A stretch of DNA of 63,938 bases, the filler included, from Raillietiella orientalis (taxonomy: Eukaryota): assembly GCA_036172245.1 (NCBI GenBank). It is 13 parts of 13 records of this genome, joined end to end, with 100 filler letters (N's around TTAATTAATTAA, not from the genome) between each part and the next. Parts side by side here need not be neighbours in the genome. Positions count along the whole stretch, not along the records: positions 1 to 5,345 come from JAYWIR010000323.1; positions 5,446 to 10,734 come from JAYWIR010000324.1; positions 10,835 to 16,116 come from JAYWIR010000325.1; positions 16,217 to 21,493 come from JAYWIR010000326.1; positions 21,594 to 26,682 come from JAYWIR010000328.1; positions 26,783 to 31,744 come from JAYWIR010000329.1; positions 31,845 to 36,789 come from JAYWIR010000330.1; positions 36,890 to 41,807 come from JAYWIR010000331.1; 5 more parts are not named here. One strand, written 5' to 3'. The notes beneath the pieces were generated by a model. The model did no database searches. It saw only the letters and a list, made by a program, of their open reading frames with translations, and was not told where the DNA came from. Both the position numbers and the translations under genes were made by a program. Positions 1 through 63,938 of this stretch are shown in pieces (positions within the stretch are counted from its first letter, which is position 1; each line of letters begins with the position of its first letter).

Positions 1-2485
1 ACGCCTCGCGGCTCCTGCTCCCGGATGGAGCCCCGGCAATAGGGGAGGAGGAGAAGATCAGCCTCGGCGAGCCTTTTTCTACCGGTGAAATTCTCGCCGG
101 TATTAAAAGGCTCAAGAGGCGAAAGGCGCCAGGGAAGGACGGTATGCCTGCGGAATTCTTTCAATGTTTCGCAGCAGAGCTGGCACCCCTGGTGCTTCAG
201 TTGACCGGGCTGATCCGAGACGAAGGCGACGTTCCCGCCTCGTTTCGGTCAGCCCGTGTGAAGCTCCCCTCGAAAGGAGGAGACCTGAGATCCATGGGCA
301 ATTTGCGTCCGATCACAATCGTGAATACGGACGCCAAGCTGATCGCTGGACTGTGGGCTTCGTGTCTAGGACAGGTGGCAGACTCCATAATTAGCCCGGA
401 GCAGACGTACGCTGTTCCCGGGCGAAGTATGGATGCCAACCTCTTCTTCGCGAGCACATGGTTCCATGTGCAGCGCTGCCTGAACGACACAGGGGTAAAG
501 ATTGGCAACTTCACTTTGGGACCACCAGCTGGGCTAAAAATGGATACCCGGGCTGGGAAGGGAGCTCTAGCAATCGCGGTCGATCTCCACAAGGCGTTCG
601 ACTGCGTACACCAGGAGCTAATGTTGGAGCTCCTGGGTCGCATGGGCTTCCCACCTTTTCTTCTCTCCTACCTGCGCTCATGCTGGCGCAATGCCATCGT
701 CAACATCGTCTTTTCCAGCAAACAGGTGTACGGCGTGCCGGTGCGGCGGGGCATACGGCAGGGCGATAGCCTCAGTCCCCTGCTCTTCAGCACCTACTTT
801 GAGTTGGTGCTGAGAGCGTACAGGGTGTCTTTGGCTGCCCTGCCCAGCTCGTGCCCCGGCACGCCCGCCGTTGCAGCATACGCCGATGATCTTCTGCTCA
901 TGTTGCCCATGTCCGCCTCGGCAGAAGCAGTCGAGGATTTCTTCGACCTGCTAAGTCGTGGGACTGGACTTCGGGTAAACAAGGCGAAGTCGTCGGTCGT
1001 ACCAGTGGGTGCGACGTGGGTCGAACGGCTTGACTGGATCCGCTTGGGGATCCCCACGGCCAGGTACCTGAAGTACCTGGGTGTCCCGTTGGGGGACTTC
1101 TGCCTTGCAGAAGCCTGGTCAGGTCGTCTCCAGAAGGTAGAGTTGGCAATCGGCCCGTTCCTGGAAGGCAAGTTCCTTCTAGCGGAACGGGCCGCGGTGT
1201 GGAACGCCTTCGCGACTCCCATCCTCCGTTCCCTGCTTTTTGTGTGCAACGTCCCCCGTGACTTTAAAAAGAGGACCAAGGACCTACTCCGCATCGCCCT
1301 CTGGGGCAGCGGGAGGCCACGTGTGCCTCTAGATGACTAATGCGCTCCTCGTCGGGACGGCGGTCTCGGCCTCCTGACGCTGGAGCGCCTGGACATACAG
1401 CTGCGATGGCGCACTCTCGCCATCGCAGCGAAGTCATGGAGCACCCCTTGGTGCGTTTTGGCCCGCATCCTCGCCAGTTGTGTGTCCAGGACGCAAGGAC
1501 TCGCGTCGTACCTTCTGTGCTCTGGCAGGAAGGTCAGAAGATGCGGCCTTCTCCTTGGGCGCATGGAAGCCCTGGTGAGAGACAACGGCTGGCGGTATGC
1601 AGCCCCGTTAACTCCTCCGCCTGGCTGGAGGAATCCGTTGCGACGTGGGCCAAGCTGAACCTCCAGACTTCTCCGGACTGGAACCGCCTGCGATTCGGCC
1701 CCAACGCCTGCTGCACACTGCGGACTACTCTGGAGTGTCCCGCCAGGAGCACGTGAGCGGAGACTACCCCCCTAGCTTCGACCCTGCCCTTCCTACGAAG
1801 GGCTTTAACGAGCGGCCGCAAGCCAAAGTGGCAAGTCTCCTGCCGAATCGCAGGCAAGGAAAAGAAGATGAGCGGTTGGACCATGGGAGAACTGGCAGAT
1901 GCCACAACCCCGAGTGCCCTCCCGCGTGGACTTCGTAGATGGGGCGAGCTGCTTGGCATCCCGACGAATGACCTGAAGTGGCCCCCAATATTAATCGGAT
2001 CCAGGCTTCTCCCCCTTAAATGGCAAGAGTCGGCGCTGCTACTGTTGCACTGGGGTCTACCTTGCAACGCGCGCCGCTTCCACTGGACGCGGGGGAGTGT
2101 TAGGCCTGAGCGTGCCAGGTGTGGGAAGCGGGAATCGCTCCCCCACCTACTAGTGGACTGTGCTGCCCTGCGACCCCTGTGGGAACGGTTCGGGACGACC
2201 TGCGGGCTCCCAACGGGCAGCGCGCCGAGAGACGTTCTTCTGCCCCTCTTCGTGCGGGACGCCCTGCAGCCCGCCGCAGCCCTCGCAGCCCTCTGCTGCA
2301 TCCAAGGCATCGTGGCGGCATGGAGCGACATTCGCCACGAAGGAGTGGATGCCATCGTGAGGGATGTCATCCCGTTTGCGGTCTGCTTCATGCGGAGAGC
2401 AGCGAGATGGCCCCATCTGGGAAACATGAAGATGGACCTAGAGGGCATCCTGCGAAGGATGGACCCTCCTCTAAGTGGAACGTGT
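1..2485 (+). pseudogene. LINE ORF2 (reverse transcriptase + zinc knuckle), frameshifted
   Basis: Split over ORFs 144-1340, 1458-1658 and 1868-2548. By comparison with paralogs, the natural stop (TGA) reads TGT at ~2483-2485. Confidence 0.88.
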
Positions 2486-2698
2486 TCCCTTCCCCTCCCT
2501 CCAAACTCTTTTTTGTTTTCCTTATCTTTATTTTACTTTTTGTTTTGATCCCTATCCCCCTCCACTGCCGAGGAGCGTCACGCCGGGCTGCGTCCCGGCG
2601 TCCCGGTAGGTCCGGTGTTGTGTGGCTGTTAGTGGGGCCTCGTAACACGTTTATGTAGAGTTTTTTTAATAAACGCCCCGGGCGTACCCGGGTGAGAA
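1..2698 (+). mobile_element. GC-rich L1/Tx1-type LINE, 3' part (RT, C-terminal CCHC, 3' UTR)
   Basis: RT motifs KAPG.DG, RPIT, DLHKAFD, GIRQGDSLSP, YADD and KYLG; CARCG..ESLPHLLVDC zinc knuckle; T-rich 3' UTR; ends AATAAACG-hairpin-TGAGAA at 2698. Confidence 0.93.
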
Positions 2699-3587
2699 TC
2701 CCAAATCCCGCAGGTAGGCGATGCAGGGGGAACTGGTGGCAGAACTCCTGGACCGACCGCTTAAAGCGGTCCCAGTCCTGAAGTGTCTGCATCCTGTAGC
2801 TCCGAATAAACGCGCAAAGGTGCTTTGCCGCGTCGGGAAACTTCAGCCAGTCCCCTGGCAGACGCCACGCTGACGAGAAGGGGCCCTTGTCGCGCGGACG
2901 CACTTCGAACATGATCCGACCATGGTCCGACAGCTCGGATGGTACCTTGCCGCGCCTGCCCACCCGAGAGCATAGGTGCTGATCAAGGTACACGTGATCG
3001 ATGCTGCTTTCCATGGCCGTGTCCCCGGCCAACAAGTTGCGCGTGTTCATTTCTGCGCACAACTCGTTGACGCGGTCGTTCAGTGTATCCGGCGCACCTG
3101 AAAGCATGCGCAGGTTGAAATCTCCTGCGATCAGGTGCGCTTTGCGAGCTCCTGCATCGGTCAGCCAATCGCGTCTCAGGGCAAGGTAGAATTCCCTTCT
3201 TGCCTTCGCCCTCAACGCGTTGTTTCCGCTAGGAGCGTATAGGTTGGTGAGGACCAGGTCGATAGAGTCGGACTAGCTGAGAGTCAGCTGACCGACGCGA
3301 CCTGCGTCATCGAACCGAACGTTCTTTATTGCGGTCTCGATGGCTGGCCGAAGCAGGAAGGCGACACCGCTTGATTTCGCGTTGCCGCAACGCCACAACT
3401 GCCGTCCACCCGAGATCCATTCGATCTCCAGGGCTTGATCTGCGGAGATCACGTGAATCTCCTGCAGCAGCACCAGGTCGAAGGATGCCAGGGTGGCGGC
3501 CACGTCACGTTTCTTGCCGTCGTCGCTTAGCCCGTTCACGTTCCAACAGGCGATCAGAAGACGACGTCGAGAGGCGATTTCTGGCAT
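2699..3587 (-). pseudogene. LINE ORF2 APE endonuclease domain (one in-frame stop)
   Basis: Motifs WNVNG, LLQE, NLYAP, GDFN, IDH and SDH; TGG>TAG stop at 3273-3275. Confidence 0.9.
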
Positions 3588-5029
3588 TATGGCTGGGAAA
3601 GTGGCGTCGCGGCACCTGCCGCGGGGCAGGTGTAGGACAGGTCCATCGGTAGGAGGACGGAGGCCTCTTCAGGCGCCTGGGGTACCTGTTCGGCCTCCAT
3701 CCTCACCATCACCTCCGTGTCCAAGCGTGGAATTCTCTCGGGCGACGGGTCCCGGGAGTTTCCCACGCTCATGGCACCCTCGCTACCGGAAGCCATCTCT
3801 CCCCTTCGTCGGGAGAGACGATCTTCCGGGGCATTGTGGACTTTCGTCCTGCCTTTTTGCGGGGTGCCGTGGAAACGGAGGCTGCGCTTCCGGCCTCCAC
3901 CTCGGGATCGGAAGTGGCCGACTCCTGAGGGGAAGCCAGACGCCTGACGGCCTTCTTGCCAGCCTTGGGGGCAACCGTCTGCAACGAGGCAGCCAGCTCC
4001 TCCGCGGTGCGCTCGAAGGCGACGTCTGGCGTCCGGCTTCCCCTTCCGCTGACGGACGCCGCCGCCTCGCTCCCCTCCTTGTTGACTTTGTCAACGGAGG
4101 GTTGAGCAGGGGCAGCAGCGAGTTTTTTAGCGCCGCATTCGTCGATGGTGGGAATCCGCTCTACAACGACGCAGCAGCTTTTTGTTTTTTCGCGGCGCAG
4201 AGCGGTTTCGCTCCGTTTCGCCACGTTCTTTCCCTTCTTATGGGAGATTTTCTTAGGGTCCACCTTCTGCCACCCTGGCTCTTGACCCTTGCCCTCGACC
4301 TTTTCGGCGTTTTTCGGTGGGGTCTCGAGGCTGGCCTTCGCCTTGGTGGCGCAAGTGACCTCCTTAGCAGCAGCACGAGCTACCAGCTTTTTCCTCTTTT
4401 TAGCCGCGCGCTTTCTCGCGTTTATCGCCGACACGACGCGGACTGTGTTTTGGGGGCACACCAGACGGGTGTGCCCCGCTTGTTTGCATTGCTGGCACTG
4501 CACGCTCGGACACCTCATTTTAAGGTGATTAAAGCTGCTGCAGCAGACGCAAAACTTGGGTTTCCCCACGTACCACACGTCAGCGGATTCACCGTTGACG
4601 GTGAGTTTGTGGGGAACCTCACATCCCTCGCGAACCGTCACTCGCGCTGCACCCAGGCCGCCAAGCAGCCCGTCGTAATCGACAAAAGGAGTAGGCTTTC
4701 CCCACAGCGCGTGGACGGTTGCGAATTTTTCCAATTCGTTCCGGACGGCCTACTTCGTCATCCGGAACGTGATACCGGTCAGGTGAATGATCACCGACCG
4801 GTCTTCGGTAATTGGGAGAAGCCTCCGGCTGCCCATAATTACGGGGGTTCGCAGAAGTCTCTGCGCAAGAGTTGCCTCCTTGCAGATAACTTCCACAAAT
4901 TGACCCCCGCTTCTGACGGACATAACCAGAAGCTCCTCTTTCTGTACGCCGAAAACGCGCATCGCCTGTGAGAAAGCGCGCGCGTTCTCGGGAGAATATA
5001 GACCGCCTACCTTATATAGAAGGGCTGGG
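3587..5029 (-). pseudogene. LINE ORF1 (gag-like, 2 CCHC zinc knuckles), disrupted
   Basis: CVCCSSFNHLKMRC and CQQCKQAGHTRLVC knuckles and a K-rich tail; stop at 4750 and a frameshift near 3790. Confidence 0.85.
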
Positions 5030-5345
5030 TACAAGGCCAAGGCCGAGCGCCACGTCTGGCAGTCAGGAGCAGCTTGTCTGCTCGACGACCTGGGCCTGGA
5101 GTGCTCGGGCGCGGCCAAAGTTCGCCGACTCCTAAAGCGCTACTACTCCTCGTTGTATGCTAGGGAGCCCACGGAACGCCGTCTCTCGGAGCTGCTCCTG
5201 CAGGCGGATTCCCCAGCGGTCGACGAGGACGAACGCACTACACTTGACTTGCCCTTCACGGCGGAAGGAATGTCTTCCGCCATAGCGGGCCTCAAGAAGT
5301 GTTAAGCGACAGGTGAGGATGGTCTGCCTGTGGAGTTCTTCCAGT
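5030..5345 (+). pseudogene. LINE ORF2 fragment (EN-RT linker to RT start)
   Basis: Translates YKAKAERHVWQSGAACLLDD...YYSSLYA...GEDGLPVEFFQ, homologous to other ORF2 copies in the window. Confidence 0.85.
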
Positions 5346-5445
5346 NNNNNNNNNNNNNNNNNNNNNNNNNNNNNNNNNNNNNNNNNNNNTTAATTAATTA
5401 ANNNNNNNNNNNNNNNNNNNNNNNNNNNNNNNNNNNNNNNNNNNN
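5346..5445. other. Artificial contig linker N44-TTAATTAATTAA-N44 (first of 12)
   Basis: The same 100-nt six-frame-stop linker occurs at 5346-5445, 10735-10834, 16117-16216, 21494-21593, 26683-26782, 31745-31844, 36790-36889, 41808-41907, 46799-46898, 51771-51870, 56717-56816 and 61598-61697. Complete contig lengths fall monotonically from 5289 to 4781 bp, so neighbouring contigs are not biologically adjacent. Confidence 0.98.
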
Positions 5446-8400
5446 TGCCATGGAAGCATGTGTATCGAGGACATGGAGGGAATGGTTGATTGTCAAAATT
5501 TCCTAGAAAATACTGTGAATCGGTACTTATTACAATCTTTGTGAATTTCAGCAAAAAAATGTTTTTCGCATATCAGCTGTATGCAGAGCTTTGTGAAGAC
5601 AACGGCGACACTCCCTCCCTCAAAAGGAATGTAACCTCACCGAACCTCGCTTGCTTACTTAAGTTTAAACTTTATCATCGTCCAGCAGCTTGCTGAGACA
5701 GCTCGATTTTCGGATATTCTTGATTCAATGATTCCAATAAGATGTAAGCACACATCTGCCACAAGTCCTGCTAGCCAAACGGAAATAGGAACGATGTCAT
5801 GGTGCCAATCTAGTTAAATACAAGCAACAAAAAGCGGTTTCTTCTCCTGGTTTTCAATGATAGAAATTGTTTTCAAGAGGCATGGGCATTCGACCGCTCT
5901 TTGTTTCCAAATAACGTCCAGTCTGTTGCTGCTCCATATGTGCCATTGATATCAATAGCTGCTTCGCAAAATGAGATCAATGACACACTGTATCTGTTTG
6001 TGTGCTAAAAGTAACTTGGGTCTCAGTGCCATCCATTGAAAGAAAGGTGGGGAAAAATATTCCCGTTTATTGTAATGTCAAAGTCATCCGCATTCTGATA
6101 AAACGAAGCACGCATTTTTGAAATGCACATAAACTTGTTCGATTTCCTTCAACAGTTTCTGGTCACCACAAATTTTACGATGAACTTTACATCAACACTT
6201 CTCGAATTGCGTACATAGAATTCAAGTTGATTGGAATCTTATTTCTTCCTCAGCGTGCGCGAGAAATCAAAAAGCGTTATTCAAGTGTGCCAACAGAGTT
6301 TTCTCATAACAACAGTTATTAGTGGCGTTTAGCAGTCACTATGTTTAAGAATCACGTAGCATTTTGCGTTCCACGCAACTAATCCAATTTTGTTATCGTG
6401 TGCCTAGATGAATCCCATCGGAGAGTGAGGGTATTGGAAATCTGCAGAGTTTTCACCGAAAACGTCCTTTAGTTCGTTGTGTTTTGTTTCTGTGAATAAA
6501 TTCCGCAAACGAAGGAATGGAGAATCCACATTGGCATTTTTTTTCCTTTCCATGGAAACGATTCTCTGCAGAAAATAGTTACAAATTTGTCAAACAAAAA
6601 CATTACTGGTGTGTGTCGTCATTCTAAACTTAACAAGATCGTTGTGCAGCAGAGATTCGTAGTCTTGAGCTCCTATCAGCTTATCACAAATGCACTTAGC
6701 CACAAATGGTACGAACGGCATTTCAAGAAACTTGTAATTTGAAGTGACTTGGATTGCTTCGTTTGGTTGCAAGTAAGACGTGGTTCTCCAGCTAGCTGAG
6801 AGAGCAATCTGTTTTGATATTCTGCATTCGAGGTTCTAAAGAGCAGCAAACCAGATTGCAAACATCCACCTTGCGACCTGATCATCATTAAGAGTCACTG
6901 CAAGGTACGATTGAGCTCCTGACACACATGCATGTATTTATTTCCTTTGCATCTGAGGAAGCGGATTGTGGAGTGACAGTATCAACAGATCGCAGCGTTT
7001 TCAGATTCGTTGCAGTCGTTGAAACCTTGAATTGACTGTGTTCTATCACTTTCAAAAAGTTGACTAAAGGAAGAAGTCGCTATACACATGGTTTCTGCAA
7101 TAATTTGCATGCCAACGACTGTGGTTACAATGATAGGTAAAAAGGGATTTAAGGCAAACTTTCCATTTTAGAAATGTGACAAGTAGTAATCTCCAGTTTT
7201 CTGGTTGTAAGCAGCAATCATTTATAACAAGAAACTTAAGAGGAAATCCACGTATCGACTTCGGGAACACACTGAACTTTTCGAAGATTCTAACGGGAAA
7301 GGTTTTCCGTTTGCTCCAATTGAACTACAATAGGTTGTGCGCTTGCATCTCCATCAGGGTGACGAATATTTGAATGAGCGCCATGGAAATTTGTAACAAA
7401 ATTTGTTAACAAGCAACCTGCGACTGCAATGCAGTTCGCAGCAATTCTGCATGCCAAGTGTCTACACTTGAGTGTTTGAAACCAAAGAACCGAAGTACTA
7501 CTATTGTGCATGCATGGAAAGGAATAGAAATTAATTATGTCAGCACTCATCTCGCTACCACAATATTAGCAGTCGGCGGGAACTATAGTTCTCTGTTCGT
7601 GCTCATAACATGGTCCAATAATGTGAAGAAATAATGAGTCCTCTTGGTTCATTGACTGTTGCGTCACATTTTTTACTTTTCCCCTTGGTGCACATCCACG
7701 TTATTACATAGGGTTCAAACAGGTGTCAAACAATCAACCTTCCTGTTTCGCCTTCAAATCGCATTTCTGATTGCAAGAAATTCGTACTTACGCTGCTTGG
7801 GGGGCATCCTGCGCATTTCTCGTAGATACATTTAGGTTTTCTAACAATTTCCGACACACAGTGACCACTACATCTGTGAACAAATGGTCATAAAGAAAGT
7901 AATAAACGGACACATCACCCCTCGACATTGATCAAAAGAATAACTGAACTTGTGTGCAATTGGAACCAATTTGTCAGCATCAAATTTTTAGATTTGATGC
8001 AAATTCTGTTAGAAAGTGTTGCAAAGTATTGCTAAGTTCTCGAATCACTAGATCGTCGGAAGTTCCTCGCAACTACAACAACGTATGTAGTTGGTTCATC
8101 TGCCATGGAAGCATGTGTAACGAGGACATGGAGGGAATGGTTGATTGTCAAAATTTCCTAGGAAATACTGTGAATCGGTACTTATTACAATCTTTGTGAA
8201 TTTCAGCAAAGAAATCTTTTTCGCATATCAGCTGTATGCTGAGCTTTGTGAAGACAACGGCGACACTCCCTCACTCAAAAGGAATGTAACCTCACCGAAC
8301 CTAGCTTGCTTACTTAAGTTTAAACTTTATCATGGTCCAGCAGCTTGCTGAGACAGCTCGATTATCAAAGGTTCTTGATTCCATGACTCCAATAAGATGT

Positions 8401-10734
8401 AAGCACACATATGCCACAAGTCCTGCTAGCCGAACGGAAATAGGAACGATGTCATGGTGCCAATCTAGTTAAATACAAGCAACAAAAAGCGGTTTCTTCT
8501 CCTGGTTTTCAATGATAGAAATTGTTTTGAGGAGGCATGGGCATTCGACAGCTCTTTGGTTCCAAATTCCGTCCAGTCTGTTGCTGCTCCATATGTGCCA
8601 TTGATATCAATAGCTGCTTCGCAAAATGAGATCAATGACAAACTGTATTTTTTTGTGTGCTAAAAGTAACCTGGGTCTCAGTGCCATCCAATGAAAGAAA
8701 GGTGGGGAAAAATATTCCCGTTTATTGTAATTTCAAAGTCATCCGCATTCTGATAAAATGAAGCATGCATTTTTGAAATGCACATAAACTTGTTCGATTT
8801 CTTTCAACAGTTTCTGGTCACCACAAATTTTACGAAGAACTTTACATCAACACTTCTCGAATTGCGTACATAGAATTCAAGTTGATTGGTATCTTATTTC
8901 TTCCTCAGCGTGCGCGAGAATCCAAAAAGCGTTATTCAAGTGTGCCAACAGAGTCTCCTCATAACAACAGTTATTAGTGGCGTTTGGCAGTCACTATGTT
9001 TGGGAATCACGTAGCATTTTGCGTTCCACGCAAGTAATCCAATTTTGTTATCCTGTGCCTAGATGGACCCCATCGGAGAGTAAGGGTATTGGAAATCTGC
9101 AGAGTTTCCACCGAAAACGTCCTTTAGTTCGTTGAGTTTTGTTTCTGTGAATAAATTCCACAAACGATGGAATGGATAATCCACATTGGCATTTTTTTTC
9201 CTTTCCATGGAAACTATTCTTTGCAGAAAATAGTTACAAATTTGTCAGACAAAAACACTACTGGTGTGTGTCGTCATTCTAAACTTGACAAAATCGTTGT
9301 GCAGCAGAGATTCGTAGTCTTGAGCTCCTATCAGCTTATCGCAAATGCACTTAGCCACAAATGGTACGAACTGCATTTCACAAAACTTGTAATTTGAACT
9401 GACTTGGATTGCTTCGTTTGGTTGCAAGTAAGACGTGGTTCCCCAGCTAGCTGAGAGAGCAATCTGTTTTGATATTCTGCATTCGAGGTTCCAATGAGCA
9501 GCAAAACAGTTTGCAAACATTCACCTTGCGACCTGATCATGATTAAGAGTCACTGCAGGGTACGATTGAGCTCCTGACACACATGCATGTATTTATTTCC
9601 TTTGAATCTGAGGAAGCGGTTTGTGGAGAGACAGTATCAACAGATCGCAGCGTTTTCAGATTCGTTGCAGTCGTTGAAACCTTGAATTGACTGTGTTCTA
9701 TCACTTTAAAAAGTTGACTAAAGGAAGAAGTCGCTATACACATGGTTTTTGCATTAATTTGCATGCCAACGACTGTGGTTTCAATGATAGGTGAAAGGGG
9801 ATTTAAGGCTAACTTTCCATTATAGAAATGTGACAATTAGTAATCACCAGTTTTCTGGTTGTAAGCATGAATCATTTATAACACGAAACCTGGGAGGAAA
9901 TCCACGTATCGACTTCGGGAACACACTGAACTTTTCGAAGATTCTAACGGGAAAGGTTTTCCGTTTGCTCCAATTGAACTCCAATAGGTTGTGCGCTTGC
10001 ATCTCCATCAGGGTGACGAATATTTGAATAAGCGCCATGGAAATTTGTAACAAAATTTGTTAACAAGCAACCTGCGACTGCATTGCAGTTTGCAGGAATT
10101 CTCCATGCCACGTGTCTACACTTGAGTGTTTGAAACCAAAGAACCGAAGTACTACTATTGTGCATGCATCGAAAGGAATAGAAATTAATTATGTCAGCAC
10201 CCAGCTTGCTACCACATTATTAGCAGTCGGCGGGAACCACAGTTCTCTGTTCGTGCTCATAACATGGTCCAATAATGTGAAGAAATAAAGAGTTCTCTTG
10301 GTTCATTGACTGTTGCGTCACATTTTTTACTTTTCCCCTTGGTGCACATCCACGTTATTACATAGGGTTCACACAGGTGTCAAACAATCAACCTACCTGT
10401 TTCGCCTTCAAATCGCATTTCTGATTGCAAGAAATTCGTACTTACGCTGCTTGGGGAGCATCCTGCGCATTTCTCGTAGATACATTTAGGTTTTCTAACA
10501 ATTTCCGACACACAGTGACCACTACATCTGTGAACAAATGGTCATAAAGAAAGTAATAAACGGACACATCACCCCTGGACATTGATCAAAAGAATAACTG
10601 AACTTGTGTGCAATTGGAACCAATTTGTCAGCATCAAATTTTTAGATTTGATGCAAATTCTGTTAGAAAGTGTTGCAAAGTATTGCTAAGTTCTCGAATC
10701 ACTAGATCGTCGGAAGTTCCTCGCAACTACAACA
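5446..10734. repeat. ~2655-bp tandem repeat, two copies
   Basis: TGCCATGGAAGCATGTGTA starts at 5446 and 8101; paired ORFs are offset by 2655 or 2654 bp (5490/8145, 7954/10608). AT-rich, with no recognisable product. Confidence 0.95.
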
Positions 10735-10834
10735 NNNNNNNNNNNNNNNNNNNNNNNNNNNNNNNNNNNNNNNNNNNNTTAATTAATTAANNNNNNNNNN
10801 NNNNNNNNNNNNNNNNNNNNNNNNNNNNNNNNNN

Positions 10835-13800
10835 GGTCAAAATTTACAACTTTTGTGAGTTGTAATCAATTGCAAATCAGTACATTTCACCATTGCACTT
10901 TTGCTCTTTCTCGCGAAGCATCCATTTGCAGTGAGCTGCAAATTCACGGAATGGAGCCGCACATCATTCCAATTTCTTGGTTTCAGAGGATGACTAAGAG
11001 GATTCCTACATTTCATTATGGTGGGGCACTTTTGACTCTGCGCTGTTTTCACGGCAAGCAGCGTTGGAATTAGAAAGCGAGTGTTTTCCTTCGATGTGAT
11101 CCATTATGTGGTCAAAATTTACAACTTCTGTGAGTTGTAATCAATTGCAAATCAGGACATTTCACCATTGCACTTTTGCGCTTTCTGGCGAAGCATCCAT
11201 TTGCAGTGAGCTGCAAATTCACGGAATGGAGCCGCACATCATTCCAATTTCTTGGTATCAGAGGATGACTAAGTGGATTCCTACATTTCATTATGGTGGG
11301 GCATTCTTGACTCTGCGCTGTTTGCATGGCAACCAGCGTCGGAATTTGAAAGCGAGTGTTTTCCTTCGATGTGATTCATTATGTGGTCAAGATTTACAAC
11401 TTTTTTGAGTTGTAATCAATTCCAAATCAGTACATTTAACCATTGCACTTTTGCTCTTTCTCGCGAAGCATCCATTTGCAGTGAGCTGCAAATTCACGGA
11501 ATGGAGCCGCACATCATTCCAATTTCTTGGTTTCAGAGGATGACTAAGAGGATTCCTACATTTCATTATGATGGGGCACTTTTGACTCTGCGCTGTTTTC
11601 ATGGCAACCAGCGTCGGAATTAGAAAGCGAGTGTTTTCCTTCGATGTGATTCATTATGTGGTCAAGATTTACAACTTTTTTGAGTTGTAATCAATTCCAA
11701 ATCAGTACATTTCACCATTGCACTTTTGCTCTTTCTCGCGAAGCATCCATTTGCAGTGAGCTGCAAATTCACGGAGTATAGCCGAACATCATTCCAGTAT
11801 CTTGGTTTCAGAGGATGACTAAGGGGATTCCTACATTTAATTATGGTGGGGCACTTTTGACTCTGCGCTGTTTTCACGGCAAGCAGCGTTCGAATTAGAA
11901 AGCGAGTGTTTTCCTTCGATGTGATCCATTATGTGGTGAAAATTTAAAACTTTTGTGAGTTGTAATCAATTGCAAATCAGGACATTTCACCATTGCACTT
12001 TTGCGCTTTCTCGCGAAGCATCCATTTGCAGTGAGCTGCAAATTCACGGAATGGAGCCGCACATCATTCCAATTTCTTGGTTTAAAGGATGACTAAGAGG
12101 ATTCCAACATTTCATTATGGTGGGGCACTTTTGACTCTGCGCTGTTTTCATGGCAACCAGAGTCGGAATTTGAAAGCGAGTGTTTTCCTTCGATGTGATT
12201 CATTATGTGGTCAAGATTTACAACTTTAGTGAGTTGTAATCAACTGCAAATCAGGACATTTCACCATTGCACTTTTGCTCTTTCTCGCGAAGCATCCATT
12301 TGCAGTGAGCTGCAAATTCACGGAGTATAGCCGAACATCATTCCAACTTCTTGGTTTCAGAGGATGACTAAGGGGATTCCTACATTTAATTATGGTGGGG
12401 CACTTTTGACTCTGCGCTGTTTCCATGGCAAGCAGCATTGGAATTAAAAGGCGAGTGTTTTCCTTCGATGTGATCGTTTATGTGGTCAAAATTTACAACT
12501 TTTGTGAGTTGTAATCAATTGCAAATCAGGACATTTCACCATTGCACTTTTGCGCTTTCTGGCGAAGCATCCATTTGCGGTGAGCTGCAAATTCACGGAA
12601 TGGAGCCGCACATCATTCCAATTTCTTGGTTTCAGAGGATGACTAAGGGGATTCCTACATTTCATTATGGTGGGGCACTTTTGACTCTGCGCTGTTTTCA
12701 CGGCAAGCAGCGTTTGAATTAGAAAGCGAGTGTTTTCCTTCGATGTGATCCATTATGTGGTCAAAATTTACAACTTCTGTGAGTTGTAATCAATTGCAAA
12801 TCAGGACATTTCACCATTGCACTTTTGCGCTTTCTGGCGAAGCATCCATTTGCAGTGAGCTGCAAATTCAAGGAATGGAGCCTCACATCATTCCAATTTC
12901 TTGGTATCAGAGGATGACTAAGTGGATTCCTACATTTCATTATGGTGGGGCATTCTTGACTCTGCGCTGTTTGCAAGGCAACCAGCGTTTGAATTTGAAA
13001 GCGAGTGTTTTCCTTCGATGTGATTCATTATGTCGTCAAGATTTACAACTTTTTTGAGTTGTAATCAATTCCAAATCAGTACATTTAACCATTGCACTTT
13101 TGCTCTTTCTCGCGAAGCATCCATTTGCAGTGAGCTGCAAATTCACGGAATGGAGCCGCACATCATTCCAATTTCTTGGTTTCAGAGGATGACTAAGGGG
13201 ATTCCTACATTTCATTATGGTGGGGCACTTTTGACTCTGCGCTGTTTTCACGGCAAGCAGCGTTTGAATTAGAAAGCGAGTGTTTTCCTTCGATGTGATC
13301 CATTATGTGGTAAAAATTTACAACTTCTGTGAGTTGTAATCAATTGCAAATCAGGACATTTCACCATTGCACTTTTGCGCTTTCTGGCGAAGCATCCATT
13401 TGCAGTGAGCTGCAAATTCACGGAGTATAGCCGAACATCATTCCAATTTCTTGGTTTCAGAGGATGACTAAGGGGATTCCTACATTTAATTATGGTGGGG
13501 CACTTTTGACTCTGCGCTGTTTCCATGGCAAGCAGCGTTGGAATTAGAAGGCGAGTGTTTTCCTTCGATGTGATCGATTATGTGGTCAAAATTTACAACT
13601 TTTGTGAGTTGTAATCAATTGCAAATCAGGACATTTCACCATTGCACTTTTGCGCTTTCTGGCGAAGCATCCATTTGCAGTGAGCTGCAAATTCACGGAA
13701 TGGAGCCGCACATCATTCCAATTTCTTGGTTTCAGAGGATGACTAAGGGGATTCCTACATTTAATTATGGTGGGGCACTTTTGACTCTGCGCTGTTTCCA

Positions 13801-16116
13801 TGGCAAGCAGCGTTGGAATTAGAAGGCGAGTGTTTTCCTTCGATGTGATCGATTATGTTGTCAAAATTTACAACTTTTGTGAGTTGTAATCAATTGCAAA
13901 TCAGGACATTTCACCATTGCACTTTTGCGCTTTCTAGCGAAGCATCCATTTGCGGTGAGCTGCAAATTCACGGAATGGAGCCGCACATCATTCCAATTTC
14001 TTGGTTTCAGAGGATGACTAAGAGGATTCCTACATTTCATTATGGTGGGGCACTTTTGACTCTGCGCTGTTTTCATGGCAACCAGCGTCGGAATTAGAAA
14101 GCGAGTATTTTCCTTCGATGTGATTCATTATGTGGTCAAAATTTAAAACTTTTGTGAGTTGTAATCAATTGCAAATCAAGACATTTCACCATTGCACTTT
14201 TGCGCTTTCTAGCGAAGCATCCATTTGCGGTGAGCTGCAAATTCACGGAATGGAGCTGCACATCATTCCAATTTCTTGGTTTCAGAGGATGACTAAGGGG
14301 ATTCCTACATTTAATTATGGTGGGGCACTTTTGACTCTGCGCTGTTTCCATGGCAAGCAGCGTTGGAATTAGAAGGCGAGTGTTTTCCTTCGATGTGATC
14401 GATTATGTTGTCAAAATTTACAACTTTTGTGAGTTGTAATCAATTGCAAATCAGGACATTTCACCATTGCACTTTTGCGCTTTCTAGCGAAGCATCCATT
14501 TGCGGTGAGCTGCAAATTCACGGAATGGAGCCGCACATCATTCCAATTTCTTGGTTTCAGAGGATGACTAAGAGGATTCCTACATTTCATTATGGTGGGG
14601 CATTTTTGACTCTGCGCTGTTTGCATGGCAACCAGCGTCGGAATTTGAAAGCGAGTGTTTTCCTTCGATGTGATTCATTATGTGGTCAAGATTTACAACT
14701 TTTTTGAGTTGTAATCAATTCCAAATCAGTACATTTCACCATTGCACTTTTGCTCTTTCTCGCGAAGCATCCATTTGCAGTGAGCTGCAAATTCACGGAG
14801 TATAGCCGAACATCATTCCAGTATCTTGGTTTCAGAGGATGACTAAGGGGATTCCTACATTTAATTATGGTGGGGCACTTTTGACTCTGCGCTGTTTTCA
14901 CGGCAAGCAGCGTTGGAATTAGAAAGCGAGTGTTTTCCTTCGATGTGATCCATTATGTGGTCAAAATTTACAACTTTTGTGAGTTGTAATCAATTGCAAA
15001 TCAGGACATTTCACCATTGCACTTTTGCGCTTTCTCGCGAAGCATCCATTTGCAGTGAGCTGCAAATTCACGGAATGGAGCCGCACATCATTCCAATTTC
15101 TTGGTTTCAGAGGATGACTAAGAGGATTCCTACATTTCATTATGATGGGGCACTTTTGACTCTGCGCTGTTTTCATGGCAACCAGCGTCGGAATTAGAAA
15201 GCGAGTGTTTTCCTTCGATGTGATTCATTATGTGGTCAAAATTTACAACTTTTGTGAGTTGTAATCAATTGCAAATCAGGACATTTCACCATTGCACTTT
15301 TGCGCTTTCTGGCGAAGCATCCATTTGCAGTGAGCTGCAAATTCACGGAATGGAGCCGCACATCATTCCAATTTCTTGGTTTCAGAGGATGACTAAGAGG
15401 ATTCCTACATTTCATTATGGTGGGGCACTTTTGACTCTGCGCTGTTTTCATGGCAACCAGCGTCGGAATTTGAAAGCGAGTGTTTTCCTTCGATGTGATT
15501 CATTATGTGGTCAAGATTTACAACTTTTTTGAGTTGTAATCAATTCCAAATCAGTACATTTGACCATTGCACTTTTGCTCTTTCTCGCGAAGCATCCATT
15601 TGCAGTGAGCTGCAAATTCACGGAATGGAGCCGCACATCATTCCAATTTCTTGGTTTCAGAGGATGACTAAGAGGATTCCTACATTTCATTATGGTGGGG
15701 CACTTTTGACTCTGCGCTGTTTTCACGGCAAGCAGCGTTTGAATTAGAAAGCGAGTGTTTTCCTTCGATGTGATCCATTATGTGGTCAAAATTTACAACT
15801 TCTGTGAGTTGTAATCAATTGCAAATCAGGACATTTCACCATTGCACTTTTGCGCTTTCTGGCGAAGCATCCATTTGCAGTGAGCTGCAAATTCACGGAA
15901 TGGAGCCGCACATCATTCCAATTTCTTGGTTTCAGAGGATGACTAAGAGGATTCCTACATTTCATTATGGTGGGGCACTTTTGACTCTGCGCTGTTTTCA
16001 TGGCAACCAGCGTCGGAATTAGAAAGCGAGTGTTTTCCTTCGATGTGATCGATTATGTGGTCAAAATTTACAACTTTTGTGAGTTGTAATCAATTGCAAA
16101 TCAGGACATTTCACCA
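10835..16116. repeat. 275-bp satellite DNA array (~19 monomers)
   Basis: Head-to-tail monomers with 275-bp period (repeated ORFs at 10837, 11112, 11387, 11662 and onward). Confidence 0.98.
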
Positions 16117-16216
16117 NNNNNNNNNNNNNNNNNNNNNNNNNNNNNNNNNNNNNNNNNNNNTTAATTAATTAANNNNNNNNNNNNNNNNNNNNNNNNNNNN
16201 NNNNNNNNNNNNNNNN

Positions 16217-19200
16217 CGCGCGCGAAGGAGAAGATTGCCTTTCAAATTCCGACATTGGTTACCATAAAAAAAACACAGAATGCAAAGTGCCACATCCTAA
16301 TGAAATGTCGGACTCTTCTTGATGATCCTCTGAAACCAGGAAATTGGGAGGCTCTTCGGCTCTCCATGACGGGAATTTGCCACTCACTGCAAATGGATGC
16401 TTCGAGAAGAGGCGCAAAAATGCAATGGTGAAATCTAGTGACTTCGAGATCATTACAAAAGGTGAAAAGTGGCAAATTAGGACCAAATAATGCATAAGAG
16501 CGAAGGAGAAGATTGCCTTTCAAATTCCGACATTGGTTACCATGAAAACAACACAGAATGCAAAGTGCCACGCCCTAATGAAATGTCGGACACTTCTTGA
16601 TGATCCTCTGAAACCACGAAATTGGGAGGCTCTTCGGCTCTCCATGACGGGAATTTGCCACTCACTGCGAATGGATGCTTCGTGAAAAGGCGCAAAAGTG
16701 CAATGGAGAAACCTTCTGACTTCGAGATCATTTGAAAAGCTGAAAAGTGGCAACTTAGGACCAAATAATGAATAAGAGCGAAGGAGAAGATTGCCTTTCA
16801 AATTACGACATTGGTTACCATGAAAACAACACAGAATGCAAAGTGCCACGCCCTAACGAAATGTCGGACTCTTCTTGATGATCCTCCGAAACCAGGAAAT
16901 TGGGAGGCTCTTCTGCTCTCCATGACGGGAATTTGCCACTCACTGCAAATGGATGCTTCGTGAAGAGGCGCAAAAGTGCAATGGAGAAACCTTCTGACTT
17001 CGAGATCATTACAAAAGCTGAAAAGTGGCAAATTAGGACCAAATAAAGCATAAGAGCGAAGGAGAAGATTGCCATTCAAATTCCGACATTGGTTACCATG
17101 AAAACAACACAGAATGCAAAGTGCCACGCCCTAATGAAATGTCGGACTCTTCTTGATGATCCTCTGAAACCAGGAAATTGGGAGGCTCTTCGGCTCTCCA
17201 TGACGGGAATTTGCCACTCACTGCAAATGGATGCTTCGTGAAAAGGCGCAAAAGTGCAATGGAGAAACCTTCTGACTTCGAGATCATTTGAAACGCTAAA
17301 AAGTGGCAAATTAGGACCAAATAATGAATAAGAGCGAAGGAGAAGATTGCCTTTCAAATTCCGACATTGGTTACCATGAAAACAACACAGAATGCAAAGT
17401 GCCACGCCCTAATGAAATGTCGGACTCTTCTTGATGATCCTCCGAAACCAGGATATTGGGAGGCTCTTCGGCTCTCCATGACGGGAATTTGCCACTCACT
17501 GCAAATGGATGCTTCGTGAAGAGGCGCAAAAGTGCAATGGAGAAACCTTCTGACTTCGAGATCATTACAAAAGCTGAAAAGTGGCAAATTAGGACCAAAT
17601 AATGAATAAGAGCGACGGATAAGGTTGCCTTTCAAATTCCGACATTTGTTACCATGAAAACAACACAGAATGGAAAGTGCCACGCCGTAATGAAATGTCG
17701 GACTCTTCTTGATGATCCTCTGAAACCAGGAAATTGAGAGGCTCTTCGGCTCTCCATGACGGGAATTTGCCACTCACTGCAAATGGATGCTTCGTGAAGA
17801 GGCGCAAAAATGCAATGGTGAAATCTTGTGACTTCGAGATCATTACAAAAGGTGAAAAGTGGCAAATTAGGACCAAATAATGAATCAGAGCGAAGGAGAA
17901 TATTGCCTTTCAAATTCCGACATTGGTTACCATGAAAACAACACAGAATGCAAAGTGCCACGCCCTAATGAAATGTCGGACTCTTCTTAATGATCCTCTG
18001 AAACCAGGAAATAGGGAGGCTCAGAGGCTCTCCATGACGGGAATTTGGCACTCACTACAAATGGATGCTTCGTGAAGAGGCGCAAAAGTGCAATAGTGAA
18101 ATGTTCTGATGTCGAATTGATTACAAAACCTGAGAAGTTGAAAATTTCGACCAAATAATGAATCAGAGCGAAGGAGAAGATTGCCTTTCAAATTCCGACA
18201 TTTGTTACCATAAAAAAAACACAGAATGCAAAGTGCCACATCCTAATGAAATGTCGGACTCTTCTTGATGATCCTCTGAAACGAGGAAATTGGGAGGCTC
18301 TTCGGCTCTCCATGACGGGAATTTGCCACTCACTGCAAATGGATGCTTCGTGAAGAGGCGCAAAAATGCAATGGTGAAATCTAGTGACTTCGAGATCATT
18401 ACAAAAGGCGAAAAGTGGCAAATTAGAACCAAATAATGCATAAGAGCGAAGGAGAAGATTGCCTTTCAAATTCCGACATTGGTTACCATGAAAACAACAC
18501 AGAATGCGAAGTGCCACGCCCTAATGAAATGTCGGACTCTTCTCGATGATCCTCTGAAACCAGAAAATTGGGAGGCTCTTCGGCTCTCCATGACGGGAAT
18601 TTGCCACTCACTGCAAATGGATGCTTCGTGAAGAGGCGCAAAAGTGCAATGGAGAAACCTTCTGACTTCGAGATTATTTGAAAAGCTGAAAAGTGGCAAC
18701 TTAGGACCCAATAATGAATAAGAGCGAAGGAGAAGATTGCCTTTCAAATTCCGACATTGGTTACCATGAAAACAACACAGAATGCAAAGTGCCACGCCCT
18801 AATGAAATGTCGGACTCTTCTTGATGATCATCCGAAACCAGGAAATTGGGAGGCTCTTCTGCTCTCCATGACGGGAATTTGCAACTCACTGCAAATGGAT
18901 GCTTCGTGAAGAGGCGCAAAAGTGCAATGGAGAAACCTTCTGACTTCGAGATCATTTGAAAAGCTGAAAAGTGTAATTTAGGACCAAATAATGAATAAGA
19001 GCGAAGGAGAAGATTGCCTTTCAAATTCCGACATTGGTTACCATGAAAACAACACAGAATGGAAAGTGCCACGCCCTAATGAAATGTCGGACTCTTCTTG
19101 ATGATCCTCCGAAACCAGGAAATTGGGAGGCTCTTCTGCTCTCCATGACGGGAATTTGCCACTCACTGCAAATGGATGCTTCGTGAAGAGGCGCAAAAAT

Positions 19201-21493
19201 GCAATGGTGAAATCTTGTGACTTCGAGATCATTAGAAAAGCTGAAAAGTGGCAAATTAGGACCAAATAATGAATAAGAGCGAAGGATAAGATTACCTTTC
19301 AAATTCCGACATTTGTTTCCATGAAAACAACACAGAATGGAAAGTGCCACGCCGCAATGAAATGTCGGACTCTTCTTGATGATCCTCTGAAACCAGGAAA
19401 TTGAGAGGCTCTTCGGCTCTCCATGACGGGAATTTGCCACTCACTGCAAATGGATGCTTCGGGAAAAGGCGCAAAAGTGCAATGGTGAAATCTTGTGACT
19501 TCGAGATCATTAGAAAAGCTGAAAAGTGGCAAATTAGGACCAAATAATGCATAAGAGCGAAGGAGGAGATTGCCATTCAAATTCCGACATTGGTTACCAT
19601 GAAAACAACACAGAATGCAAAGTACCACGCCCTAATGAAATGTCGGACTCTTCTTGATGATCCTCTGAAACCAGGAAATTGGGAGGCTCTTCGGCTCTCC
19701 ATGACGGGAATTTGCCACTCACTGCAAATTGATGCTTCGTGAAGAGGCGCAAAAGTGCAATGGAGAAACCTTCTGACTTCGAGATCATTAGTAAAGCTGA
19801 AAAGTTGCAAATTAGGACCAAATAATGAATAAGAGCGAAGGATAAGATTGCCTTTCAAATTCCGAAATTTGTTACCATGAAAACAACACAGAATGGAAAG
19901 TGCCACGCCGTAATGAAATGTCGGACTCTTCTTGATGATCCTCTGAAACCAGGAAATTGAGAGGCTCTTCGGCTCTCCATGACGGGAATTTGCCACTCAC
20001 TGCAAATGGATGCTTCGTGAAGAGGCGCAAAAATGCAATGGTGAAATCTTGTGACTTCGAGATCATTACAAAACCTGAAAGGTTGAAAATTTCGACCAAA
20101 TAATGAATCAGAGCGAAGGAGAAGATTGCCTTTCAAATTCCGACATTGGTTACCATAAAAAAAACACAGAATGCAAAGTGCCACATCCTAATGAAATGTC
20201 GGACTCTTCTTGATGATCCTCTGAAACCAGGAAATTGGGAGGCTCTTCGGCTCTCCATGACGGGAATTTGCCACTCACTGCAAATGGATGCTTCGAGAAG
20301 AGGCGCAAAAATGCAATGGTGAAATCTAGTGACTTCGAGATCATTACAAAAGGTGAAAAGTGGCAAATTAGGACCAAATAATGCATAAGAGCGAAGGAGA
20401 AGATTGCCTTTCAAATTCCGACATTGGTTACCATGAAAACAACACAGAATGCAAAGTGCCACGCCCTAATGAAATGTCGGACTCTTCTTGATGATCCTCT
20501 GAAACCACGAAATTGGGAGGCTCTTCGGCTCTCCATGACGGGAATTTGCCACTCACTGCAAATGGATGCTTCGTGAAAAGGCGCAAAAGTGCAATGGAGA
20601 AACCTTCTGACTTCGAGATCATTACAAAAGCTGAAAAGTGGCAAATTAGGACCAAATAATGAATAAGAGCGAAGGATAAGATTGCCTTTCAAATTCCGAC
20701 ATTGGTTACCATGAAAACAACACAGAATGCAAAGTGCCACGCCCTAATGAAATGTCGGACTCTTCTTGATGATCCTCCGAAACCAGGAAATTGGGAGGCT
20801 CTTCGGCTCTCCATGACGGGAATTTGCCACTCACTGCAAATGGATGCTTCGTGAAAAGGCGCAAAAGTGCAATGGAGAAACCTTCTGACTTCGAGATCAT
20901 TACAAAAGCTGAAAAGTGGCAAATTAGGACCAAATAATGCATAAGAGCGAAGGAGAAGATTGCCATTCAAATTCCGACATTGGTTACCATGAAAACAACA
21001 CAGAATGCAAAGTGCCACGCCCTAATGAAATGTCGGACTCTTCTTGATGATCCTCTGAAACCAGGAAATTGGGAGGCTCTTCGGCTCTCCATGACGGGAA
21101 TTTGCCACTCACTGCAAATGGATGCTTCGTGAAAAGGCGCAAAAGTGCAATGGAGAAACCTTCTGCTTTCGAGTTGATTACAAAACCTGAAGAGTGGCAA
21201 ATTTGGACCAAAGAATGAATAAGAGCGAAGGAGAAGATTGCCTTTCAAATTCCGACATTGGTTACCATGAAAACAACACAGAATGCAAAGTGCCACGCCC
21301 TAATGAAATGTCGGACTGTTCTTGATGATCCTCTGAAAGCAGGAAATTGGGAGGATCAGCGGCTCACCATGACGGGAGTTTGCCACTCACTGCTTGGGAA
21401 TTAGCTTCATTGAAGAATCTAATCTCGTGCAATGGAGAAACCTTCTGACTTCGAGATCATTACAAAAGCTGAAAAGTGGCAAATTGGCACCCG
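16217..21493. repeat. 278-bp satellite DNA array (~19 monomers), reverse-complement homolog of the 275-bp satellite
   Basis: 278-bp period (16242, 16520, 16798 and onward). Its reverse complement shares long blocks such as CGAAGCATCCATTTGCAGTGAG and TGGTTTCAGAGGAT with the 275-bp family. Confidence 0.98.
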
Positions 21494-21593
21494 NNNNNNN
21501 NNNNNNNNNNNNNNNNNNNNNNNNNNNNNNNNNNNNNTTAATTAATTAANNNNNNNNNNNNNNNNNNNNNNNNNNNNNNNNNNNNNNNNNNNN

Positions 21594-22954
21594 TTCTCGA
21601 TGACGGACGCTTCCGCCGGTTCGCTCCCCACGCTGTTGACATTTTCAACAGTGGGTTGCTCGTCGGTAGCAGCGATTTCTACCTTGCGGCGTTCGGCGGG
21701 GACGCGTTCCACGACGACGCTGCATTCTTTTAAATTCTCGCTAACCTGCTGTTTTTTATTTTGGTAGGCGAGCTTTTTTCGATTCGTCGTTTTTTCTTCT
21801 TCGACTTTTTTCTTTTTCACAGTGACTTCTTGCTATTCCAACACCTGACCACTTTTGTCAATCTTTTCGGCATTCGTTGCCGGGGTGTCGGCTGAGGCCT
21901 GGACCACGAGAGTAAGTGCCACAGCTTGAGCGGCAGCCTTCGCCGCCAGTTTTTTCTGCAGCAGCCGCGCGCGTTTGTTTAGGTTCCTAGAGGAAATAAC
22001 GCGCACAGCGCATTGTGAACACACTTCCTTCGTGTGGCCCATTGTCCCGCATACCAGGCACTGTACGTTGGGGCACCTCCTTTTAAGGTGTCCAGACGTG
22101 TTGCAGGAGCAACAGTATTTGGGATTCCCCACGTACCAGAGGTCGACGCTTTCTCCGCCGACCACCAGTTTGTGGTGCAGGGTAGAGACCTCCCGAACGG
22201 TTACACGGGCAGCCCTGTGGCCGCACCGAACAGTGATATAGTCCTCGAAAGGACTAGGCCTTGTCCATACTGCATGGACCGTGCCTTCTTTTCCCAACGC
22301 GGCGAGTAACTGTTCTTTCCGCATCCGCGCGGTAACTCCTAAAAGGTGGACCACCATACTGTGGTGCGCCGTAACGGGAAGGAGCCTGCGTGTCCCTATA
22401 ACCACGGGGGTTGCAAGCAGACGTTGGGTCAGATCTGCATGTTTGCAGATCACCTCTACGTACTGCCCCCCTCTACGAATGGTCATAGCGCAGAGCTCCT
22501 CTTCTTTAACATCGAGAGCGCGCATCCCCTTTGAAAAGGCGCGCGCACTCTCAGCAGAATACAAATTTCGTACTTTGTAGAATAGTGATGCGTTATACTC
22601 CTCTTCCACATAGGCAGATAATTCCACCGCGGCTGCAGGCGATGGCGCGGACACGACAGCGCTCGACGCCCGCGCTGCAGCGGGGAACGGTTTTGTGGGG
22701 GTGGACGCCCTCACCTCCTTCGCCACTAGAGGCGACGTTGCCGCCGCCCCCTGGCACTCCACCATCTCTAGAGGCGACGTTGCCGCTGTCACCTGGAACT
22801 GCATTTCTTCAGGAGGCGACGTTTCCAACGCCCCCTGACACGTACTGGTGGTCGCATCAGGCATTGCTGCCTGATCGACCACCACCACACAAGAAGCCTA
22901 CACCTAGGGACGGTTCCCGGCACGAGGAGCAGCGAGGAAACACGTTCTCTCTAG
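21594..22954 (-). mobile_element. GC-rich LINE, intact 5' end + ORF1
   Basis: 5' end CTAGAGAGAACGTGTTTCC; ORF1 (ATG 22864, ORF 21833-22888) with CCSCNTSGHLKRRC and CLVCGTMGHTKEVC knuckles; premature stop at 21833. Confidence 0.9.
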
Positions 22955-22958
22955 ACAA

Positions 22959-25066
22959 CGTAAAGCATTCGACTGCGTCGACCAGAATCTCTTGCTGCCG
23001 CTTTTGGAACGCTTGGACTTCTCTGCGTCATTATTGGCCTATCTGCGCTCTAGGTGACGCGATTCTCAAATCAATGTTACTTTTAGCAGGCATACCGTTC
23101 ACGGCGTGCCGGTGCGACGTGGAATCCGGCAGGAAGACAGTCTTAGCCCCTTGCTCTTCAGTACCTACTTTGAGATGGTACTGAGAGCGTACAGGGAAAC
23201 CCTGGCGCACCTGCCTCATGAATGCGCCGGAACGCCTTCGGTTTCAGCATATGCGGACGACCTTCTGCTACTGCTCCCTATGTCCACCCCGGCTTCGGCG
23301 GTCGAGAAGTTCTTCGACCTGCTGAATCGAGGAACCGGGCTTACGGTTAAAAGAGCGAAGTCGTCCGTGATGCCAGATGGTGATGCGTGGGCAGGGAAGC
23401 AGGACTGGGTCCATTTGGGGATCCCCACGGTGAGGTACTTCAGGTACCTTGGTGTGCCGTTGGAGGACAACTCCCCTGCGGAAGCGTGGTCCGGTTGCCT
23501 TCAAAAAGTAGAGACGGCTGTCGGCCTGTTCCGAGGCGGCAGGTTTTTCTTGCCTGAACGGGCCGCGGTTTGGAACATGTTCTAAACTCCTCCCCTCCGT
23601 TCCCTGCTTTTTGTTTGTCCCCCCACAGAGAGGATCAAAACGCGGACAAAGGACCTCCTCCGTATCGCCCTTTGGGGCAACAGAAGGGCCCGAGTCCTCT
23701 TGAAGGACTTGTGGGCACCGCGTCGGGACGGTGGTCTCGGCCTCCTGACATTAAGCGGCTGGAGCTGCAGCTCCAGTTCCGGATTTTGGCACTTGTGCCG
23801 GAGTTGTGGTGCACCTGTTGGTGCGTCCCTGCACGTCTGCTCCTTCAGCAAGCCACCGACAAGACGGGACTTACGTCGTTTCTTGCACTCTATCAAAGCC
23901 GCATCAACCGATGTGGGCTTCAGCTACGAGGGGGGCTGCGCTGGCAAGGAAACATCAAGGATGGATCACCTGTCTCCCCGTGAACGGTAGTGCCTGGTTG
24001 CAGGAAACCGTTCGTACGTGGGAACAGTTAGGCATGCAACCCTCCCATCAGGAACGAAGGTTCCTGTTTGGGTGTTACAGAAGGTGCACGCTTTGTGAGA
24101 TCGTGGAGTATCCTAAGAAGAGAGCGTGGTCAGGAAGAACCCCCCTCGCTGCTGCGCTGGACTCCCTAGTGGAACAACAGCACAGCGATGTTGCGGAGAA
24201 GTGAGAGGTTACAATAAAAATCTCCGGGAAGGAGAAGAAGCAGAGAGAGTGGAAGACAAGCCAGCTAACTGATGCTGCGACCCCGAGTTCGCCTCCTAAT
24301 GGACTTCTGCGCTGGGGAGCGCTGCTGGATGTTCCGATTGAACATCTGAAGTGGCCCCCGTTTCTTATGAACACTTCCATCCTCCCCCTAAAATGGCAGA
24401 AGTCGACTTTCCTGTTGCAGCACTGGGGACTCCCCTGCAACGCCCGTCGACACCACTGGACCTGGGGAGCGGTGGATCCCAATTGTGTAAGGTGCGGGGA
24501 ACGGGAGTCCCTCCCCCACCTCCTAGTGGATTGTGTTGCCCTTCGGCCCCTTTGGTTCCGCTTTGCCGCGGCCATCGGTATCCCTTGCAGCAACCCCAGG
24601 GACGCACTAAAAGCCTTCTTCGTTGCCGACGCCCTGCGGCCAGCGTCCTCGATAGCAGCCTTGTGCTGCCTTCGTGGGATCGTCGCCGCCTGGAGCACGG
24701 CGACGGGAGGACCTAGCGATCAGGAAGCCATCCAGTGCGCCTCCGAATTCCTGAGGAGGGCGTCGCGATGGCCCCACCTGGATGTTCACAACAAACAAGA
24801 GCTTGTCAGCATCCTGAGAGGGATGATGCGGCCCCAGCAGCAACAGTGATCCCTTCCCGTTCCCTCCCACCCTTTGTTTTTTTTTTGTTTAGTTTTTTTG
24901 TTTTTCCCCTTTTCCCTGCTGCCTTGGTGGACCGTACCGGTCTAGAAACCGGTGAATTGGCAGGCGCCGTGGTTCTTAGCTTCCGGCTGGAGCATTGCCA
25001 CAGCCATTATTAATTTGTTTACAAAGTTTATTTTTTTAATAAACGACCCGGAGAAATCCGGTTGAA
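22959..25066 (+). mobile_element. GC-rich LINE, 3' part starting exactly at RT RKAFD
   Basis: Begins CGT AAA GCA TTC GAC; YADD in ORF 23106-23585; CVRCGERESLPHLLVDC; stop at 24849; 3' UTR ending AATAAACG-hairpin-TTGAA. Confidence 0.92.
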
Positions 25067-26682
25067 AATCGCATGCTTTGCGCAAGTCGACCGCGTCTGC
25101 AAAGGCTCCCGCCGAGTCCCTCCCACCCTCCATCCGGTGTTCCTGGTCAGAGGGGAGCGCAAGACTCCCTTGAACTTCCTGGAGAACGCGCTGTCGCAAC
25201 TGCCACCATGTGCTGGCGAGAAGCAGGTTTGACTCCATGCTTCGTCCGGGAACAGCATAGGTCTGCTCGGGACTCACCACGGAAGCGGCCACCCGCCTCA
25301 AACGCTCAGCCCACAACTTGGCATACAACTTTGCGTCCGCATTCACTACTGTGATGGGACGCCAGTTGCCAATGTTGCGTAAGTCTCCTGTCTTCGGTAG
25401 GAGACGTACTTTTGCTGACCGGAACGAGGCGGGAACTTCGCCGTGTTCGCGGATCAGCGCACTTAACCTGAGCACCAGGGGGGCCAGCTCTGGCGAGAAG
25501 TGTTTGTAAAACTCCGCGGGCAGCCTGTCCTCCCCTGGTGCCTTCCTGTTCTTCAGCCTGTTGATGGCGGAGACGACCTCCACCATCGTGAACGGTTCTC
25601 CGAACCAGAAACGATCCTCCTCCTTGAGCGCGGGGAGGCTATCCTGCAGCAGGCGCTGTGCGAAATGGCGCTCCGGTATTAGTGGCGCGTCCAAGGAGGA
25701 ATAAAACTTCCGCACGATGCGGCTTACCTGAGCTAGGCTGGAGCGTTCTTGGCCCTGATGTTCCAGCAAGCAGGCCGAGCCTGACTGCCAGGCCTGCCTC
25801 TCCGCCTCAGCTTTGAATTCCGCCAAGCGACGGACGTCAGGACGCCTGGAATACCTGCGGTTATGAAGGTAGGCCCTCTCGTTCCTGACCACATCGCCGA
25901 AGCTAGGCGGAAGACGTTCCAGGGGAAACTGGTCGCAAAACTCGCGGACTGAGCACGTCATTTCGTCCCAGTCCGCGAGCGTCTCAAGATAGAATCCTCG
26001 CAGGAAGGCGCGTAGAGGTTCCGCCGCTCTGCGAGGCGCAACCAGTCCCCTGGCAGGCGCCATGTTTTCAGGGGAGGGCCCTTATTCCGCGGATGCATCT
26101 CGAGCACGAGCCGTGGATGGTCGGACAGCTCTGCCGGGAGCGTTCCTCGAGTTCCCACTTTCGTGCACAATTGGTTGTCGAGGAACATGTGATCGATGTT
26201 CCGATCTCTCCCGGCATCACCGGCCAACAAGTTGCGCGCATTCATTGCTGCGCACAACTCGTTGACCAGTTGTGCTCGACTGCTGGGCGCACCTGCAAGC
26301 AGGAGGAGATTGAAGTCGCTCGCGATGAGGTGCGCCCGCCGTACGCTTGCTTCAGCCAACCAGTCTCGCCGCAGGGATTCGAAGAACGCAGTGCGTTCCT
26401 CGGCCCTGTGGCTGCTCACCGGAGCGTACAGGTTCGTCACCACGAAATCGATCGAGTCGGACCTCTTTAACGCAAGCTGCCCAACTCGACTGTCCTCGTC
26501 GAACCTGACGCTGCGCAGTGCGTTGTCGACGGCTGGCTTAAGCATAAACGCCACTCCGCAGGAGCGGTCGTTTCCGTTCCTCCACAGTAGCCGCCCTCCT
26601 GCGATGCTTTCGATTTCCTGGAAATCTCCTGCTCTGAGAACGTGCGTCTCTTGCAGGAGCACCAGGTTGAAGTCTCGCAGCA
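25067..26682 (-). pseudogene. LINE ORF2 endonuclease + RT N-terminus, cut at DLRKA(C)D
   Basis: ORFs 25958-26662 (LLQE, NLYAP, SDFN, IDH, SDH) and 24942-26063 (KAPGED, WRPIT, DAKL, DLRKACD). Confidence 0.9.
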
Positions 26683-26782
26683 NNNNNNNNNNNNNNNNNN
26701 NNNNNNNNNNNNNNNNNNNNNNNNNNTTAATTAATTAANNNNNNNNNNNNNNNNNNNNNNNNNNNNNNNNNNNNNNNNNNNN

Positions 26783-29097
26783 CGAGAAGGCGTTCCAAAC
26801 CGCGGCCCGTTCCGGCAAGAGAAACTTGCCTTCCAGGAATGGGCCGATCGCCGTCTCGACTTTTTGGAGGCAGCCGGACCACGGTTCCGCAGGGGAGTAG
26901 TCCCCCAACGGCACACGAAGGTACTCGAAGTACCTCACCGTGGGGATCCCCAAATGGACCCAGTCCTGCTGCCCTGCCCACGCCGCACGTACTGGCATCA
27001 CGGACGACTTCGCCCTGTTCACCGTAAGCCCGGTTCCTCGATTCAGCAGGTCGAAGAACTTCTTGACCGCGGAAGCCGGGGTGGACATAGGGTGCAGTAG
27101 CAGGTGGTCGTCCGCATTTGCTGAAACCGTAGGCGTTCCGGCGCATTCATGTGGCAGGTTAGCCAGTGTTTCCCTGTACGCTTTCAGCACCAACTCAAAG
27201 TAGGTACTGAAGAGCAAGGGGCTCAGGCTGTCTCCTTGCCGGATACCACTTCGCACCGGCACGCCGTAAACAGTATGCCTGCTGAAAGTAACATTGATTA
27301 GCGCATCGCGCCAGCTAGAGCGCAGATAGGCCAATAATGAGGCCGGGAAGCCCAAGCGTTTTAAAAGCTTCAGCAGTAGATTCTGGTCGACGCTCTCGAA
27401 TGCTTTACGCAAGTCGACAGCGACCGCAAGTGCTCCCTCCCCCATTCGACCATGCTTCGCATGACTGACGGACTCACCGGAATTCCCGGTGCGCATCAAG
27501 CCCCTTTCGTGTTGGAGCTCTAGCCAGGTGGAAGCGTGGAACAGGTTCGCCTCCATGCTTCGCCCTGGAACAGCATACGTCTGTTCCGGAATGACGAAGG
27601 CGTTTGCAACCCGTCCCAAACGCTCAGCTTAAACCTTATCTATCAACTTGGCATCCGCATTCACTATTGTGATGGGACTCCAGTACTTCATGCTCCTCAG
27701 ATCTCCTCACTTAGGAAGAAGCCGCAACTTTGCCGAACGAAACGAGGCGGGAACGTCACCTGTCTCGCGTATCAGCAAGGTGAGTTGATTTCCCAGGGGG
27801 GTTAGCTCAGCCATCAAAGTTTGTTAAAACTCCGCGGAGAGGCCGTCCTCCCCTGGAGCCTTTCGCCTCTTCAGCTTTCCGATGGCCGAGATGATCCCGC
27901 CCATCCTGAAAGACTCGTCGAGGGAATTTTTCTTCTCTTCCCAGATCGCAGGAGCGCTTTCCGGGAGCAGGATTCGTGAGAAATCCCGCTCGGGAGGCGT
28001 TCTTGCGTACAAGGAGGAGTTAAATCGCCGCAGCAGACCGCGGATCTGAGCGGGTGCCGAATGCTCCCGGCCCTGATCGTCCAGCAAGCAGGCCGATCCG
28101 GACTGCCTGGCTTGCCTCTCGGCTCTCGCTTTGTATTCCGCCAGCGTGCGGATGTCGTGGGTCCTGGCGTAACGACGGACGTGCAGGTAGGCTCGTTCGT
28201 TACGGACCCCGGTCCCAAATCCCGCAGGTAGGCGGTTCAGAGGGAACTGGTCGCAGAACTCCTGGACCGACCGTTTAAAGCGGTCCCAATCCTGAAGTGT
28301 CTGCATCCTAAAGCTCCGTATAAACGTGCGGAGATGTTCCGTCGCGTCCGGGAGCTTCAGCCAGTCCCCTGGCAAACGCAACGCTGACCAGGGGGGGGCC
28401 CTGTCGCGCGGATGGATTTCAATCACGATTGGGCGATGGTCGGAGAACTCGCACGGCATCTTGCAGCGCCTACACGAGTGCACAGGTGCTCGTCAAGGAA
28501 CACGTGTCCGATGTTGTCCTTTATCTTTGGTACACTGGCCAACAAATTACATGTGTGCACCGCCGCGCACACCTCGTTGACCAGGTCACGCTCGTGATTC
28601 GGCCCATTCGGTTTCAGACGAACGTTAAAATCGCCTGCAACCTGATGGGCATTCCGCACGCCTGCCTCGGTCAGCCAGTCGCGATATAGGGCGAGGAAAA
28701 ATTCTTTCCTGGCCCTCCTGTTCGTCAGGTCCGTTCCGCTCGGGGCGTAAACGTTCGTAACGATCAGGTCGATCGAGTCGGACCATCTGAGAGTCAGCTG
28801 AACGACACGACCGTGATCGTCGAACCGAACTCCACGTGCGGCGACCTCGATGGCGGGCCGAAGCAGGTAGGCGACAACACAACTTCTCGATATTCCACAC
28901 CGATACCACAGCCGCCCTCCGTTGATGCGTTCGATCTCCTGGGCTTGTTCTGCAGAGATCACATGGATCTCCTGCAGCAGCACAAGGTCGAACGATCCTA
29001 GAATGGCGGCCATGTCTCGTCTCCTGCCGGCGTCTGTCATGCAGTTCACGTTCCAAATGGCGATGCGCAGACGACGGCGGTAGGAGATTCCCGGCAT
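26783..29097 (-). pseudogene. LINE ORF2 (APE endonuclease + RT), frameshifted
   Basis: ORFs 28423-29097 (WNVN, LLQE, NVYAP, GDFN), 27824-28483 (SDH, KAPGEDG) and 26735-27619 (DLRKAFE, GIRQGD, NADD). Confidence 0.9.
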
Positions 29098-30814
29098 TAC
29101 TGCCGGGAAGATGACGCTGTGTGATAACGCGCCACTTCCGAGGCGGGTGAGATGACCATTAGGGTTTCAGCCTCCTCAGGCACCTTGGGTACCTTACCGT
29201 CTTCAACCCCCTCCATCTCCTCCGTGTCTGTGCGTGGTGGTCTCTCGGGTGACGATTCCTGGCATTCTCCCACGCTCATGGCACTTTCGCAGTCGGAAGT
29301 CATCTCCACGCCTTCGACCTGGAGAGGGGCTTTCAGGGGTTTGCTGGACTTCCTTCCAGCCTTCCGGCAGGGTGCCGCGGAGATGGAAACTTGGTTTCCG
29401 GCCTTCGCTTCGGGGTCGAAAGTTACCGAATCCTCGGTGGAGGCCGGACGCCTCACTGCCTTTTTGCCAGCCTTGGAGGGGTCTAGCTGCAACGATGCAG
29501 CCAGCTCCTCCGCCGCACGCTCGAAGGCGACGTCATCGATGACGGTCTCGATGACGGACGCTTCCGCCGGTTCGCTCCCCACGCTGTTGACATTTTCAAC
29601 AGTGGGTTGCTGGTCGGTAGCAGCGATTTCTACCTTGCGGCGTTCGGCGGGGACGCGTTCCACGACGACGCTGCATTCTTTCAAATTCTCCTAACCTGCT
29701 GTTTTTTATTTTGGTAGGCGAGCTTTTTTTCGATTCTTCGTTCTTTCTTCGACTTTTTTTTCTTTTTCGCTGTGACTTCTTGCCATTCCAACACCTGACC
29801 GCTTTTGTCAATCTTTTCGGCATTCGTTGTCGGGATGTTGGCTGAGGCCTCGACCACGGGAGTGGGTGGCACAGCTTGAGTGGCAGCCTTCGCTCCCAGT
29901 TTTTTGTGCAGCAGCCGCGCGCGTTTTTTTAGGTTCCTAGAGGAAATCACGCGCACAGCGGATTGTGAACACACTTCCTTCGTGTGGCCCATTGTCCCGC
30001 ATACCAGGCACTGTACGTTGGGGCACCTCCTTTTGAGGTGTCCCGACGTGTTGCAGAAGTTACAGTATTTGGGCTTCCAAACGTACCAGAGGTCGCCGCT
30101 TTCTCCGCCGACCATTAGTTTGTGAGGAAGGGTAGAGCCCTCCCGAACGGTTACACGGGCAGCCGTGAGGCCGCACTGAACTGTGGTATAGTCCTCGAAA
30201 AGACTAGGCTTGGTCCATACTGCATGGACCGTGCCTTGTTTTCCCAACGCGGCGCGTAACTGTTCTTTCCGCATCCGCGCGGTAACTCCTAAAAGGTGGA
30301 CCAGCATCCTGTGGTCCGCCGTAACGGGAAGGAGCCTGCATGTCCCCATTACCACGGGGGTTTTGAGGAGACGTTGGGCCAGATCTGCATGTTTGTAGAT
30401 CACCTCTACGTACTGCCCCCCGCTAGGAATGATCATAGCGCAGAGCTCCTCTTCTTTAACATCGAGAGCGTGCATTTCCTTCGAAAAGGCGCGCGCACTC
30501 TCAGCAGAATACAAATTTCCTACCTTGTAGAATAGTGATGGGTTATACCCCTCTTCGACATAGGCAGATAATTCCGTCGCGGCTGCAGGCGATGGCGCCG
30601 ATACGACAACGCTCCACGCCCGCGCTGCAGCGGGGACCGGTTTTGTGGGGGCGGACGCCCCCACCTCCTTCGCCACTGAAGGCGACGTTGCCGCCGCCCC
30701 CTGGCACTCCACCTTCTCTAGAGGCAACGTTGCCGCCGCCATCTGGCACTCCATTTCCTCAGGAGGCGACGTTGGAACCGCCCCCTGACACGTACTGGTG
30801 GTCGCGTCAGGCAT
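29097..30814 (-). pseudogene. LINE ORF1, one frameshift (~29690)
   Basis: ORFs 29681-30838 and 29097-29684; two CCHC knuckles; CSVVVER motif. Confidence 0.88.
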
Positions 30815-30908
30815 TGCTGCTTGATCGACCACCACCACACACGAAGCCTACACCTAGGGACGGTTCCCGGCACGAGGAGCACCGAGGAAACACGTCCGCT
30901 CTAGCCGA

Positions 30909-31744
30909 CGTAAAGCTTTCGACTTCGTCGACCAGGAGCTCCTTCTGGAGCTTCTGGAACGCATGGTTTTCCCGGCCGTGCTCCAGTCCTACCTGCGCTC
31001 CTGCTCGCGTAACGCGTCAATTAATATTGGTTTCAGCGGCCGGCAGGTGTACGGCTTGCCAGTCCGCCGCGGTATCCGGCAGGGTGACATCCTGAGCCCC
31101 TTGCTCTTCAGCATCTACTTCGAGATGGTGCTGAGGGCATACAGGGTAACTCTGGCAACCCTGCCGAGCTCGTGTCCCAGCACGCCTGCCGTGTCGGCCT
31201 ATGCAGACGATCTTCTGCTGCTGCTTCCCGGGTCCACACCGGCGAGTGCACTTGAGGACTTCTTCGAGTTGCTGCGCCGCGGGATGGGCCTGGAGGTGAA
31301 CAGGGCGAAGTCGTCCATGGTCTTCGTCGGTTCGGCGTGGGCTGGACGGTCGGACTGGATCCGCTTGGGGATATCCACGGGCAGGTGCTTCAAATACCTC
31401 GGCGTACCGTTGGGGGACTTCTGCGCAGCAGAAGCCTGGTCCGACCGTCTCCAAAAGGCAAGTTCTACTTGCAGGAACTGGCCGCGTTGTGAAACGCGTT
31501 TGCGGCTCCCCTCCTTCGCCCCTTACTTTTTGTTTGCCCCGCCCCTTTCTTTATTCGGAAACGAGCAGCGGGCCTCCTGAGGACAGTCCTTTGGGGCAAA
31601 GGGAGGTCCCGTGTGAGGCTCAAAGACTTGTGCGCTCCACGTAAGGACGGTGGACTTGGCGTACTTACGCTGGAGCGCATGGAACTACAACTTAGATCGA
31701 GGCAGCACAGGGCTGAAAGCGAGGCCGCTATGGGCAGGACCCCG
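30909..31744 (+). pseudogene. LINE ORF2 RT fragment starting exactly at RKAFD
   Basis: Begins CGT AAA GCT TTC GAC; GIRQGD, YADD and KYLG in ORF 30963-31580. Confidence 0.9.
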
Positions 31745-31844
31745 NNNNNNNNNNNNNNNNNNNNNNNNNNNNNNNNNNNNNNNNNNNNTTAATTAATTAA
31801 NNNNNNNNNNNNNNNNNNNNNNNNNNNNNNNNNNNNNNNNNNNN

Positions 31845-33002
31845 TCTACAACGACGCAGCAGCTTTTAATTTTTTCGCTGCGCAAAGCGGTTTGGCTCCG
31901 TTTCGCCACGTTCTTTCCCTTCTTATGGGAGTTTTTCTTGAAATCGACCTTCTGCCACCCTGGCTCTTGACCCTCGCCCTTGACCTTTACGGCGTTTTTC
32001 GCCGGAATCTCGGGGCTGGCCTTTGCCTTGGTGGCAAAAGTGACCTTCTTAGCAGCAGCACGAGCTGCCAGCTTTTTCCTCTTTTTAGCCGCGCGCTTTC
32101 TCGCGTTTTTCGCGGACACGTCGCCGACTGTGCTTTGGTGGCACACCAGACGGGTGTGCCCCGCTTGTTTGCATTGCTGGCACTGCACGCTCGGACACCT
32201 CATTTTAAGGTGACCAAAGCTGCTGCAGCAGCCGCAAAACTTGGGTTTCCCCACGTACCACACGTCAACGGATTCACCGTTGACGGTGAGTTTGTGGGGA
32301 ACCTCACATTACTAGCGAACCGTCACTCGCGCTGCACCCAGGCCGATAAGCACCCCGTCGTAATGGACAAAAGGGGTAGTCTTTCCCCACAGCGCGTGGG
32401 CAGTTGCGAATTTTTCCAATTCGTTCCGGACGGCCTCCTTCGTCATCTGGAACGTGATACCGGTCAGGTGAATGATCACCGACCGGTCTTCAGTAATGGG
32501 GAGAAACCTCCGGTTGTCCATAATTACGGGGGTTCGCAGAAGTCTCTGCGCAAGGGTTGCCTCCTTGCAGATAACTTCCACAAATTGACCCCCGCTTCTG
32601 ACGGACATAGCCAGAAGCTCCTCTTTCTGTACGCCGAGAACGAGCATCGCCTGTGAGAAGGCGTGCGCGTTCTCGGGAGAATATAGACCGCCTACCTTAT
32701 ATAGAAGGGGTGGGTTATACCCCTCCTGCAGGTAAGCGCGCATTTCCGCCATAGCCGCTGGCGTAGGTGCCGCAGCCACGGCGTTCCAAGCCCTGGGTAG
32801 GGCCGGGGGCGCATCCATGCTGGCGGAAGCCTCCACTGATGCAGGAGCCCTCACCTCCATTTCCCTCGGGGGCAATGAGGTCATCGACCCCGGATCCTCA
32901 CCGGTGGTGGTATCAGGCATTTCTGCCTAGTCCTCCACTCATACCACGCACAAGCACCAACGGAAATGGAACTCAGGAGCAACGAAAAGACACGTCCGCT
33001 CG
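31845..33002 (-). mobile_element. GC-rich LINE, intact 5' end + ORF1 (same family as 3587-5029)
   Basis: 5' end GAGCGGACGTGTCTTTTC; ORF1 ATG at 32920; knuckles CGCCSSFGHLKMRC and CQQCKQAGHTRLVC; stop at 32312. Confidence 0.9.
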
Positions 33003-33004
33003 AC

Positions 33005-33929
33005 GCTCCGGAATCTCCAGGACTGGGACCTTTTTAAGGAATCGGTCCGCGAGTTCTGGGAGCAATTCCCCCTGGATCGCCTGCCCCCCGGATTCGGCGA
33101 GGTTGCTCGCAACCATTTGGCCTATTTACAGGCTCGTAGGTACGAGTGAACCTCTAATGTGCGTCGCCTGGTTGAGTACCGCTCCGGGGCCGAACGCCAT
33201 GCCTGGCAATCCGGGTCGTTCAGCTTGCTGGACGACAAGGGCCGGGAATGTTCGTCCCCGGCGTCGGTACAGCATCTCGTGCGGAGTTTTTATTCTTCCC
33301 TTCACGCCAGGGAGCCCCCGGATCGAGACGCTTTTCGACGCTTGCTTCCGGATGGCGCCCCGGCAATAGGGGAGGAGGAGATGGAAAGCCTCGACGAGCA
33401 TTTTACCACCGGCGAAATTGTCGCCGGTATCAAAAGCCTCAAGAGGCGTAAGGCGCCAGCAAAGGGGGCATGCCCGCGGAGTTCTTTCAGAGATTCGCAT
33501 AGGAGCTGGACCCCCTGGTGCTCGAATTGACAAAGCGAATCCGAGACGAAGGCGATGTTCCCTCCTTGTTTCGGTCAGCTAGGGTGAGGCTCCTTCCGAA
33601 AGAAGGAGATTTCAGTAAACTCAGCATCTGGCGTCCGATCACAATTGTGAACACGGACGTTAAGCTAATCACCCGACTGTGGACTTCGCGTCTGAGGCAG
33701 GTGTCAAATTCCATAATTAGCCCGGAGCAGAGTTACGCTGTTCTCGGGCGAAGTATGGAGGACAACCTCTTCTTCGCGAGCACATGGATGCACGCGCAGT
33801 GGAGTAAGAAAGAAGGGAAAGGGAAAATTTGCAACCCTACTTTGAGGTCGCAAGTGGGACAGGGTAGGGATTCTCATGCGGGAAAGGGGGCCTTAGCGAT
33901 CGCAATCGACCTCCATAAGGCATTCGATT
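33005..33929 (+). pseudogene. LINE ORF2 internal fragment (LQDWD to DLHKAFD), bounded by two antisense insertions
   Basis: LQDWD..LPPGFG, ORFs 33159-33530 and 33518-33949 (WRPIT, DVKL, DLHKAFD). Confidence 0.9.
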
Positions 33930-36275
33930 TTCACCAGGATCTCTCCTAGGCGTTTATTGTAAAATAAACATTTACAAAGACGTGCGGTGGCTGGACCATT
34001 ACTCCAGCCACGCACGAGGAAACACAGAGCCTGCCGGGTCACCGGTTCGCAGACCGGTACGGTTCACCGCGGCAGCAGGGGGAAGGGGGAAAAAAAAAAA
34101 CAAAAAAAAAAAAAGAAAAGTTGGGAGGCTAAGGGAAGGGATCACAGTTGCTGGTGGGGCCGTTGCATCCTTTGCAGGATGCCGGTAAGCTCATTCTGTA
34201 TTCCTGGATCCAGGTGGGGCCATCGATACGCCCTCCTCAGGAACTGGGAAGCAGGCTGGATGGCACCCTGGTCGCGTTGTCCTCCCGTGGCCTTGCTCCA
34301 AGCGGTGACGATCCCGCGTAGGCAGCACAAAGCTGCTAACGAGGCCGCTGGCCGAAGGGCGTCGGCAACGAAGAGGTCTTTCAGTGCGTCCCTGGGGTTG
34401 CCGCAGAGGATTCCGATGGCCGCGACATAGCGAAACCAAAGGGACCAAAGGGCAACACTGTCCACTAGCAGGTGGGGAAGGCACTCCCGTTCCCCACACC
34501 TGACGCAATCGGAGTCCACCGCTTTCCTGGTCCAGTGGTGACGGCGGGCGTTGCAGGGGAGTCCTCAGTGCTGCAAGAGGAGAGCCGACTCCTGCCATTT
34601 TAAGGAGAGGGCGGAAGTATTCATGAGCACCGGGGGCCACTTCAGATGTTCAATGGGAACATCGAGCTGCGCGCCCCAGCGCAGAAGTCCATTGGGAGGC
34701 GTACTCGGGGTCGCAGCGTCTGTTAACTGGCCCGTCTTCCACTCTCCTATCTTCTTCTTCTTTCCGGAGATTGTTACTGTAACCACCCACATCGCCGCAA
34801 CATCGCTGTCCAGATCTTCCATCAGGGAGGGCAGCGCAGCAGCGAGGGGGGTTCTTCCTGCATACGCTCTCTTCTTTGGATCCTCCAGGATCTCGCGGAG
34901 CGTGCAACTTCTGTAACCCCCAAACAGGAACCTTCGTTGCTGTTGGGAGCGTTGCATGCCGAACTTTCCCCACGTTCGAACGGTTTCCTGCAGCCAGGCA
35001 CTACCGTTAAACGGGCGACAGGTGAGCAATCCTGGGTTTTTCCGATACAGCGCAGTCACCCTCCGTAGCTGGAGTCCGCATCGGTTGACGCGGCGACGGA
35101 GTGCAAGAAACGACGTCAGTCCCGTCTTGCCGGTGGCTTGCTGAATTAGGAGACGTGCAGGGACGCACCAACAGGTGCACCACAACTCTGGAACGAGTGC
35201 CGATCAGCAGAACTGGAGCTGAAGCTCCAGCCGCTCCAGCGTCAGGAGGCCCAGACCACCATCCCGACGAGGAGCGCACAAGTCCTTTAAGCGGACTCGG
35301 GCCCTCCCGTTGCCCCGAAGGGCGATACGGAGGAGGTCCTTCGATCGCTTTTTGATCCTCTCTGTGGGGGGGCAAACAAAAAGCAGGGAGCGGAGGAGAG
35401 GAGACGCGAACGTGTTCCAAACCGCGGCCCCTTTCAGGCAGGAAAGACCTGCCGCCTCGGAACGGGCCGATCGCCGTCTCTACATTTTGGAGGCAGCCGG
35501 ACCACGCTTTCGCAGGGGAGTAGTCCCCCAACGGCACACCAAGGTACTTGAAGTACCTCACCGTGGGGATCCCCAAACGGACACAGTTCTGCTGCCCTGC
35601 CCACGCCGCACCAAGTGGCATCACGGACGACTCCGCCCTGTTCACCGTAAGTCCGGTTCCCCGATGCAGCAGGTCGAGGAACTCCTCGACCGTCGAAGCC
35701 GGGGTGGACATAGGGAGTAGCAGCAGAAGGTCGTTTGCGTATGCTGAAACGGCCGGCGTACCGGCACAGTCGTGCGGCAGGTTCGCCAGAGTATCCCTGT
35801 ACGCTCTCAGTACCAACTCAAAGTAGATACTGAAGAGCAAGGGGCTCAGGCTGTCTCCCCGCCGGATCCCATGCCGCACCGGCACGCCGTGCACGGTCTG
35901 ACCGCTGAAAGTAATATTGATGAGCGCGTCGCGCCAGCAGGAGCGCAGATAGGCCGCTAATGAGGCCGAGAAGCCCAAGCGTTCCAGAAGCTCCAGAAGG
36001 AGATTCTGGTCGACGCAATCGAATGCTTTTCGCAAGTCGATTGCGACCTCGAGGGTTCCCTCCATCCCGACCATCCAACTCCTTGCCGGCGCACTCACCG
36101 GAATTTCGGCTGCGCACCAAGCTCTTTTCATGTTGGAGCTATTGCCAGGTAGGAGCGTGGAACAGGTTCGGCTCCATTTTACGCCCGGGAACAGCATATG
36201 TCTGTTCCGGGCTGATGAAGATGTTGGCAACCCGTCCCAGACGCTCTGCCCACATCTTGGCTATTAACTTGGCGT
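33930..36275 (-). mobile_element. GC-rich LINE, 3' part from RT DAKLI to 3' end
   Basis: DLRKAFD, YAND (degenerate YADD), CVRCGERECLPHLLVD; stop at 34142; 3' UTR and AATAAACG-hairpin end at 33958-33930. Confidence 0.92.
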
Positions 36276-36789
36276 GCGGACGTGTTTTTTCCGCGCTCCT
36301 CTGCGCCTGTTGTGAAGCGTTATTTTTCGGTAGTGTTTTTGTGTGGAGCATCTGCGGTTTCCAATGGCAGAAATGCCTGAGGACACCACGATGGAACTCG
36401 GCGGGGGAGAGGATTGCTCCTCTCCCCAACCTATTGAGGTGAAGGCAACCGCCCCCACGGAGGAGAGAGCAACCGCTCCCTTGAAAAAGGAGGCAACCGC
36501 CTCTCCGGAAACGAGGGCTACTGCCACCTTGAAAAAGGGAGCAACCGTCCTCGTGCAAAAAACCGCAACCGTCCCCTTGAAAAAGGGGACAACCGCCGCC
36601 TTGGAAAAGGGTGCATACGCCTCCTTGAAAAAGGGGGCAACCGCGTCCTTGGATCCACCTGCTCCATGCACGAAGAACTGGAGCTCTGTGGCTGCAGCGC
36701 CATCTCCTGCTGCCTTAGCAGAACAACGGGCCTACCTGGAACAAGGGTACAAGCCGTCCTTGATTTACAAGGTAGGAAACCTGTTTATA
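36276..36789 (+). mobile_element. GC-rich LINE, intact 5' end + ORF1 N-terminus
   Basis: 5' end GCGGACGTGTTTTTTCC; ATG at 36364; WSSVAAAPSP..AYLEQGYKPSLIYKVG is homologous to other ORF1s. Confidence 0.85.
36433..36650 (+). repeat. Coding 24-bp minisatellite in ORF1 (~9 units, LKKGATAS-like)
   Basis: TTGAAAAAGGGGGCAACCGCxxCC-like units repeated in frame. Confidence 0.8.
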
Positions 36790-37228
36790 NNNNNNNNNNN
36801 NNNNNNNNNNNNNNNNNNNNNNNNNNNNNNNNNTTAATTAATTAANNNNNNNNNNNNNNNNNNNNNNNNNNNNNNNNNNNNNNNNNNNNGAAAGCTAAAG
36901 GTGTCTCCAGCTTGTGAGCCCGAATCAACTATAAATACCTGTTTACCTGACGCAGCCTAAAGAGAGCTACATCGGATACTCCTCGAGGTTGATGGTGGTG
37001 TTCCCAAGACTTCCATTAAGTTAATAAGCTTAGTGGAACTTTTGATCTTAAAGATAGAAACGATCTCTCCTTGAAGGATTTTTTTGACCACGGTTTAAAA
37101 TCTACCTGCAGAGGAGCAACGTTGGTTTCAGCTCTACCTAGCCCGAATAAACCGTGGCTGAGGGGTGGTCTAGGACAAACCCTGCTAGCCTAATTTTCAC
37201 AGCAGGCATCTCATCGTCGTCTCTAAAT

Positions 37229-38296
37229 ATGAACTACGCCGCCGCTCTGAAACAAAGCGCGCCACGTTCAAGCGACTTCAACATTGGCGATCGCGTTGGC
37301 ACAGTGTCCAATTTTAAAGAAGGGCTTCCATGCGTACACTTTCGAATTCCAAGCTTAACATTCAATGCAGTTAAAGACATATACTCAGGTCTCTTTAACG
37401 CAAAAATCGCTTTCCACACAATCAAGGCCATAATCCCGCATGCAGCAGGTGTCACTATATACAGTGAAAACGAAGACACCATTCACACTCTAAGTACGGA
37501 AGGATTCCACTACAAAGGCAAACTCGTACACGGCAACAGCGAACAAAAATTTACATACGTTTATATACAGGGTGTTAACCCGTACACCACGTGCGAGGAC
37601 ATCCGCAACTTCTTCGGGCAGTTCGGAAAAGTTGCTGACATTCAGCATTGTAGTGTCACGAATGACCCTAATCTGGCCAACCTGTATACTGGCAGATATA
37701 GGGTCAAGATTCAACTTGACGAAAACACAGACATTCCAATGAGAGCCCAAATTGACCAACTTTCAACCAACGTTCAAATTAATTACACGAAGCAGCCTCC
37801 GTTCTGCTCCCACTATCTCACCTTCGGGCACAGGCGTGCGAATTGTACTGAAATACGGTGTGCAATTTGCAAACTAACAGGCAACAGGGCGGACACTTGT
37901 ACTCAAGTACGATGTTCTTTCTGTAGAAAGATAGGACATAAGTCCCGGGAATGTCCTGAATACCACGACTGGATCGCTCCTATCAACACACAAGAAGTAC
38001 CAACCCCACAAATTCAAAACGTTGATACAGCAAATACTCTCATCGATAAGATAGCCACTGAAACCTCGCTTCCAGAACCACAGAAGAAAGACGCCACCCA
38101 AACAAGAAACCAGACCACACCAAAGATAGTTCTTCAACACTTACCCAAAAGCGAAATACAAAACATAACTTCCTTACCGATCCCAGATGTAGAAGAAACG
38201 GACTCAGACACAAGTGCAACACCTGATACAGATGGCAGCACACCTTCGAGGTCTCGTAGCAAGAGACCAAAAAAACAAAAACTCAAAAAACGATGA
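37229..38296 (+). CDS. LINE ORF1 protein (RRM-like region + three CCHC-type knuckles, two degenerate)
   Basis: Open frame with probable ATG at 37229; VYIQGV..IRNFFGQFGKV; CSHYLTFGHRRANC, CAICKLTGNRADTC and CSFCRKIGHKSREC. Confidence 0.88.
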   Translation: MNYAAALKQSAPRSSDFNIGDRVGTVSNFKEGLPCVHFRIPSLTFNAVKDIYSGLFNAKIAFHTIKAIIPHAAGVTIYSENEDTIHTLSTEGFHYKGKLVHGNSEQKFTYVYIQGVNPYTTCEDIRNFFGQFGKVADIQHCSVTNDPNLANLYTGRYRVKIQLDENTDIPMRAQIDQLSTNVQINYTKQPPFCSHYLTFGHRRANCTEIRCAICKLTGNRADTCTQVRCSFCRKIGHKSRECPEYHDWIAPINTQEVPTPQIQNVDTANTLIDKIATETSLPEPQKKDATQTRNQTTPKIVLQHLPKSEIQNITSLPIPDVEETDSDTSATPDTDGSTPSRSRSKRPKKQKLKKR

Positions 38297-41200
38297 ACTC
38301 CGTAACATTATTAAATGCACTTCCACGCATCGACTTGGCCCACATTAACATTAACGGATTAACGAATTTGAATAAAAGACATACACTACTCACAACAATC
38401 AAGAATGCACACATATGCGTGCTTACAGAAACACACGCACCATCTTCGGCCGCAATCGCACATATAGAAAAAGAATTCCACGGGAAAGCTATCTACTCTC
38501 ACGGATATCAGAACACAAGCGGTGTGATGATATTGCTGAAAACAACACTCATACCGGCGGTGCGCGAGATACAAACTTTCACAAAAGGGCGATTAATGAG
38601 CGTCCGTTTTGCATGGTCGAACAACATATCCATCTGTATAATTGCAGCCTACGGGCCTCAACAGAGAAAACTATTCTTTGCAAAACAAATTCGGGAATTC
38701 CTCAAATCACTAGAAAGCGTCGGAACCTTGTTCCTGATTGCAGGAGACTTAAACGTAGACCTCATGCACCCCACACACACCAAACTTGCAACCAGAAATG
38801 CATACCAACGGACACTTCAGGAGATGGACATGCACATTATAAAGTTCGAGAAAACCAGGAAATACGGTATCGACCATATAATTGTATCTTCCACCCTCCG
38901 CACACGCATCAGGAACGCGATAGAAACGCGGAAACTTTTCAGCGACCACCCATTACAAACAGCTACCATTATCACACAAAACCCTAGGAAAAACGTAGCT
39001 ATACATGGTCTCTGCGGTATTCCCCAATGGGTACAGGAAGCCGAGGCAACTCAGCAACTCATCGGAGGATTACTTGCGGAAATCCACATCACCAAATCCC
39101 AAGACTGGGACAACATGAAACACATGATCACAACGTTGCTAACATGGTGCAAAGACGTCATTAGGAAACCTACAAAAAATAGTATCAGACATCAAAGAAT
39201 GGCACACGAAAGATACGATCAACGGCGCATGCAAACAGACCCACAAGTACCAGAAATTAAAAACCTAGAAACAGAAATGTTTGACCTATTCCATGACGGA
39301 GAACACATAAGTGACCAAGAAGAAATTAGAAAGACGATCGCGAAAGAATACAAAACGCACTTCCAAAAAACGAATATAAACCGAAACACAGAGAAACAAT
39401 TCATAGAGAGTCTACGCAACAAGCTAACTGTTCATCAACAGCAGCAATTGCAAGCACCTTTCTCGATGGACGAAGTAAAAGAAGCCTTTCTAGGGCTGAA
39501 TCGGAATGCCGCACCGGGACCCGATGGCATTACGCACCTACACTACGCTTCCCACACAACACAATACAGCAGATTGATGTGGCAACTTACCCAAGCTATA
39601 CACTCCGGCCAACCCCTACCACACTCCTTCCACAACAGTAAAGCAAAACTTGTCCCAAAAAAAGGGGACCCCAAACTCCTAACCAACTGGAGACCGATTT
39701 CAGTATTAAATATCGACTCCAAATGGTTTGCCAAATTATGGGCAAATAGACTACGTAAAATCCTTCCCTCTCTCATCACACCGGAACACACGTGCGGAAT
39801 ACAACACAGACAAGGGGCAGACAATGTTCATACGGTGCAAAACCTAATAGGACTTGCAACGAAAAGCAACATTCCAGTAGCGCTGGTAAGCACCGATCTT
39901 TCCAAAGCGTTTGATTGCGTATCACACGACACACTCCTTCTCATACTTCGAAAATTCGCATTCCCTGAAAACTTCTGTACCTATACACAAGAAATACTGA
40001 GGAATGCAAGCATTAACATAACAGTAAACGGGGCACCCACTTCCAAAATACAGATGGAAAGAGGGGTTCGGCAAGGAGATGCTCTGAGCCCACTCCTCTT
40101 TACACTATACACACAAACGATCACAGATCTCATATACAGAAAGAAACTGTTAGACGGAACTCGAAACCTAGGATCAACACTAACACATTTGGCATACGCG
40201 GACGATTTTATATTTTTCCTCACAAGTCAGCGAGACATCCACAACCTCAGGTTTTTATTTCAACAAATAGAACAAGGGCTAGGCCTCTATCTGAATATTC
40301 AAAAAACAAAGGCGCTGACGTACGCCGTGTTCCCCGACCGATGGCTAGAAGAAGCAAACATAAACATATGCACAACACTCAATTATTTGGGAGTGACTTT
40401 AGGAGAAACAAAACAATTGCAGCCTTTCCGAGAAGCTTTAGAGACGATACGCAGGAAAAGCAGGGTGTTCGTGAACTCCACACTTACGCTCCATGAGAAA
40501 GCTAAAGCGTGGAACACGTACCTCCTGCCCATCTTAACGTATCAACAGCAATTTCATAATATTCGCGCGTACCAACACAAAACCATAAACGCACTAATCC
40601 GAGACCTCCTATGGAGACGCGGAAAACCGAAAGTCAAAATAATGACTCTCTGTTTGCCGACGACCCAGGGAGGCCTAGGCGTGATACATCCCACTGCGGC
40701 AGCCACCAAGTACCACTTGAAAAACGTAATACGTATTGCCGAGAACTGGCAGTCAGTTCACTTCGATTTTTTACGTGAATACGGAAAAAAATACCTAGGA
40801 ACCGACGGATTGTCATCATTACTTACAATTCCGACACGAGGAATCGCAAATTTAAGTCCCACGTGGTCTCTGAAAAGACGCATTTTTGCGAAAGCCCAAC
40901 TTTTAGCCGTGCCGAAAACACGCGAAAACTGGGAAGCAGAGTCGGTCAGCATACTATTAAAATTTCACAACTTCCCACGCGTTATAGAAAAATGGTGCCT
41001 TTCACACCCTAAAACAAACATACACCGCATACTGAACCAAAGCAACCAAGTATCTATCATCCGTAAAAGATTACAACACATACTAGAAGAAACCAACTGG
41101 ACATATAGCACCAAACAATACGAGATATACATCAAAGAACAAAACCAATACACAAAAGCGACCAAAGCAAACATTACATCAAAAATCCCAACTACACATC

Positions 41201-41690
41201 AGTCATGCAACCATTGGAAGGAAACCCTCAATATACACAATATTGAAAATCAGGTGGTATACGCAACCACGCATAGATCGTGGTTGCCACCGGAAGTCAA
41301 GGATACAACCTTTCTCTTCTTTCAGAACGGTCTAAGATGCAGGGCAAGATGCACCACTGGGACACGTCGCAGGCAACCCAGCCTACGTGCAACCAATGCG
41401 GGGAAAAAGAAACTACCGCTCATCTCTTCGAACGCAAACACAATGAACCGAAATGGCACACCGTGCAAAAAGTACTCCAGTTACCAGTAGAACCGGCGCG
41501 ACATACCATTCGGAGGCTCTGTACTTCGGTAAACGGTGCTCCTGTCCTGAATCCACTGCAGAGGTTCTTTATATGCACCTACATCGAAGCAACAATGCGG
41601 AAATGGCACCGCATCCACCAAGGAAGAACAGCATCTGCAATCAACATTGCAGTTGGCCTGGTGTTAAGAGAGAGGGCGATAAGACAATGA
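38293..41690 (+). CDS. LINE ORF2 polyprotein (APE endonuclease, RT, zinc knuckle); single frameshift near 41348
   Basis: 1065-aa ORF 38293-41490 with NING, LTET, AYGP, GDLN, IDH, SDH, APGPDG, WRPIS, DLSKAFD, GVRQGD, YADD and YLG. The C-terminus HHW..CNQCGEKETTAHLFE continues in ORF 41280-41690. Confidence 0.93.
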
Positions 41691-41922
41691 AAGAATATCC
41701 CCATTGCGGTAATAAGCAAACTTATGGACCGATTACGCGAGCATAGACTGATGTAATAACAGAACTAAAATAAACTTCCCTCACCGCAATTGCGGACTGA
41801 GGGCCCTNNNNNNNNNNNNNNNNNNNNNNNNNNNNNNNNNNNNNNNNNNNNTTAATTAATTAANNNNNNNNNNNNNNNNNNNNNNNNNNNNNNNNNNNNN
41901 NNNNNNNGATGCTTTGCGCGCT

Positions 41923-43112
41923 CTAGGGCGGACGTGTTTTCTCGGTGCTCCTCGTGCCAGGAAGTCTCCCCCAGTGCAAGCGTCGTGTGGTTCGGTGGTC
42001 GATCAGGCAGCGTTGCCTGACGCGACCACCAGGGATGGCCAGGGGGCAGCGGAAACGCCGCGCCCAGAGGCGATGGAGAGCCAGGGGGCGGCGGCAACGT
42101 CGCCCCCAGAGGCGATGGAGGTGGGGGCATTCGCCCCCACAGAATCGGTCCCCGCTGCAGCGCGGGCGTGGAGCGCCGTTGTGTCGGCGCCATCGCCTGC
42201 AGCCGCGGCGGAATTGTCGGCCTATGTAGAGGAGACGTACAACCCCTCATTGTTCTACAAGGTAGGCAATTTATATTCTTTAGAGAGTGGGCGCGCCTTC
42301 TCGAAGGGCATGCGCGCTTTCGATGTGAAAGAGGAGGAGCTAAGCGCTATGACCATCCGCAGCGGGGGTGAGTAGGTTGAGGTCATCTGCAAACATGCAA
42401 AGCTGGCCCAACGACTGCTTAAAACCTTTGTTGTGATGGAGACACTGAAGCTCCTCCCAAATACGGCGGAATGCAGTATGGTAGCCCACCTGTTAGGTGT
42501 AAGCGCACGAATGCGCAAAGAAGAGGCTCGCGCCGCTCTGGAACAGTTCGGAACGGTGCACGCGCAGTGGACGAAAGTTACTCCTTCCGAGGACTACACG
42601 TTGCTGCAACACGGCCTCACGGCAGAACGCGTGACCGTTCGGGAGGGCTGCACTCTTTTCCACAAACTGGTGGTCGAGGGCGAAACCGATGACTTCTGGT
42701 ATGTGGGGAAGCCGAAATACTGTGGCTTCTGCAATACGTAGGGCCACCTTAAAAAGACGTGTCCCAACGTGCAGTGCCAAGTATGCGGCACAATGGGACA
42801 CACGAGGGAGGTGTGCCCAAAAGCAGCAGTGCGGGTGGTTTCCAAGAGAAACCTTAAAAAACGCGCCCGGCTGCTGCAGAAGATGCTGGCGGCGAAAGCT
42901 GCTGTCAAGGCTGTGCCACCCGCGTCCAAGTCCCAGGCCGCATGGAGACCCCAGCGAACAACGCCGAACCAGTCGGAGAAAGTAGCCAGGAGCCTGTGTG
43001 GCAGCTGGCAACAGGCGAAAAAAAAAAAAGAACGAAGGTTAGAGAAAAAGCTCGCGTACCGCCAAAAAAAACAGCACGCAAGCGAGCAAATTAAAGAGTG
43101 CAGCGTTATCGT
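41923..43112 (+). mobile_element. GC-rich LINE, intact 5' end + ORF1 cut at CSVIV
   Basis: 5' end CTAGGGCGGACGTGTTTTC; ORF1 pieces 41914-42375, 42433-42741 and 42769-43119; same family as 21594-22954 and 29097-30904. Confidence 0.9.
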
Positions 43113-45556
43113 TTATTAGCCAGTTGCGCCGGGACGTTTATTATAATATCAACTGGGAACTGTGTTCCCAGGCAAGGGGAACAGAATATGGGGAGTAGAT
43201 TTGCCGGAACGCAGTCCGAGCACACTGAGAGTTCGGAACGGGAGGGGAGGGATGATAAATAAATAAATTGGTAGGGAGGGCGGGGACAGGAGTATACAGT
43301 CTAACCGTTCCCATTCTCAGAACCGGCGGTGAATGCCGCCGATCTCCGTCCTCACTTCTGCTCCAAGATGTGGCCACCCAGCAGCCATTTGCAGGTTGCA
43401 GGCTGCGGTGTCGGGGGACCGATGTTGGGACTCCTCGCATCTGCGATACGTGGCGGGCCCTGACAATGGCGCGGACGCAGCAGATGATTGCGACGACCGC
43501 TTCAAGAGAAAGTCCGCCACGGATGTAGAAGCGGCGCATCCAATCCAGTGAGCTGTGTCCAAGCTACAGGAGCGCTGAAGACAGCCGCTGCCACAGCCCC
43601 TGGAGGGCACCGCACTCAAACAGCAAATGCGGAAACGATTCCACCGCTCCGCATTTGACACAGTTCGGGGACGCAACTCCCCCGGAAATCAGGTGCGTCC
43701 GCTGGTTGCAGTACAAACCCCTATGCACCAGCAGAAAAGCGTCCTGCTTCCACCGAAGGGGGAAGAGAGTCGTGTCCAAACACGCAGAAGGGACCACAAG
43801 TTCATCGGTGGGCACCCCGAGGAGCTCACTCCACCGGAGAAGCCCCTTTGCAAGAATGCGAGGTGTGGCAGCGTCTGCCACTTCGCAAGTCCGCCAGCCG
43901 CCCAACAGTCGGGTTTCGCCTGCAATTTCGCAGGTGTTCTCCCACCTCGCCGGCAGGTCACTGTCATCTCGCACCATCAGGGCACACAGTGCTTCGGCGA
44001 GTGGCGTAGCGGCTAGGCGTGTCCACTGGTCCTGGTCTTCCAGCACCTCTCCCACTGGACAGTATGGGGAAAGTTTCACGCAACGGAGTTCCAAACGGGA
44101 CACATCCTGTTGCGCTGCCCAGGACGATAAGGCTTCCTGCCTCCAGGCGTTGAAGTTCGTCGGCCGGCAGGAGATCCACTCATGCTTTCCCAGAAGAGTG
44201 GCGAGCTGCTTCAAAGGGAAGCCGAATCCTCTCTGGGCGCGCTCCGTGCGCACATGCAACGAACGTAGTCCGTCGCCACCCGTGCTGCGCCGCAGCAGCA
44301 GCCGCGCTGGAGCACACCAGGGAGTAGTCCAGAGCTGCGTACAAAGTGCCAGCATGCGGAACTGCACTAGCAGTCCGATCCGCTCCAGCGTCAGGATGCC
44401 CAATCCTGCATCCCGCCGAGGAGCCGCCAAGTCCTTCAGGCGTATCCTGGACCTCGCCGGTCCCCACAGGGCGTTACGCAACAGGCGTTGCGCCCGGCGC
44501 TTAGCCGAGTAGGGAGGGGGACAAACAAAAAAGAGGGGACGGAGGAGGGGGGCAACGAAAATGTTTCACACGAAACCCGTTCCAACAGGAGAAACCTGCC
44601 GCCTTGGAACGGGCCCAGAGCAGTCTCGGCCTTGTGAAGGCAGTCCGACCACGCTTCTGCTGCACAGAAGGCGCCCAACGGAACGACGAGGTGCTTCAAG
44701 CACCTGCCCGTGGGGATCCCCAGGCAAATCCAGTCGGACTGCACCTCTCACGTAGAGCCAACCGGTACAACGGTTGATTTCGTCCTGTTGACGCTCAGGC
44801 CCGCTCCCCGACGAATGAGCTCGAAGAAGTCCTCGAGCCTGGACGCCGGGGTGGACATGGGCAGCAGCAGGAGAAGGTCGTCAGCATAGGCGGCCACGGA
44901 CGGTGTTCCCGAACAGGAGCTCGGCAGGTTGACCAGCGTCAGCCTGTACCTTCTCAGCACCAACTCAAAGAAGATGCTGAAGAGCAGGGGGCTTGAGCTG
45001 TCTCCCTGCCTGATACCCCGCCGTATGGGAATGCCGTACACGTGGCGCCCGCTGAAAGAGATACAGCATAACGCGTGGCGCCAGCAGGAGCGCAAGTAGG
45101 CGATGAGCTGCGTAGGGAGGCCTAGGCGTCCCAGAAGCTCCAGAAGGAGGTCCTGGTTTACGCTGTCGAACGCTTTGCAGAGATCGACGGCGACCGCTAA
45201 GGCTCCCGGCGTTCCATCGTGCCTTGAACACCGTCGCTTTCCTTTGGCAGCGGCGATTTCGGCTGTCTGGCTCTGCTGCGCCACGCGCTGCTGCAACTCG
45301 AACCATGTTCGCGCGAAGAAGAGGTTCGCGTCCATGGACCGCACCGGAACAGCATACGTCTGCTCCGGACTTACCAAGGACTCTGCGATTCTCCCCAGAC
45401 GCGCGACCCATAACCTGGAGAACAACTTGAAGTCCGAATTAACCACTGTGATTGGACGCCAGCTGCTGAGATGGCGCAAATTACCGCCTTTCGGCAGGAG
45501 CCGCACCTTTGTTCAGCGGAAAGAAGCGGGAACATCCCCCTTTTGCCGCATCAGCG
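43113..45556 (-). mobile_element. Divergent GC-rich LINE, 3' part (RT to 3' end)
   Basis: ORFs 44748-45506 (WRPIT, DLCKAFD, YADD) and 43564-44481 (CVKCGAVESFPHLLFEC); ORF2 ends near 43317; AATAAACG-hairpin end at 43142-43113. Confidence 0.92.
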
Positions 45557-45567
45557 ACGGTCGCGTA

Positions 45568-46798
45568 CGGACGTGCTTTTGCGTCACTCCGCGGTAGATT
45601 GGCTTTTGTGTGTTTTTGTTCTGCTGTGCTTCTGTGCTGCAATGGGAGCAAAGAAGAACATCAGCCGCAAAAAGGGAACGCCACCTGCTCCTGAGATGGC
45701 TGCTTCGGCTGCTAGTAAGGAGCCTCTGTCCTCGCCGACAGCGAGGACATTCGCCCAGGTCGCTGCCCTCGCGGCTACGATGGGACCTTCGCCCGACAGC
45801 CCTGAGCTTCAGGCGTATGTAGCAAATGGCTACACACCTGCACTCAGGTATAAGGTAAGTGTCCTTATGCCTGAGCGGGTTGGGCGCGAGTTTGGCCAGG
45901 AACTCCAACGGATTGGAGTTCAAAGAGGCCAACTGGAGTCCATCATGCCCATGAGTGGGTGCGGTTACTGGGAGGTGTCCAGTAAGGACGCTTACCTTAC
46001 GCAGCGTTTGCTGCACACGCCGCTGCTCATTCGTGGTCAGGAAATACTCCCTGTCACAACGGACCAGTCGTTCGTTGTCCGGCTCAGTAGAGTGTGTAAG
46101 GGCCTTTCGGACCTCCAGGTCGTGTAGGCCCTTGGAAAAAACGCTGCCGTCCACGCGTTTTGGAGGCTGCCAAACCCTGCTGAAGGGTTCGAAGACCACC
46201 ACAGCGGGCTCGCGCAAGTGCGAGTGACGATGACGGATCGCCGTGCAATGCCCACGCGACTGCAGGTAAATGGAATGACCGTCCGCTTGTGGTTTGCCGG
46301 GCAAACGCGTGTATGCGCGGAATGCGGGCAGGAGGGTCACCGTATTACGGAGTGTCCCTCGGCCGCTTGCCGTTACTGCCACGAGCACGGGCACACTGAA
46401 GGAACGTGCCCGGAGCTCCTTTTACAAAACAAAAAGCGCAGGAACGAATCGCGTTTCGCATCGCGGAATAATCGAAGCGAATCGAGAGAAAGAAACATCA
46501 AAGCTTCGAAAAGCGTTGCCAAAACCGCGACCACGCACGTGCAGAAAACTGTTTCTCGCCCCCACAAAGAAGGGGTAAAAAACACAAAAAAACTCGTCGC
46601 GGCAAAGCCTCCGGCTATCGACCCGAAGGAAGCTCGCGAAGAATGCGACCTATCTACGCGACCTCGCAGCCAATTGTTGAATGCAGGAGACATCGTGCCG
46701 AAGGTCAAAACGCCTCCTACTGACGCAATCACGACCGCGAAGCCTCGTACCAAGGCCTCGACGAGCCGCGCGGAATGCGGTCGTTCGTCCGATACGGG
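45568..46798 (+). mobile_element. Divergent GC-rich LINE, intact 5' end + ORF1
   Basis: 5' end CGGACGTGCTTTT; ATG at 45642; CAECGQEGHRITEC and CRYCHEHGHTEGTC knuckles; stop at 46127. Confidence 0.88.
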
Positions 46799-46898
46799 NN
46801 NNNNNNNNNNNNNNNNNNNNNNNNNNNNNNNNNNNNNNNNNNTTAATTAATTAANNNNNNNNNNNNNNNNNNNNNNNNNNNNNNNNNNNNNNNNNNNN

Positions 46899-48509
46899 TG
46901 ATGTGCCGTTGGGGGACTACTCCCCTGCGGAAGCATGGTCCAGCTGCCTCCAAAAAGTCGAGACGGCCATCGGCCCGTTCCTGGAAGGCAAGTTTCACCT
47001 GCCGGAACGGGCCGCGGTTCTGAACGCGTTTGCGGTTCTTATCCTCCCTCTGGCTTTTTGTTTGCCTTTTCACCTTGGAAACCAAGAAAAGGACGAAGGA
47101 CCTCCTTCATATCGCCCTTTGAGGCAAGGGGAGGCCTAGAGTCCCACTGAAGGACTTGTGCGCTCCGCGTCGGGACGGCGGCCTTGGCCTCCTGACGCTG
47201 GAGTGCGTGGAGAAGCAGCTGCGGTGGCGAACCCTCGCCATCGCAGCGAAGATGTGGAGCACCCCTTGGTGCACTCCGACCCGCCTCTTGGCCAGTCGTG
47301 TGTCCGGGTGGGATGGACTCTCGTCTTTTCTTCTGAGCCGTGGCCGGAAGATGCGAAGATGCGGCCTACTGCTCGGGCGTATGGCAACATTGGTCAAGGA
47401 GAACAGCTGGATTGTTTGCTGCCCCGCCAACTCTTCCGCCTGGCTGGAGGAGAATATTGGAACGTGGGCAGTGGTAAACCAGAGGAGCCACAAGACGTGG
47501 AATCGTCTCCGATGCAGCCCCTACGCCCGCTGCACGCTGCGGAATCTCCTGGAGAGTTAAGCAAGATGCATGTGGGCGGAGACGACCTACCTAGCCACGG
47601 CGCTGCCCTTCCTGAGGAGGGCACTTCACAGCAGCCGGACCCAAAGGTGGCAAGTCTCCTGCTGCATCGAGGGACGCGAGAAGTTGATCAGCGGCTGGAC
47701 AACAGGAGAACTGGCTGATGCCACGACCCCGAGCGTCGAGCCGCGAGGATTATTAAGATGGGGCGAGCTGCTCGCCATCCCCAGGGATGAGCTGAAGTGG
47801 CCGTCTGTGATGAAGGAATCCAGGATCCTGCCCCTTAAGTGGCAAGAGTCGGCGTTGCTTTTGTTGCACTGGGGTCTACTCTGCAACGCGCGCCGCTTCC
47901 ACTGGACGAGGGGAGCTGTGGTTCCTGCGTGTGCCTGGTGTGGGGAGCGGGAGTCACTCCCCCACCTTATTGTGGATTGTGCTGCCCTCCGATCCCTTTG
48001 GGAACGGTTCGGGACTTCCCTCGGGCTCCCTACAGGCAGCACCCCCAGAGACGTCTTTCGGGCCCTCTTCGTGAAGGACGCACTGCAGCCAGCCGCAGCC
48101 ATCGCAGCCTTGTGCTGCGTCCGTGGCATCGTGACGGCATGAAGCGACGCCAACAACGAAGGAGTGGGTCCACAGGCGAGGGATGTCATCCCGTATGCCC
48201 AACGCTTCTTGCGAAGAGCTGCCGGATGGCCCCAACTGGGGAATATGCAGACAGACCTCGAGGGCTTCCTTTGACGGATGGGCCCTCCCCTTAGCGACCG
48301 GTGATCCCTTCCCTGCCCTCCAACTTCTTTTTGTTTGTTTCTTTTTATTTTTCTTTTTATCTTATCCATATCCCCCTTCGCTGTCGGGGAGTGCCACGCC
48401 GGGCTGCGTCCCGGTGTCCCGTCAGGTCCTGTGTTTACTTTCGTGGTGGGGCCTCGTACCACGCATGCAGAGTTTACAAATAAACGCCCCGGGGGTACCC
48501 GGGTGATAA
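46899..48509 (+). mobile_element. GC-rich LINE, 3' part (late ORF2 + 3' UTR)
   Basis: DGGLGL, CAWCGERESLPHLIVDC; ORF2 ends ~48304; ends AATAAACG-hairpin-TGATAA. Confidence 0.92.
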
Positions 48510-51125
48510 CGCCGAAGCCCGGCGGAAGACGTTCCAGGGGAAACTGGTCGCAAAACTCGCGGACTGAGCACTTCATTTCGTCCCAGTCCGCGAGCGTCTG
48601 AAGATGGAATCCTCGCAGGAAGGCGCGTAGATGTTCCGCCGCTCCTGCGAGGCGCAACCAGTTTCCTGGCAGGCGCCACGTTTCCAGGGGAGGGCCTTTG
48701 TCGCGTGGATGTATCTCGAGCACGAGCCGTGGATGGTCGGACAGCTGTGCCGGGAGCGTTCCTCGATTTCCCACCCGCGTGCATAGGTGGTTGTCGAGGA
48801 ACATGTGGTCGATGTTTTGATCTCTCCCGGCATCACCGGCCAACAAGTTGAGCGCATTCCTGGCTGCGCACAACTCGTTGACCAGTCGTGCTCGACTGCT
48901 GGGAGCACCTGCCACAGGCGGAGATTGAAGTCGCCCGCGATGAGGTGCGCCCGCCGTACGCTTGCTTCAGCCAACCAGTCTCGCCGCAGGGATTCGAAGA
49001 ACGCAGTGCGTTCCTCGGCCCTGTAGCTGCTCACCAAGGCGTACAGGTTCGTCACCACGAAATCGATCGAGTCGGACCACTTGAACACAAGCTGTCCAAC
49101 TCGACCGTCCTCGTCGAACCTAACGCTGCGCAATGCGTTGTCGACGGCTGGCATTAGCGTAAAGGCCACTCCGCAGGAGCGGTCGTTTCCGTTCCTCCAC
49201 AGTAGCCGCCCTCCTGCGATGCTTTCGATTTATTGGACATCTCCTGCTCTGAGAACGTGCTTCTCTTGCAGGAGCACCAGGTCGAACTCTGGCAGTATGG
49301 CGGGTACGTCTCGCATCTCACCGTCGTCGCGCAACCCGTTGACGTTCCAACAGGTGATGCGCAAGCGGCGGCAGGAGACTAGCCCACGCATTGGTGTATT
49401 TATGGTGGGGTGGAGGCGGCCTCCTCCCTTTCAGGAGGCGGCTCGTTGGCGGCCGTGACGACGGTCGGCTGCTCACACGGGAGCACGTCGTCTCCAGCGA
49501 CTTCCATTGGGCTGGCTTCCGTGACACGGACGGGAGAAGGGTCGCGTGGCGCGACGCACATTGCCTCCGCCTCCGCACCCAAAGACATGGGCTCCTCTAC
49601 TTGGGAGGAGGCGACACGTCTCAGGCATCCGGCCTTCTTGCCACCCTTTCTCTTCGGCACGGCTGTGGAAGTAGAGCAACCGGCTTCAGCGTCCTACCCG
49701 GAAGATTCCGGGTCCTTCGCCGTCGCCGGTCGTCTCAAGGCCTTCTTTTCGGCCTGGCAGGCTGCCGCAACATGGCTGCCAGCTCTTCTGCGGCCTGCGC
49801 GAAGGTCGCGTCTGTGATACGCGCCGCCTCATCGCTTTCCGCACCGACGATCGGCGCAGGCGCGACGGGGACGGCTTTATAGACCGGCGCGCAGACGTCC
49901 TTCGCTGGCAATGCCGGAGCGGCATTCTCTTTAGCTGATGGTGATGTCACTGCGGGCACGATCGGCTCCGATACAACGGTATCAATCGCATTCACCGTTA
50001 CTTTCTTCACGGCTCTTGCGATCGACACGCGTTCGATTTTCACTGAACAAGCGCGGACTGCCGGCTTCTGCTTCTTCGGAGCCGCCTTGTTAATTCTTTT
50101 TACCTCCTTGATGGGGGCCTTCTTCTTCTTCACCACCTTCTGCCAACCTTCCTCGTTCCCTGCGCTTTCTCCAGCTGGTTGTTCGCTGGAGGATGGCTGA
50201 GCAGCGGGTTGGTCGGCAGGGTGGGTTTCTGCCAGTTGTTGGCTTCGGTCCTTTTCCTTCGGCGTCTCTTCCTTTCTCGCGCCTGACGAAACGGACCTTT
50301 TTCGGTTGGGGCACAGCCCAAGCACACGATGTTGGGGCATTTCTTTTTTAAATGCCCCGACACCTGGTAAAAGCCGCAGTAAACGGGTTTCCCCACATAC
50401 CACAGGTCGATCTCTTCGTCTCCGACCTGTAGTCTGTGGGGTAGCCCACCCTCGGCACGGACTGTCACGCGCGCAGCGGCGTACCCACTAAAAGCCCTGG
50501 TGTAACCCAGGACATTGGGTTTCGCACACAACGCGTGGACGGTGCCGTATTGCTCTAAAGATTCGCAAGCGGCGGTCTTTGCCATTCGCATGGTGATGCC
50601 GGTGAGGTGGACAACGATGGAGTTGTCCGCCGTGAACGGGAAGATTCTTCGACCGTTCACCGTCACCGGCAGGCGGAGCAGCTGCTGAGCCATCTCTGCA
50701 GACTTGCAGTTCAGCACAACCAGCTGCCCGCCACTTCGCACGGAAAACCCGAGGACTTTTTCCTCCGGGACTTTCAATTTCTTAAATTCGGCCGCAAACG
50801 ACCGCAATACCGCGGGGGAGTACAGGCCACCTACCTTGTACAGGAGGGCCGGGTTGTATCCGTCGGCCATGTACGCTTGCTGTTCCTCTGCGGGGGGCGG
50901 CGCAGGCGCCGCCACCACCGCGCTCTAAGCCCTCGCCGGGGCGAAGGACGAATCCGTGGGGGTGTTGGCCCCAACATCCATGGGCTGGGGGGACAAGGCT
51001 CGCTGGCGCCCCTCCGCCGTGTTGGCGGTGTCCTCGAGCATTGCTTCCCAGGAACAACCGCTCCAGAAAACACCGCAAACACTCGCAAAAAAAGGTTTTC
51101 GGCAGCACCGAAAAAACACGTCCTC
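48510..51125 (-). mobile_element. GC-rich LINE, intact 5' end, ORF1 and endonuclease, cut at LPPGFG
   Basis: 5' end GAGGACGTGTTTTTTCGG; ORF1 ~51041-49400 (frameshifted); ORF2 ATG at 49391 with WNVNG, LLQE, GDFN, IDH and SDH; endonuclease nearly identical to 25958-26662. Confidence 0.9.
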
Positions 51126-51770
51126 TCACTGCAGGTTCGGGGTGAGCTCTCGCTCCTTCGCGGCCTGCGCTGCGCGCCTCAGGGCCTTAGCCCGTCGCGC
51201 TACGGCTTCCGCGCGTGTGATCCGACGTGCGTCGGTGATCTCAGACTCCGTTTGGGAGTCCGATTGAAGCACAGGCGCTTCGCAACTCACCTGCTCTGTC
51301 GGTTTGGAGGTGCTTGCGAATGAGACCGCGGACACTTCCTTTTTCGCGATCACCTGAACATCGTCCATGGCGATCGCAACTTTCGCGCCATTCGCGACCG
51401 CGGCGGTAGCCTTTGCAGCGGCAGAGGGAACCTTCGCGCGAGTCTCCTGCATCGCGCTACTGTTTTTTACCTTGGAGAGGCGCTTGCAGTTAGGTTGCGG
51501 AGAATTTTTGGGAGATTTTATTGTTCTTTCTTTCACCGCAACCGTCCACCCACCGTCCGTTCGTTCGAAGCGCTCCTCGACTTTCGTGAGGGACGCCATC
51601 GAACGTTCCTGCCCAACCGCCTAGGGCGCAGCTTTCGCTGCACCCTTAAAAAGCGGCGGAAACGCGGCCTCCGCGGCAGCCGGGAGATTGCTCCTCTCCT
51701 TTTGAGTCGGCAAACTTGCTTCGCGGCTCAAAGTATTGTGCGCTCGACAAAGTAATCAGTTAATTGTGCT
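51126..51770 (-). pseudogene. Probable ORF1 C-terminal fragment of another LINE
   Basis: K/A/S-rich ORF 51126-51599 with GGWTVAVK and DSQTESE, resembling other ORF1 tails; no diagnostic motif. Confidence 0.5.
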
Positions 51771-51870
51771 NNNNNNNNNNNNNNNNNNNNNNNNNNNNNN
51801 NNNNNNNNNNNNNNTTAATTAATTAANNNNNNNNNNNNNNNNNNNNNNNNNNNNNNNNNNNNNNNNNNNN

Positions 51871-54800
51871 CCCAACGATCGAATCCACATCATAGAAAAT
51901 GATTTGAAATCACCAAACACTGCAAATTTGCACTGAAAAAAGGAAGATGGAGGGAAAAAATTTGATCTGTGCATTGCAAAAATGGTTGCCATGAAAACCA
52001 GACCAAGACCAATCCTCCCTTTTTGAAATCAGTTCGGCTCTCTTATGATTTCTTCTCGTGGAGCAAGGGATTCGGAGGAAGTCGGGATGTGAGAAAGGTG
52101 CATTTGCATCCAAAGGGGAAGAAATCCGTTCGGATGCACGGAAGGAGACCTACGATCGAATCCACATCATAGAAAATGATTTGAAATCCTCAAACACTGC
52201 AAATTTGCACTGAAAAAAGGAAGATGAAGGGAGAAAGAGTTGATCTGTGCATTGTAAAAATGGTTACCATGAAAACCAGACTAAGTCCAATCCTCCCCTT
52301 TTCAAATTAGTTCGGCTCTCTTGTGATTTCTTCTCGTGGAGCAAGGGACTCGGAGGAAGTCGGGATGTGAGAAAGGTGCATTTGCATCCAAAGGGGAAGA
52401 AATCCGTTCGGATGCACGGAAGGAGCGCATCGATGGAATCGCCATCATAGAAAATGATTTGAAATCCACCAACACTGCAAATTTGCACTGAAAAAAGGAA
52501 GATGGAGGGAAAAAAAGTTGATCTGTGCATTGCAAAAATGGTTGCCATGAAAACCAGACTAAGACCAATCCTCCCCTTTTGAAATTAGTTCGGCTCTCTT
52601 ATGATTTCTTCTCGTGGAGCAAGGGATTCGGAGGAAGTCGGGATGTGAGAAAGGTGCATTTGCATCCAAAGGGGAAGAAATCCGTTCGGATGCACGGAAG
52701 GAGCGCATCGATGGAATCGCCATCATAGAAAATGATTCAAAATCAACAAACACTGCGAATTTGCACTGCAAAAAGGAAGGTGGAGGGAGAAAAAGTTGAT
52801 CTCTGCATTGCAAAAATGGTTGCCATGAAAACCAGAGTAACACCAATCCTCAACTTTTCAAATTAGTTCGGTTCTCTTATGATTCCTTCTCGTGGAGCAA
52901 GGGATTCGTAGGAAGTCGGGATGTGAGAAAGGTGCATTTGCATCCAAAGGGGAAGGAAACCGTTCGTATGCTCGGAAGGAGCCCAACGATCGAATCCACA
53001 TCATAGAAAATGATTTGAAATCACCAAACCCCTCAAATTTGCACCGAAAAAAGGAAGATGGAGGGAAAAAAGTTGATCTGTGCATTGGAAAAATGGTTGC
53101 CATGAAAACCAGACTAAGTCCAGTCCTCCCCTTTTCAAATTAGTTCGGCTCTCTTATGATTTCTTCTCGTGGAGCAAGGGATTCGGAGGACGTCGGGATG
53201 TGAGAAAGGTGCATTTGCATCCAAAGGAGAAGGAAACCGTTCGTATGCCCCGAAGGAGCCCAACGATCGAATCCACATCATAGAAAATGATTTGAAATCA
53301 CCAAACCCATCAAATTAGCACCGAAAAAAGGAAGGTGGAGGGAAAAATACTTGATCCGTGCATTGCAAAAATGGTTGCCATGAAAACCAGACCAAGACCA
53401 ATCCTCCCCTTTTCAAATTAGTTCGGCTCTCTTATGATTTCTTTTTGTGGAGCAAGGGATTCGGAGGATGTCGGGATGTGAGAAAGGTGCTTTTGCATCC
53501 AAAGGGGTAGGAATCCGTTCGGATGCTCGGAAGGAGCGCATCGATGGAATGGACATCATAGAAAATGATTTGAAATCACCAAACACCTCAAATTTAAACT
53601 GAAAAAAGGAAGATGGAGGCAAAAATACTTGATCTATGCATTGCAAAAATGGTTGCCATGAAAACCAGACTAAGAACAATCCTCCCCTTTTGAAATTAGT
53701 TCGGTTCTCTTGTGATTTCTTCTGGTGGAGCAAGAGATTCGGAGGAAGTCGGGATGTGAGAAAGGTGCTTTTGCATCCAAAGAGGTAGGAATCCGATCGG
53801 ATGCTCGGTAGGAGGGCATCGATGGAATGGACATCATAGAAAATGATTTGAAATGACCAAACACTGCAAATTTGCACTGAAAAAAGGAAGATGGAGGCAA
53901 AAATACTTGATCTGTGCATTGCTAAAATGGTTGCCATGAAAACCAGACTAAGAACAATCCTCCCCTTTTGAAATTACTTCGGTTCTCTTGTGATTTCTTC
54001 TCGTGGAGCAAGGGATTCTGAGGAAGTCGGGATGTGAGAAAGGTGCTTTTGCATCCAAAGGGGTAGGAATCCGATCGGATGCTCGGAAGGAGCGCATCGA
54101 TGGAATGGACATCATAGAAAATGATTTGAAATCACCAAACACCTCAAATTTAAACTGAAAAAAGGAAGATGGAGGCAAAAATACTTGATCTATGCATTGC
54201 AAAAATGGTTGCCATGAAAACCAGACTAAGAACAATCCTCCCCTTTTGAAATTAGTTCGGTTCTCTTGTGATTTCTTCTCGTGGAGCAAGGGATTCGGAG
54301 GAAGTCGGGATGTGAGAAAGGTGCATTTGCATCCAAAGGGGAAGGAATCCGTTCGGATGCACGGAAGGAGCGCATCGATGGAATCCACATCATAGAAAAT
54401 GATTTGAAATCCTCAAACACTGCAAATTTGCACTGAAAAAAGGAAGATGAAGGGAGAAAGAGTTGATCTGTGCATTGTAAAAATGGTTACCATGAAAACC
54501 AGACTAAGTCCAATCCTCCCCTTTTCAAATTAGTTCGGCTCTCTTATGATTTCTTCTCGTGGAGCAAGGGATTCGGAGGAAGTCGGGATGTGAGAAAGGT
54601 GCATTTGCATCCAAAGGGGAAGAAATCCGTTCGGATGCACGGAAGGAGCGCATCGATGGAATCGCCATCATAGAAAATGATTTGAAATCCATCAACACTG
54701 CAAATTTGCACTGAAAAAAGGAAGATGGAGGGAGAAAGAGTTGATCTGTGCATTGCAAAAATGGTTGCCATGAAAACCAGACTAAGTCCAATCCTCCCCT

Positions 54801-56716
54801 TTTGTAATTAGTTCGGCTCTCTTATGATTTCTTCTCGTGGAGCAAGGGATTCGGAGGATGTCGGGATGTGAGAAAGGTGCATTTGCATCCAAAGGAGAAG
54901 GAAACCGTTCGTATGCACGGAAGGAGCGCAACGATCGAATCCACATCATAGAAAATGATTTGAAATCACCAAACCTATCAAATTTGCACCGAAAAAAGGA
55001 AGATGGAGGGAAAAAAACTTGATCCATTCATTGCAAAAATGGTTGCCATGAAAACCAGACTAAGTCCAATCCTCCCCTTTTCAAATTAGTTCGGCTCTCT
55101 TATGATTTCTTCTCGTGGAGCAAGGGATTCGGAGGATGTCGGGATGTGAGAAAGGTGCATTTGCATCCAAAGGAGAAGGAATCCGTTCGGATGCACGGAA
55201 GGAGACCTACGATCGAATCCACATCATAGAAAATGATTTGAAATCACCAAACCCCTCAAATTTGCACCGAAAAAAGGAAGATGGAGGGAAAAAAACTTGA
55301 TCTGTGCATTGCAAAAATGGTTGCCATGAAAACCAGACCAAGACCAATCCTCCCTTTTTGAAATCAGTTCGGTTCTCTTATGATTTCTTCTCGTGGAGCA
55401 AGGGATTCGGAGGAAGTCGGGATGTGAGAAAGGTGCATTTGCATCCAAAGGGGAAGAAATCCGTTCGGATGCACGGAAGGAGCGCATCGATAGAATCGAC
55501 ATCATAGAAAATGATTTGAAATCCTCAAACACTGCAAATTTGCGCTGAAAAAAGGAAGATGGAGGGAGAAAGAGTTGATCTGTGCATTGTAAAAATGGTT
55601 ACCATGAAAACCAGACTAAGTCCAATCCTCCCCTTTTCAAATTAGTTCGGCTCTCTTATGATTTCTTCTCGTGGAGCAAGGGATTCGGAGGATGTCGGGA
55701 TGTGAGAAAGGTGCATTTGCATCCAAAGGAGAAGGAAACCGTTCGTATGCTCGGAAGGAGCGCAACGATCGAATCCACATCATAGAAAATGATTTGAAAT
55801 CACCAAACCTATCAAATTTGCACCGAAAAAAGGAAGATGGAGGGAAAAAAACTTGATCCATTCATTGCAAAAATGGTTGCCATGAAAACCAGACTAAGTC
55901 CAATCCTCCCCTTTTCAAATTAGTTCGGCTCTCTTATGATTTCTTCTCGTGGAGCAAGGGATTCGGAGGAAGTCGGGATGTGAGAAAGGTGCATTTGCAT
56001 CCAAAGGGGAAGAAATCCGTTCGGATGCACGGAAGGAGACCTACGATGGAATCCACATCATAGAAAATGATTTGAAATCCTCAAACACTGCAAATTTGCA
56101 CTGAAAAAAGGAAGATGAAGGGAGAAAGAGTTGATCTGTGCATTGTAAAAATGGTTACCATGAAAACCAGACTAAGTCCAATCCTCCCCTTTTCAAATTA
56201 GTTCGGCTCTCTTGTGATTTCTTCTCGTGGAGCAAGGGACTCGGAGGAAGTCGGGATGTGAGAAAGGTGCATTTGCATCCAAAGGGGAAGAAATCCGTTC
56301 GGATGCACGGAAGGAGCGCATCGATGGAATCGCCATCATAGAAAATGATTTGAAATCCATCAACACTGCAAATTTGCACTGAAAAAAGGAAGATGGAGGG
56401 AGAAAGAGTTGATCTGTGCATTGCAAAAATGGTTGCCATGAAAACCAGACTAAGTCCAATCCTCCCCTTTTCAAATTAGTTCGGCTCTCTTATGATTTCT
56501 TCTCGTGGAGCAAGGGATTCGGAGGATGTCGGGATGTGAGAAAGGTGCATTTGGATCCAAAGGAGAAGGAAACCGTTCGTATGCACGGAAGGAGCGCAAC
56601 GATCGAATCCACATCATAGAAAATGATTTGAAATCACCAAACCTATCAAATTTGCACCGAAAAAAGGAAGATGGAGGGAAAAAAACTTGATCTGTGCATT
56701 GCAAAAATGGTTGCCA
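51871..56716. repeat. Second 278-bp satellite array (~17 monomers), distant relative of the other two
   Basis: 278-bp period (51969, 52247, 52525 and onward); shares TGGTTRCCATGAAAAC and weaker collinear blocks with 16217-21493. Confidence 0.97.
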
Positions 56717-56816
56717 NNNNNNNNNNNNNNNNNNNNNNNNNNNNNNNNNNNNNNNNNNNNTTAATTAATTAANNNNNNNNNNNNNNNNNNNNNNNNNNNN
56801 NNNNNNNNNNNNNNNN

Positions 56817-58512
56817 TGGGAACGTCACCTGTTTCGTTAAGCTCAGCCGCGAAATTTGATAAAACTCCGCGGGCAGGCCGCGGATTTGGGCAGGTGCCGA
56901 GTGCTCCTGGCCCTGATCGTCCAGTAAGCTGGCCGATCCGGACTGTTAGGCTTGCCTCTCGGCTCCCGCTTTGTATTCCGCCAGCCTGCGGATGTCGGGG
57001 GTCCTGGCGTAACGACGGGCCTGCAGATAGGCTCGTTCGTTACGGACCCCGGTCCCAAAACCCGTAGGTAGGCGGTGCAGAGGGCACTGGTCGCAGAACT
57101 CCTGGACCGACCGCTTGAAGCGGTCCCAATCCTGGAGTGTCCGCAGCCTGAAGCACCGTATGAACGTGCCGAGATGTTCCGCCGCGTCCGGGAGCTTCAG
57201 CCAGTCCCCTGGGAGACGCCACGCTGAAGAGGGGGGGCCCCTGTCGCGCGGATGGATCTCAAGGACTAGCGGGCGATGGTCGGACAGCTCGCACGGTAAC
57301 TTGCCGCGCCTGCCCTCGCGAGGGCACAGGTGCTCGTCAAGAAACACGTGGTCAATGCTGTCTTCCATCCCCGGTGCACTGGCCAACAAATTACAGGTGT
57401 GCACCGCCATGCACACCTCGTTGACCAGGTCATGCTCGGGATTCTGCCCATCTGGTTTCAGGCGAACGTTGAAATCGCCTGCAACCAGATGGGCATTCCG
57501 CACGCCTGCTTCGGTCAGCCAGTCTCGCCGGAGGGCAAGGAAAAACTCTTTCCTCGCCCTTCTGTTCATCAGGTCCTTGCCGCTCGGTGCGTACACGTTC
57601 ATGACGATCAGATCGATCGAGTCGGACCACGTGAGAGTCAGCTGGCCGACACGACCGTGATCGTCGAACCGCACGCCCCGAGCCGCGGCCTCGACGGCTG
57701 GCCGAAGCAGGTAGGCGACACCGCAACTTTTCGCTCTCGCACACCTGTACCATAGCCGCCATTTGGAGATCCGTTCGATCTCTTGCGCTTGTGCTGCAGA
57801 GATCACGTGGATCTCCTGCAGCAGCGCAAGGTCGTAGGACTCCAGAAGGGCGGATATGTCTCGTCTTTTGCCGGCGTCTGTCATGCCGTTCACGTTCCAA
57901 AAGGCGATGCGCTGACGACGGCGGGAGGAGATTCCCGGCATTACTGCTGGGAAGATTAAGGTGCGGGGGAGCCCTCCTCTTGCGAGGCGGGCGGGATGTC
58001 CATGGGGGTTTCGGCCTTCTCAGGCACCTGAGGCACCTGTTCGGCCTCCACCCCCTCCATCTCCTCCGTGTCCGCGCGTGGGAGTCTCTCGGGCGACGGG
58101 TCCCGAGAGTTTCCCACGCTCATGGCACCCTCGCTTGCGGAAGCCATCTCTTCCCCTTCGACGGGGAGACGAGCTTCCATGGCTTTGTGGACTTACGTCC
58201 AGCCTTCTGGCGCGGTGCCGTGGAAACGGAGGCTGCGCTTCCGACCTCCACCTCGGGGTCGGAAGTGGAGGACTCCTGAGGGGAGGCCGGACGCCTTACG
58301 GCCTTCTTGCCAGCCTTGGAGGGTTCTCGCTGCAACGAGGCTGCCAGCTGCTCCGCGGCTCGCGCAAAGGCTACGTTATCGATGGTGGTGTCGATGACGG
58401 ACGCCGCCGCCGGCTCGCTCCCCTCGCTGTTGACAGAGTCAACAGAGGGGTTGTCGTCGGTAGCAGCGAGTTCTTTTTCGCAGCGGTCGGGAATACGTTC
58501 GACGACGACGCT
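56817..58512 (-). mobile_element. GC-rich LINE fragment: ORF1 C-terminus + ORF2 endonuclease
   Basis: Starts at SVVVER; TAATG at 57943-57939; ORF 56946-57941 has a complete EN motif set; internal deletions near 56836 and 56880. Confidence 0.9.
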
Positions 58513-58596
58513 CGCACGGACGTGTACTGTGTTGCTCCTCGAGCGTGATTCCTGTCCGTCTTTTTGTGTGTGGTGGGCCCGAGTGCGTCCACTGGG

Positions 58597-60540
58597 ATGT
58601 CCACGGAACCCCTGCAGCAAAAGATGGATGTGGAGGCTGCTACTGGCAGTGGAGACTCTTCTCCACTTGTCCGGTCCGCCTCTGATTCTTGTGTCTCGCC
58701 ACCGGCGAGAAGCTTCGCCGCCGTCGTCAAGGCGGCGGCAGCCAACGGAGCACCGCCCGACGAAGCAGAGCTGCAGGCATATGCAGCCCATGGCTACAAG
58801 CCTGCGCTCTGCTATCCGGTGAGTGCTTCTATCTCCGACGGGGTCGGAGAAAATTTGTGGGACGAGCTTTTGCGCGTCGGGGTCCTTCAGGACGACCTCC
58901 TGGCCGTCATGCCGGTTAACGCGCTCGGACACTGGGAGGTGCACTGCGAAGAGGCATCCCTAGTCCAGCGCCTTCTCCGCACCCCGCTAAATATCCGCGG
59001 GAAGGAGGTCGTCCCGTCGGCCATGGACCAGTCGTTCGTGGTCCGATTATCCGCCGTCCAGGTGGACACGCCCGATCGCGTGCTCGTCGCTGCACTAAGT
59101 GCATTCGCCACGGTGCACGCGCTGTGGAGAGCAGAAAATCCGATCAAAAGGATTGCATCTTTCTACAGCGGACTTGCCATGGCGCGTGTCACCATGGTGG
59201 ATAGGAGGCAAATGCCTCCGCACTTGCAGGTGGGCGATGCGATCATCCACCTTAAATTTGCCGGTCAGCGACCGGCTTGCGGCATTTGCGGTGCAGAGGG
59301 CCACCGTGCGTGGACGTGCCCTTCACGCAACTGCCGCTATTCTAAACACCTCGGTTACTCCATCAAAGAGTGCGCCGAGCTGAAGAGAAAGCGGCAGGCG
59401 AAAAGCCGCCAACATTCGACCCCGTCCGCGCCGAAAAGATCACCCGTTGTGCCACGGGAGAAATCTGGCGCGAAGGGCGGGGCATCTTCGAGTGGAGCTC
59501 CCGCGAAAAAGGACGCGGTTGCTTCAGGGAAGCCACCATCCCAGACAACCGCGCAGACGGGAAAGATGCCACGTCGCCCTGGGGGCAAATCGCCCCCTTC
59601 GAAGCAGCCTAAGAGTGCGGGCACGCACTCAATCAAGGCAGCTGAACCGTCCGCGTCCGCTTGCGCGTCCAGAGGAGCACACGGGAAACCGTGCGCGGGT
59701 ACCCCCGGAGCTGCCTCTGAACGGCAGTCTCCTCCTACGGCGGTGGAGATCACGTCTTCCACGCCGAAGGTACGAGCAGCGAAGGCTGCAATAGCGCCTC
59801 GCGGGACGACGGCAATGACCGGCGTTTCGCCCGCATCGGCTAAGGAGCAGGTGCAGTGCGTAACGGGGACGGAGCCGTCTCCCGCCGCGAGCGCGAAACC
59901 TGAGCTCGCATCTCCGGCCAAACAATTGAGGGAGGCGTCGGCCTCCCAGGAGGGCGTCCCCGACGCGGGCTGGACTCGAGTCTCCAGGATGCCCACAAAG
60001 GGGAAGAAGAAGGTTGACCCTTCAATATTCCCCATCCTTAAGGTGGGTGGGAGGCAAAAGAGAAGCACGCCTAAGAAGGTGCGTACCCAGGTACGCACTA
60101 CGGCTGCGTGCTCTGTCTCCGTCGCTTCGCGCGAGACGGCGGCTGCGGAAGCCAAAGCTCCGGAAGCTGCGTTGGCGACTGCGACGACCCCCGCGCGGGC
60201 AGGGCAAGCCTCCACCTGCCGAAACAAAAAGAGCCTGGCAAAACGCCAGTCTCGCGCCAGGCACTCGGATTCCGAGATGGAGTCCGAGTGCAAACAAATG
60301 GAGCGCGCATCCCGGGGTAAGCCGGTAGCGCGCCGGGCTAAAGTGCGAAAGCACGAGCCTGTTGCCGGAGGCGGTTCCGGCTCCTGCACGGAGACCGAGG
60401 CGATGATCCTCGGCTCCCAGGACTCAGCTGGGCGCGATGTGGCGGCGAACGGGAGCGATTCCGCTTCCCAATCCGCTCTCCTACCAGCTGACTTCTCGCC
60501 GGACGGGGCGAGGAGCACGCCGTCATGTCCGCAGCAGTGA
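58597..60540 (+). CDS. LINE ORF1 protein (zinc knuckles, long low-complexity tail)
   Basis: Open frame from ATG 58597; CGICGAEGHRAWTC plus a degenerate second knuckle. Confidence 0.88.
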   Translation: MSTEPLQQKMDVEAATGSGDSSPLVRSASDSCVSPPARSFAAVVKAAAANGAPPDEAELQAYAAHGYKPALCYPVSASISDGVGENLWDELLRVGVLQDDLLAVMPVNALGHWEVHCEEASLVQRLLRTPLNIRGKEVVPSAMDQSFVVRLSAVQVDTPDRVLVAALSAFATVHALWRAENPIKRIASFYSGLAMARVTMVDRRQMPPHLQVGDAIIHLKFAGQRPACGICGAEGHRAWTCPSRNCRYSKHLGYSIKECAELKRKRQAKSRQHSTPSAPKRSPVVPREKSGAKGGASSSGAPAKKDAVASGKPPSQTTAQTGKMPRRPGGKSPPSKQPKSAGTHSIKAAEPSASACASRGAHGKPCAGTPGAASERQSPPTAVEITSSTPKVRAAKAAIAPRGTTAMTGVSPASAKEQVQCVTGTEPSPAASAKPELASPAKQLREASASQEGVPDAGWTRVSRMPTKGKKKVDPSIFPILKVGGRQKRSTPKKVRTQVRTTAACSVSVASRETAAAEAKAPEAALATATTPARAGQASTCRNKKSLAKRQSRARHSDSEMESECKQMERASRGKPVARRAKVRKHEPVAGGGSGSCTETEAMILGSQDSAGRDVAANGSDSASQSALLPADFSPDGARSTPSCPQQ

Positions 60541-61597
60541 TGCGTGGACTCGCGTCCGCTCGTCGCGTCAGCGTGGCCTGTTGGAATGTCAACGGGCTAC
60601 GTGATGCTGACAAAAGGCGGACGGTAGCCAACGCTTTGCGCGCGTTCGATCTGGTGCTGCTGCATGAGATACATAGCATCTCCGAACGGCAGCCATCGGA
60701 TCTGGAAGAGCGCGCGGGCGGAACGCTACACTGGCGGCAAGGCTCCGCGCACACGTGCGGAGTCGCGTTCCTCGTGCGAGGCAGGGTGGCGGAGGCGGTG
60801 CGGAACGTTTGTTTCGACGAGGAAGGTCGTGTGGGCCAACTTGTCCTCAAGTGGTCTGAATCGATCGACATGGTCGTTACGAATATCTACGCGCCGAGCG
60901 GCGGCCGGCATTACGCCCAGCGACTTGCATTCCTGGGTGGCCTGCGCAGCCGCTGGCTCGCTGACTCCGGCCCTAACGTGGCGCACCTCCTTGCAGGAGA
61001 CTTCAACGTCCACCTGCTAACAGAGGAGAGATGCCGCTTGAGGGAGAAGCAACTGGTGAGCGAGGTATGCGCGTCCGTGCGCGTGCAAAACTTGCTTGCT
61101 GGTGAGCCCGGGATGGAGAGATCGACGGACCATGCGTTCCTCGATGAACACCTGCTCTCACGAGTAGGTCGGAGAGGGCGTCTGCTGTCCGCGATTTCGG
61201 ATCATCCTAGACTGGAGTTCGAGCTCCTCCCGCCTAGCAAAGGGCGTCCGATGAACGTCTGGAGGTTGCCGGCCGACTGGCTTAGCAATTCGGAGGCGGC
61301 GGAGCATCTCCGCCAACACCTCCTGGGCTTCGCCATCTGTGAACTCGAGGAATGGGACGATCTGAAAAGATCGGTCCGCGAGTTCTGCTGCCGGTTCCCC
61401 TTGCACCTGCTTCCCCGCGGCTTCGGGGAGGGTGTCGCGAACAGCAGATCCTATCTGCAGGCGCGTACCTTTTCACGATGCCCGGACGTCCGGCGTCTGG
61501 CGGAGTATAAGGCCAGGGCCGAGCGCCAGGATTGGCAGTCTGGAGCGGCTTGTCTGCTCGAAGACGCTGGCCAGGAATGCTCGGCTGCAGCCGAAGT
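60540..61597 (+). CDS. LINE ORF2, APE endonuclease domain (partial, runs off contig)
   Basis: WNVNG, LLHE, NIYAP, GDFN, TDH and SDH; linker WDDLKRSVREFC..LPRGFG. Confidence 0.9.
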
Positions 61598-61708
61598 NNN
61601 NNNNNNNNNNNNNNNNNNNNNNNNNNNNNNNNNNNNNNNNNTTAATTAATTAANNNNNNNNNNNNNNNNNNNNNNNNNNNNNNNNNNNNNNNNNNNNGAA
61701 GTTGATAG

Positions 61709-63938
61709 TTGCCACCCGGTCACGCCGGGGCGTTTATTAAAAATTCTCTTTGATTCGTGGTACGAGGCCCAACTACGGCCAACTCAACTGGACCTGCCGG
61801 GTCGCCGGTACGCAGACCGGCGCGACTGTCCTCGGCAGCGGAAGGGGGTATGGGAAAAAACAAGAAGAAAAATAAAATATAAAAACAAAAAGATTTGGGA
61901 GGGTTGGGGAAGGATCACTGACCACTGGGAGGAGGGTCCATCCTTCCCAGGATGACCTTGAGGTCCGTCCGTATAATCCCCAGGTGGGGCCATCTGGTCA
62001 CAATCCGCTGGTAGCGGACTGCAAGTACGACGGCATCCCTGTCGTGATTCGGTCTTCCGACGTTGCTCCAGCACGTCACAATCCCGCGGACGCAGCAAAG
62101 TGAAGCCAGGGCAGCGGCTGGACGCAGGGCATCATGCACGAACAGAAGTCGAAAAACGTCTCTGGGCTGGCTGCCCTCCTGGATCCGTAGGGAGGCACGA
62201 AGACGTTCCCACAGGGGTCGGAGGGCAGCACAATCAACAAGGAGGTGGGGGAGAGTTTCCCGTTCCCCACACCTGATGCAAGTAGGATCTACTCGACCCC
62301 TGGTCCAGTGGTGGCGCCGTGCGTTGCAGGGTAGACCCCAATGCAACATCAGAAGCGCCGACTCCTGCCACTTCAGGGGGAGGATCCTAGATCCCATTGA
62401 TACCGGGGGCCACTTCAGGTCATCCGGCTGGATGCCGAGTAGCTCGCCCCATCTCTGCAGTCCTGTCGGCTGGACACTAGGGGTACTGGCGTCCGCCAGT
62501 TCACCCGTGGACCAGCCGCTGATCAACTTCTCCTTGCCTGCGATGCGGCAGGAGACTTGCCACCTAGGCTTGCGGCTGCTGGAGAGCGCCCTCCTCAGGA
62601 AGGGCATCGCCGTAGCTAGGGGGGTTGTCTCTGCCCACGTGCTTCTCGCGGGACCCTGGAGTATCTTCCGCAGAGTGCAGCGGGAATAGGCGCCGCGTCG
62701 CAGGCAGTTCCATATTTCTTCATTTTTTTCATTACTCTTCGCCAACGTGCCAGCTGTCTCCTCCAGTCATGCGGAGGAGTTGGCGGGGCTGCATACCATC
62801 CAGCTGTTTTCCTTCGCCAGAGTTGCCATGCGTCCCAGGAGAAGTCCGCATCTCTTGATCTTCTTGCCACGGCAGAGAAGATAGGACGCGAGACCCTCCG
62901 TCCCGGATACACGGCTGACAAGGAGTCGGGCCGGAACGCACCAAGAAGTGCTCCATAACTTCGCTGCGATGGCGAGGGTTCGCCACCGCAGCTGAATCTC
63001 TACTCGCTCCATCGTCAAGAGGCCGAGACCGCCATCCTGACGTGGAGCACACAAGTCCTTCAACGGGACTCGGGGTTTTCCTCTTTTCCAAAGGGCAATT
63101 CTCAGGAGGTCCTTTGTCTGTTTTTTCAACTCTCTGGGGACGGGGCAAACAAATAGCAGGGGGCGGGGGATAGGAGCCGCGAACGCGTTCCATACCGCGG
63201 CCCGTTCCGGAAGGAGAAACTTGTCTTCCAGGAACGGGCCGATCGCCGTTTCAACTTTTTTGAGGCAGCCGGACCACGCTTCCGCAGGGGAATAGTCCCC
63301 CAACGGCACACCAAGGTACTTCAAGCACCTCGCCGTGGGGATCCCCAAGCGGACCCAGTCCTGCTGCCCAGCCCACGCCGCACCGACTGGAACCACCGTC
63401 GACTTCGCCCTGTTCACAGTAAGTCTGGTCCCGCGGCTAAGCAGTTCGAAGAAATTCCCGACCGCCTTCGCCGGCGTGGACATCGGCAACAGAAGCAAAG
63501 GATCGTCGGCGTATGCTGCAACGGCGGGCGTGCCGGGGCACGAGCTCGGCAAGGGGGCCAAAGTCACCCTGTACACTCTCAGCACTAACACAGAGTAGGT
63601 GCTAAAGAGCAGGGGACTGAGGCTGTCGCCCTGCCGTATGCCTCGCCGTACCGGCACGCCATACGCCATTTGACCTCTGAAAGAGATATTGATCAGCGCG
63701 CTGCGCCAGCAAGAGCGCAGGTAGGTCAGTAGGTAGGGAGGGAAGCCCATGCATCTCAGGAGCTCTAGCGGGAGATCCTGGTCCACGCAGTCGAACGCTT
63801 TATGCAGATCGATTGCGATCGCTAGGGCTCCCTTCCCCACCTGGGAGTCCTGTCAATGCCCGGCTGACGCCCCCAAAGCGGGGCTGCCAATCCTTCTCTC
63901 TTCCTTTTCTTTACTACTCTGCACATAAAACCATGAAC
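61709..63938 (-). mobile_element. GC-rich LINE, 3' part (RT to 3' end)
   Basis: ORFs 62767-63840 (DLHKAFD, GIRQGD, YADD) and 61915-62745 (CIRCGERETLPHLLVDC); AATAAACG-hairpin end at 61738-61709. Confidence 0.93.

Follow-up and report, generated by a model that had tools for sequence, protein, structure and literature searches.

Recurrent antisense junctions between L1-like LINEs suggest site-specific integration into LINE coding sequence

We found that eight of the 13 contigs in the window (the whole 63,938-nucleotide stretch of Raillietiella orientalis DNA analysed here) are GC-rich and made up of diverged fragments of L1-like LINEs, which meet one another at 15 element/element junctions. 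The evidence supports reading these junctions as insertions of LINEs into LINEs, and we consider it likely that several L1-like lineages integrated in a sequence-specific and lineage-specific manner into LINE coding sequence. At minimum, sequence comparison supports a tie of one lineage, referred to as lineage X, to one site, the KAFD motif of the reverse transcriptase (RT).

The contigs of the window are arranged longest first and joined by N44-TTAATTAATTAA-N44 spacers. The whole analysis covers 37 kb of short (~5 kb) contigs, i.e., the GC-rich c1 (1-5345), c5 (21594-26682), c6 (26783-31744), c7 (31845-36789), c9 (41908-46798), c10 (46899-51770), c12 (56817-61597) and c13 (61698-63938), with 37,126 bases together. 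Hosts were placed by blastn, tblastx and motif scans on a common coordinate, in which the lineage-X insert of c6 serves as reference A 1-4126 (element positions are written as A-numbers), while termini and flanks were read directly from the sequence. Satellite arrays are also present within the window, so that its source is repeat-rich, and repeats make up the largest contigs of the assembly.

Both RT and APE endonuclease domains are encoded on both strands of the GC-rich contigs. The Exo_endo_phos profile scored above cut-off in four GC-rich frames (best 56949-58019, E 2e-12, and 60492-61598, E 7.5e-12), and RVT_1 in five (e.g., 3-1337, E 5.9e-20, and 44751-45512, E 7e-23). The endonuclease is of the apurinic/apyrimidinic type and occupies the N-terminal part of ORF2, with the RT downstream of it, as is characteristic of APE-type (L1-like) LINEs. 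Among solved structures, the APE domain is nearest to the human L1 endonuclease (E 5.6e-6); these matches comprise only L1 endonucleases and cellular APE/ExoIII proteins, with no R1/TRAS endonuclease among them. The nearest named homologues are L1-like proteins of an alga (Closterium) and of land plants (24-27% identity), and none of the homologues found was named as coming from Chlorella, Coccomyxa or Chlamydomonas. Two hallmarks of plant-type L1 elements, the C-terminal zinc-binding region (zf-RVT) and the CCHC knuckle of ORF1 (zf-CCHC), scored 21.6 bits (cut-off 27.5) and 13.6 bits (cut-off 20.8), respectively.

The elements are ~5.6 kb long and consist of a long ORF1 followed by ORF2 (APE + RT). 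The 3' ends of all six elements that retain them are formed by AATAAACG, a 6-bp hairpin and a TGAnAA-like tail of 5-7 nt, without poly(A). The hairpin is conserved, with compensatory changes in two of its six pairs, and a 3' stem-loop lacking poly(A) matches the 3' end of stringent-type LINEs. Of nine 5' ends, eight begin with ..GGACGTG.. (GAACGTG in c5), and the ninth, at 5030, is 5'-truncated at element position ~366. Many copies carry frameshifts, which implies that most insertion events are old; the least decayed copy is the c12 insert, in which the 663-aa ORF1 frame and the APE frame are open.

In c1, an insert extending from the RT to the 3' end (1-2698, plus strand; RVT_1 E 5.9e-20; reference 2929-5622; AATAAACG hairpin) ends at 2698, where the junction sequence places it against the LPxGFG motif of an antisense host (2699-5030, minus strand; element ~366-2696, with the APE domain), which it cuts there. 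The own 5' end of this host is truncated at 5030, since the host is 93% identical to c7 31845-32715, which continues to a full 5' end. The fragment carrying the truncated host (5031-5345, plus strand) corresponds to the ORF2 APE-RT linker from ~A2777, as judged by tblastx to c6, c5, c7 and c12 and by blastp. In c5, the 5' part of a lineage-X insert (21594-22957, minus strand; reference 5-1363; 92% identical to the c6 insert) adjoins with its 5' end the RKAFD of H5 (22958-25068, plus strand), a lineage-X element present from KAFD to the 3' end, which is thus a host at its own KAFD and an insert at its 3' end. H5 was assigned by its 88.8% identity to the RT of the c6 insert, and its 3' tail, TTGAAAA, was set by an empty-site contig of run X1 (described below). 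The 3' end of H5 sits at KA(C)D, where a second host (25069-26682, minus strand; element ~1917-3513) stops. The c6 contig holds the lineage-X insert that serves as reference A (26783-30908, minus strand; 5' end, ORF1, APE and RT, frameshifted) and a host represented by its RT from RKAFD on (30909-31744, plus strand), which shares only 72% identity with the c5 host. In c7, the 5' part of one element (31845-33003, minus strand) adjoins with its 5' end the host at ~A2603; this host fragment (33004-33929, plus strand) extends from A2603 to KAFD and has an antisense insert on either side. The second of these inserts (33930-36275, minus strand) is a lineage-X element, 83.8% identical to the c6 insert, which is inserted at KAFD, extends between its 3' end and DAKLI (A3257) and is at DAKLI itself the host of a further 5' part (36276-36789, plus strand), placed by its termini and by identity comparison.

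The c9 contig opens with a host remnant of 14 nt (41908-41922, minus strand) that reads RKA.. of KAFD in antisense and matches the site of the second c5 host in 11/11 nt. It is followed by a lineage-X-like 5' part (41923-43112, plus strand; 74% identity with the c6 insert), which a divergent element with a long tree branch (43113-45559, minus strand; 3' end back to ~A3131) interrupts at CSV(I)V. This divergent element, inserted at CSVVV, serves in turn as host at A3131, where the 5' part of another divergent element is found (45560-46798, plus strand; its ORF1 shares 48-53% identity with the c12 insert ORF1). In c10, an insert (46899-48509, plus strand; reference 4006 to the 3' end) adjoins LPPGFG of an antisense host whose 5' part is complete from the 5' end at 51125 to LPxGFG (48510-51125, minus strand); the flank beyond it (51126-51770, entered without a strand) shows a weak match, on the strand of the insert, to the C-terminal tail of the c12 ORF1. 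The c12 contig comprises a host that begins at (C)SVVV (56817-58514, minus strand; A1237-2888, with 83% identity to the c6 insert) and an insert with 5' end, ORF1 and APE in open frames (58515-61597, plus strand). Finally, c13 consists of a host remnant of 11-12 nt reading (A)KLI (61698-61709, plus strand) and an insert from the RT to the 3' end that adjoins DAKLI (61710-63938, minus strand).

The initial annotation had listed 15 junctions, and all 15 proved genuine, each being a breakpoint where similarity between contigs ends and an element terminus (six 3' and nine 5') is visible. Mapping of the eight GC-rich contigs revealed no further junctions. The listed positions held, except that the true 3' boundaries lie 1-3 nt away, e.g., at 25068|25069. 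The assignment of 11 junctions to four sites was likewise borne out: five fall on KAFD (22958, 25066, 30908, 33929, 41922; three distinct 5' and two 3' ends), two on LPxGFG (2698, 48509; both 3'), two on DAKLI (36275, 61709) and two on CSVVV (43113, 58515), leaving single-site junctions at 5030 (~A2777), 33003 (~A2603), 45560 (~A3131) and 51125 (unplaced). Counted over the copies that carry each site, KAFD is occupied in 5/10, DAKLI in 2/6, LPxGFG in 2/7 and CSVVV in 2/4.

These positions bear on a reading in which the LINEs were attracted merely to a region, i.e., LINE-rich or centromere-like chromatin as supposed for Zepp-like clusters, with an endonuclease of only loose preference, so that the sharp sites would reflect small numbers or the selective retention of high-copy junctions by the assembler. 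Such regional targeting would agree with the finding that every flank is LINE, with the four of nine 5' junctions at single sites (A2603, A2777, A3131 and unplaced), and with the largest contigs of the assembly being repeats, so that perhaps only multi-copy structures were assembled. Yet, we regard it as quite improbable. The register of same-type junctions agrees within 0-3 nt, as had been claimed, and does so to the base in diverged hosts. Eleven of the 14 placed junctions lie <=20 bp from another one, which uniform placement reproduced in one of 200,000 simulations (P ~5e-6; P = 0.002 with a conservative count of 10 events), and all six 3' junctions, i.e., the ends fixed by the first nick, fall on the four recurrent sites.

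As to specificity, 63 WTKCGA sites are on offer in the 37,126 bases, yet all lineage-X junctions lie at KAFD, which again speaks against regional targeting, and the five GCWTKCGA sites outside KAFD are all empty. This supports a lineage-X specificity that would extend past the short nick motif. In turn, the two LPxGFG target sites have only 12/19 bases in common, a looser match than strict sequence recognition would lead one to expect, and one that would suit regional targeting. The idea that the targets are especially conserved, and hence hard to mutate away, is at best weakly supported: in nucleotide conservation KAFD ranks at the 86th and CSVVV at the 98th percentile, but LPxGFG and DAKLI both at the ~21st, the latter being a further point in favour of regional targeting. 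Since the four nick sites are without a common motif, site-specific integration has to assume several specificities.

Inserts are antisense to the host at 14/15 junctions (P = 5e-4), although counted by site the excess shrinks to 7/8 (P = 0.035). The exception is 51125, which is perhaps a same-strand insertion: its flank is barely LINE-like (tblastx E 6.6e-6; blastp 14/27 identities) and, if a real LINE, lies on the strand of the insert, hence the count of 14. The same flank qualifies the claim that all flanks are LINE or LINE-like, as the other 14 clearly consist of LINE sequence from one and the same group. At 41922 and 61709 the host flanks measure just 14 and 11 nt because the contig ends there. 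As proposed earlier, 5' junctions lie upstream and 3' junctions downstream of the motif, with registers overlapping by 11-15 bp (KAFD 14, DAKLI ~14, CSVVV 11-13); the overlap compares different copies, each insertion showing one flank in ~5-kb contigs, and is consistent with probable target-site duplications. Moreover, record 6 of a public unrelated run, X1, contains an empty site, with the c5 host lineage running unbroken across exactly 25068|25069, and the loose end of this contig continues in frame into the RT.

It appears highly improbable that the junctions arose as assembly chimeras or through template switching or twin priming. The contigs are only ~5 kb long and built of repeats, and two of them begin 11-14 nt outside an element end, as chimeras might. 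However, misjoins need shared sequence in the same orientation and not an exact terminus set against an antisense internal site, and the junction types recur across separate contigs in diverged sequence instead of in identical words. Twin priming, in turn, would link two internal points within one element, and template switching may yield 5' junctions, but would leave unexplained the 3' ends that meet the same motif and overlap the 5' register by 11-15 bp.

A more intricate alternative, which we nevertheless consider unlikely, is that a few ancient nested insertions, one per site, gave rise to many composite copies, either through segmental or tandem duplications within heterochromatin or because a composite unit was inherited. 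Alignments do cross the junctions (c1/c10 over 2478 nt, c5/c6 over 1915 nt, c5/c7 over 3020 nt), many copies are decayed, the satellite arrays indicate a repeat-rich source, and the 5' and 3' junctions at CSVVV, likewise those at DAKLI, could be two sides of one event. Still, in all three same-type pairs that could be compared identity is higher between the inserts than between the hosts (91.5 vs 72.0, 80.4 vs 68.2 and 79.1 vs 67.3%), so that each represents an insertion of its own instead of a duplicate of a single composite; neutral block copies would diverge equally, and here the insert sides are 12-19 points ahead. The c5 host shares 88.8% identity with the c6 insert as against 72% with the c6 host, the halves of the putative duplications vary among copies (e.g., 4/14 at CSVVV), and a LINE whose RT motif A is split by a 5.6-kb insert would be unable to spread alone. 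Site-specific integration by separate events thus remains our preferred reading, and the KAFD and LPxGFG junctions show what is expected of target-specific LINEs, namely independent insertions at the same base and in one orientation.

All five KAFD junctions belong to lineage X, the closest relatives of the c6 element. Among eight 5' parts, those of the two other KAFD elements show the highest identity to the c6 insert (91.4% and 74.0%; next 64.9%); in the RT region, two KAFD elements are closest to it among six elements covering >=550 nt (88.8% and 83.8%), and in the 3' tree the KAFD elements form a 100/100 clade. The proposal that sister families divide the sites between them is more weakly supported, as the elements are few, and those at LPxGFG and DAKLI form a trichotomy in the 3' tree and not separate clades.

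We propose that the GC-rich contigs derive from islands composed solely of LINEs. Several related L1-like lineages would have built them, integrating by target-primed reverse transcription at defined coding sites in copies of the same group. The endonuclease, or another part of ORF2, may read roughly >=9 bases and nick the sense strand of the host just past the motif; for KAFD the predicted nick is ..AARGCWTKCGA|, its position being fixed by the empty-site contig. Synthesis of cDNA would then begin at the hairpin tail, and a cut in the second strand 11-15 bp upstream would generate the target-site duplications. The specificities presumably differ by lineage: X for KAFD, the divergent lineage for CSVVV, and a third clade for both LPxGFG and DAKLI.

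Such integration would offer a safe haven in multicopy, dispensable DNA, and every insertion also breaks the ORF of a relative, own lineage included. The suggestion that insertion serves to disable competitors is not supported by these data; lineage X also strikes its own members, H5 (88.8% identity to the c6 insert) being cut at KAFD. A bolder and rather doubtful possibility is a hyperparasitic guild of sister LINEs, each with an endonuclease specific for a different short site in the shared coding sequence of the guild, and always inserting antisense. If so, each transposition would find a harmless landing pad and knock out a rival or a sibling; the system would be self-limiting and give rise to LINE-only, possibly centromere-like islands beside satellite DNA, with targets diversifying in an arms race, e.g., by synonymous or near-synonymous changes of the nick site.

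The arrangement had been regarded as new, which may apply to the defined coding motifs and the antisense orientation, but not to self-nesting, since self-nesting LINEs, Zepp and Cnl1, have already been published. Zepp/ZeppL of green algae (Chlorella, Coccomyxa, Chlamydomonas) are described as L1-type elements that insert into their own copies and form LINE-rich clusters (PMC9940879), and thus resemble the present LINEs, of which 14/15 flanks are clearly of the same group. Yet, by description, the Zepp arrays are tandem and consist chiefly of 3' ends owing to frequent 5' truncation (PMC8226300), whereas here 14/15 junctions are antisense and 8/9 5' ends are full length; the lack of poly(A), the defined coding motifs and the several diverged lineages on different sites set the present elements further apart, again by description. 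Cnl1, a non-LTR element of Cryptococcus, is likewise reported to prefer inserting within itself, producing nested arrays, but does so in tandem orientation, beside telomeres and mostly 5'-truncated (PMC9942834), in contrast to the antisense orientation (14/15), the several coding sites and the several lineages seen here. Related families with different targets are described for the Tx1 clade, in which Tx1 targets Tx1D, Tx1-Mar Mariner-N4_AMi and Tx1-9_AMi Harbinger (PMC4494074); these are also APE-type LINEs found at a fixed position inside another transposon family, but the clade targets DNA transposons, small RNA genes and microsatellites, and the present LINEs target the coding sequence of LINE relatives. 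Similarly, R1, R2 and TRAS, with their sequence-reading endonucleases, are reported to occupy a single defined position, always in the same orientation, within a multicopy target (PMC1919474), as do the present LINEs, the targets there being rDNA or telomeric repeats, unlike the LINE coding sequence targeted here.

The 13 contigs of the 63,938-base window (c1 to c13) follow one another in descending length, from 5345 to 4781 bases with the last one cut at 2241, and are separated by N44-TTAATTAATTAA-N44 spacers. Eight of them, c1 (1-5345), c5 (21594-26682), c6 (26783-31744), c7 (31845-36789), c9 (41908-46798), c10 (46899-51770), c12 (56817-61597) and c13 (61698-63938), are GC-rich (57-63% GC; 37,126 bases in total), and both of their strands encode RT and APE endonuclease domains. 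We found that all stretches of these contigs can be placed on a single element coordinate of about 5.6 kb (A-numbers) when c1 5-2698 and the longest fragment (26783-30908 on the minus strand) serve as two references, kept apart. The element begins with a variable short leader followed by GGACGTG. Its ORF1 is long, with an open frame of 663 aa in the c12 copy and a CCHC knuckle detected only below threshold. ORF2 comprises, in this order, an APE domain, for which the closest solved structure is the human L1 endonuclease (E 5.6e-6), the RT and a region weakly matching zf-RVT. The 3′ end consists of the invariant AATAAACG, a 6-bp hairpin with compensatory changes in two of its six pairs, and a tail of 5-7 nt, with no poly(A). 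DNA divergence among the copies is 8-35% and many of them are frameshifted. Long and conserved antisense frames, e.g., 3457-4968 (504 aa), are common in the GC-rich elements and may result from codon bias alone.

The remaining contigs are of other kinds. Four of them have a GC content of about 40-43%, vs. about 60% in the LINE islands: c2 (5446-10734) is composed of a repeated 2.65-kb unit (95.9% identity), and c3 (10835-16116), c4 (16222-21485) and c11 (51873-56716) are satellite arrays with a 275-278 bp unit in 17-19 copies (92-94% matches), those of c3 and c4 being ~74% alike and in opposite orientation. Contig c8 (36890-41807) represents a full-length, seemingly intact and AT-richer (44% GC) LINE of another family. 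Its ORF1 (37151-38293) yields sub-threshold RRM and CCHC matches and its 1076-aa ORF2 (38260-41487; APE and RT) shares only about 29% identity with the GC-rich group; no nesting junctions were seen in this LINE.

The initial annotation listed 15 junctions of one LINE with another, and all of them proved real, as inter-contig similarity stops at each and an element terminus is visible; mapping of the eight GC-rich contigs revealed no additional ones. They represent six three-prime and nine five-prime ends, eight of the latter being full length. The most frequent host site is KAFD in RT motif A (junctions 22958, 25066, 30908, 33929, and 41922), followed by LPxGFG between APE and RT (2698 and 48509), DAKLI in the RT (36275 and 61709) and CSVVV in ORF1 (43113 and 58515), while single sites lie near A2777 (5030), A2603 (33003) and A3131 (45560). 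The only match of the 51125 flank is to a low-complexity tail in the ORF1 of c12 (tblastx E 6.6e-6; 14/27 residues) and lies on the same strand as the insert; we left this junction unplaced and regard it as a potential departure from the antisense rule. Occupancy of the recurrent sites is high yet partial (KAFD 5/10 copies, DAKLI 2/6, LPxGFG 2/7, CSVVV 2/4). Every insertion in the window is seen incomplete, and at 41922 and 61709 the host stretches measure just 14 and 11 nt because the contigs begin there. Contigs c9 (41908) and c13 (61698) start 14 and 11 nt outside the element end, just past a shared target site, a pattern expected if the assembler broke where diverse hosts diverge behind one insert family. 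Across junctions 48509 and 2698, the host ORF2 frames 47629-48966 (-) and 2391-3272 (-) stay open and run on through the antisense strand of the insert for ~293 and ~100 codons, respectively.

The clustering is not expected under uniform placement. Of the 14 junctions that could be placed, 11 have a neighbour no more than 20 bp away, a degree of clustering matched once in 200,000 draws from a uniform model (P about 5e-6). When 5′ and 3′ junctions at one site were merged unless proven separate, 10 events remained, five of them clustered, and the deviation persisted (P = 0.002). Inserts are antisense to their hosts at 14 of the 15 junctions (P = 5e-4), or at seven of the eight sites when counted by site (P = 0.035). 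The nested junctions are a real observation and not a product of chance.

Inter-contig alignments continue through the junctions, so that duplication of one composite block, insert and host together, needed testing. Copies of such a block would have diverged equally on both sides. We compared 540 nt of the insert side with 540 nt of the host side in three comparable pairs of the same junction type: identities were 91.5% for inserts vs. 72.0% for hosts at the KAFD 5′ junctions (c5 and c6), 80.4% vs. 68.2% at the KAFD 3′ junctions (c5 and c7) and 79.1% vs. 67.3% at the LPxGFG 3′ junctions (c1 and c10). In addition, the c5 host shares more identity with the c6 insert (88.8%) than with the c6 host. 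As the insert sides are far more alike than the host sides in all three pairs, these represent separate insertions into different host lineages.

At KAFD, DAKLI and CSVVV, the host flank of the 5′ end starts 11-15 bp before the host flank of the 3′ end stops, as predicted by target-site duplications of that length; at KAFD the duplication would be 14 bp, CGTAAAGCATTCGA-like. Since the 3′ end of each antisense insert adjoins the upstream part of the host, the cDNA primer would be the host sense strand. An empty site was recovered from a public sequencing run (X1), which contains 12% of the sampled c5 words. Its 82 short contigs placed on c5 with 90-99% likeness leave the bins 22784-22953 and 24824-24993 uncovered, and none bridges 22958 or 25066, a result that speaks neither for nor against the junctions; of this run, just the empty-site contig (record 6) entered the analysis. 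This 393-nt contig is an insert-free version of the c5 host lineage, with 18 loose letters before 25069 that continue, in frame, as the RT sequence following KAFD, which places the bond at ..GCATGCGA|C and the end of the insert tail at ..TTGAAAA. The c1 host H1 (2699-5030) and the c7 copy E7a (31845-33003), 93% identical, have 5′ junctions at about A2777 and A2603 that straddle LPxGFG (A2696); H1 is cut short at its 5030 end, at about position 366, as shown by the c7 copy, which extends to its own 5′ end. These could be imprecise 5′ joins (target deletion or long duplication) of an LPxGFG-targeting family.

As for specificity, the eight GC-rich contigs contain 63 copies of the last six bases of the KAFD site (WTKCGA) and 11 of the last eight (GCWTKCGA), six of these 11 at KAFD; the five others are empty, which implies that recognition spans roughly nine bases or more, or involves further context. 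No motif common to the four nick sites was seen, the RNA 3′ tail showed no microhomology with the nicked target when inspected by eye, and the two targets at LPxGFG agree in 12 of 19 bases. The proposal that targets are conserved, and thus hard to mutate away, holds for KAFD and CSVVV, whose nucleotide conservation ranks at the 86th and 98th percentile in the pile-up on the reference (depth 7 and 4, respectively), but not for LPxGFG and DAKLI, which lie near the 21st. The c6 copy of the lineage described below reads KAFE (GAG; site at 27395-27409) at the nick base itself. The Ala codon of KAFD is GCG in none of five interrupted copies vs. three of five uninterrupted ones, small numbers; GCG vs. 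GCA as an immunity change was dropped, the counts being too few. Judged by sequence, the KAFE and GCG variants might hint at target escape.

The initial annotation further proposed that sister families divide the targets among themselves. Both other elements with KAFD 5′ junctions rank closest to the c6 insert (26783-30908) among eight five-prime parts (91.4% and 74.0% identity over about 1240 nt; next best 64.9% over 579 nt). Likewise, both elements with KAFD 3′ junctions are closest to it among the six covering at least 550 nt of the RT region (88.8% and 83.8%; remaining elements 78.8-68.9%), and they form a 100/100 clade in the tree of six 3′ parts. Taken together, the ranks and the tree indicate that one lineage, the c6 insert with its closest relatives (X), accounts for all five KAFD junctions; its own members are also among its targets. 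At CSVVV, the elements are represented by the 3′ part in c9 and the 5′ part in c12, each the most divergent of its type; these parts do not overlap, but would fit one further lineage. In contrast, both LPxGFG elements and the DAKLI element fall into one trichotomous clade. Target partitioning with competition among lineages can be put forward as a hypothesis, and the data of the window give no support to selection for striking rivals.

The GC-rich group is scarcely represented in public data. Out of 1.84 billion protein representatives, just two are close: P0035 (619 aa, 69%), in which the RT is uninterrupted and both DAKLL and KAFD are intact, and a fragment of 132 aa (70%); remaining matches do not exceed 38% identity, and the named relatives are L1-like proteins of Closterium and land plants (24-27%). 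A metagenome scan with the RT alignment returned three distant loci (23-36% identity) and no family members, and a scan of the genome collection found none. The sole match of the 3′-end DNA pattern in genome contigs (L004) is a bacterial PEP-carboxykinase-like gene with a terminator, i.e., a chance hit, with no RT relative in that genome. Protein P0161 (1555 aa, eight matched stretches) is a gene model in which several partial RTs of an unrelated LINE (~29% identity) stand in tandem, an artefact-like array and no relative of the nested LINEs.

The probable explanation of these data is, in our view, that L1-like LINEs integrate by target priming, in a sequence- and lineage-specific manner, into the coding regions of their relatives, mostly antisense and mostly full length. 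Several related APE-type LINEs appear to recognise sites that differ among them and measure some 10 bases or more, and offer a natural series of endonuclease specificities for comparison. Site-specific LINEs are natural models for programmable, RNA-templated gene insertion, and self-nesting ones, such as Zepp, are candidate centromere DNA in algae. If the arrangement is confirmed genome-wide, the diversification of target specificity inside one LINE group becomes testable, as does direct insertional killing as a means of competition between transposons.

Full-text searches of a literature with few subscription journals, and without the original Zepp report, whose junction details may bear on novelty, yielded no account of antisense LINE insertion at defined coding motifs of relatives, so that one may exist elsewhere; passages of two preprints (10.1101/2025.03.28.645958; 10.1101/2025.11.06.686955) have nothing on it. 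Zepp and ZeppL nest in existing copies and build tandem arrays of 5′-truncated ends (PMC8226300; PMC9940879), whereas the LINEs described here are mostly antisense, mostly full length and of several lineages. Cnl1 inserts inside itself in tandem orientation (PMC9942834), unlike the antisense position at 14 of 15 junctions, at coding motifs of relatives, found here. Members of the Tx1 clade target Tx1D, Mariner-N4_AMi, Harbinger transposons, snRNA genes and microsatellites (PMC4494074), and not the coding sequence of relatives. The mode of working is like that of known target-specific and self-nesting LINEs, but differs from each in orientation, type of site and number of lineages.

Follow-up and report, generated by a model that had tools for sequence, protein, structure and literature searches.

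Two insertions at one homologous nucleotide point to a LINE with a conserved motif of related LINEs as its probable landing site

In DNA of Raillietiella orientalis we found two independent insertions of one clade of L1-like LINEs (hereafter "G-clade") at the same homologous nucleotide and in the same orientation, in hosts which are themselves LINEs of two families (n = 2). The target is a conserved coding motif, which is also present in the insert clade itself. We consider it probable (about 0.72) that this clade represents a sequence-specific, APE-type L1-like LINE which integrates by TPRT at one defined position of its nest-mate LINEs.

Junctions, hosts and empty sites

The window, that is the whole stretch of 63,938 nucleotides analysed, consists of 13 unplaced, repeat-only contigs of ~5 kb each, with 100-nt N/TTAATTAATTAA linkers between them. 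The two junctions, named "GFG" after the codons at which they occur, therefore lie on separate contigs (1-5345, with the junction at 2698/2699, and 46899-51770, with the junction at 48509/48510), and both inserts exit their own contig at the 5' side. Insert A (1-2698, plus strand) is the 3' part of a G-clade element, running from the RT to the full 3' end, with its 5' part off the contig; the seeming 5' truncation of the second insert (46899-48509, plus strand) is the contig start.

The full 3' end of the LINE consists of AATAAACG, a short hairpin and TGAGAA or TGATAA, is free of poly(A), and is antisense to the host at both junctions. The terminus of insert A (2668-2698, plus strand) contains AATAAACG with the hairpin CCCGGG-CGTA-CCCGGG and the tail TGAGAA, and the tail of the second insert is TGATAA. 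The junctions read ...CCCGGGTGAGAA|TCCCAAATCCCGCAGG at 2698|2699 and ...CCCGGGTGATAA|CGCCGAAGCCCGGCGG at 48509|48510. The initial annotation called the two insert ends near-identical, and they indeed have 2 differences in the last 31 nt. Its placement of both 3' junctions one base past the second Gly codon of L-P-x-G-F-G is also exact: the host minus strand encodes LPAGFG at the first junction (CTA CCT GCG GGA TTT GGG A^, 2699-2717, with the nick presumably after 2699) and LPPGFG at the second (CTT CCG CCG GGC TTC GGC G^, 48510-48528). This motif is located in the endonuclease-to-RT linker of the host LINE. The breakpoint is unambiguous, as the inserts end in A and the nearest empty relatives have G (28212, 57052) or T (25894) at this position. 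No microhomology between the tail (GAA/TAA) and the nick-adjacent host bases was detected at either GFG junction.

Host B (2699-5345, minus strand) is the 5' part of another LINE family; it includes ORF1 and an APE endonuclease and reaches the GFG codons, where the junction cuts it off. It gives an Exo_endo_phos match (EN aa 23-290 correspond to 3563-2751) and ORF1 homology at 5046-3772, and its homology to the empty copies begins precisely at 2699. Host H2 (48510-51130, minus strand) belongs to a second LINE family and comprises the 5' UTR, ORF1 and the endonuclease up to GFG, reaching its own conserved 5' terminus with the GAGGACGTGTTTT motif at about 51113-51130. Since each host extends ~2.6 kb through EN and ORF1, they are real elements and not short transduced flanks. 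Their assignment to different families, made in the initial annotation, agrees with 65.3% identity over 786 nt, and the synonymous codon usage noted there extends to all three wobble positions of G-F-G, which differ between the hosts.

All five empty sites proposed previously are real and in-frame through the site (minus strand: 25895, 28213 and 57053; plus strand: 33090-33099 and 61419-61428), and two of the seven homologous sites in the window are occupied. The empty sites encode LPPSFG in the nearest relative of host H2 (25895-25913, minus), LPAGFG and LPTGFG in relatives of host B (28213-28231 and 57053-57071, both minus), LPPGFG in a copy which groups with insert A (33081-33099, plus), and LPRGFG in a further family with ORF1 and EN (61410-61428, plus). 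The host tree makes the empty copy 25895-26680 the sister of H2 (92.7% identity, support 100/100) and places B with the empty copies 28213 and 57053 (74-75% identity, support 100/99). This grouping of each occupied host with empty relatives bears out the earlier suggestion that the same homologous base was hit independently, because with the occupied hosts nested among empty copies a single ancestral insertion needs precise losses.

For the chance of such coincidence we considered an element of ~5.5 kb, two orientations, and the 21 pairs formed by seven 3' ends. Coincidence of one junction pair has p of about 9e-5, with 0.0019 expected over the 21 pairs; two coincident pairs were seen, the GFG pair and a pair at a K-A-F-D motif. 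The two occupied sites have 6/10, 10/16 and 26/37 pre-nick bases in common. The degenerate 10-mer GGNTTYGGSR is not rare (10 matches in the window vs 7.3 expected), and four of the matches fall outside the homologous site and are all unoccupied; therefore GGNTTYGGSR alone is insufficient for the specificity. A 5' junction at a true GFG site was found for none of the eight LINE 5' ends located in the window.

The insert clade, its siblings and the proposed mechanism

Insert A has an RVT_1 match (E=5.9e-20, within 3-1340), and tblastn shows it to cover aa 392-862 of an intact L1-like ORF2. It is 76% identical to the 46899-48509 insert and 75% identical to the copy at 61709-63938. In the insert tree all three belong to one clade (100/100), within which A and the second insert are paired at 81/80. 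The two GFG inserts are ~24% diverged vs 7% between host H2 and its empty sister, so that two sub-lineages of the clade used the same site. Moreover, the copy 33007-33927 groups with insert A in the RT-N tree (97/100, 76% identity), and since it holds an LPPGFG site, the insert clade carries its own target.

The clade's own endonuclease and 5' half are absent from the 13 contigs of the window; the host families and an intact AT-rich element possess an N-terminal APE (Exo_endo_phos) and an ORF1 with RRM/CCHC. Among 34 matches to the RT, the named ones are mostly plant/streptophyte L1-type proteins with 27% identity or less, which contain RVT_1, Exo_endo_phos and zf-RVT domains; the zf-RVT of the sibling copy scores 21.6 bits, under the cut-off of 27.5. 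By sequence comparison, the LINE-type RT and its nearest relatives, which are L1 elements, would place the clade in the L1 superfamily.

The 3'-end hairpin is kept in 6/6 GC-rich LINE 3' ends, and compensatory changes occur in 6 of the 24 pairs of the 3' UTR. The conserved 3' terminus and these compensatory pairs are compatible with a precise, structure-guided initiation. The sole AATAAA of the insert is located 25 nt ahead of its 3' end.

According to the initial annotation, additional 3' ends of this family with unrelated flanks would speak against a fixed target. The GFG flank was found for two of the three 3' ends which the clade has in the window; the third, at 61709 (61698-63938, minus strand), has the tail TGGCAA and a flank unlike the GFG site (GAAGTTGATAG, 61698-61708), of which only 11 nt precede the contig end. 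Since the 61709 copy differs in its tail and represents a sub-lineage of its own, we regard it as a sibling which has another target, and not as a refutation.

The 3' ends in the window apart from the GFG pair are located at KAFD (twice), at an ORF1 site and at an RT site. Other families thereby repeat the behaviour of the G-clade. The two KAFD ends (...TGAAAA, at 25068 and 33928) adjoin the same K-A-F-D codon base in hosts that are 59% alike, and three 5' junctions occur at the same position. At the ORF1 site there are one 3' and one 5' junction with an 11 bp overlap; the duplications at the sites of the sibling families comprise 11 bp, 11-13 bp and about 14 bp. GC-rich 3' ends adjoin LINE coding sequence clearly in 5/6 cases and probably in the sixth, as do 8/8 of the 5' ends. 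The conserved 5' terminal motif is kept in 8 copies, the fragments are delimited by insertions or contig ends, and no clear 5'-truncated copy was found among the LINEs of the window, the contigs of which are short.

We suppose that the endonuclease of the clade would nick the sense strand of the host ORF2 directly after GGNTTYGGSR, at the first base past G-F-G in (Q/R)(F/C)PLx(R/L)LPx(G/S)FG, between the endonuclease and RT domains. The freed 3' OH would prime cDNA precisely from the ...TGAKAA end of the RNA; since the priming would occur at the sense-strand nick, the new copy would be antisense to the host, splitting it in two. A second nick, to judge from the sibling families in the window, may occur 11-14 bp upstream and result in a target-site duplication. 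The specificity would probably reside in the endonuclease or in another DNA-binding part of ORF2p, and not in RNA-target pairing.

Alternative explanations

A mainly RNA-guided process, in which the read-through antisense GFG flank of a parental copy anneals to the nicked target and the endonuclease is perhaps weakly specific, is unlikely in our opinion. Annealing of this kind sharpens integration of the R1/R2 type, the element end has no poly(A), the position of the sole AATAAA makes 3' processing near or past the end conceivable, and the primer strand would find a perfect complement in a read-through RNA. However, this scheme poorly explains the tolerance of synonymous differences: the hosts differ at 4 of the 10 pre-nick bases, so a flank derived from one would mismatch the other. 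In addition, read-through is hypothetical, the sequencing runs listed comprising one DNA run and no RNA. Somewhat less credit can be given to the view that the host DNA is generally prone to insertion at the GFG site, being fragile, structured or open to nicking by any LINE, and that the site is not the specific target of one lineage. The motif is conserved and GC-rich, and the visible events here are only two, but both come from a single insert clade, elsewhere in the window 3' ends occupy distinct sites of their own (KAFD twice, ORF1 and RT), and 5 of the 7 GFG sites are empty.

It is very improbable that one ancestral insertion occurred and that the composite of insert and host was copied by segmental duplication and then diverged. 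The two contigs are collinear over the junction (1082-3554 vs 46902-49358, 73% identity), and nests of such kind may in principle hold duplicated composites. Nevertheless, the host tree contradicts a single insertion duplicated later, as the empty sister of H2 (92.7%, 100/100) and the two empty relatives of B (100/99) would require two precise excisions, and the hosts are 65% alike vs 76% for the inserts, two figures which a single duplication predicts to be equal. An artefact, either short repeat contigs assembled into a chimera or a joint made by 5' inversion (twin priming) or recombination, deserves the least credence, being hardly conceivable. The contigs are ~5 kb, unplaced and repeat-only, and Logan contigs of the one DNA run are too short for informative bridging; still, the same junction is present on two contigs 65-76% alike, and one mis-join cannot yield both. 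Furthermore, no repeat is common to both sides of the joint, at which the insert has its 3' terminus complete; by twin priming, internal points of one element become linked, and not its 3' terminus with the body of another family.

Known site-specific LINEs and the meaning of the nest

Among the known targets of site-specific LINEs are rDNA, telomeres, small RNA genes, microsatellites and a few transposons. R1 and R2 are site-specific LINEs of arthropod 28S rDNA, a multicopy and sequence-constrained target which cannot mutate away. The G-clade would follow the same logic of a multicopy, constrained target; however, R1/R2 target a host rRNA gene and the G-clade targets ORF2 in other retrotransposons, and, unlike R1/R2, several sibling lineages each have a different site in one another. 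R1 possesses an APE endonuclease, the specificity of which has reportedly been mapped (PMC1919474).

The sections of Kojima (2015, PMC4494074) on which we rely describe Tx1 as APE-type LINEs of the L1 group whose insertions occur at one sequence within another repeat or transposon, the specificity being attributed to the endonuclease. Examples include Tx1L in the piggyBac Tx1D, Tx1-Mar in Mariner-N4_AMi, Keno, Kibi and Koshi, as well as Tx1-8_Crp and Tx1-4_AMi in LTR retrotransposons. The G-clade, a putative APE-endonuclease LINE of the L1 group, would be similar in its insertion at one sequence inside another element. However, the Tx1 targets listed in these sections are DNA transposons, LTR elements, snRNA/5S genes and microsatellites, whereas here the targets are coding motifs of sibling LINEs. 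Tx1 is an animal clade in the same account, and the RT found here is closest to plant/streptophyte L1s at 27% identity or less; the best named matches being plant-type L1s is a weak argument against Tx1 membership.

The architecture of the nest resembles that of Zepp (Coccomyxa/"Chlorella") and ZeppL (Chlamydomonas and relatives), GC-rich L1-type LINEs which nest in their own kind; clusters built of the elements themselves are a feature of Zepp/ZeppL and are seen in the window. Zepp clusters are nested and have 61% GC (Blanc et al. 2012, PMC3446292), and Zepp/ZeppL arrays contain mostly 3' ends resulting from frequent 5' truncation (PMC8226300), as far as the cited portions of these papers go. 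Unlike in such arrays, the 5' termini of the copies in the window are conserved, and the copies interrupt one another at exact positions. The same portions (PMC8226300, PMC3446292) describe Zepp without a fixed nucleotide, a codon motif, an antisense rule or family-specific sites. The likeness to Zepp drawn here is one of nest architecture and composition.

Whether the nest represents a closed community, in which the endonuclease of each sibling L1-like lineage has become specific for a different conserved ORF motif, present in the others and in the lineage itself, is in our estimation evenly balanced. The motifs of this community would be GFG in the linker of EN and RT, KAFD and a DAKLI-region site in the RT, and a CxVVV-E site in ORF1. 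If it is true, the sole safe landing sites that the elements need would be one another, and the targets could not mutate away since the elements need the motif residues. A target switch between ~25% diverged siblings, from GFG to the 61709 copy's RT site or the reverse, would in that case represent a natural experiment in APE re-targeting.

The presented data point to a retrotransposon whose landing site is a motif conserved among its relatives. A fixed target in the conserved coding motif of other LINEs, with siblings using other such sites, would be a new retrotransposon niche. It would also provide a sequence-level mechanism for the self-building of LINE-only islands of the Zepp kind, and the naturally diversified, closely related APE endonucleases may reveal how the specificity is encoded and altered.

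Two LINE junctions at the GFG site

In contig 1 (1-5345), the plus-strand 3' part of an L1-like LINE (insert A, 1-2698; RT match, E=5.9e-20) ends in ...AATAAACGCCCCGGGCGTACCCGGGTGAGAA, and the DNA from 2699 is the reverse complement of CTA CCT GCG GGA TTT GGG A. In contig 10 (46899-51770), a related LINE 3' part (46899-48509) ends in ...AATAAACGCCCCGGGGGTACCCGGGTGATAA and is followed from 48510 by the reverse complement of CTT CCG CCG GGC TTC GGC G. The GFG finding rests on these two contigs. The flanks of both junctions are minus-strand LINE 5' parts of ~2.6 kb each, spanning the endonuclease and ORF1 (host B from 2699 and host H2 from 48510), and the contig 10 flank reaches its own 5' terminus at ~51130 with a conserved GAGGACGTGTTTT-type motif. 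The broken motif is within a conserved (Q/R)(F/C)PLx(R/L)LPx(G/S)FG block located ~70 codons past the end of the Pfam endonuclease match. This block is uninterrupted in five more copies (25895, 28213, 57053, 33090-33099 and 61419-61428), and two of the seven GFG sites in the window are occupied. Alignments with the empty copies begin precisely at 2699 and 48510; since the last base of the insert differs from the base across the break in these copies, the breakpoints are free of ambiguity. The initial annotation placed both junctions at the GFG motif, and this was borne out: both breaks are confirmed in identical register, along with five uninterrupted copies.

The window is divided by 12 linkers of 100 nt (44 N, TTAATTAATTAA, 44 N; 5346-5445, 10735-10834 and so on to 61598-61697) into 13 contigs of ~4.8-5.3 kb each, which are ordered by decreasing size, the last one being ended by the window end. 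Adjacent contigs are therefore not necessarily genome neighbours, and apparent truncations at the contig boundaries (46899, 61698 and similar places) represent contig ends; this is why a 5' truncation of the second GFG insert at 46899 was rejected. Eight contigs are GC-rich (55-63%) and made of L1-like LINE fragments nested in one another. The LINEs concerned possess an APE endonuclease and an RT, give a weak zf-RVT match, and have CCHC knuckles in their ORF1. Four contigs represent satellite or tandem-repeat DNA of about 40% GC. Contigs 3, 4 and 11 (10835-16116, 16217-21493 and 51871-56716) are satellite arrays with a period of ~275-278 bp and ~40-43% GC, with an inverted match of ~74% between contigs 3 and 4, and contig 2 (5446-10734) has a direct repeat of 2.6 kb at 96% identity. 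One contig carries an intact AT-rich L1-like element (36890-41807, 43% GC) composed of ORF1 (37151-38296), with RRM and CCHC matches, and ORF2 (38260-41490), uninterrupted over 1076 codons (EN and RT). Its protein identity to the GC-rich nest families is ~25-30%, and the GFG motif is absent from it. A search of the Logan contigs of one DNA run (26% of sampled words present) with 1-5345 at 80% likeness returned 313 short pieces, mostly of 200-400 nt, 208 of which were <90% alike to this region.

Independence of the two insertions

Contigs 1 and 10 align in the same order on both sides of the joint, at 73% identity. Such an alignment is also expected if the composite of insert and host was duplicated after one insertion, and for this reason the host and insert trees were built. 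In the host tree (786 nt ending at the nick), each occupied host is placed with empty copies: H2 pairs with the copy at 25895 (92.7% identity, support 100/100), and B joins the copies at 28213 and 57053 (74-75%, support 100/99), the two hosts being 65.3% alike. In the insert tree (~1.6 kb ending at the 3' end), the GFG inserts, which are 76.2% alike, pair at 81/80 and form with the copy 61709-63938 (-) a clade supported at 100/100 (the insert clade), with another family well apart (61%). Had there been a single old insertion, hosts and inserts should be equally diverged and the 25895 lineage should have lost the insert precisely. The data match neither expectation, and the duplication of a composite is contradicted by the host tree. 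The host tree and the unequal host/insert divergence also uphold the earlier claim of independent events at the same homologous base, and the two GFG events are independent. Since H2 is only ~7% away from its empty sister, the insertion into it is young, and the 24% between the inserts must represent the divergence of two sub-lineages of the insert clade, both of which, as the trees indicate, retained the same GFG target. Under a chance model with an element of ~5.5 kb and two orientations, the probability that a second junction matches a first is about 9e-5, and the expectation over 21 pairs among seven 3' ends is 0.0019.

The joint cannot be an assembly chimera, because it occurs twice, on contigs which are 65-76% alike. 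Twin priming is rejected too, since it connects points inside a single element, and here a complete 3' terminus meets the body of another family. It is also unlikely that GFG is a general hot spot, because different families use different sites and one clade supplies both GFG insertions. RNA-guided annealing of a read-through flank possibly acted as a helper, although this fits poorly with hosts that differ at four of their ten last bases.

Over its first 129 nt (46902-47030), the second GFG insert is 92% identical to the RT segment 26787-26915 of a copy which otherwise groups with the family inserted at the K-A-F-D codons of RT, while the rest of this insert is only ~61% like that family. Template switching could have made this insert a mosaic, or the stretch could simply be a part of RT under very strong conservation.

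5' junctions and landing sites of sibling families

All eight LINE 5' ends in the window were inspected, and none is located at a true GFG site. The nearest one, 33006/33007, is 93 bp away from the nick on its upstream side and comes from a family like that of host B; it marks another target, not GFG. At this junction, an element with 93% identity to host B (31845-32715 vs 4160-5030) adjoins, by its 5' terminus, a plus-strand host near the L-Q-D-W-D codons. On this one example, host B's own family may have its target at 33006|33007.

Beyond the 5' junction of H2 itself, 51130/51131 (51113-51144), comes CTGCAGGTTCGGGG^T, which resembles GFG and sits at 14 nt, as expected. The DNA here is an ORF1 tail read in antisense (tblastx E=6e-6 to 60085-60424), H2 having the same orientation as that element, and the H2 family is outside the insert clade (62% identity to insert A). 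The GFG-like 9-mer is not rare in itself (7 matches vs 5.8 expected). On these three grounds we did not accept 51130/51131 as a GFG 5' junction and retain it as a lead only; it could be an off-target insertion at a look-alike site or a chance resemblance.

Fixed-site insertion into LINEs is not peculiar to the insert clade. Another family, with the tail TGAAAA, supplies two 3' ends, at 25068 (+) and 33928 (-). Their inserts are 83% alike, and both ends adjoin (25068|25069 and 33928|33927) one and the same base in the K-A-F-D codons of RT, ...GCATKCGA^, in hosts only 59% alike. Three 5' ends are available for this KAFD site (22958/9, 30908/9 and 41921/2), and the host sequence resumes there ~14 bp ahead of the nick. 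A third type of site is in ORF1, where a 3' end with the tail TAATAA at 43113 (43112|43113) adjoins ...GCAGCGTTATCGT^, the nick being after GCAGCGTYRTCGT, and a 5' end at 58513 (58512|58513) adjoins a related host resuming at AGCGTCGTCGT; both inserts are antisense, and the overlap of the two junctions indicates an 11-bp target-site duplication.

The third member of the insert clade (3' end at 61709) has the tail TGGCAA followed by GAAGTTGATAG (61698-61709) up to the contig end. With no more than one mismatch, the only match to GAAGTTGATAG in the window is in the RT D-A-K-L-I codons of another copy (27640-27650), an 11-mer match which is weak alone, about one being expected within one mismatch. 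With two mismatches, GAAGTTGATAG is found at 36261, exactly at the 5' junction 36273/4 of contig 7, where the overlap would be 11-13 bp. Because this match coincides with a junction, the 61709 sibling is likely to have an RT target of its own, and its flank is probably a fourth target, which would mean target switching between siblings ~25% apart. In general, the GC-rich 3' ends are antisense in LINE coding sequence (five of six clearly and one probably), and seven of the eight 5' ends face an antisense host, the one at 51130 facing a host of the same orientation.

Termini, recognition and a proposed site-specific lineage

All six GC-rich 3' ends have in common AATAAACG, a hairpin of 5-6 bp and a tail with AA as its last bases, and poly(A) is absent; the terminal stem-loop is directly between AATAAACG and the tail. 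In the last 140 nt of five copies from two families (2559-2698, 48372-48509, 61709-61848, 24921-25068 and 33928-34072), the prediction gives two conserved stem-loops, in which both partners have changed at 6 of the 24 pairs. These features would fit LINEs in which the RT recognises a folded 3' UTR and begins synthesis at one set nucleotide. No microhomology shared between the tail and the bases around the nick was seen at the two GFG junctions. Near the LINE 5' termini, a G(C/A)GGACGTGYNTT motif is present (30887-30899, 32987-32999, 36276-36288, 41928-41940, 45567-45579 and 51113-51125; 6 matches vs 1.66 expected), a few bases from the junction and in several LINE families. This motif may act as a common promoter, or it may serve in initiation or in recognition of the end.

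In the established TPRT model, the nicked target strand primes first-strand cDNA. For the insert with the 3' end at 2698 this primer would be the minus strand ending in ...GGATTTGGGA-3', which, under the model, puts the nick on the host sense strand, one base past the Gly codon. The 5' terminus (with a GCGGACGTG-type motif) is predicted to adjoin host sequence that resumes within the xGFG codons, 11-14 bp upstream of the nick.

Counted back from the nick, the sequences of the two occupied sites agree at 6 of 10 bases and at 10 of 16, and all seven GFG sites have the common pattern G.TT.GG.. near it. Since GGNTTYGGSR is not rare in the window (10 matches vs 7.3 expected) and four of the matches lie elsewhere, unoccupied, recognition must use more than these ten bases. 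In other APE-type site-specific LINEs, recognition is attributed to the endonuclease (PMC4494074; PMC1919474), and by analogy protein-based recognition by this enzyme is favoured here. The insert clade's own endonuclease does not lie in the window.

Among known systems, Zepp clusters are described as formed by nested insertion targeting existing copies and as made up mostly of 3' ends (Craig et al. 2021, PMC8226300), and as nested and GC-rich (Blanc et al. 2012, PMC3446292); the passages concerned give no nucleotide-level target. In the passages on ZeppL of a 2025 preprint (10.1101/2025.03.28.645958), a target motif is not mentioned. Tx1-clade LINEs are listed as targeting DNA transposons, LTR elements, small RNA genes and microsatellites (Kojima 2015, PMC4494074), in contrast to the conserved coding motif of related LINEs proposed here. 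LINE lineages targeting fixed codons of other LINEs are not described in the full-text literature searched, a body without Repbase reports and most subscription journals. In the protein search, the nearest named relatives of the RT are plant and streptophyte L1s, distant at <=27% identity, and the EN-plus-linker ORF 56946-58019 had no match among longer proteins, which is weak evidence.

An empty GFG site is also present in the copy 33007-33927, which the tree places with insert A (97/100, 76%), and thus the insert clade can in principle target its own members. The best reading of the sequences, with two GFG events, is that the inserts represent an L1-like LINE lineage which integrates site-specifically, at a coding motif conserved among related elements. 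On the same reading, this GFG lineage would be one of a sibling set, each member having its own site.

What the first reader, a model, noticed from the sequence alone, without database searches (positions are those of the whole stretch)
22940..41935. Target site 1: five junctions at the RT D-L-x-K-A-F-D codons in identical register
Three 5' junctions have exactly 4 nt between the element's terminal CTAG and the host Arg codon: 22951 CTAG-acaa-CGTAAAGCATTCGAC, 30901 CTAG-ccga-CGTAAAGCTTTCGAC, and (reverse strand) 41926 CTAG-agcg-CGCAAAGCATC. All three inserts have the same ORF1 type (DQAAMPDATT-like). Two 3' junctions both read host GAT then TTTCA: 33926 GAT-TTTCACCAGG and (reverse strand) 25070 GAT-TTTCAACCGG. 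The implied TSD is CGYAAAGCWTTCGAY(T), 15-16 bp. Established: D..KAFD carries the first catalytic Asp of non-LTR RTs. Unoccupied sites exist near 590, 27400, 36020, 45170 and 63795. Caveat: the 41908 flank is only 11 bp of host, and no single insertion is seen with both ends.
Basis: seen in the sequence. Interest (0 to 1): 0.88.

Follow-up and report, generated by a model that had tools for sequence, protein, structure and literature searches.

The report
LINE that targets LINE reverse-transcriptase codons
A family of jumping genes (LINE retrotransposons) repeatedly inserted itself, backwards and at exactly the same nucleotide, into the codons for a conserved reverse-transcriptase motif of other copies of its own and sister families, so it lives inside its own relatives.

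Summary
The window is 13 short pieces joined by artificial spacers. Eight GC-rich pieces hold only nested copies of related LINEs with an APE endonuclease and an L1-like reverse transcriptase (RT).

One lineage ("alpha") shows five termini, all at the R/H-K-A-F-D codons of a host RT and all antisense to the host:
- Three 5' ends read CTAG, four extra nt, then host CGY AAA GC.
- Two 3' ends read host ...GAT, then the reverse complement of ...TGAAA.

Host coordinates at the two junction types overlap by 15-16 bp. This is the implied target-site duplication (TSD), though no insertion is seen with both ends.

The junctions are not copies of one event:
- Inserts are 92% and 84% identical where their host flanks are 71% and 67%.
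- The host flanks differ with dN/dS 0.28-0.35 at dS about 1, and they fall in different, supported clades.
- Alpha hit an alpha copy, so it targets its own lineage.

Best reading: a sequence-specific LINE using canonical target-primed reverse transcription. Endonuclease specificity is inferred, not shown.

Sister lineages use at least three other fixed sites in the same element body. No close relatives were found outside the window, so sampling is small. I rate it a new variant of a known kind (Tx1L, R1, Zepp).

The parts
21594..22954 (-). Alpha copy c5E3: 5' end (CTAG at 22954), 5'UTR and ORF1 with two CCHC knuckles. Runs off the piece.
   Evidence: 92.1% identical to the c6 copy over 1363 nt. 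ORF1 is 21833-22897.
22955..22958 (.). Four extra nt (acaa in host orientation) at the 5' junction.
   Evidence: They match neither the host nor the element.
22959..25067 (+). Alpha copy c5E2, from the RKAFD codons to its 3' end (...CCGGTTGAAA). It is the host of c5E3 at 22959-22973 and is itself inserted into c5E1.
   Evidence: 89.6% identical to c6E over 540 nt. Alpha clade support 100/99.
25068..26682 (-). Host c5E1: APE and RT N-half, ending at RKACD (GAT = 25070-25068), which abuts the c5E2 3' end.
   Evidence: It belongs to a different lineage from the c7 host.
26783..30904 (-). Alpha copy c6E: 5' end at 30904, ORF1 at 30847-29681, APE and RT down to the piece end. Its own KAFD site (27395-27409) is unoccupied.
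30905..30908 (.). Four extra nt (ccga) at the 5' junction.
30909..31744 (+). Host c6h: RT C-half starting exactly at RKAFD.
   Evidence: 71.3% identical to the c5 host. dN/dS 0.28. Groups with c9u at 95/96.
33003..33928 (+). Host c7h: end of the APE-RT linker and RT N-half, ending at HKAFD (GAT = 33926-33928).
   Evidence: Groups with c1 at 99/99.
33929..36272 (-). Alpha copy c7E: its 3' end (...CCTGGTGAAA) lies at 33929 and the copy runs up through RT. Its own KAFD site (36018-36032) is unoccupied. It is cut at 36272 by another element.
41908..41918 (-). Eleven nt of host (CGCAAAGCATC) at the start of piece c9.
41919..41922 (.). Four extra nt (agcg in host orientation).
41923..43112 (+). Alpha-related copy c9E: 5' end and ORF1. 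It is cut at 43112 by another element's 3' end.
   Evidence: 73% identical to c6E by BLAST and 77-78% by global alignment. dN/dS 0.27 against c6E.
588..602 (+). Unoccupied site in c1 (CACAAGGCGTTCGAC).
45165..45179 (-). Unoccupied site in c9 (TGCAAAGCGTTCGAC).
63790..63804 (-). Unoccupied site in c13 (CATAAAGCGTTCGAC).

Best explanation
The GC-rich pieces hold nested copies of one clade of non-LTR retrotransposons, each about 5.6 kb. The element layout is: a 5'UTR of about 90 nt starting at CTAG, ORF1 with two CCHC knuckles, ORF2 with APE endonuclease and L1-like RT, and a 3'UTR ending in two hairpins and ...TGAAA. There is no poly(A).

One lineage (alpha) is a sequence-specific retrotransposon. 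Its target is the 15-16 bp that encode R/H-K-A-F-D in the RT of copies of this clade, including its own lineage.

Inferred mechanism is canonical target-primed reverse transcription:
1. The element's endonuclease nicks the host copy's sense strand right after the GAY (Asp) codon.
2. That 3'-OH primes cDNA synthesis from the 3' end of the element RNA, so the element ends up antisense to the host.
3. The other strand is cut 15 bp away, at the Leu|Arg codon boundary.
4. The cDNA end, carrying about 4 extra nt, is joined there, and fill-in duplicates CGYAAAGCWTTCGAY.

Shown: the anatomy, the register, the orientation and the independence of the events. Inferred: the nick positions, the TSD and the idea that the endonuclease reads the sequence.
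For: Element type:
- RVT_1 E=5.9e-20 and Exo_endo_phos E=2e-12.
- The best solved relative of the RT is human L1 ORF2p, E=9.7e-36, against R2 at 1e-9 to 1e-16.
- The APE resembles ExoIII and L1-EN.
- CCHC knuckles are present in ORF1.

Register: 3 of 3 alpha 5' ends and 2 of 2 alpha 3' ends lie at the same host codons and antisense. Host coordinates overlap by 15 nt.

Independence of the events:
- Insert against host identity is 91.7 versus 71.3% and 84.4 versus 67.4%.
- The identity change-point for c5/c6 is at 22986, with support interval 22944-22992 that contains the junction.
- Host pairs have dN/dS 0.28 and 0.35 at dS about 1. c9E against c6E has dN/dS 0.27.
- The trees put the hosts in four different places: c5E2 inside the alpha clade (100/99), c6h with c9u (95/96), c7h with c1 (99/99), and c5E1 apart.

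Occupied and empty sites coexist among copies 86-90% alike: c5E2 is occupied while c6E and c7E are empty.

The same architecture, with precise 5' and 3' junctions and short TSD-like overlaps, recurs for sister lineages at other fixed sites. This fits lineage-specific endonuclease specificities, as is known in the R1 and Tx1 clades (PMC4640811, passages).

A 15-bp TSD is what human L1 makes (PMC4245944, abstract in the listing).
Against: - No insertion is seen with both ends, because the pieces (5.3 kb or less) are shorter than the element.
- Only five termini are sampled, from one window.
- The c9 host flank is 11 nt and lacks one T of TTC.
- For c5/c7 the identity change-point falls at 24944 (support 24922-24978). 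That is the ORF2-end/3'UTR boundary, about 125 nt before the junction, because the 3'UTRs are themselves only about 68% alike. The step is therefore not exactly at the junction there.
- c9's 5' junction and c7's 3' junction could in principle be the two ends of one insertion, which would give four events rather than five.
- All alpha copies have broken ORF2 frames and differ by 8-16%. Nothing shows current activity.
- No copies were found outside the window with which to enlarge the sample.
- Endonuclease specificity is not demonstrated.
Confidence: 0.8

Rival explanations
1. Targeting is guided by homology rather than by protein recognition of 15 bp. The element RNA is sense to every resident copy. 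It pairs with the antisense strand of a resident LINE as an R-loop, the displaced sense strand is nicked at a preferred spot, and that strand primes reverse transcription. This would automatically give LINE-only targets and antisense orientation.
For: All 15 junctions catalogued in the eight GC-rich pieces are LINE-in-LINE, and 14 of 15 are antisense. The KAFD region is locally the best conserved nucleotide stretch between lineages.
Against: Hosts are only 65-75% identical to alpha overall, which is poor for a stable R-loop. The nucleotide-exact register in four host lineages points to local sequence reading. One junction is sense (c10, about 51131). The antisense excess may be survivorship: a sense nest forms direct repeats that recombination collapses (inference).
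Confidence: 0.11
2. The five junctions descend from one or two ancient insertions. The composite (insert plus host) was later copied by segmental duplication.
For: c5/c6 and c5/c7 align continuously across their junctions (85.7% over 1915 nt and 77.9% over 3020 nt).
Against: Identity drops by 17-20 points from the insert side to the host side. The host flanks differ with dN/dS about 0.3 at dS about 1 and lie in different supported clades. The 4-nt fillers differ. c7E is empty at the site where c5E2 is occupied.
Confidence: 0.03
3. Insertion into LINE arrays is only regionally biased. The apparent site reflects hot spots of a loosely specific endonuclease plus survivorship.
For: At least six junction positions exist in the element body. 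The delta copies have 5' junctions at two different host positions, about A2608 and about A2795.
Against: Within the alpha lineage, 5 of 5 termini are at one register to the nucleotide, with a constant 4-nt filler. Sites 3 and 5 also show matching 5' and 3' registers.
Confidence: 0.04
4. The junctions are assembly chimeras between repeats.
For: The pieces are short, repeat-only contigs of unknown assembly method.
Against: Chimeras form at shared sequence. Here complete element termini abut antisense host DNA, with unshared filler, five times in diverged copies. Contigs of an independent run (X1) show the analogous junction at another site (c6 27640).
Confidence: 0.02

Closest known systems
Tx1L of Xenopus and the Tx1 clade (Keno, Mutsu, Kibi, Koshi, Dewa)
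   Same: APE-type, L1-group LINEs with strict target specificity. Tx1L inserts into a specific sequence inside another transposon, Tx1D (PMC1950540, passage; PMC4640811, passages). ORF1 carries CCHC knuckles (the Tx1 ORF1 type is recalled).
   Different: The target here is a protein-coding stretch of a LINE RT, including the element's own lineage, hit in antisense. The Tx1 targets named in those passages are a DNA transposon and U2 snRNA genes; their other targets (5S rRNA genes, microsatellites) are recalled. Clade membership by RT phylogeny could not be tested because no reference sequences are held.
Zepp / ZeppL LINEs of green algae
   Same: [quoted passage not shown]
   Different: Zepp arrays are described as tandem arrays made mostly of 5'-truncated 3' ends. 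Zepp and L1-1_CR have (A)n tails (PMC3747384, Table 3 footnote). Here the copies have full 5' ends and no poly(A), lie antisense, and use a nucleotide-exact site. The 1997 Zepp paper is not held, so whether Zepp has a fixed internal site was not checked.
R1 and R2 of arthropod rDNA
   Same: Sequence-specific LINEs with precise 3' junctions, short TSDs or 5' junction variation, and extra nt at the 5' junction. The R1 endonuclease cuts both strands specifically (PMC1919474, abstract).
   Different: Their target is a host multicopy gene (28S rDNA), not a transposon's own coding sequence. R2 uses a restriction-like endonuclease.

Membership tests
APE-type non-LTR retrotransposon (LINE), L1 group | Reverse transcriptase domain of the non-LTR type | tested here: met
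   RVT_1 E=5.9e-20. Best PDB match is human L1 ORF2p, E=9.7e-36.
APE-type non-LTR retrotransposon (LINE), L1 group | Apurinic-like endonuclease N-terminal to the RT in ORF2 | tested here: met
   Exo_endo_phos E=2e-12. ExoIII and L1-EN matches. The order APE then RT is seen on c6, c5 and c12.
APE-type non-LTR retrotransposon (LINE), L1 group | ORF1 with a nucleic-acid-binding module (CCHC and/or RRM) | tested here: inconclusive
   Two CX2CX4HX4C knuckles found by regex, but 0 Pfam families for ORF1 at E<=0.01.
APE-type non-LTR retrotransposon (LINE), L1 group | 3' poly(A) tail (typical of L1 proper) | tested here: not met
   All six 3' ends stop at ...TGAAA, TGAGAA, TGATAA, TGGCAA or TAATAA directly at the host DNA.
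Sequence-specific LINE | Independent insertions at the same nucleotide position and in the same orientation | tested here: met
   5 of 5 alpha termini, from at least 4 independent events.
Sequence-specific LINE | The same TSD flanking both ends of single insertions | not testable with these tools
   The pieces are shorter than the element. The 15-16 bp overlap is inferred from different events.
Sequence-specific LINE | Endonuclease cleaves the target sequence specifically | not testable with these tools
   This needs a biochemical assay.
Tx1 clade | RT/EN phylogeny places the element with Tx1, Keno and relatives | not testable with these tools
   No Repbase or reference Tx1 sequences are available. 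Named database hits are 33% identical or less.
Zepp / ZeppL | Nested insertion into existing copies of the family | tested here: met
   All 15 junctions are LINE-in-LINE.
Zepp / ZeppL | Poly(A) tail, and tandem arrays of 5'-truncated 3' ends | tested here: not met
   No poly(A). Eight full-length 5' ends were found, and 14 of 15 junctions are antisense.
5' self-cleaving ribozyme LINEs (R2, RTE, L1Tc type) | HDV-like or hammerhead ribozyme at the 5' end | tested here: not met
   No Rfam family at gathering score in the window. Nothing relevant at E<=10 around the c6 5' end.

The most novel reading that the evidence does not exclude
The family is a closed, self-referential ecosystem whose target choice is homology-guided. 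The element RNA finds resident copies by pairing with their antisense strand. Each sister lineage's endonuclease then nicks the displaced sense strand at its own preferred motif: the KAFD, LPxGFG and AKLI codons, and the CGTCGTCGT after ORF1. That would make this an RNA-guided retrotransposon of the APE/L1 type. It would explain in one stroke the LINE-only targets, the near-universal antisense orientation and the several fixed sites.
Probability: 0.1. Interest if true: 0.9.

Novelty: new variant of a known kind. Interest (0 to 1): 0.72.

Why it matters
Sequence-specific LINEs are known to shelter in rDNA, telomeres, snRNA genes, microsatellites and one DNA transposon. Here the shelter is the retrotransposon's own coding sequence, at codons next to the RT active site. 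A functional host copy cannot change those codons freely, so the target cannot easily escape.

Together with the sister lineages that use other fixed sites in the same element, this suggests niche partitioning among LINE lineages that parasitise each other and build self-contained nested arrays without touching host genes.

It also offers natural examples of APE endonucleases with long, distinct recognition sites within one closely related clade. That is the kind of material sought for understanding, and re-engineering, LINE target choice.

My literature searches found no report of a LINE targeting RT codons. Repbase Reports and most subscription journals are outside the library searched.

Tried and rejected
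- Whole genome: not held.
- Sequencing runs: one run (X1) holds 8% of the words of piece c6.
- Its Logan contigs, laid on c6, are 200-450 nt long, and only 6 of 150 loose ends were printed. This gives no information for the KAFD site. One printed loose end (27640) matched a different site.
I repeated it on one piece.
- Metagenome scan with an RT alignment: 80 loci, all 33% identical or less, so no further copies.
- As a control, 0 of 31 RT frames with KAFD in those loci are broken at KAFD. An earlier N-half tblastn screen was too insensitive to use.
- Genome-contig scan for the alpha 5' end: 0 matches.
- Protein searches: the only close relative is P0001, 69% and 59% identical in the two searches and uninterrupted at KAFD.
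- Cluster look-up: switched off.
- Earlier findings of this scan: nothing.
- Rfam: nothing.
- A tree rooted with the AT-rich c8 LINE was unresolved. The unrooted trees were used instead.
- c10's 92% match to c6E over 129 nt turned out to be a stretch conserved across lineages, not evidence that c10 is alpha.
- Global identities between distant 5' regions (values of 75.0 and 85.7) are alignment artefacts and were ignored.
- The 1997 Zepp paper is not held.


Full report
**What the window is.** The 63,938 bases are not one locus. They are 13 pieces of 2.2-5.3 kb, sorted by length and joined by N44-TTAATTAATTAA-N44 spacers. No whole genome is held.
- Eight pieces are GC-rich (57-63%): c1 1-5345, c5 21594-26682, c6 26783-31744, c7 31845-36789, c9 41908-46798, c10 46899-51770, c12 56817-61597 and c13 61698-63938. 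They consist of mutually related sequence at 65-93% identity.
- The other pieces are satellites, a 2.6-kb tandem repeat and one AT-rich LINE.
- The finding therefore spans five unlinked pieces.

**What the repeated element is.** The translated frames carry three parts:
- An RT: RVT_1 E=5.9e-20. The best solved relative is human L1 ORF2p, E=9.7e-36, well ahead of R2.
- An APE-type endonuclease upstream of the RT: Exo_endo_phos E=2e-12, with ExoIII and L1-EN matches.
- An ORF1 with two CX2CX4HX4C knuckles but no Pfam match.

I mapped every piece onto two reference copies. Reference A is the reverse strand of c6 30904-26783. Reference B is c1 1-2700. The resulting anatomy is:
- a 5' end CTAGRGMGRACGTGT...;
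- a 5'UTR of about 90 nt;
- ORF1, then a spacer of about 490 nt;
- ORF2 (APE then RT, with a C-terminal region that has a weak zf-RVT match);
- a 3'UTR ending in a GTTTATT...AATAAAC hairpin, a GC hairpin and a 5-6 nt tail, with no poly(A).

No ribozyme or other Rfam family is present. All copies have broken ORF2 frames.

**The observation.** All five junctions are as reported.
- In host orientation, the three 5' junctions read ...rc(5'UTR)CTAG + acaa/ccga/agcg + CGT AAA GCA TTC GAC / CGT AAA GCT TTC GAC / CGC AAA GCA TC(end of piece).
- The two 3' junctions read CGC AAA GCA TGC GAT + TTTCAACCGG... and CAT AAG GCA TTC GAT + TTTCACCAGG..., that is, the reverse complement of the element's 3' end.
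- In every case the inserted element is antisense to the host RT.
- The host resumes at the Arg/His codon at 5' junctions and stops after the Asp codon at 3' junctions. The overlap is 15 nt, or 16 if the ambiguous T is counted.
- Five empty sites exist.

- c5 versus c6 (5' junctions): the inserts are 91.7% identical (1088 of 1187) and the host flanks 71.3% (382 of 536). The likelihood change-point is at 22986, with a support interval of 22944-22992 that contains the junction.
- c5 versus c7 (3' junctions): the insert side is 84.4% (1763 of 2090) and the host side 67.4% (577 of 856).
- For c5/c7 the change-point falls about 125 nt before the junction, at the ORF2/3'UTR boundary, because the two 3'UTRs are only about 68% alike. 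That unevenness is itself a sign that the two inserts diverged as functional lineages rather than as one dead copy.
- The host pairs differ with dN/dS 0.28 (c6h versus c5E2) and 0.35 (c5E1 versus c7h) at dS about 1. Such constrained divergence cannot arise after an RT has been split at its active-site region.
- The c9 insert differs from the c6 insert with dN/dS 0.27.
- In trees, c5E2, c6E and c7E form the alpha clade (100/99). c6h groups with c9u (95/96), c7h with c1 (99/99), and c5E1 stands apart.

Alpha therefore hit hosts of four different lineages at one register, one of them an alpha copy (c5E2). At least four events are independent, and probably five. The only pair I cannot separate is c9's 5' end and c7's 3' end, whose 11 shared TSD positions differ at 3-4 places.

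**Mechanism.** The geometry is that of canonical target-primed reverse transcription (inference).
- The host sense strand ends ...TTCGAT-3' exactly where the cDNA of the element's 3' end begins.
- The other junction lies 15 nt away on the other strand.
- 15 bp is the TSD length reported for human L1 (PMC4245944, abstract seen in the listing).
- Four extra nucleotides sit at each 5' junction. They match neither partner and are unexplained. Non-templated addition by the RT is the usual reading (recalled).
- That the APE domain reads the 15-bp sequence is inferred by analogy with R1Bm and Tx1L (PMC1919474 abstract; PMC1950540 passage).

**Surroundings: more fixed sites.** The same pieces hold further LINE-in-LINE junctions belonging to sister lineages. 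Over the last 1500 nt, beta = c1, c10 and c13 at 76-77% identity to each other. Gamma = the minus-strand element of c9 (called c9u or c9g in the calls). Alpha and beta are 67% alike.
- Site 2 (L-P-x-G-F-G codons): 3' junctions at 2698|2699 and 48509|48510, in hosts of different lineages. The inserts are 77% identical and the hosts 67.5%, with the change-point at 2696. A copy 92.8% identical to the c10 host is empty at this site.
- Site 3 (CGTCGTCGT just after the ORF1 stop): a 3' junction at 43112|43113 and a 5' junction at 58512|58513, sharing a 9-nt register.
- Site 5 (A-K-L-I codons, GCCAAGTTGATAG):
  - a 3' junction at 61708|61709;
  - a 5' junction at 36272|36273;
  - two contigs of the independent run X1 with an element 3' end abutting c6 27640.
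- Single 5' junctions: near 33000, at 5030 (a 5'-truncated copy) and near 45560.
- One junction, near 51131, is in sense orientation.

In all, 14 of 15 junctions are antisense, and none of the 15 involves non-LINE DNA. I cannot tell whether the antisense excess is mechanistic or due to survivorship. Sense nests would form direct repeats that recombination removes.

**Search for more copies.**
- Protein searches found one close relative (P0001, 69% identical, KAFD uninterrupted).
- The metagenome scan returned only distant LINEs at 33% identity or less. None of 31 KAFD-bearing RT frames among them is broken at KAFD.
- The genome-contig scan for the alpha 5' end found nothing.
- The single sequencing run with related sequence is kept as very short contigs and was uninformative for this site.

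The evidence therefore rests on this window alone.

**Comparison with what is known.**
- Target-specific LINEs are well known. Their targets are listed as rRNA, tRNA and snRNA genes, spliced-leader exons, microsatellites, telomeric repeats and transposons (PMC5035012 and PMC4640811, passages).
- The APE-type specific families are placed mainly in the Tx1 and R1 clades.
- Tx1L targets the DNA transposon Tx1D.
- Zepp and ZeppL LINEs of green algae form nested clusters by targeting existing copies (PMC8226300 and PMC3446292, passages). They are described as poly(A)-tailed, 5'-truncated tandem arrays.
- The present case works like a Tx1/R1-type sequence-specific LINE and has a Zepp-like habit of living in its own family. 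It differs in its target (RT motif codons of its own clade), its antisense orientation, its full-length precise ends without poly(A), and the several lineage-specific sites.
- Clade membership could not be tested for lack of reference sequences.
- Five full-text searches found no description of a LINE targeting RT codons. Repbase Reports and most subscription journals are not in that library.

**Verdict.**
- Confidence is 0.8 that this is recurrent, site-specific, antisense self-targeting insertion by TPRT.
- Still open: the TSD on single insertions, the endonuclease specificity and genome-wide exclusivity.

Noticed in passing
window 2698|2699 and 48509|48510: Second fixed site. Beta-lineage 3' ends (...GGGTGAGAA and ...GGGTGATAA) abut antisense hosts right after the L-P-x-G-F-G codons. 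The two hosts belong to different lineages. A copy 92.8% identical to the c10 host (c5, about 25895) is empty at this site.
   Followed up: partly
window 43112|43113, 58512|58513, about 51131: Third site, at CGTCGTCGT just after the ORF1 stop. One 3' junction and one 5' junction share a 9-nt register. Nearby is the only sense-oriented junction seen: in c10 the host ORF1b-like frame ends at ...ctgcag, followed by the next element's 5' end.
   Followed up: partly
window 61698-61709, 36260-36285, and c6 27640-27650: Another site, at the A-K-L-I codons of the RT (GCCAAGTTGATAG). It shows a 3' junction in c13, a 5' junction in c7, and two contigs of run X1 with an element 3' end abutting the same position of a c6-like copy. 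The implied TSD is about 10-12 bp.
   Followed up: partly
window about 32998-33007, 5030, about 45560: Three further antisense 5' junctions at other host positions. Two of them belong to 93%-identical elements but lie at different host coordinates, and one of those two copies is 5'-truncated. Not every lineage is equally precise.
   Followed up: partly
window 25023-25067, 33929-33973, 2654-2698, 48465-48509, 61709-61753: All of these 3' ends lack poly(A). Four of the five share a two-hairpin architecture: GTTTATT-loop-AATAAAC, then a GC stem-loop whose arms co-vary between lineages, then a 5-6 nt tail. The c13 end folded with the GC stem-loop only. This is probably the RT recognition signal of a 'stringent' LINE.
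   Followed up: partly
window 37151-41490: An apparently intact AT-rich (44% GC) L1-like LINE with open ORF1 (381 codons, weak RRM and CCHC matches) and ORF2 (1076 codons: APE, RT, and L1 ORF2p at E=1.1e-40). It is only distantly related to the GC-rich clade.
   Followed up: partly
window 10835-16116, 16222-21485, 51873-56716, 5446-10734: Three satellite arrays with periods of 275, 278 and 278 bp (92-94% matches, about 42% GC; c3 and c4 are 74% alike in opposite orientation). There is also a 2655-bp unit present twice in tandem (95.9% identical). None has a long ORF.
   Followed up: no
window 36469-36643: A 96-bp (32-codon) repeat, 1.8 copies, in the N-terminal ORF1 region of the element that cuts c7E.
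   Followed up: no
whole window: The window is a concatenation of 13 length-sorted pieces with artificial stop-in-all-frames spacers. Distances and adjacency between pieces are meaningless.
   Followed up: yes
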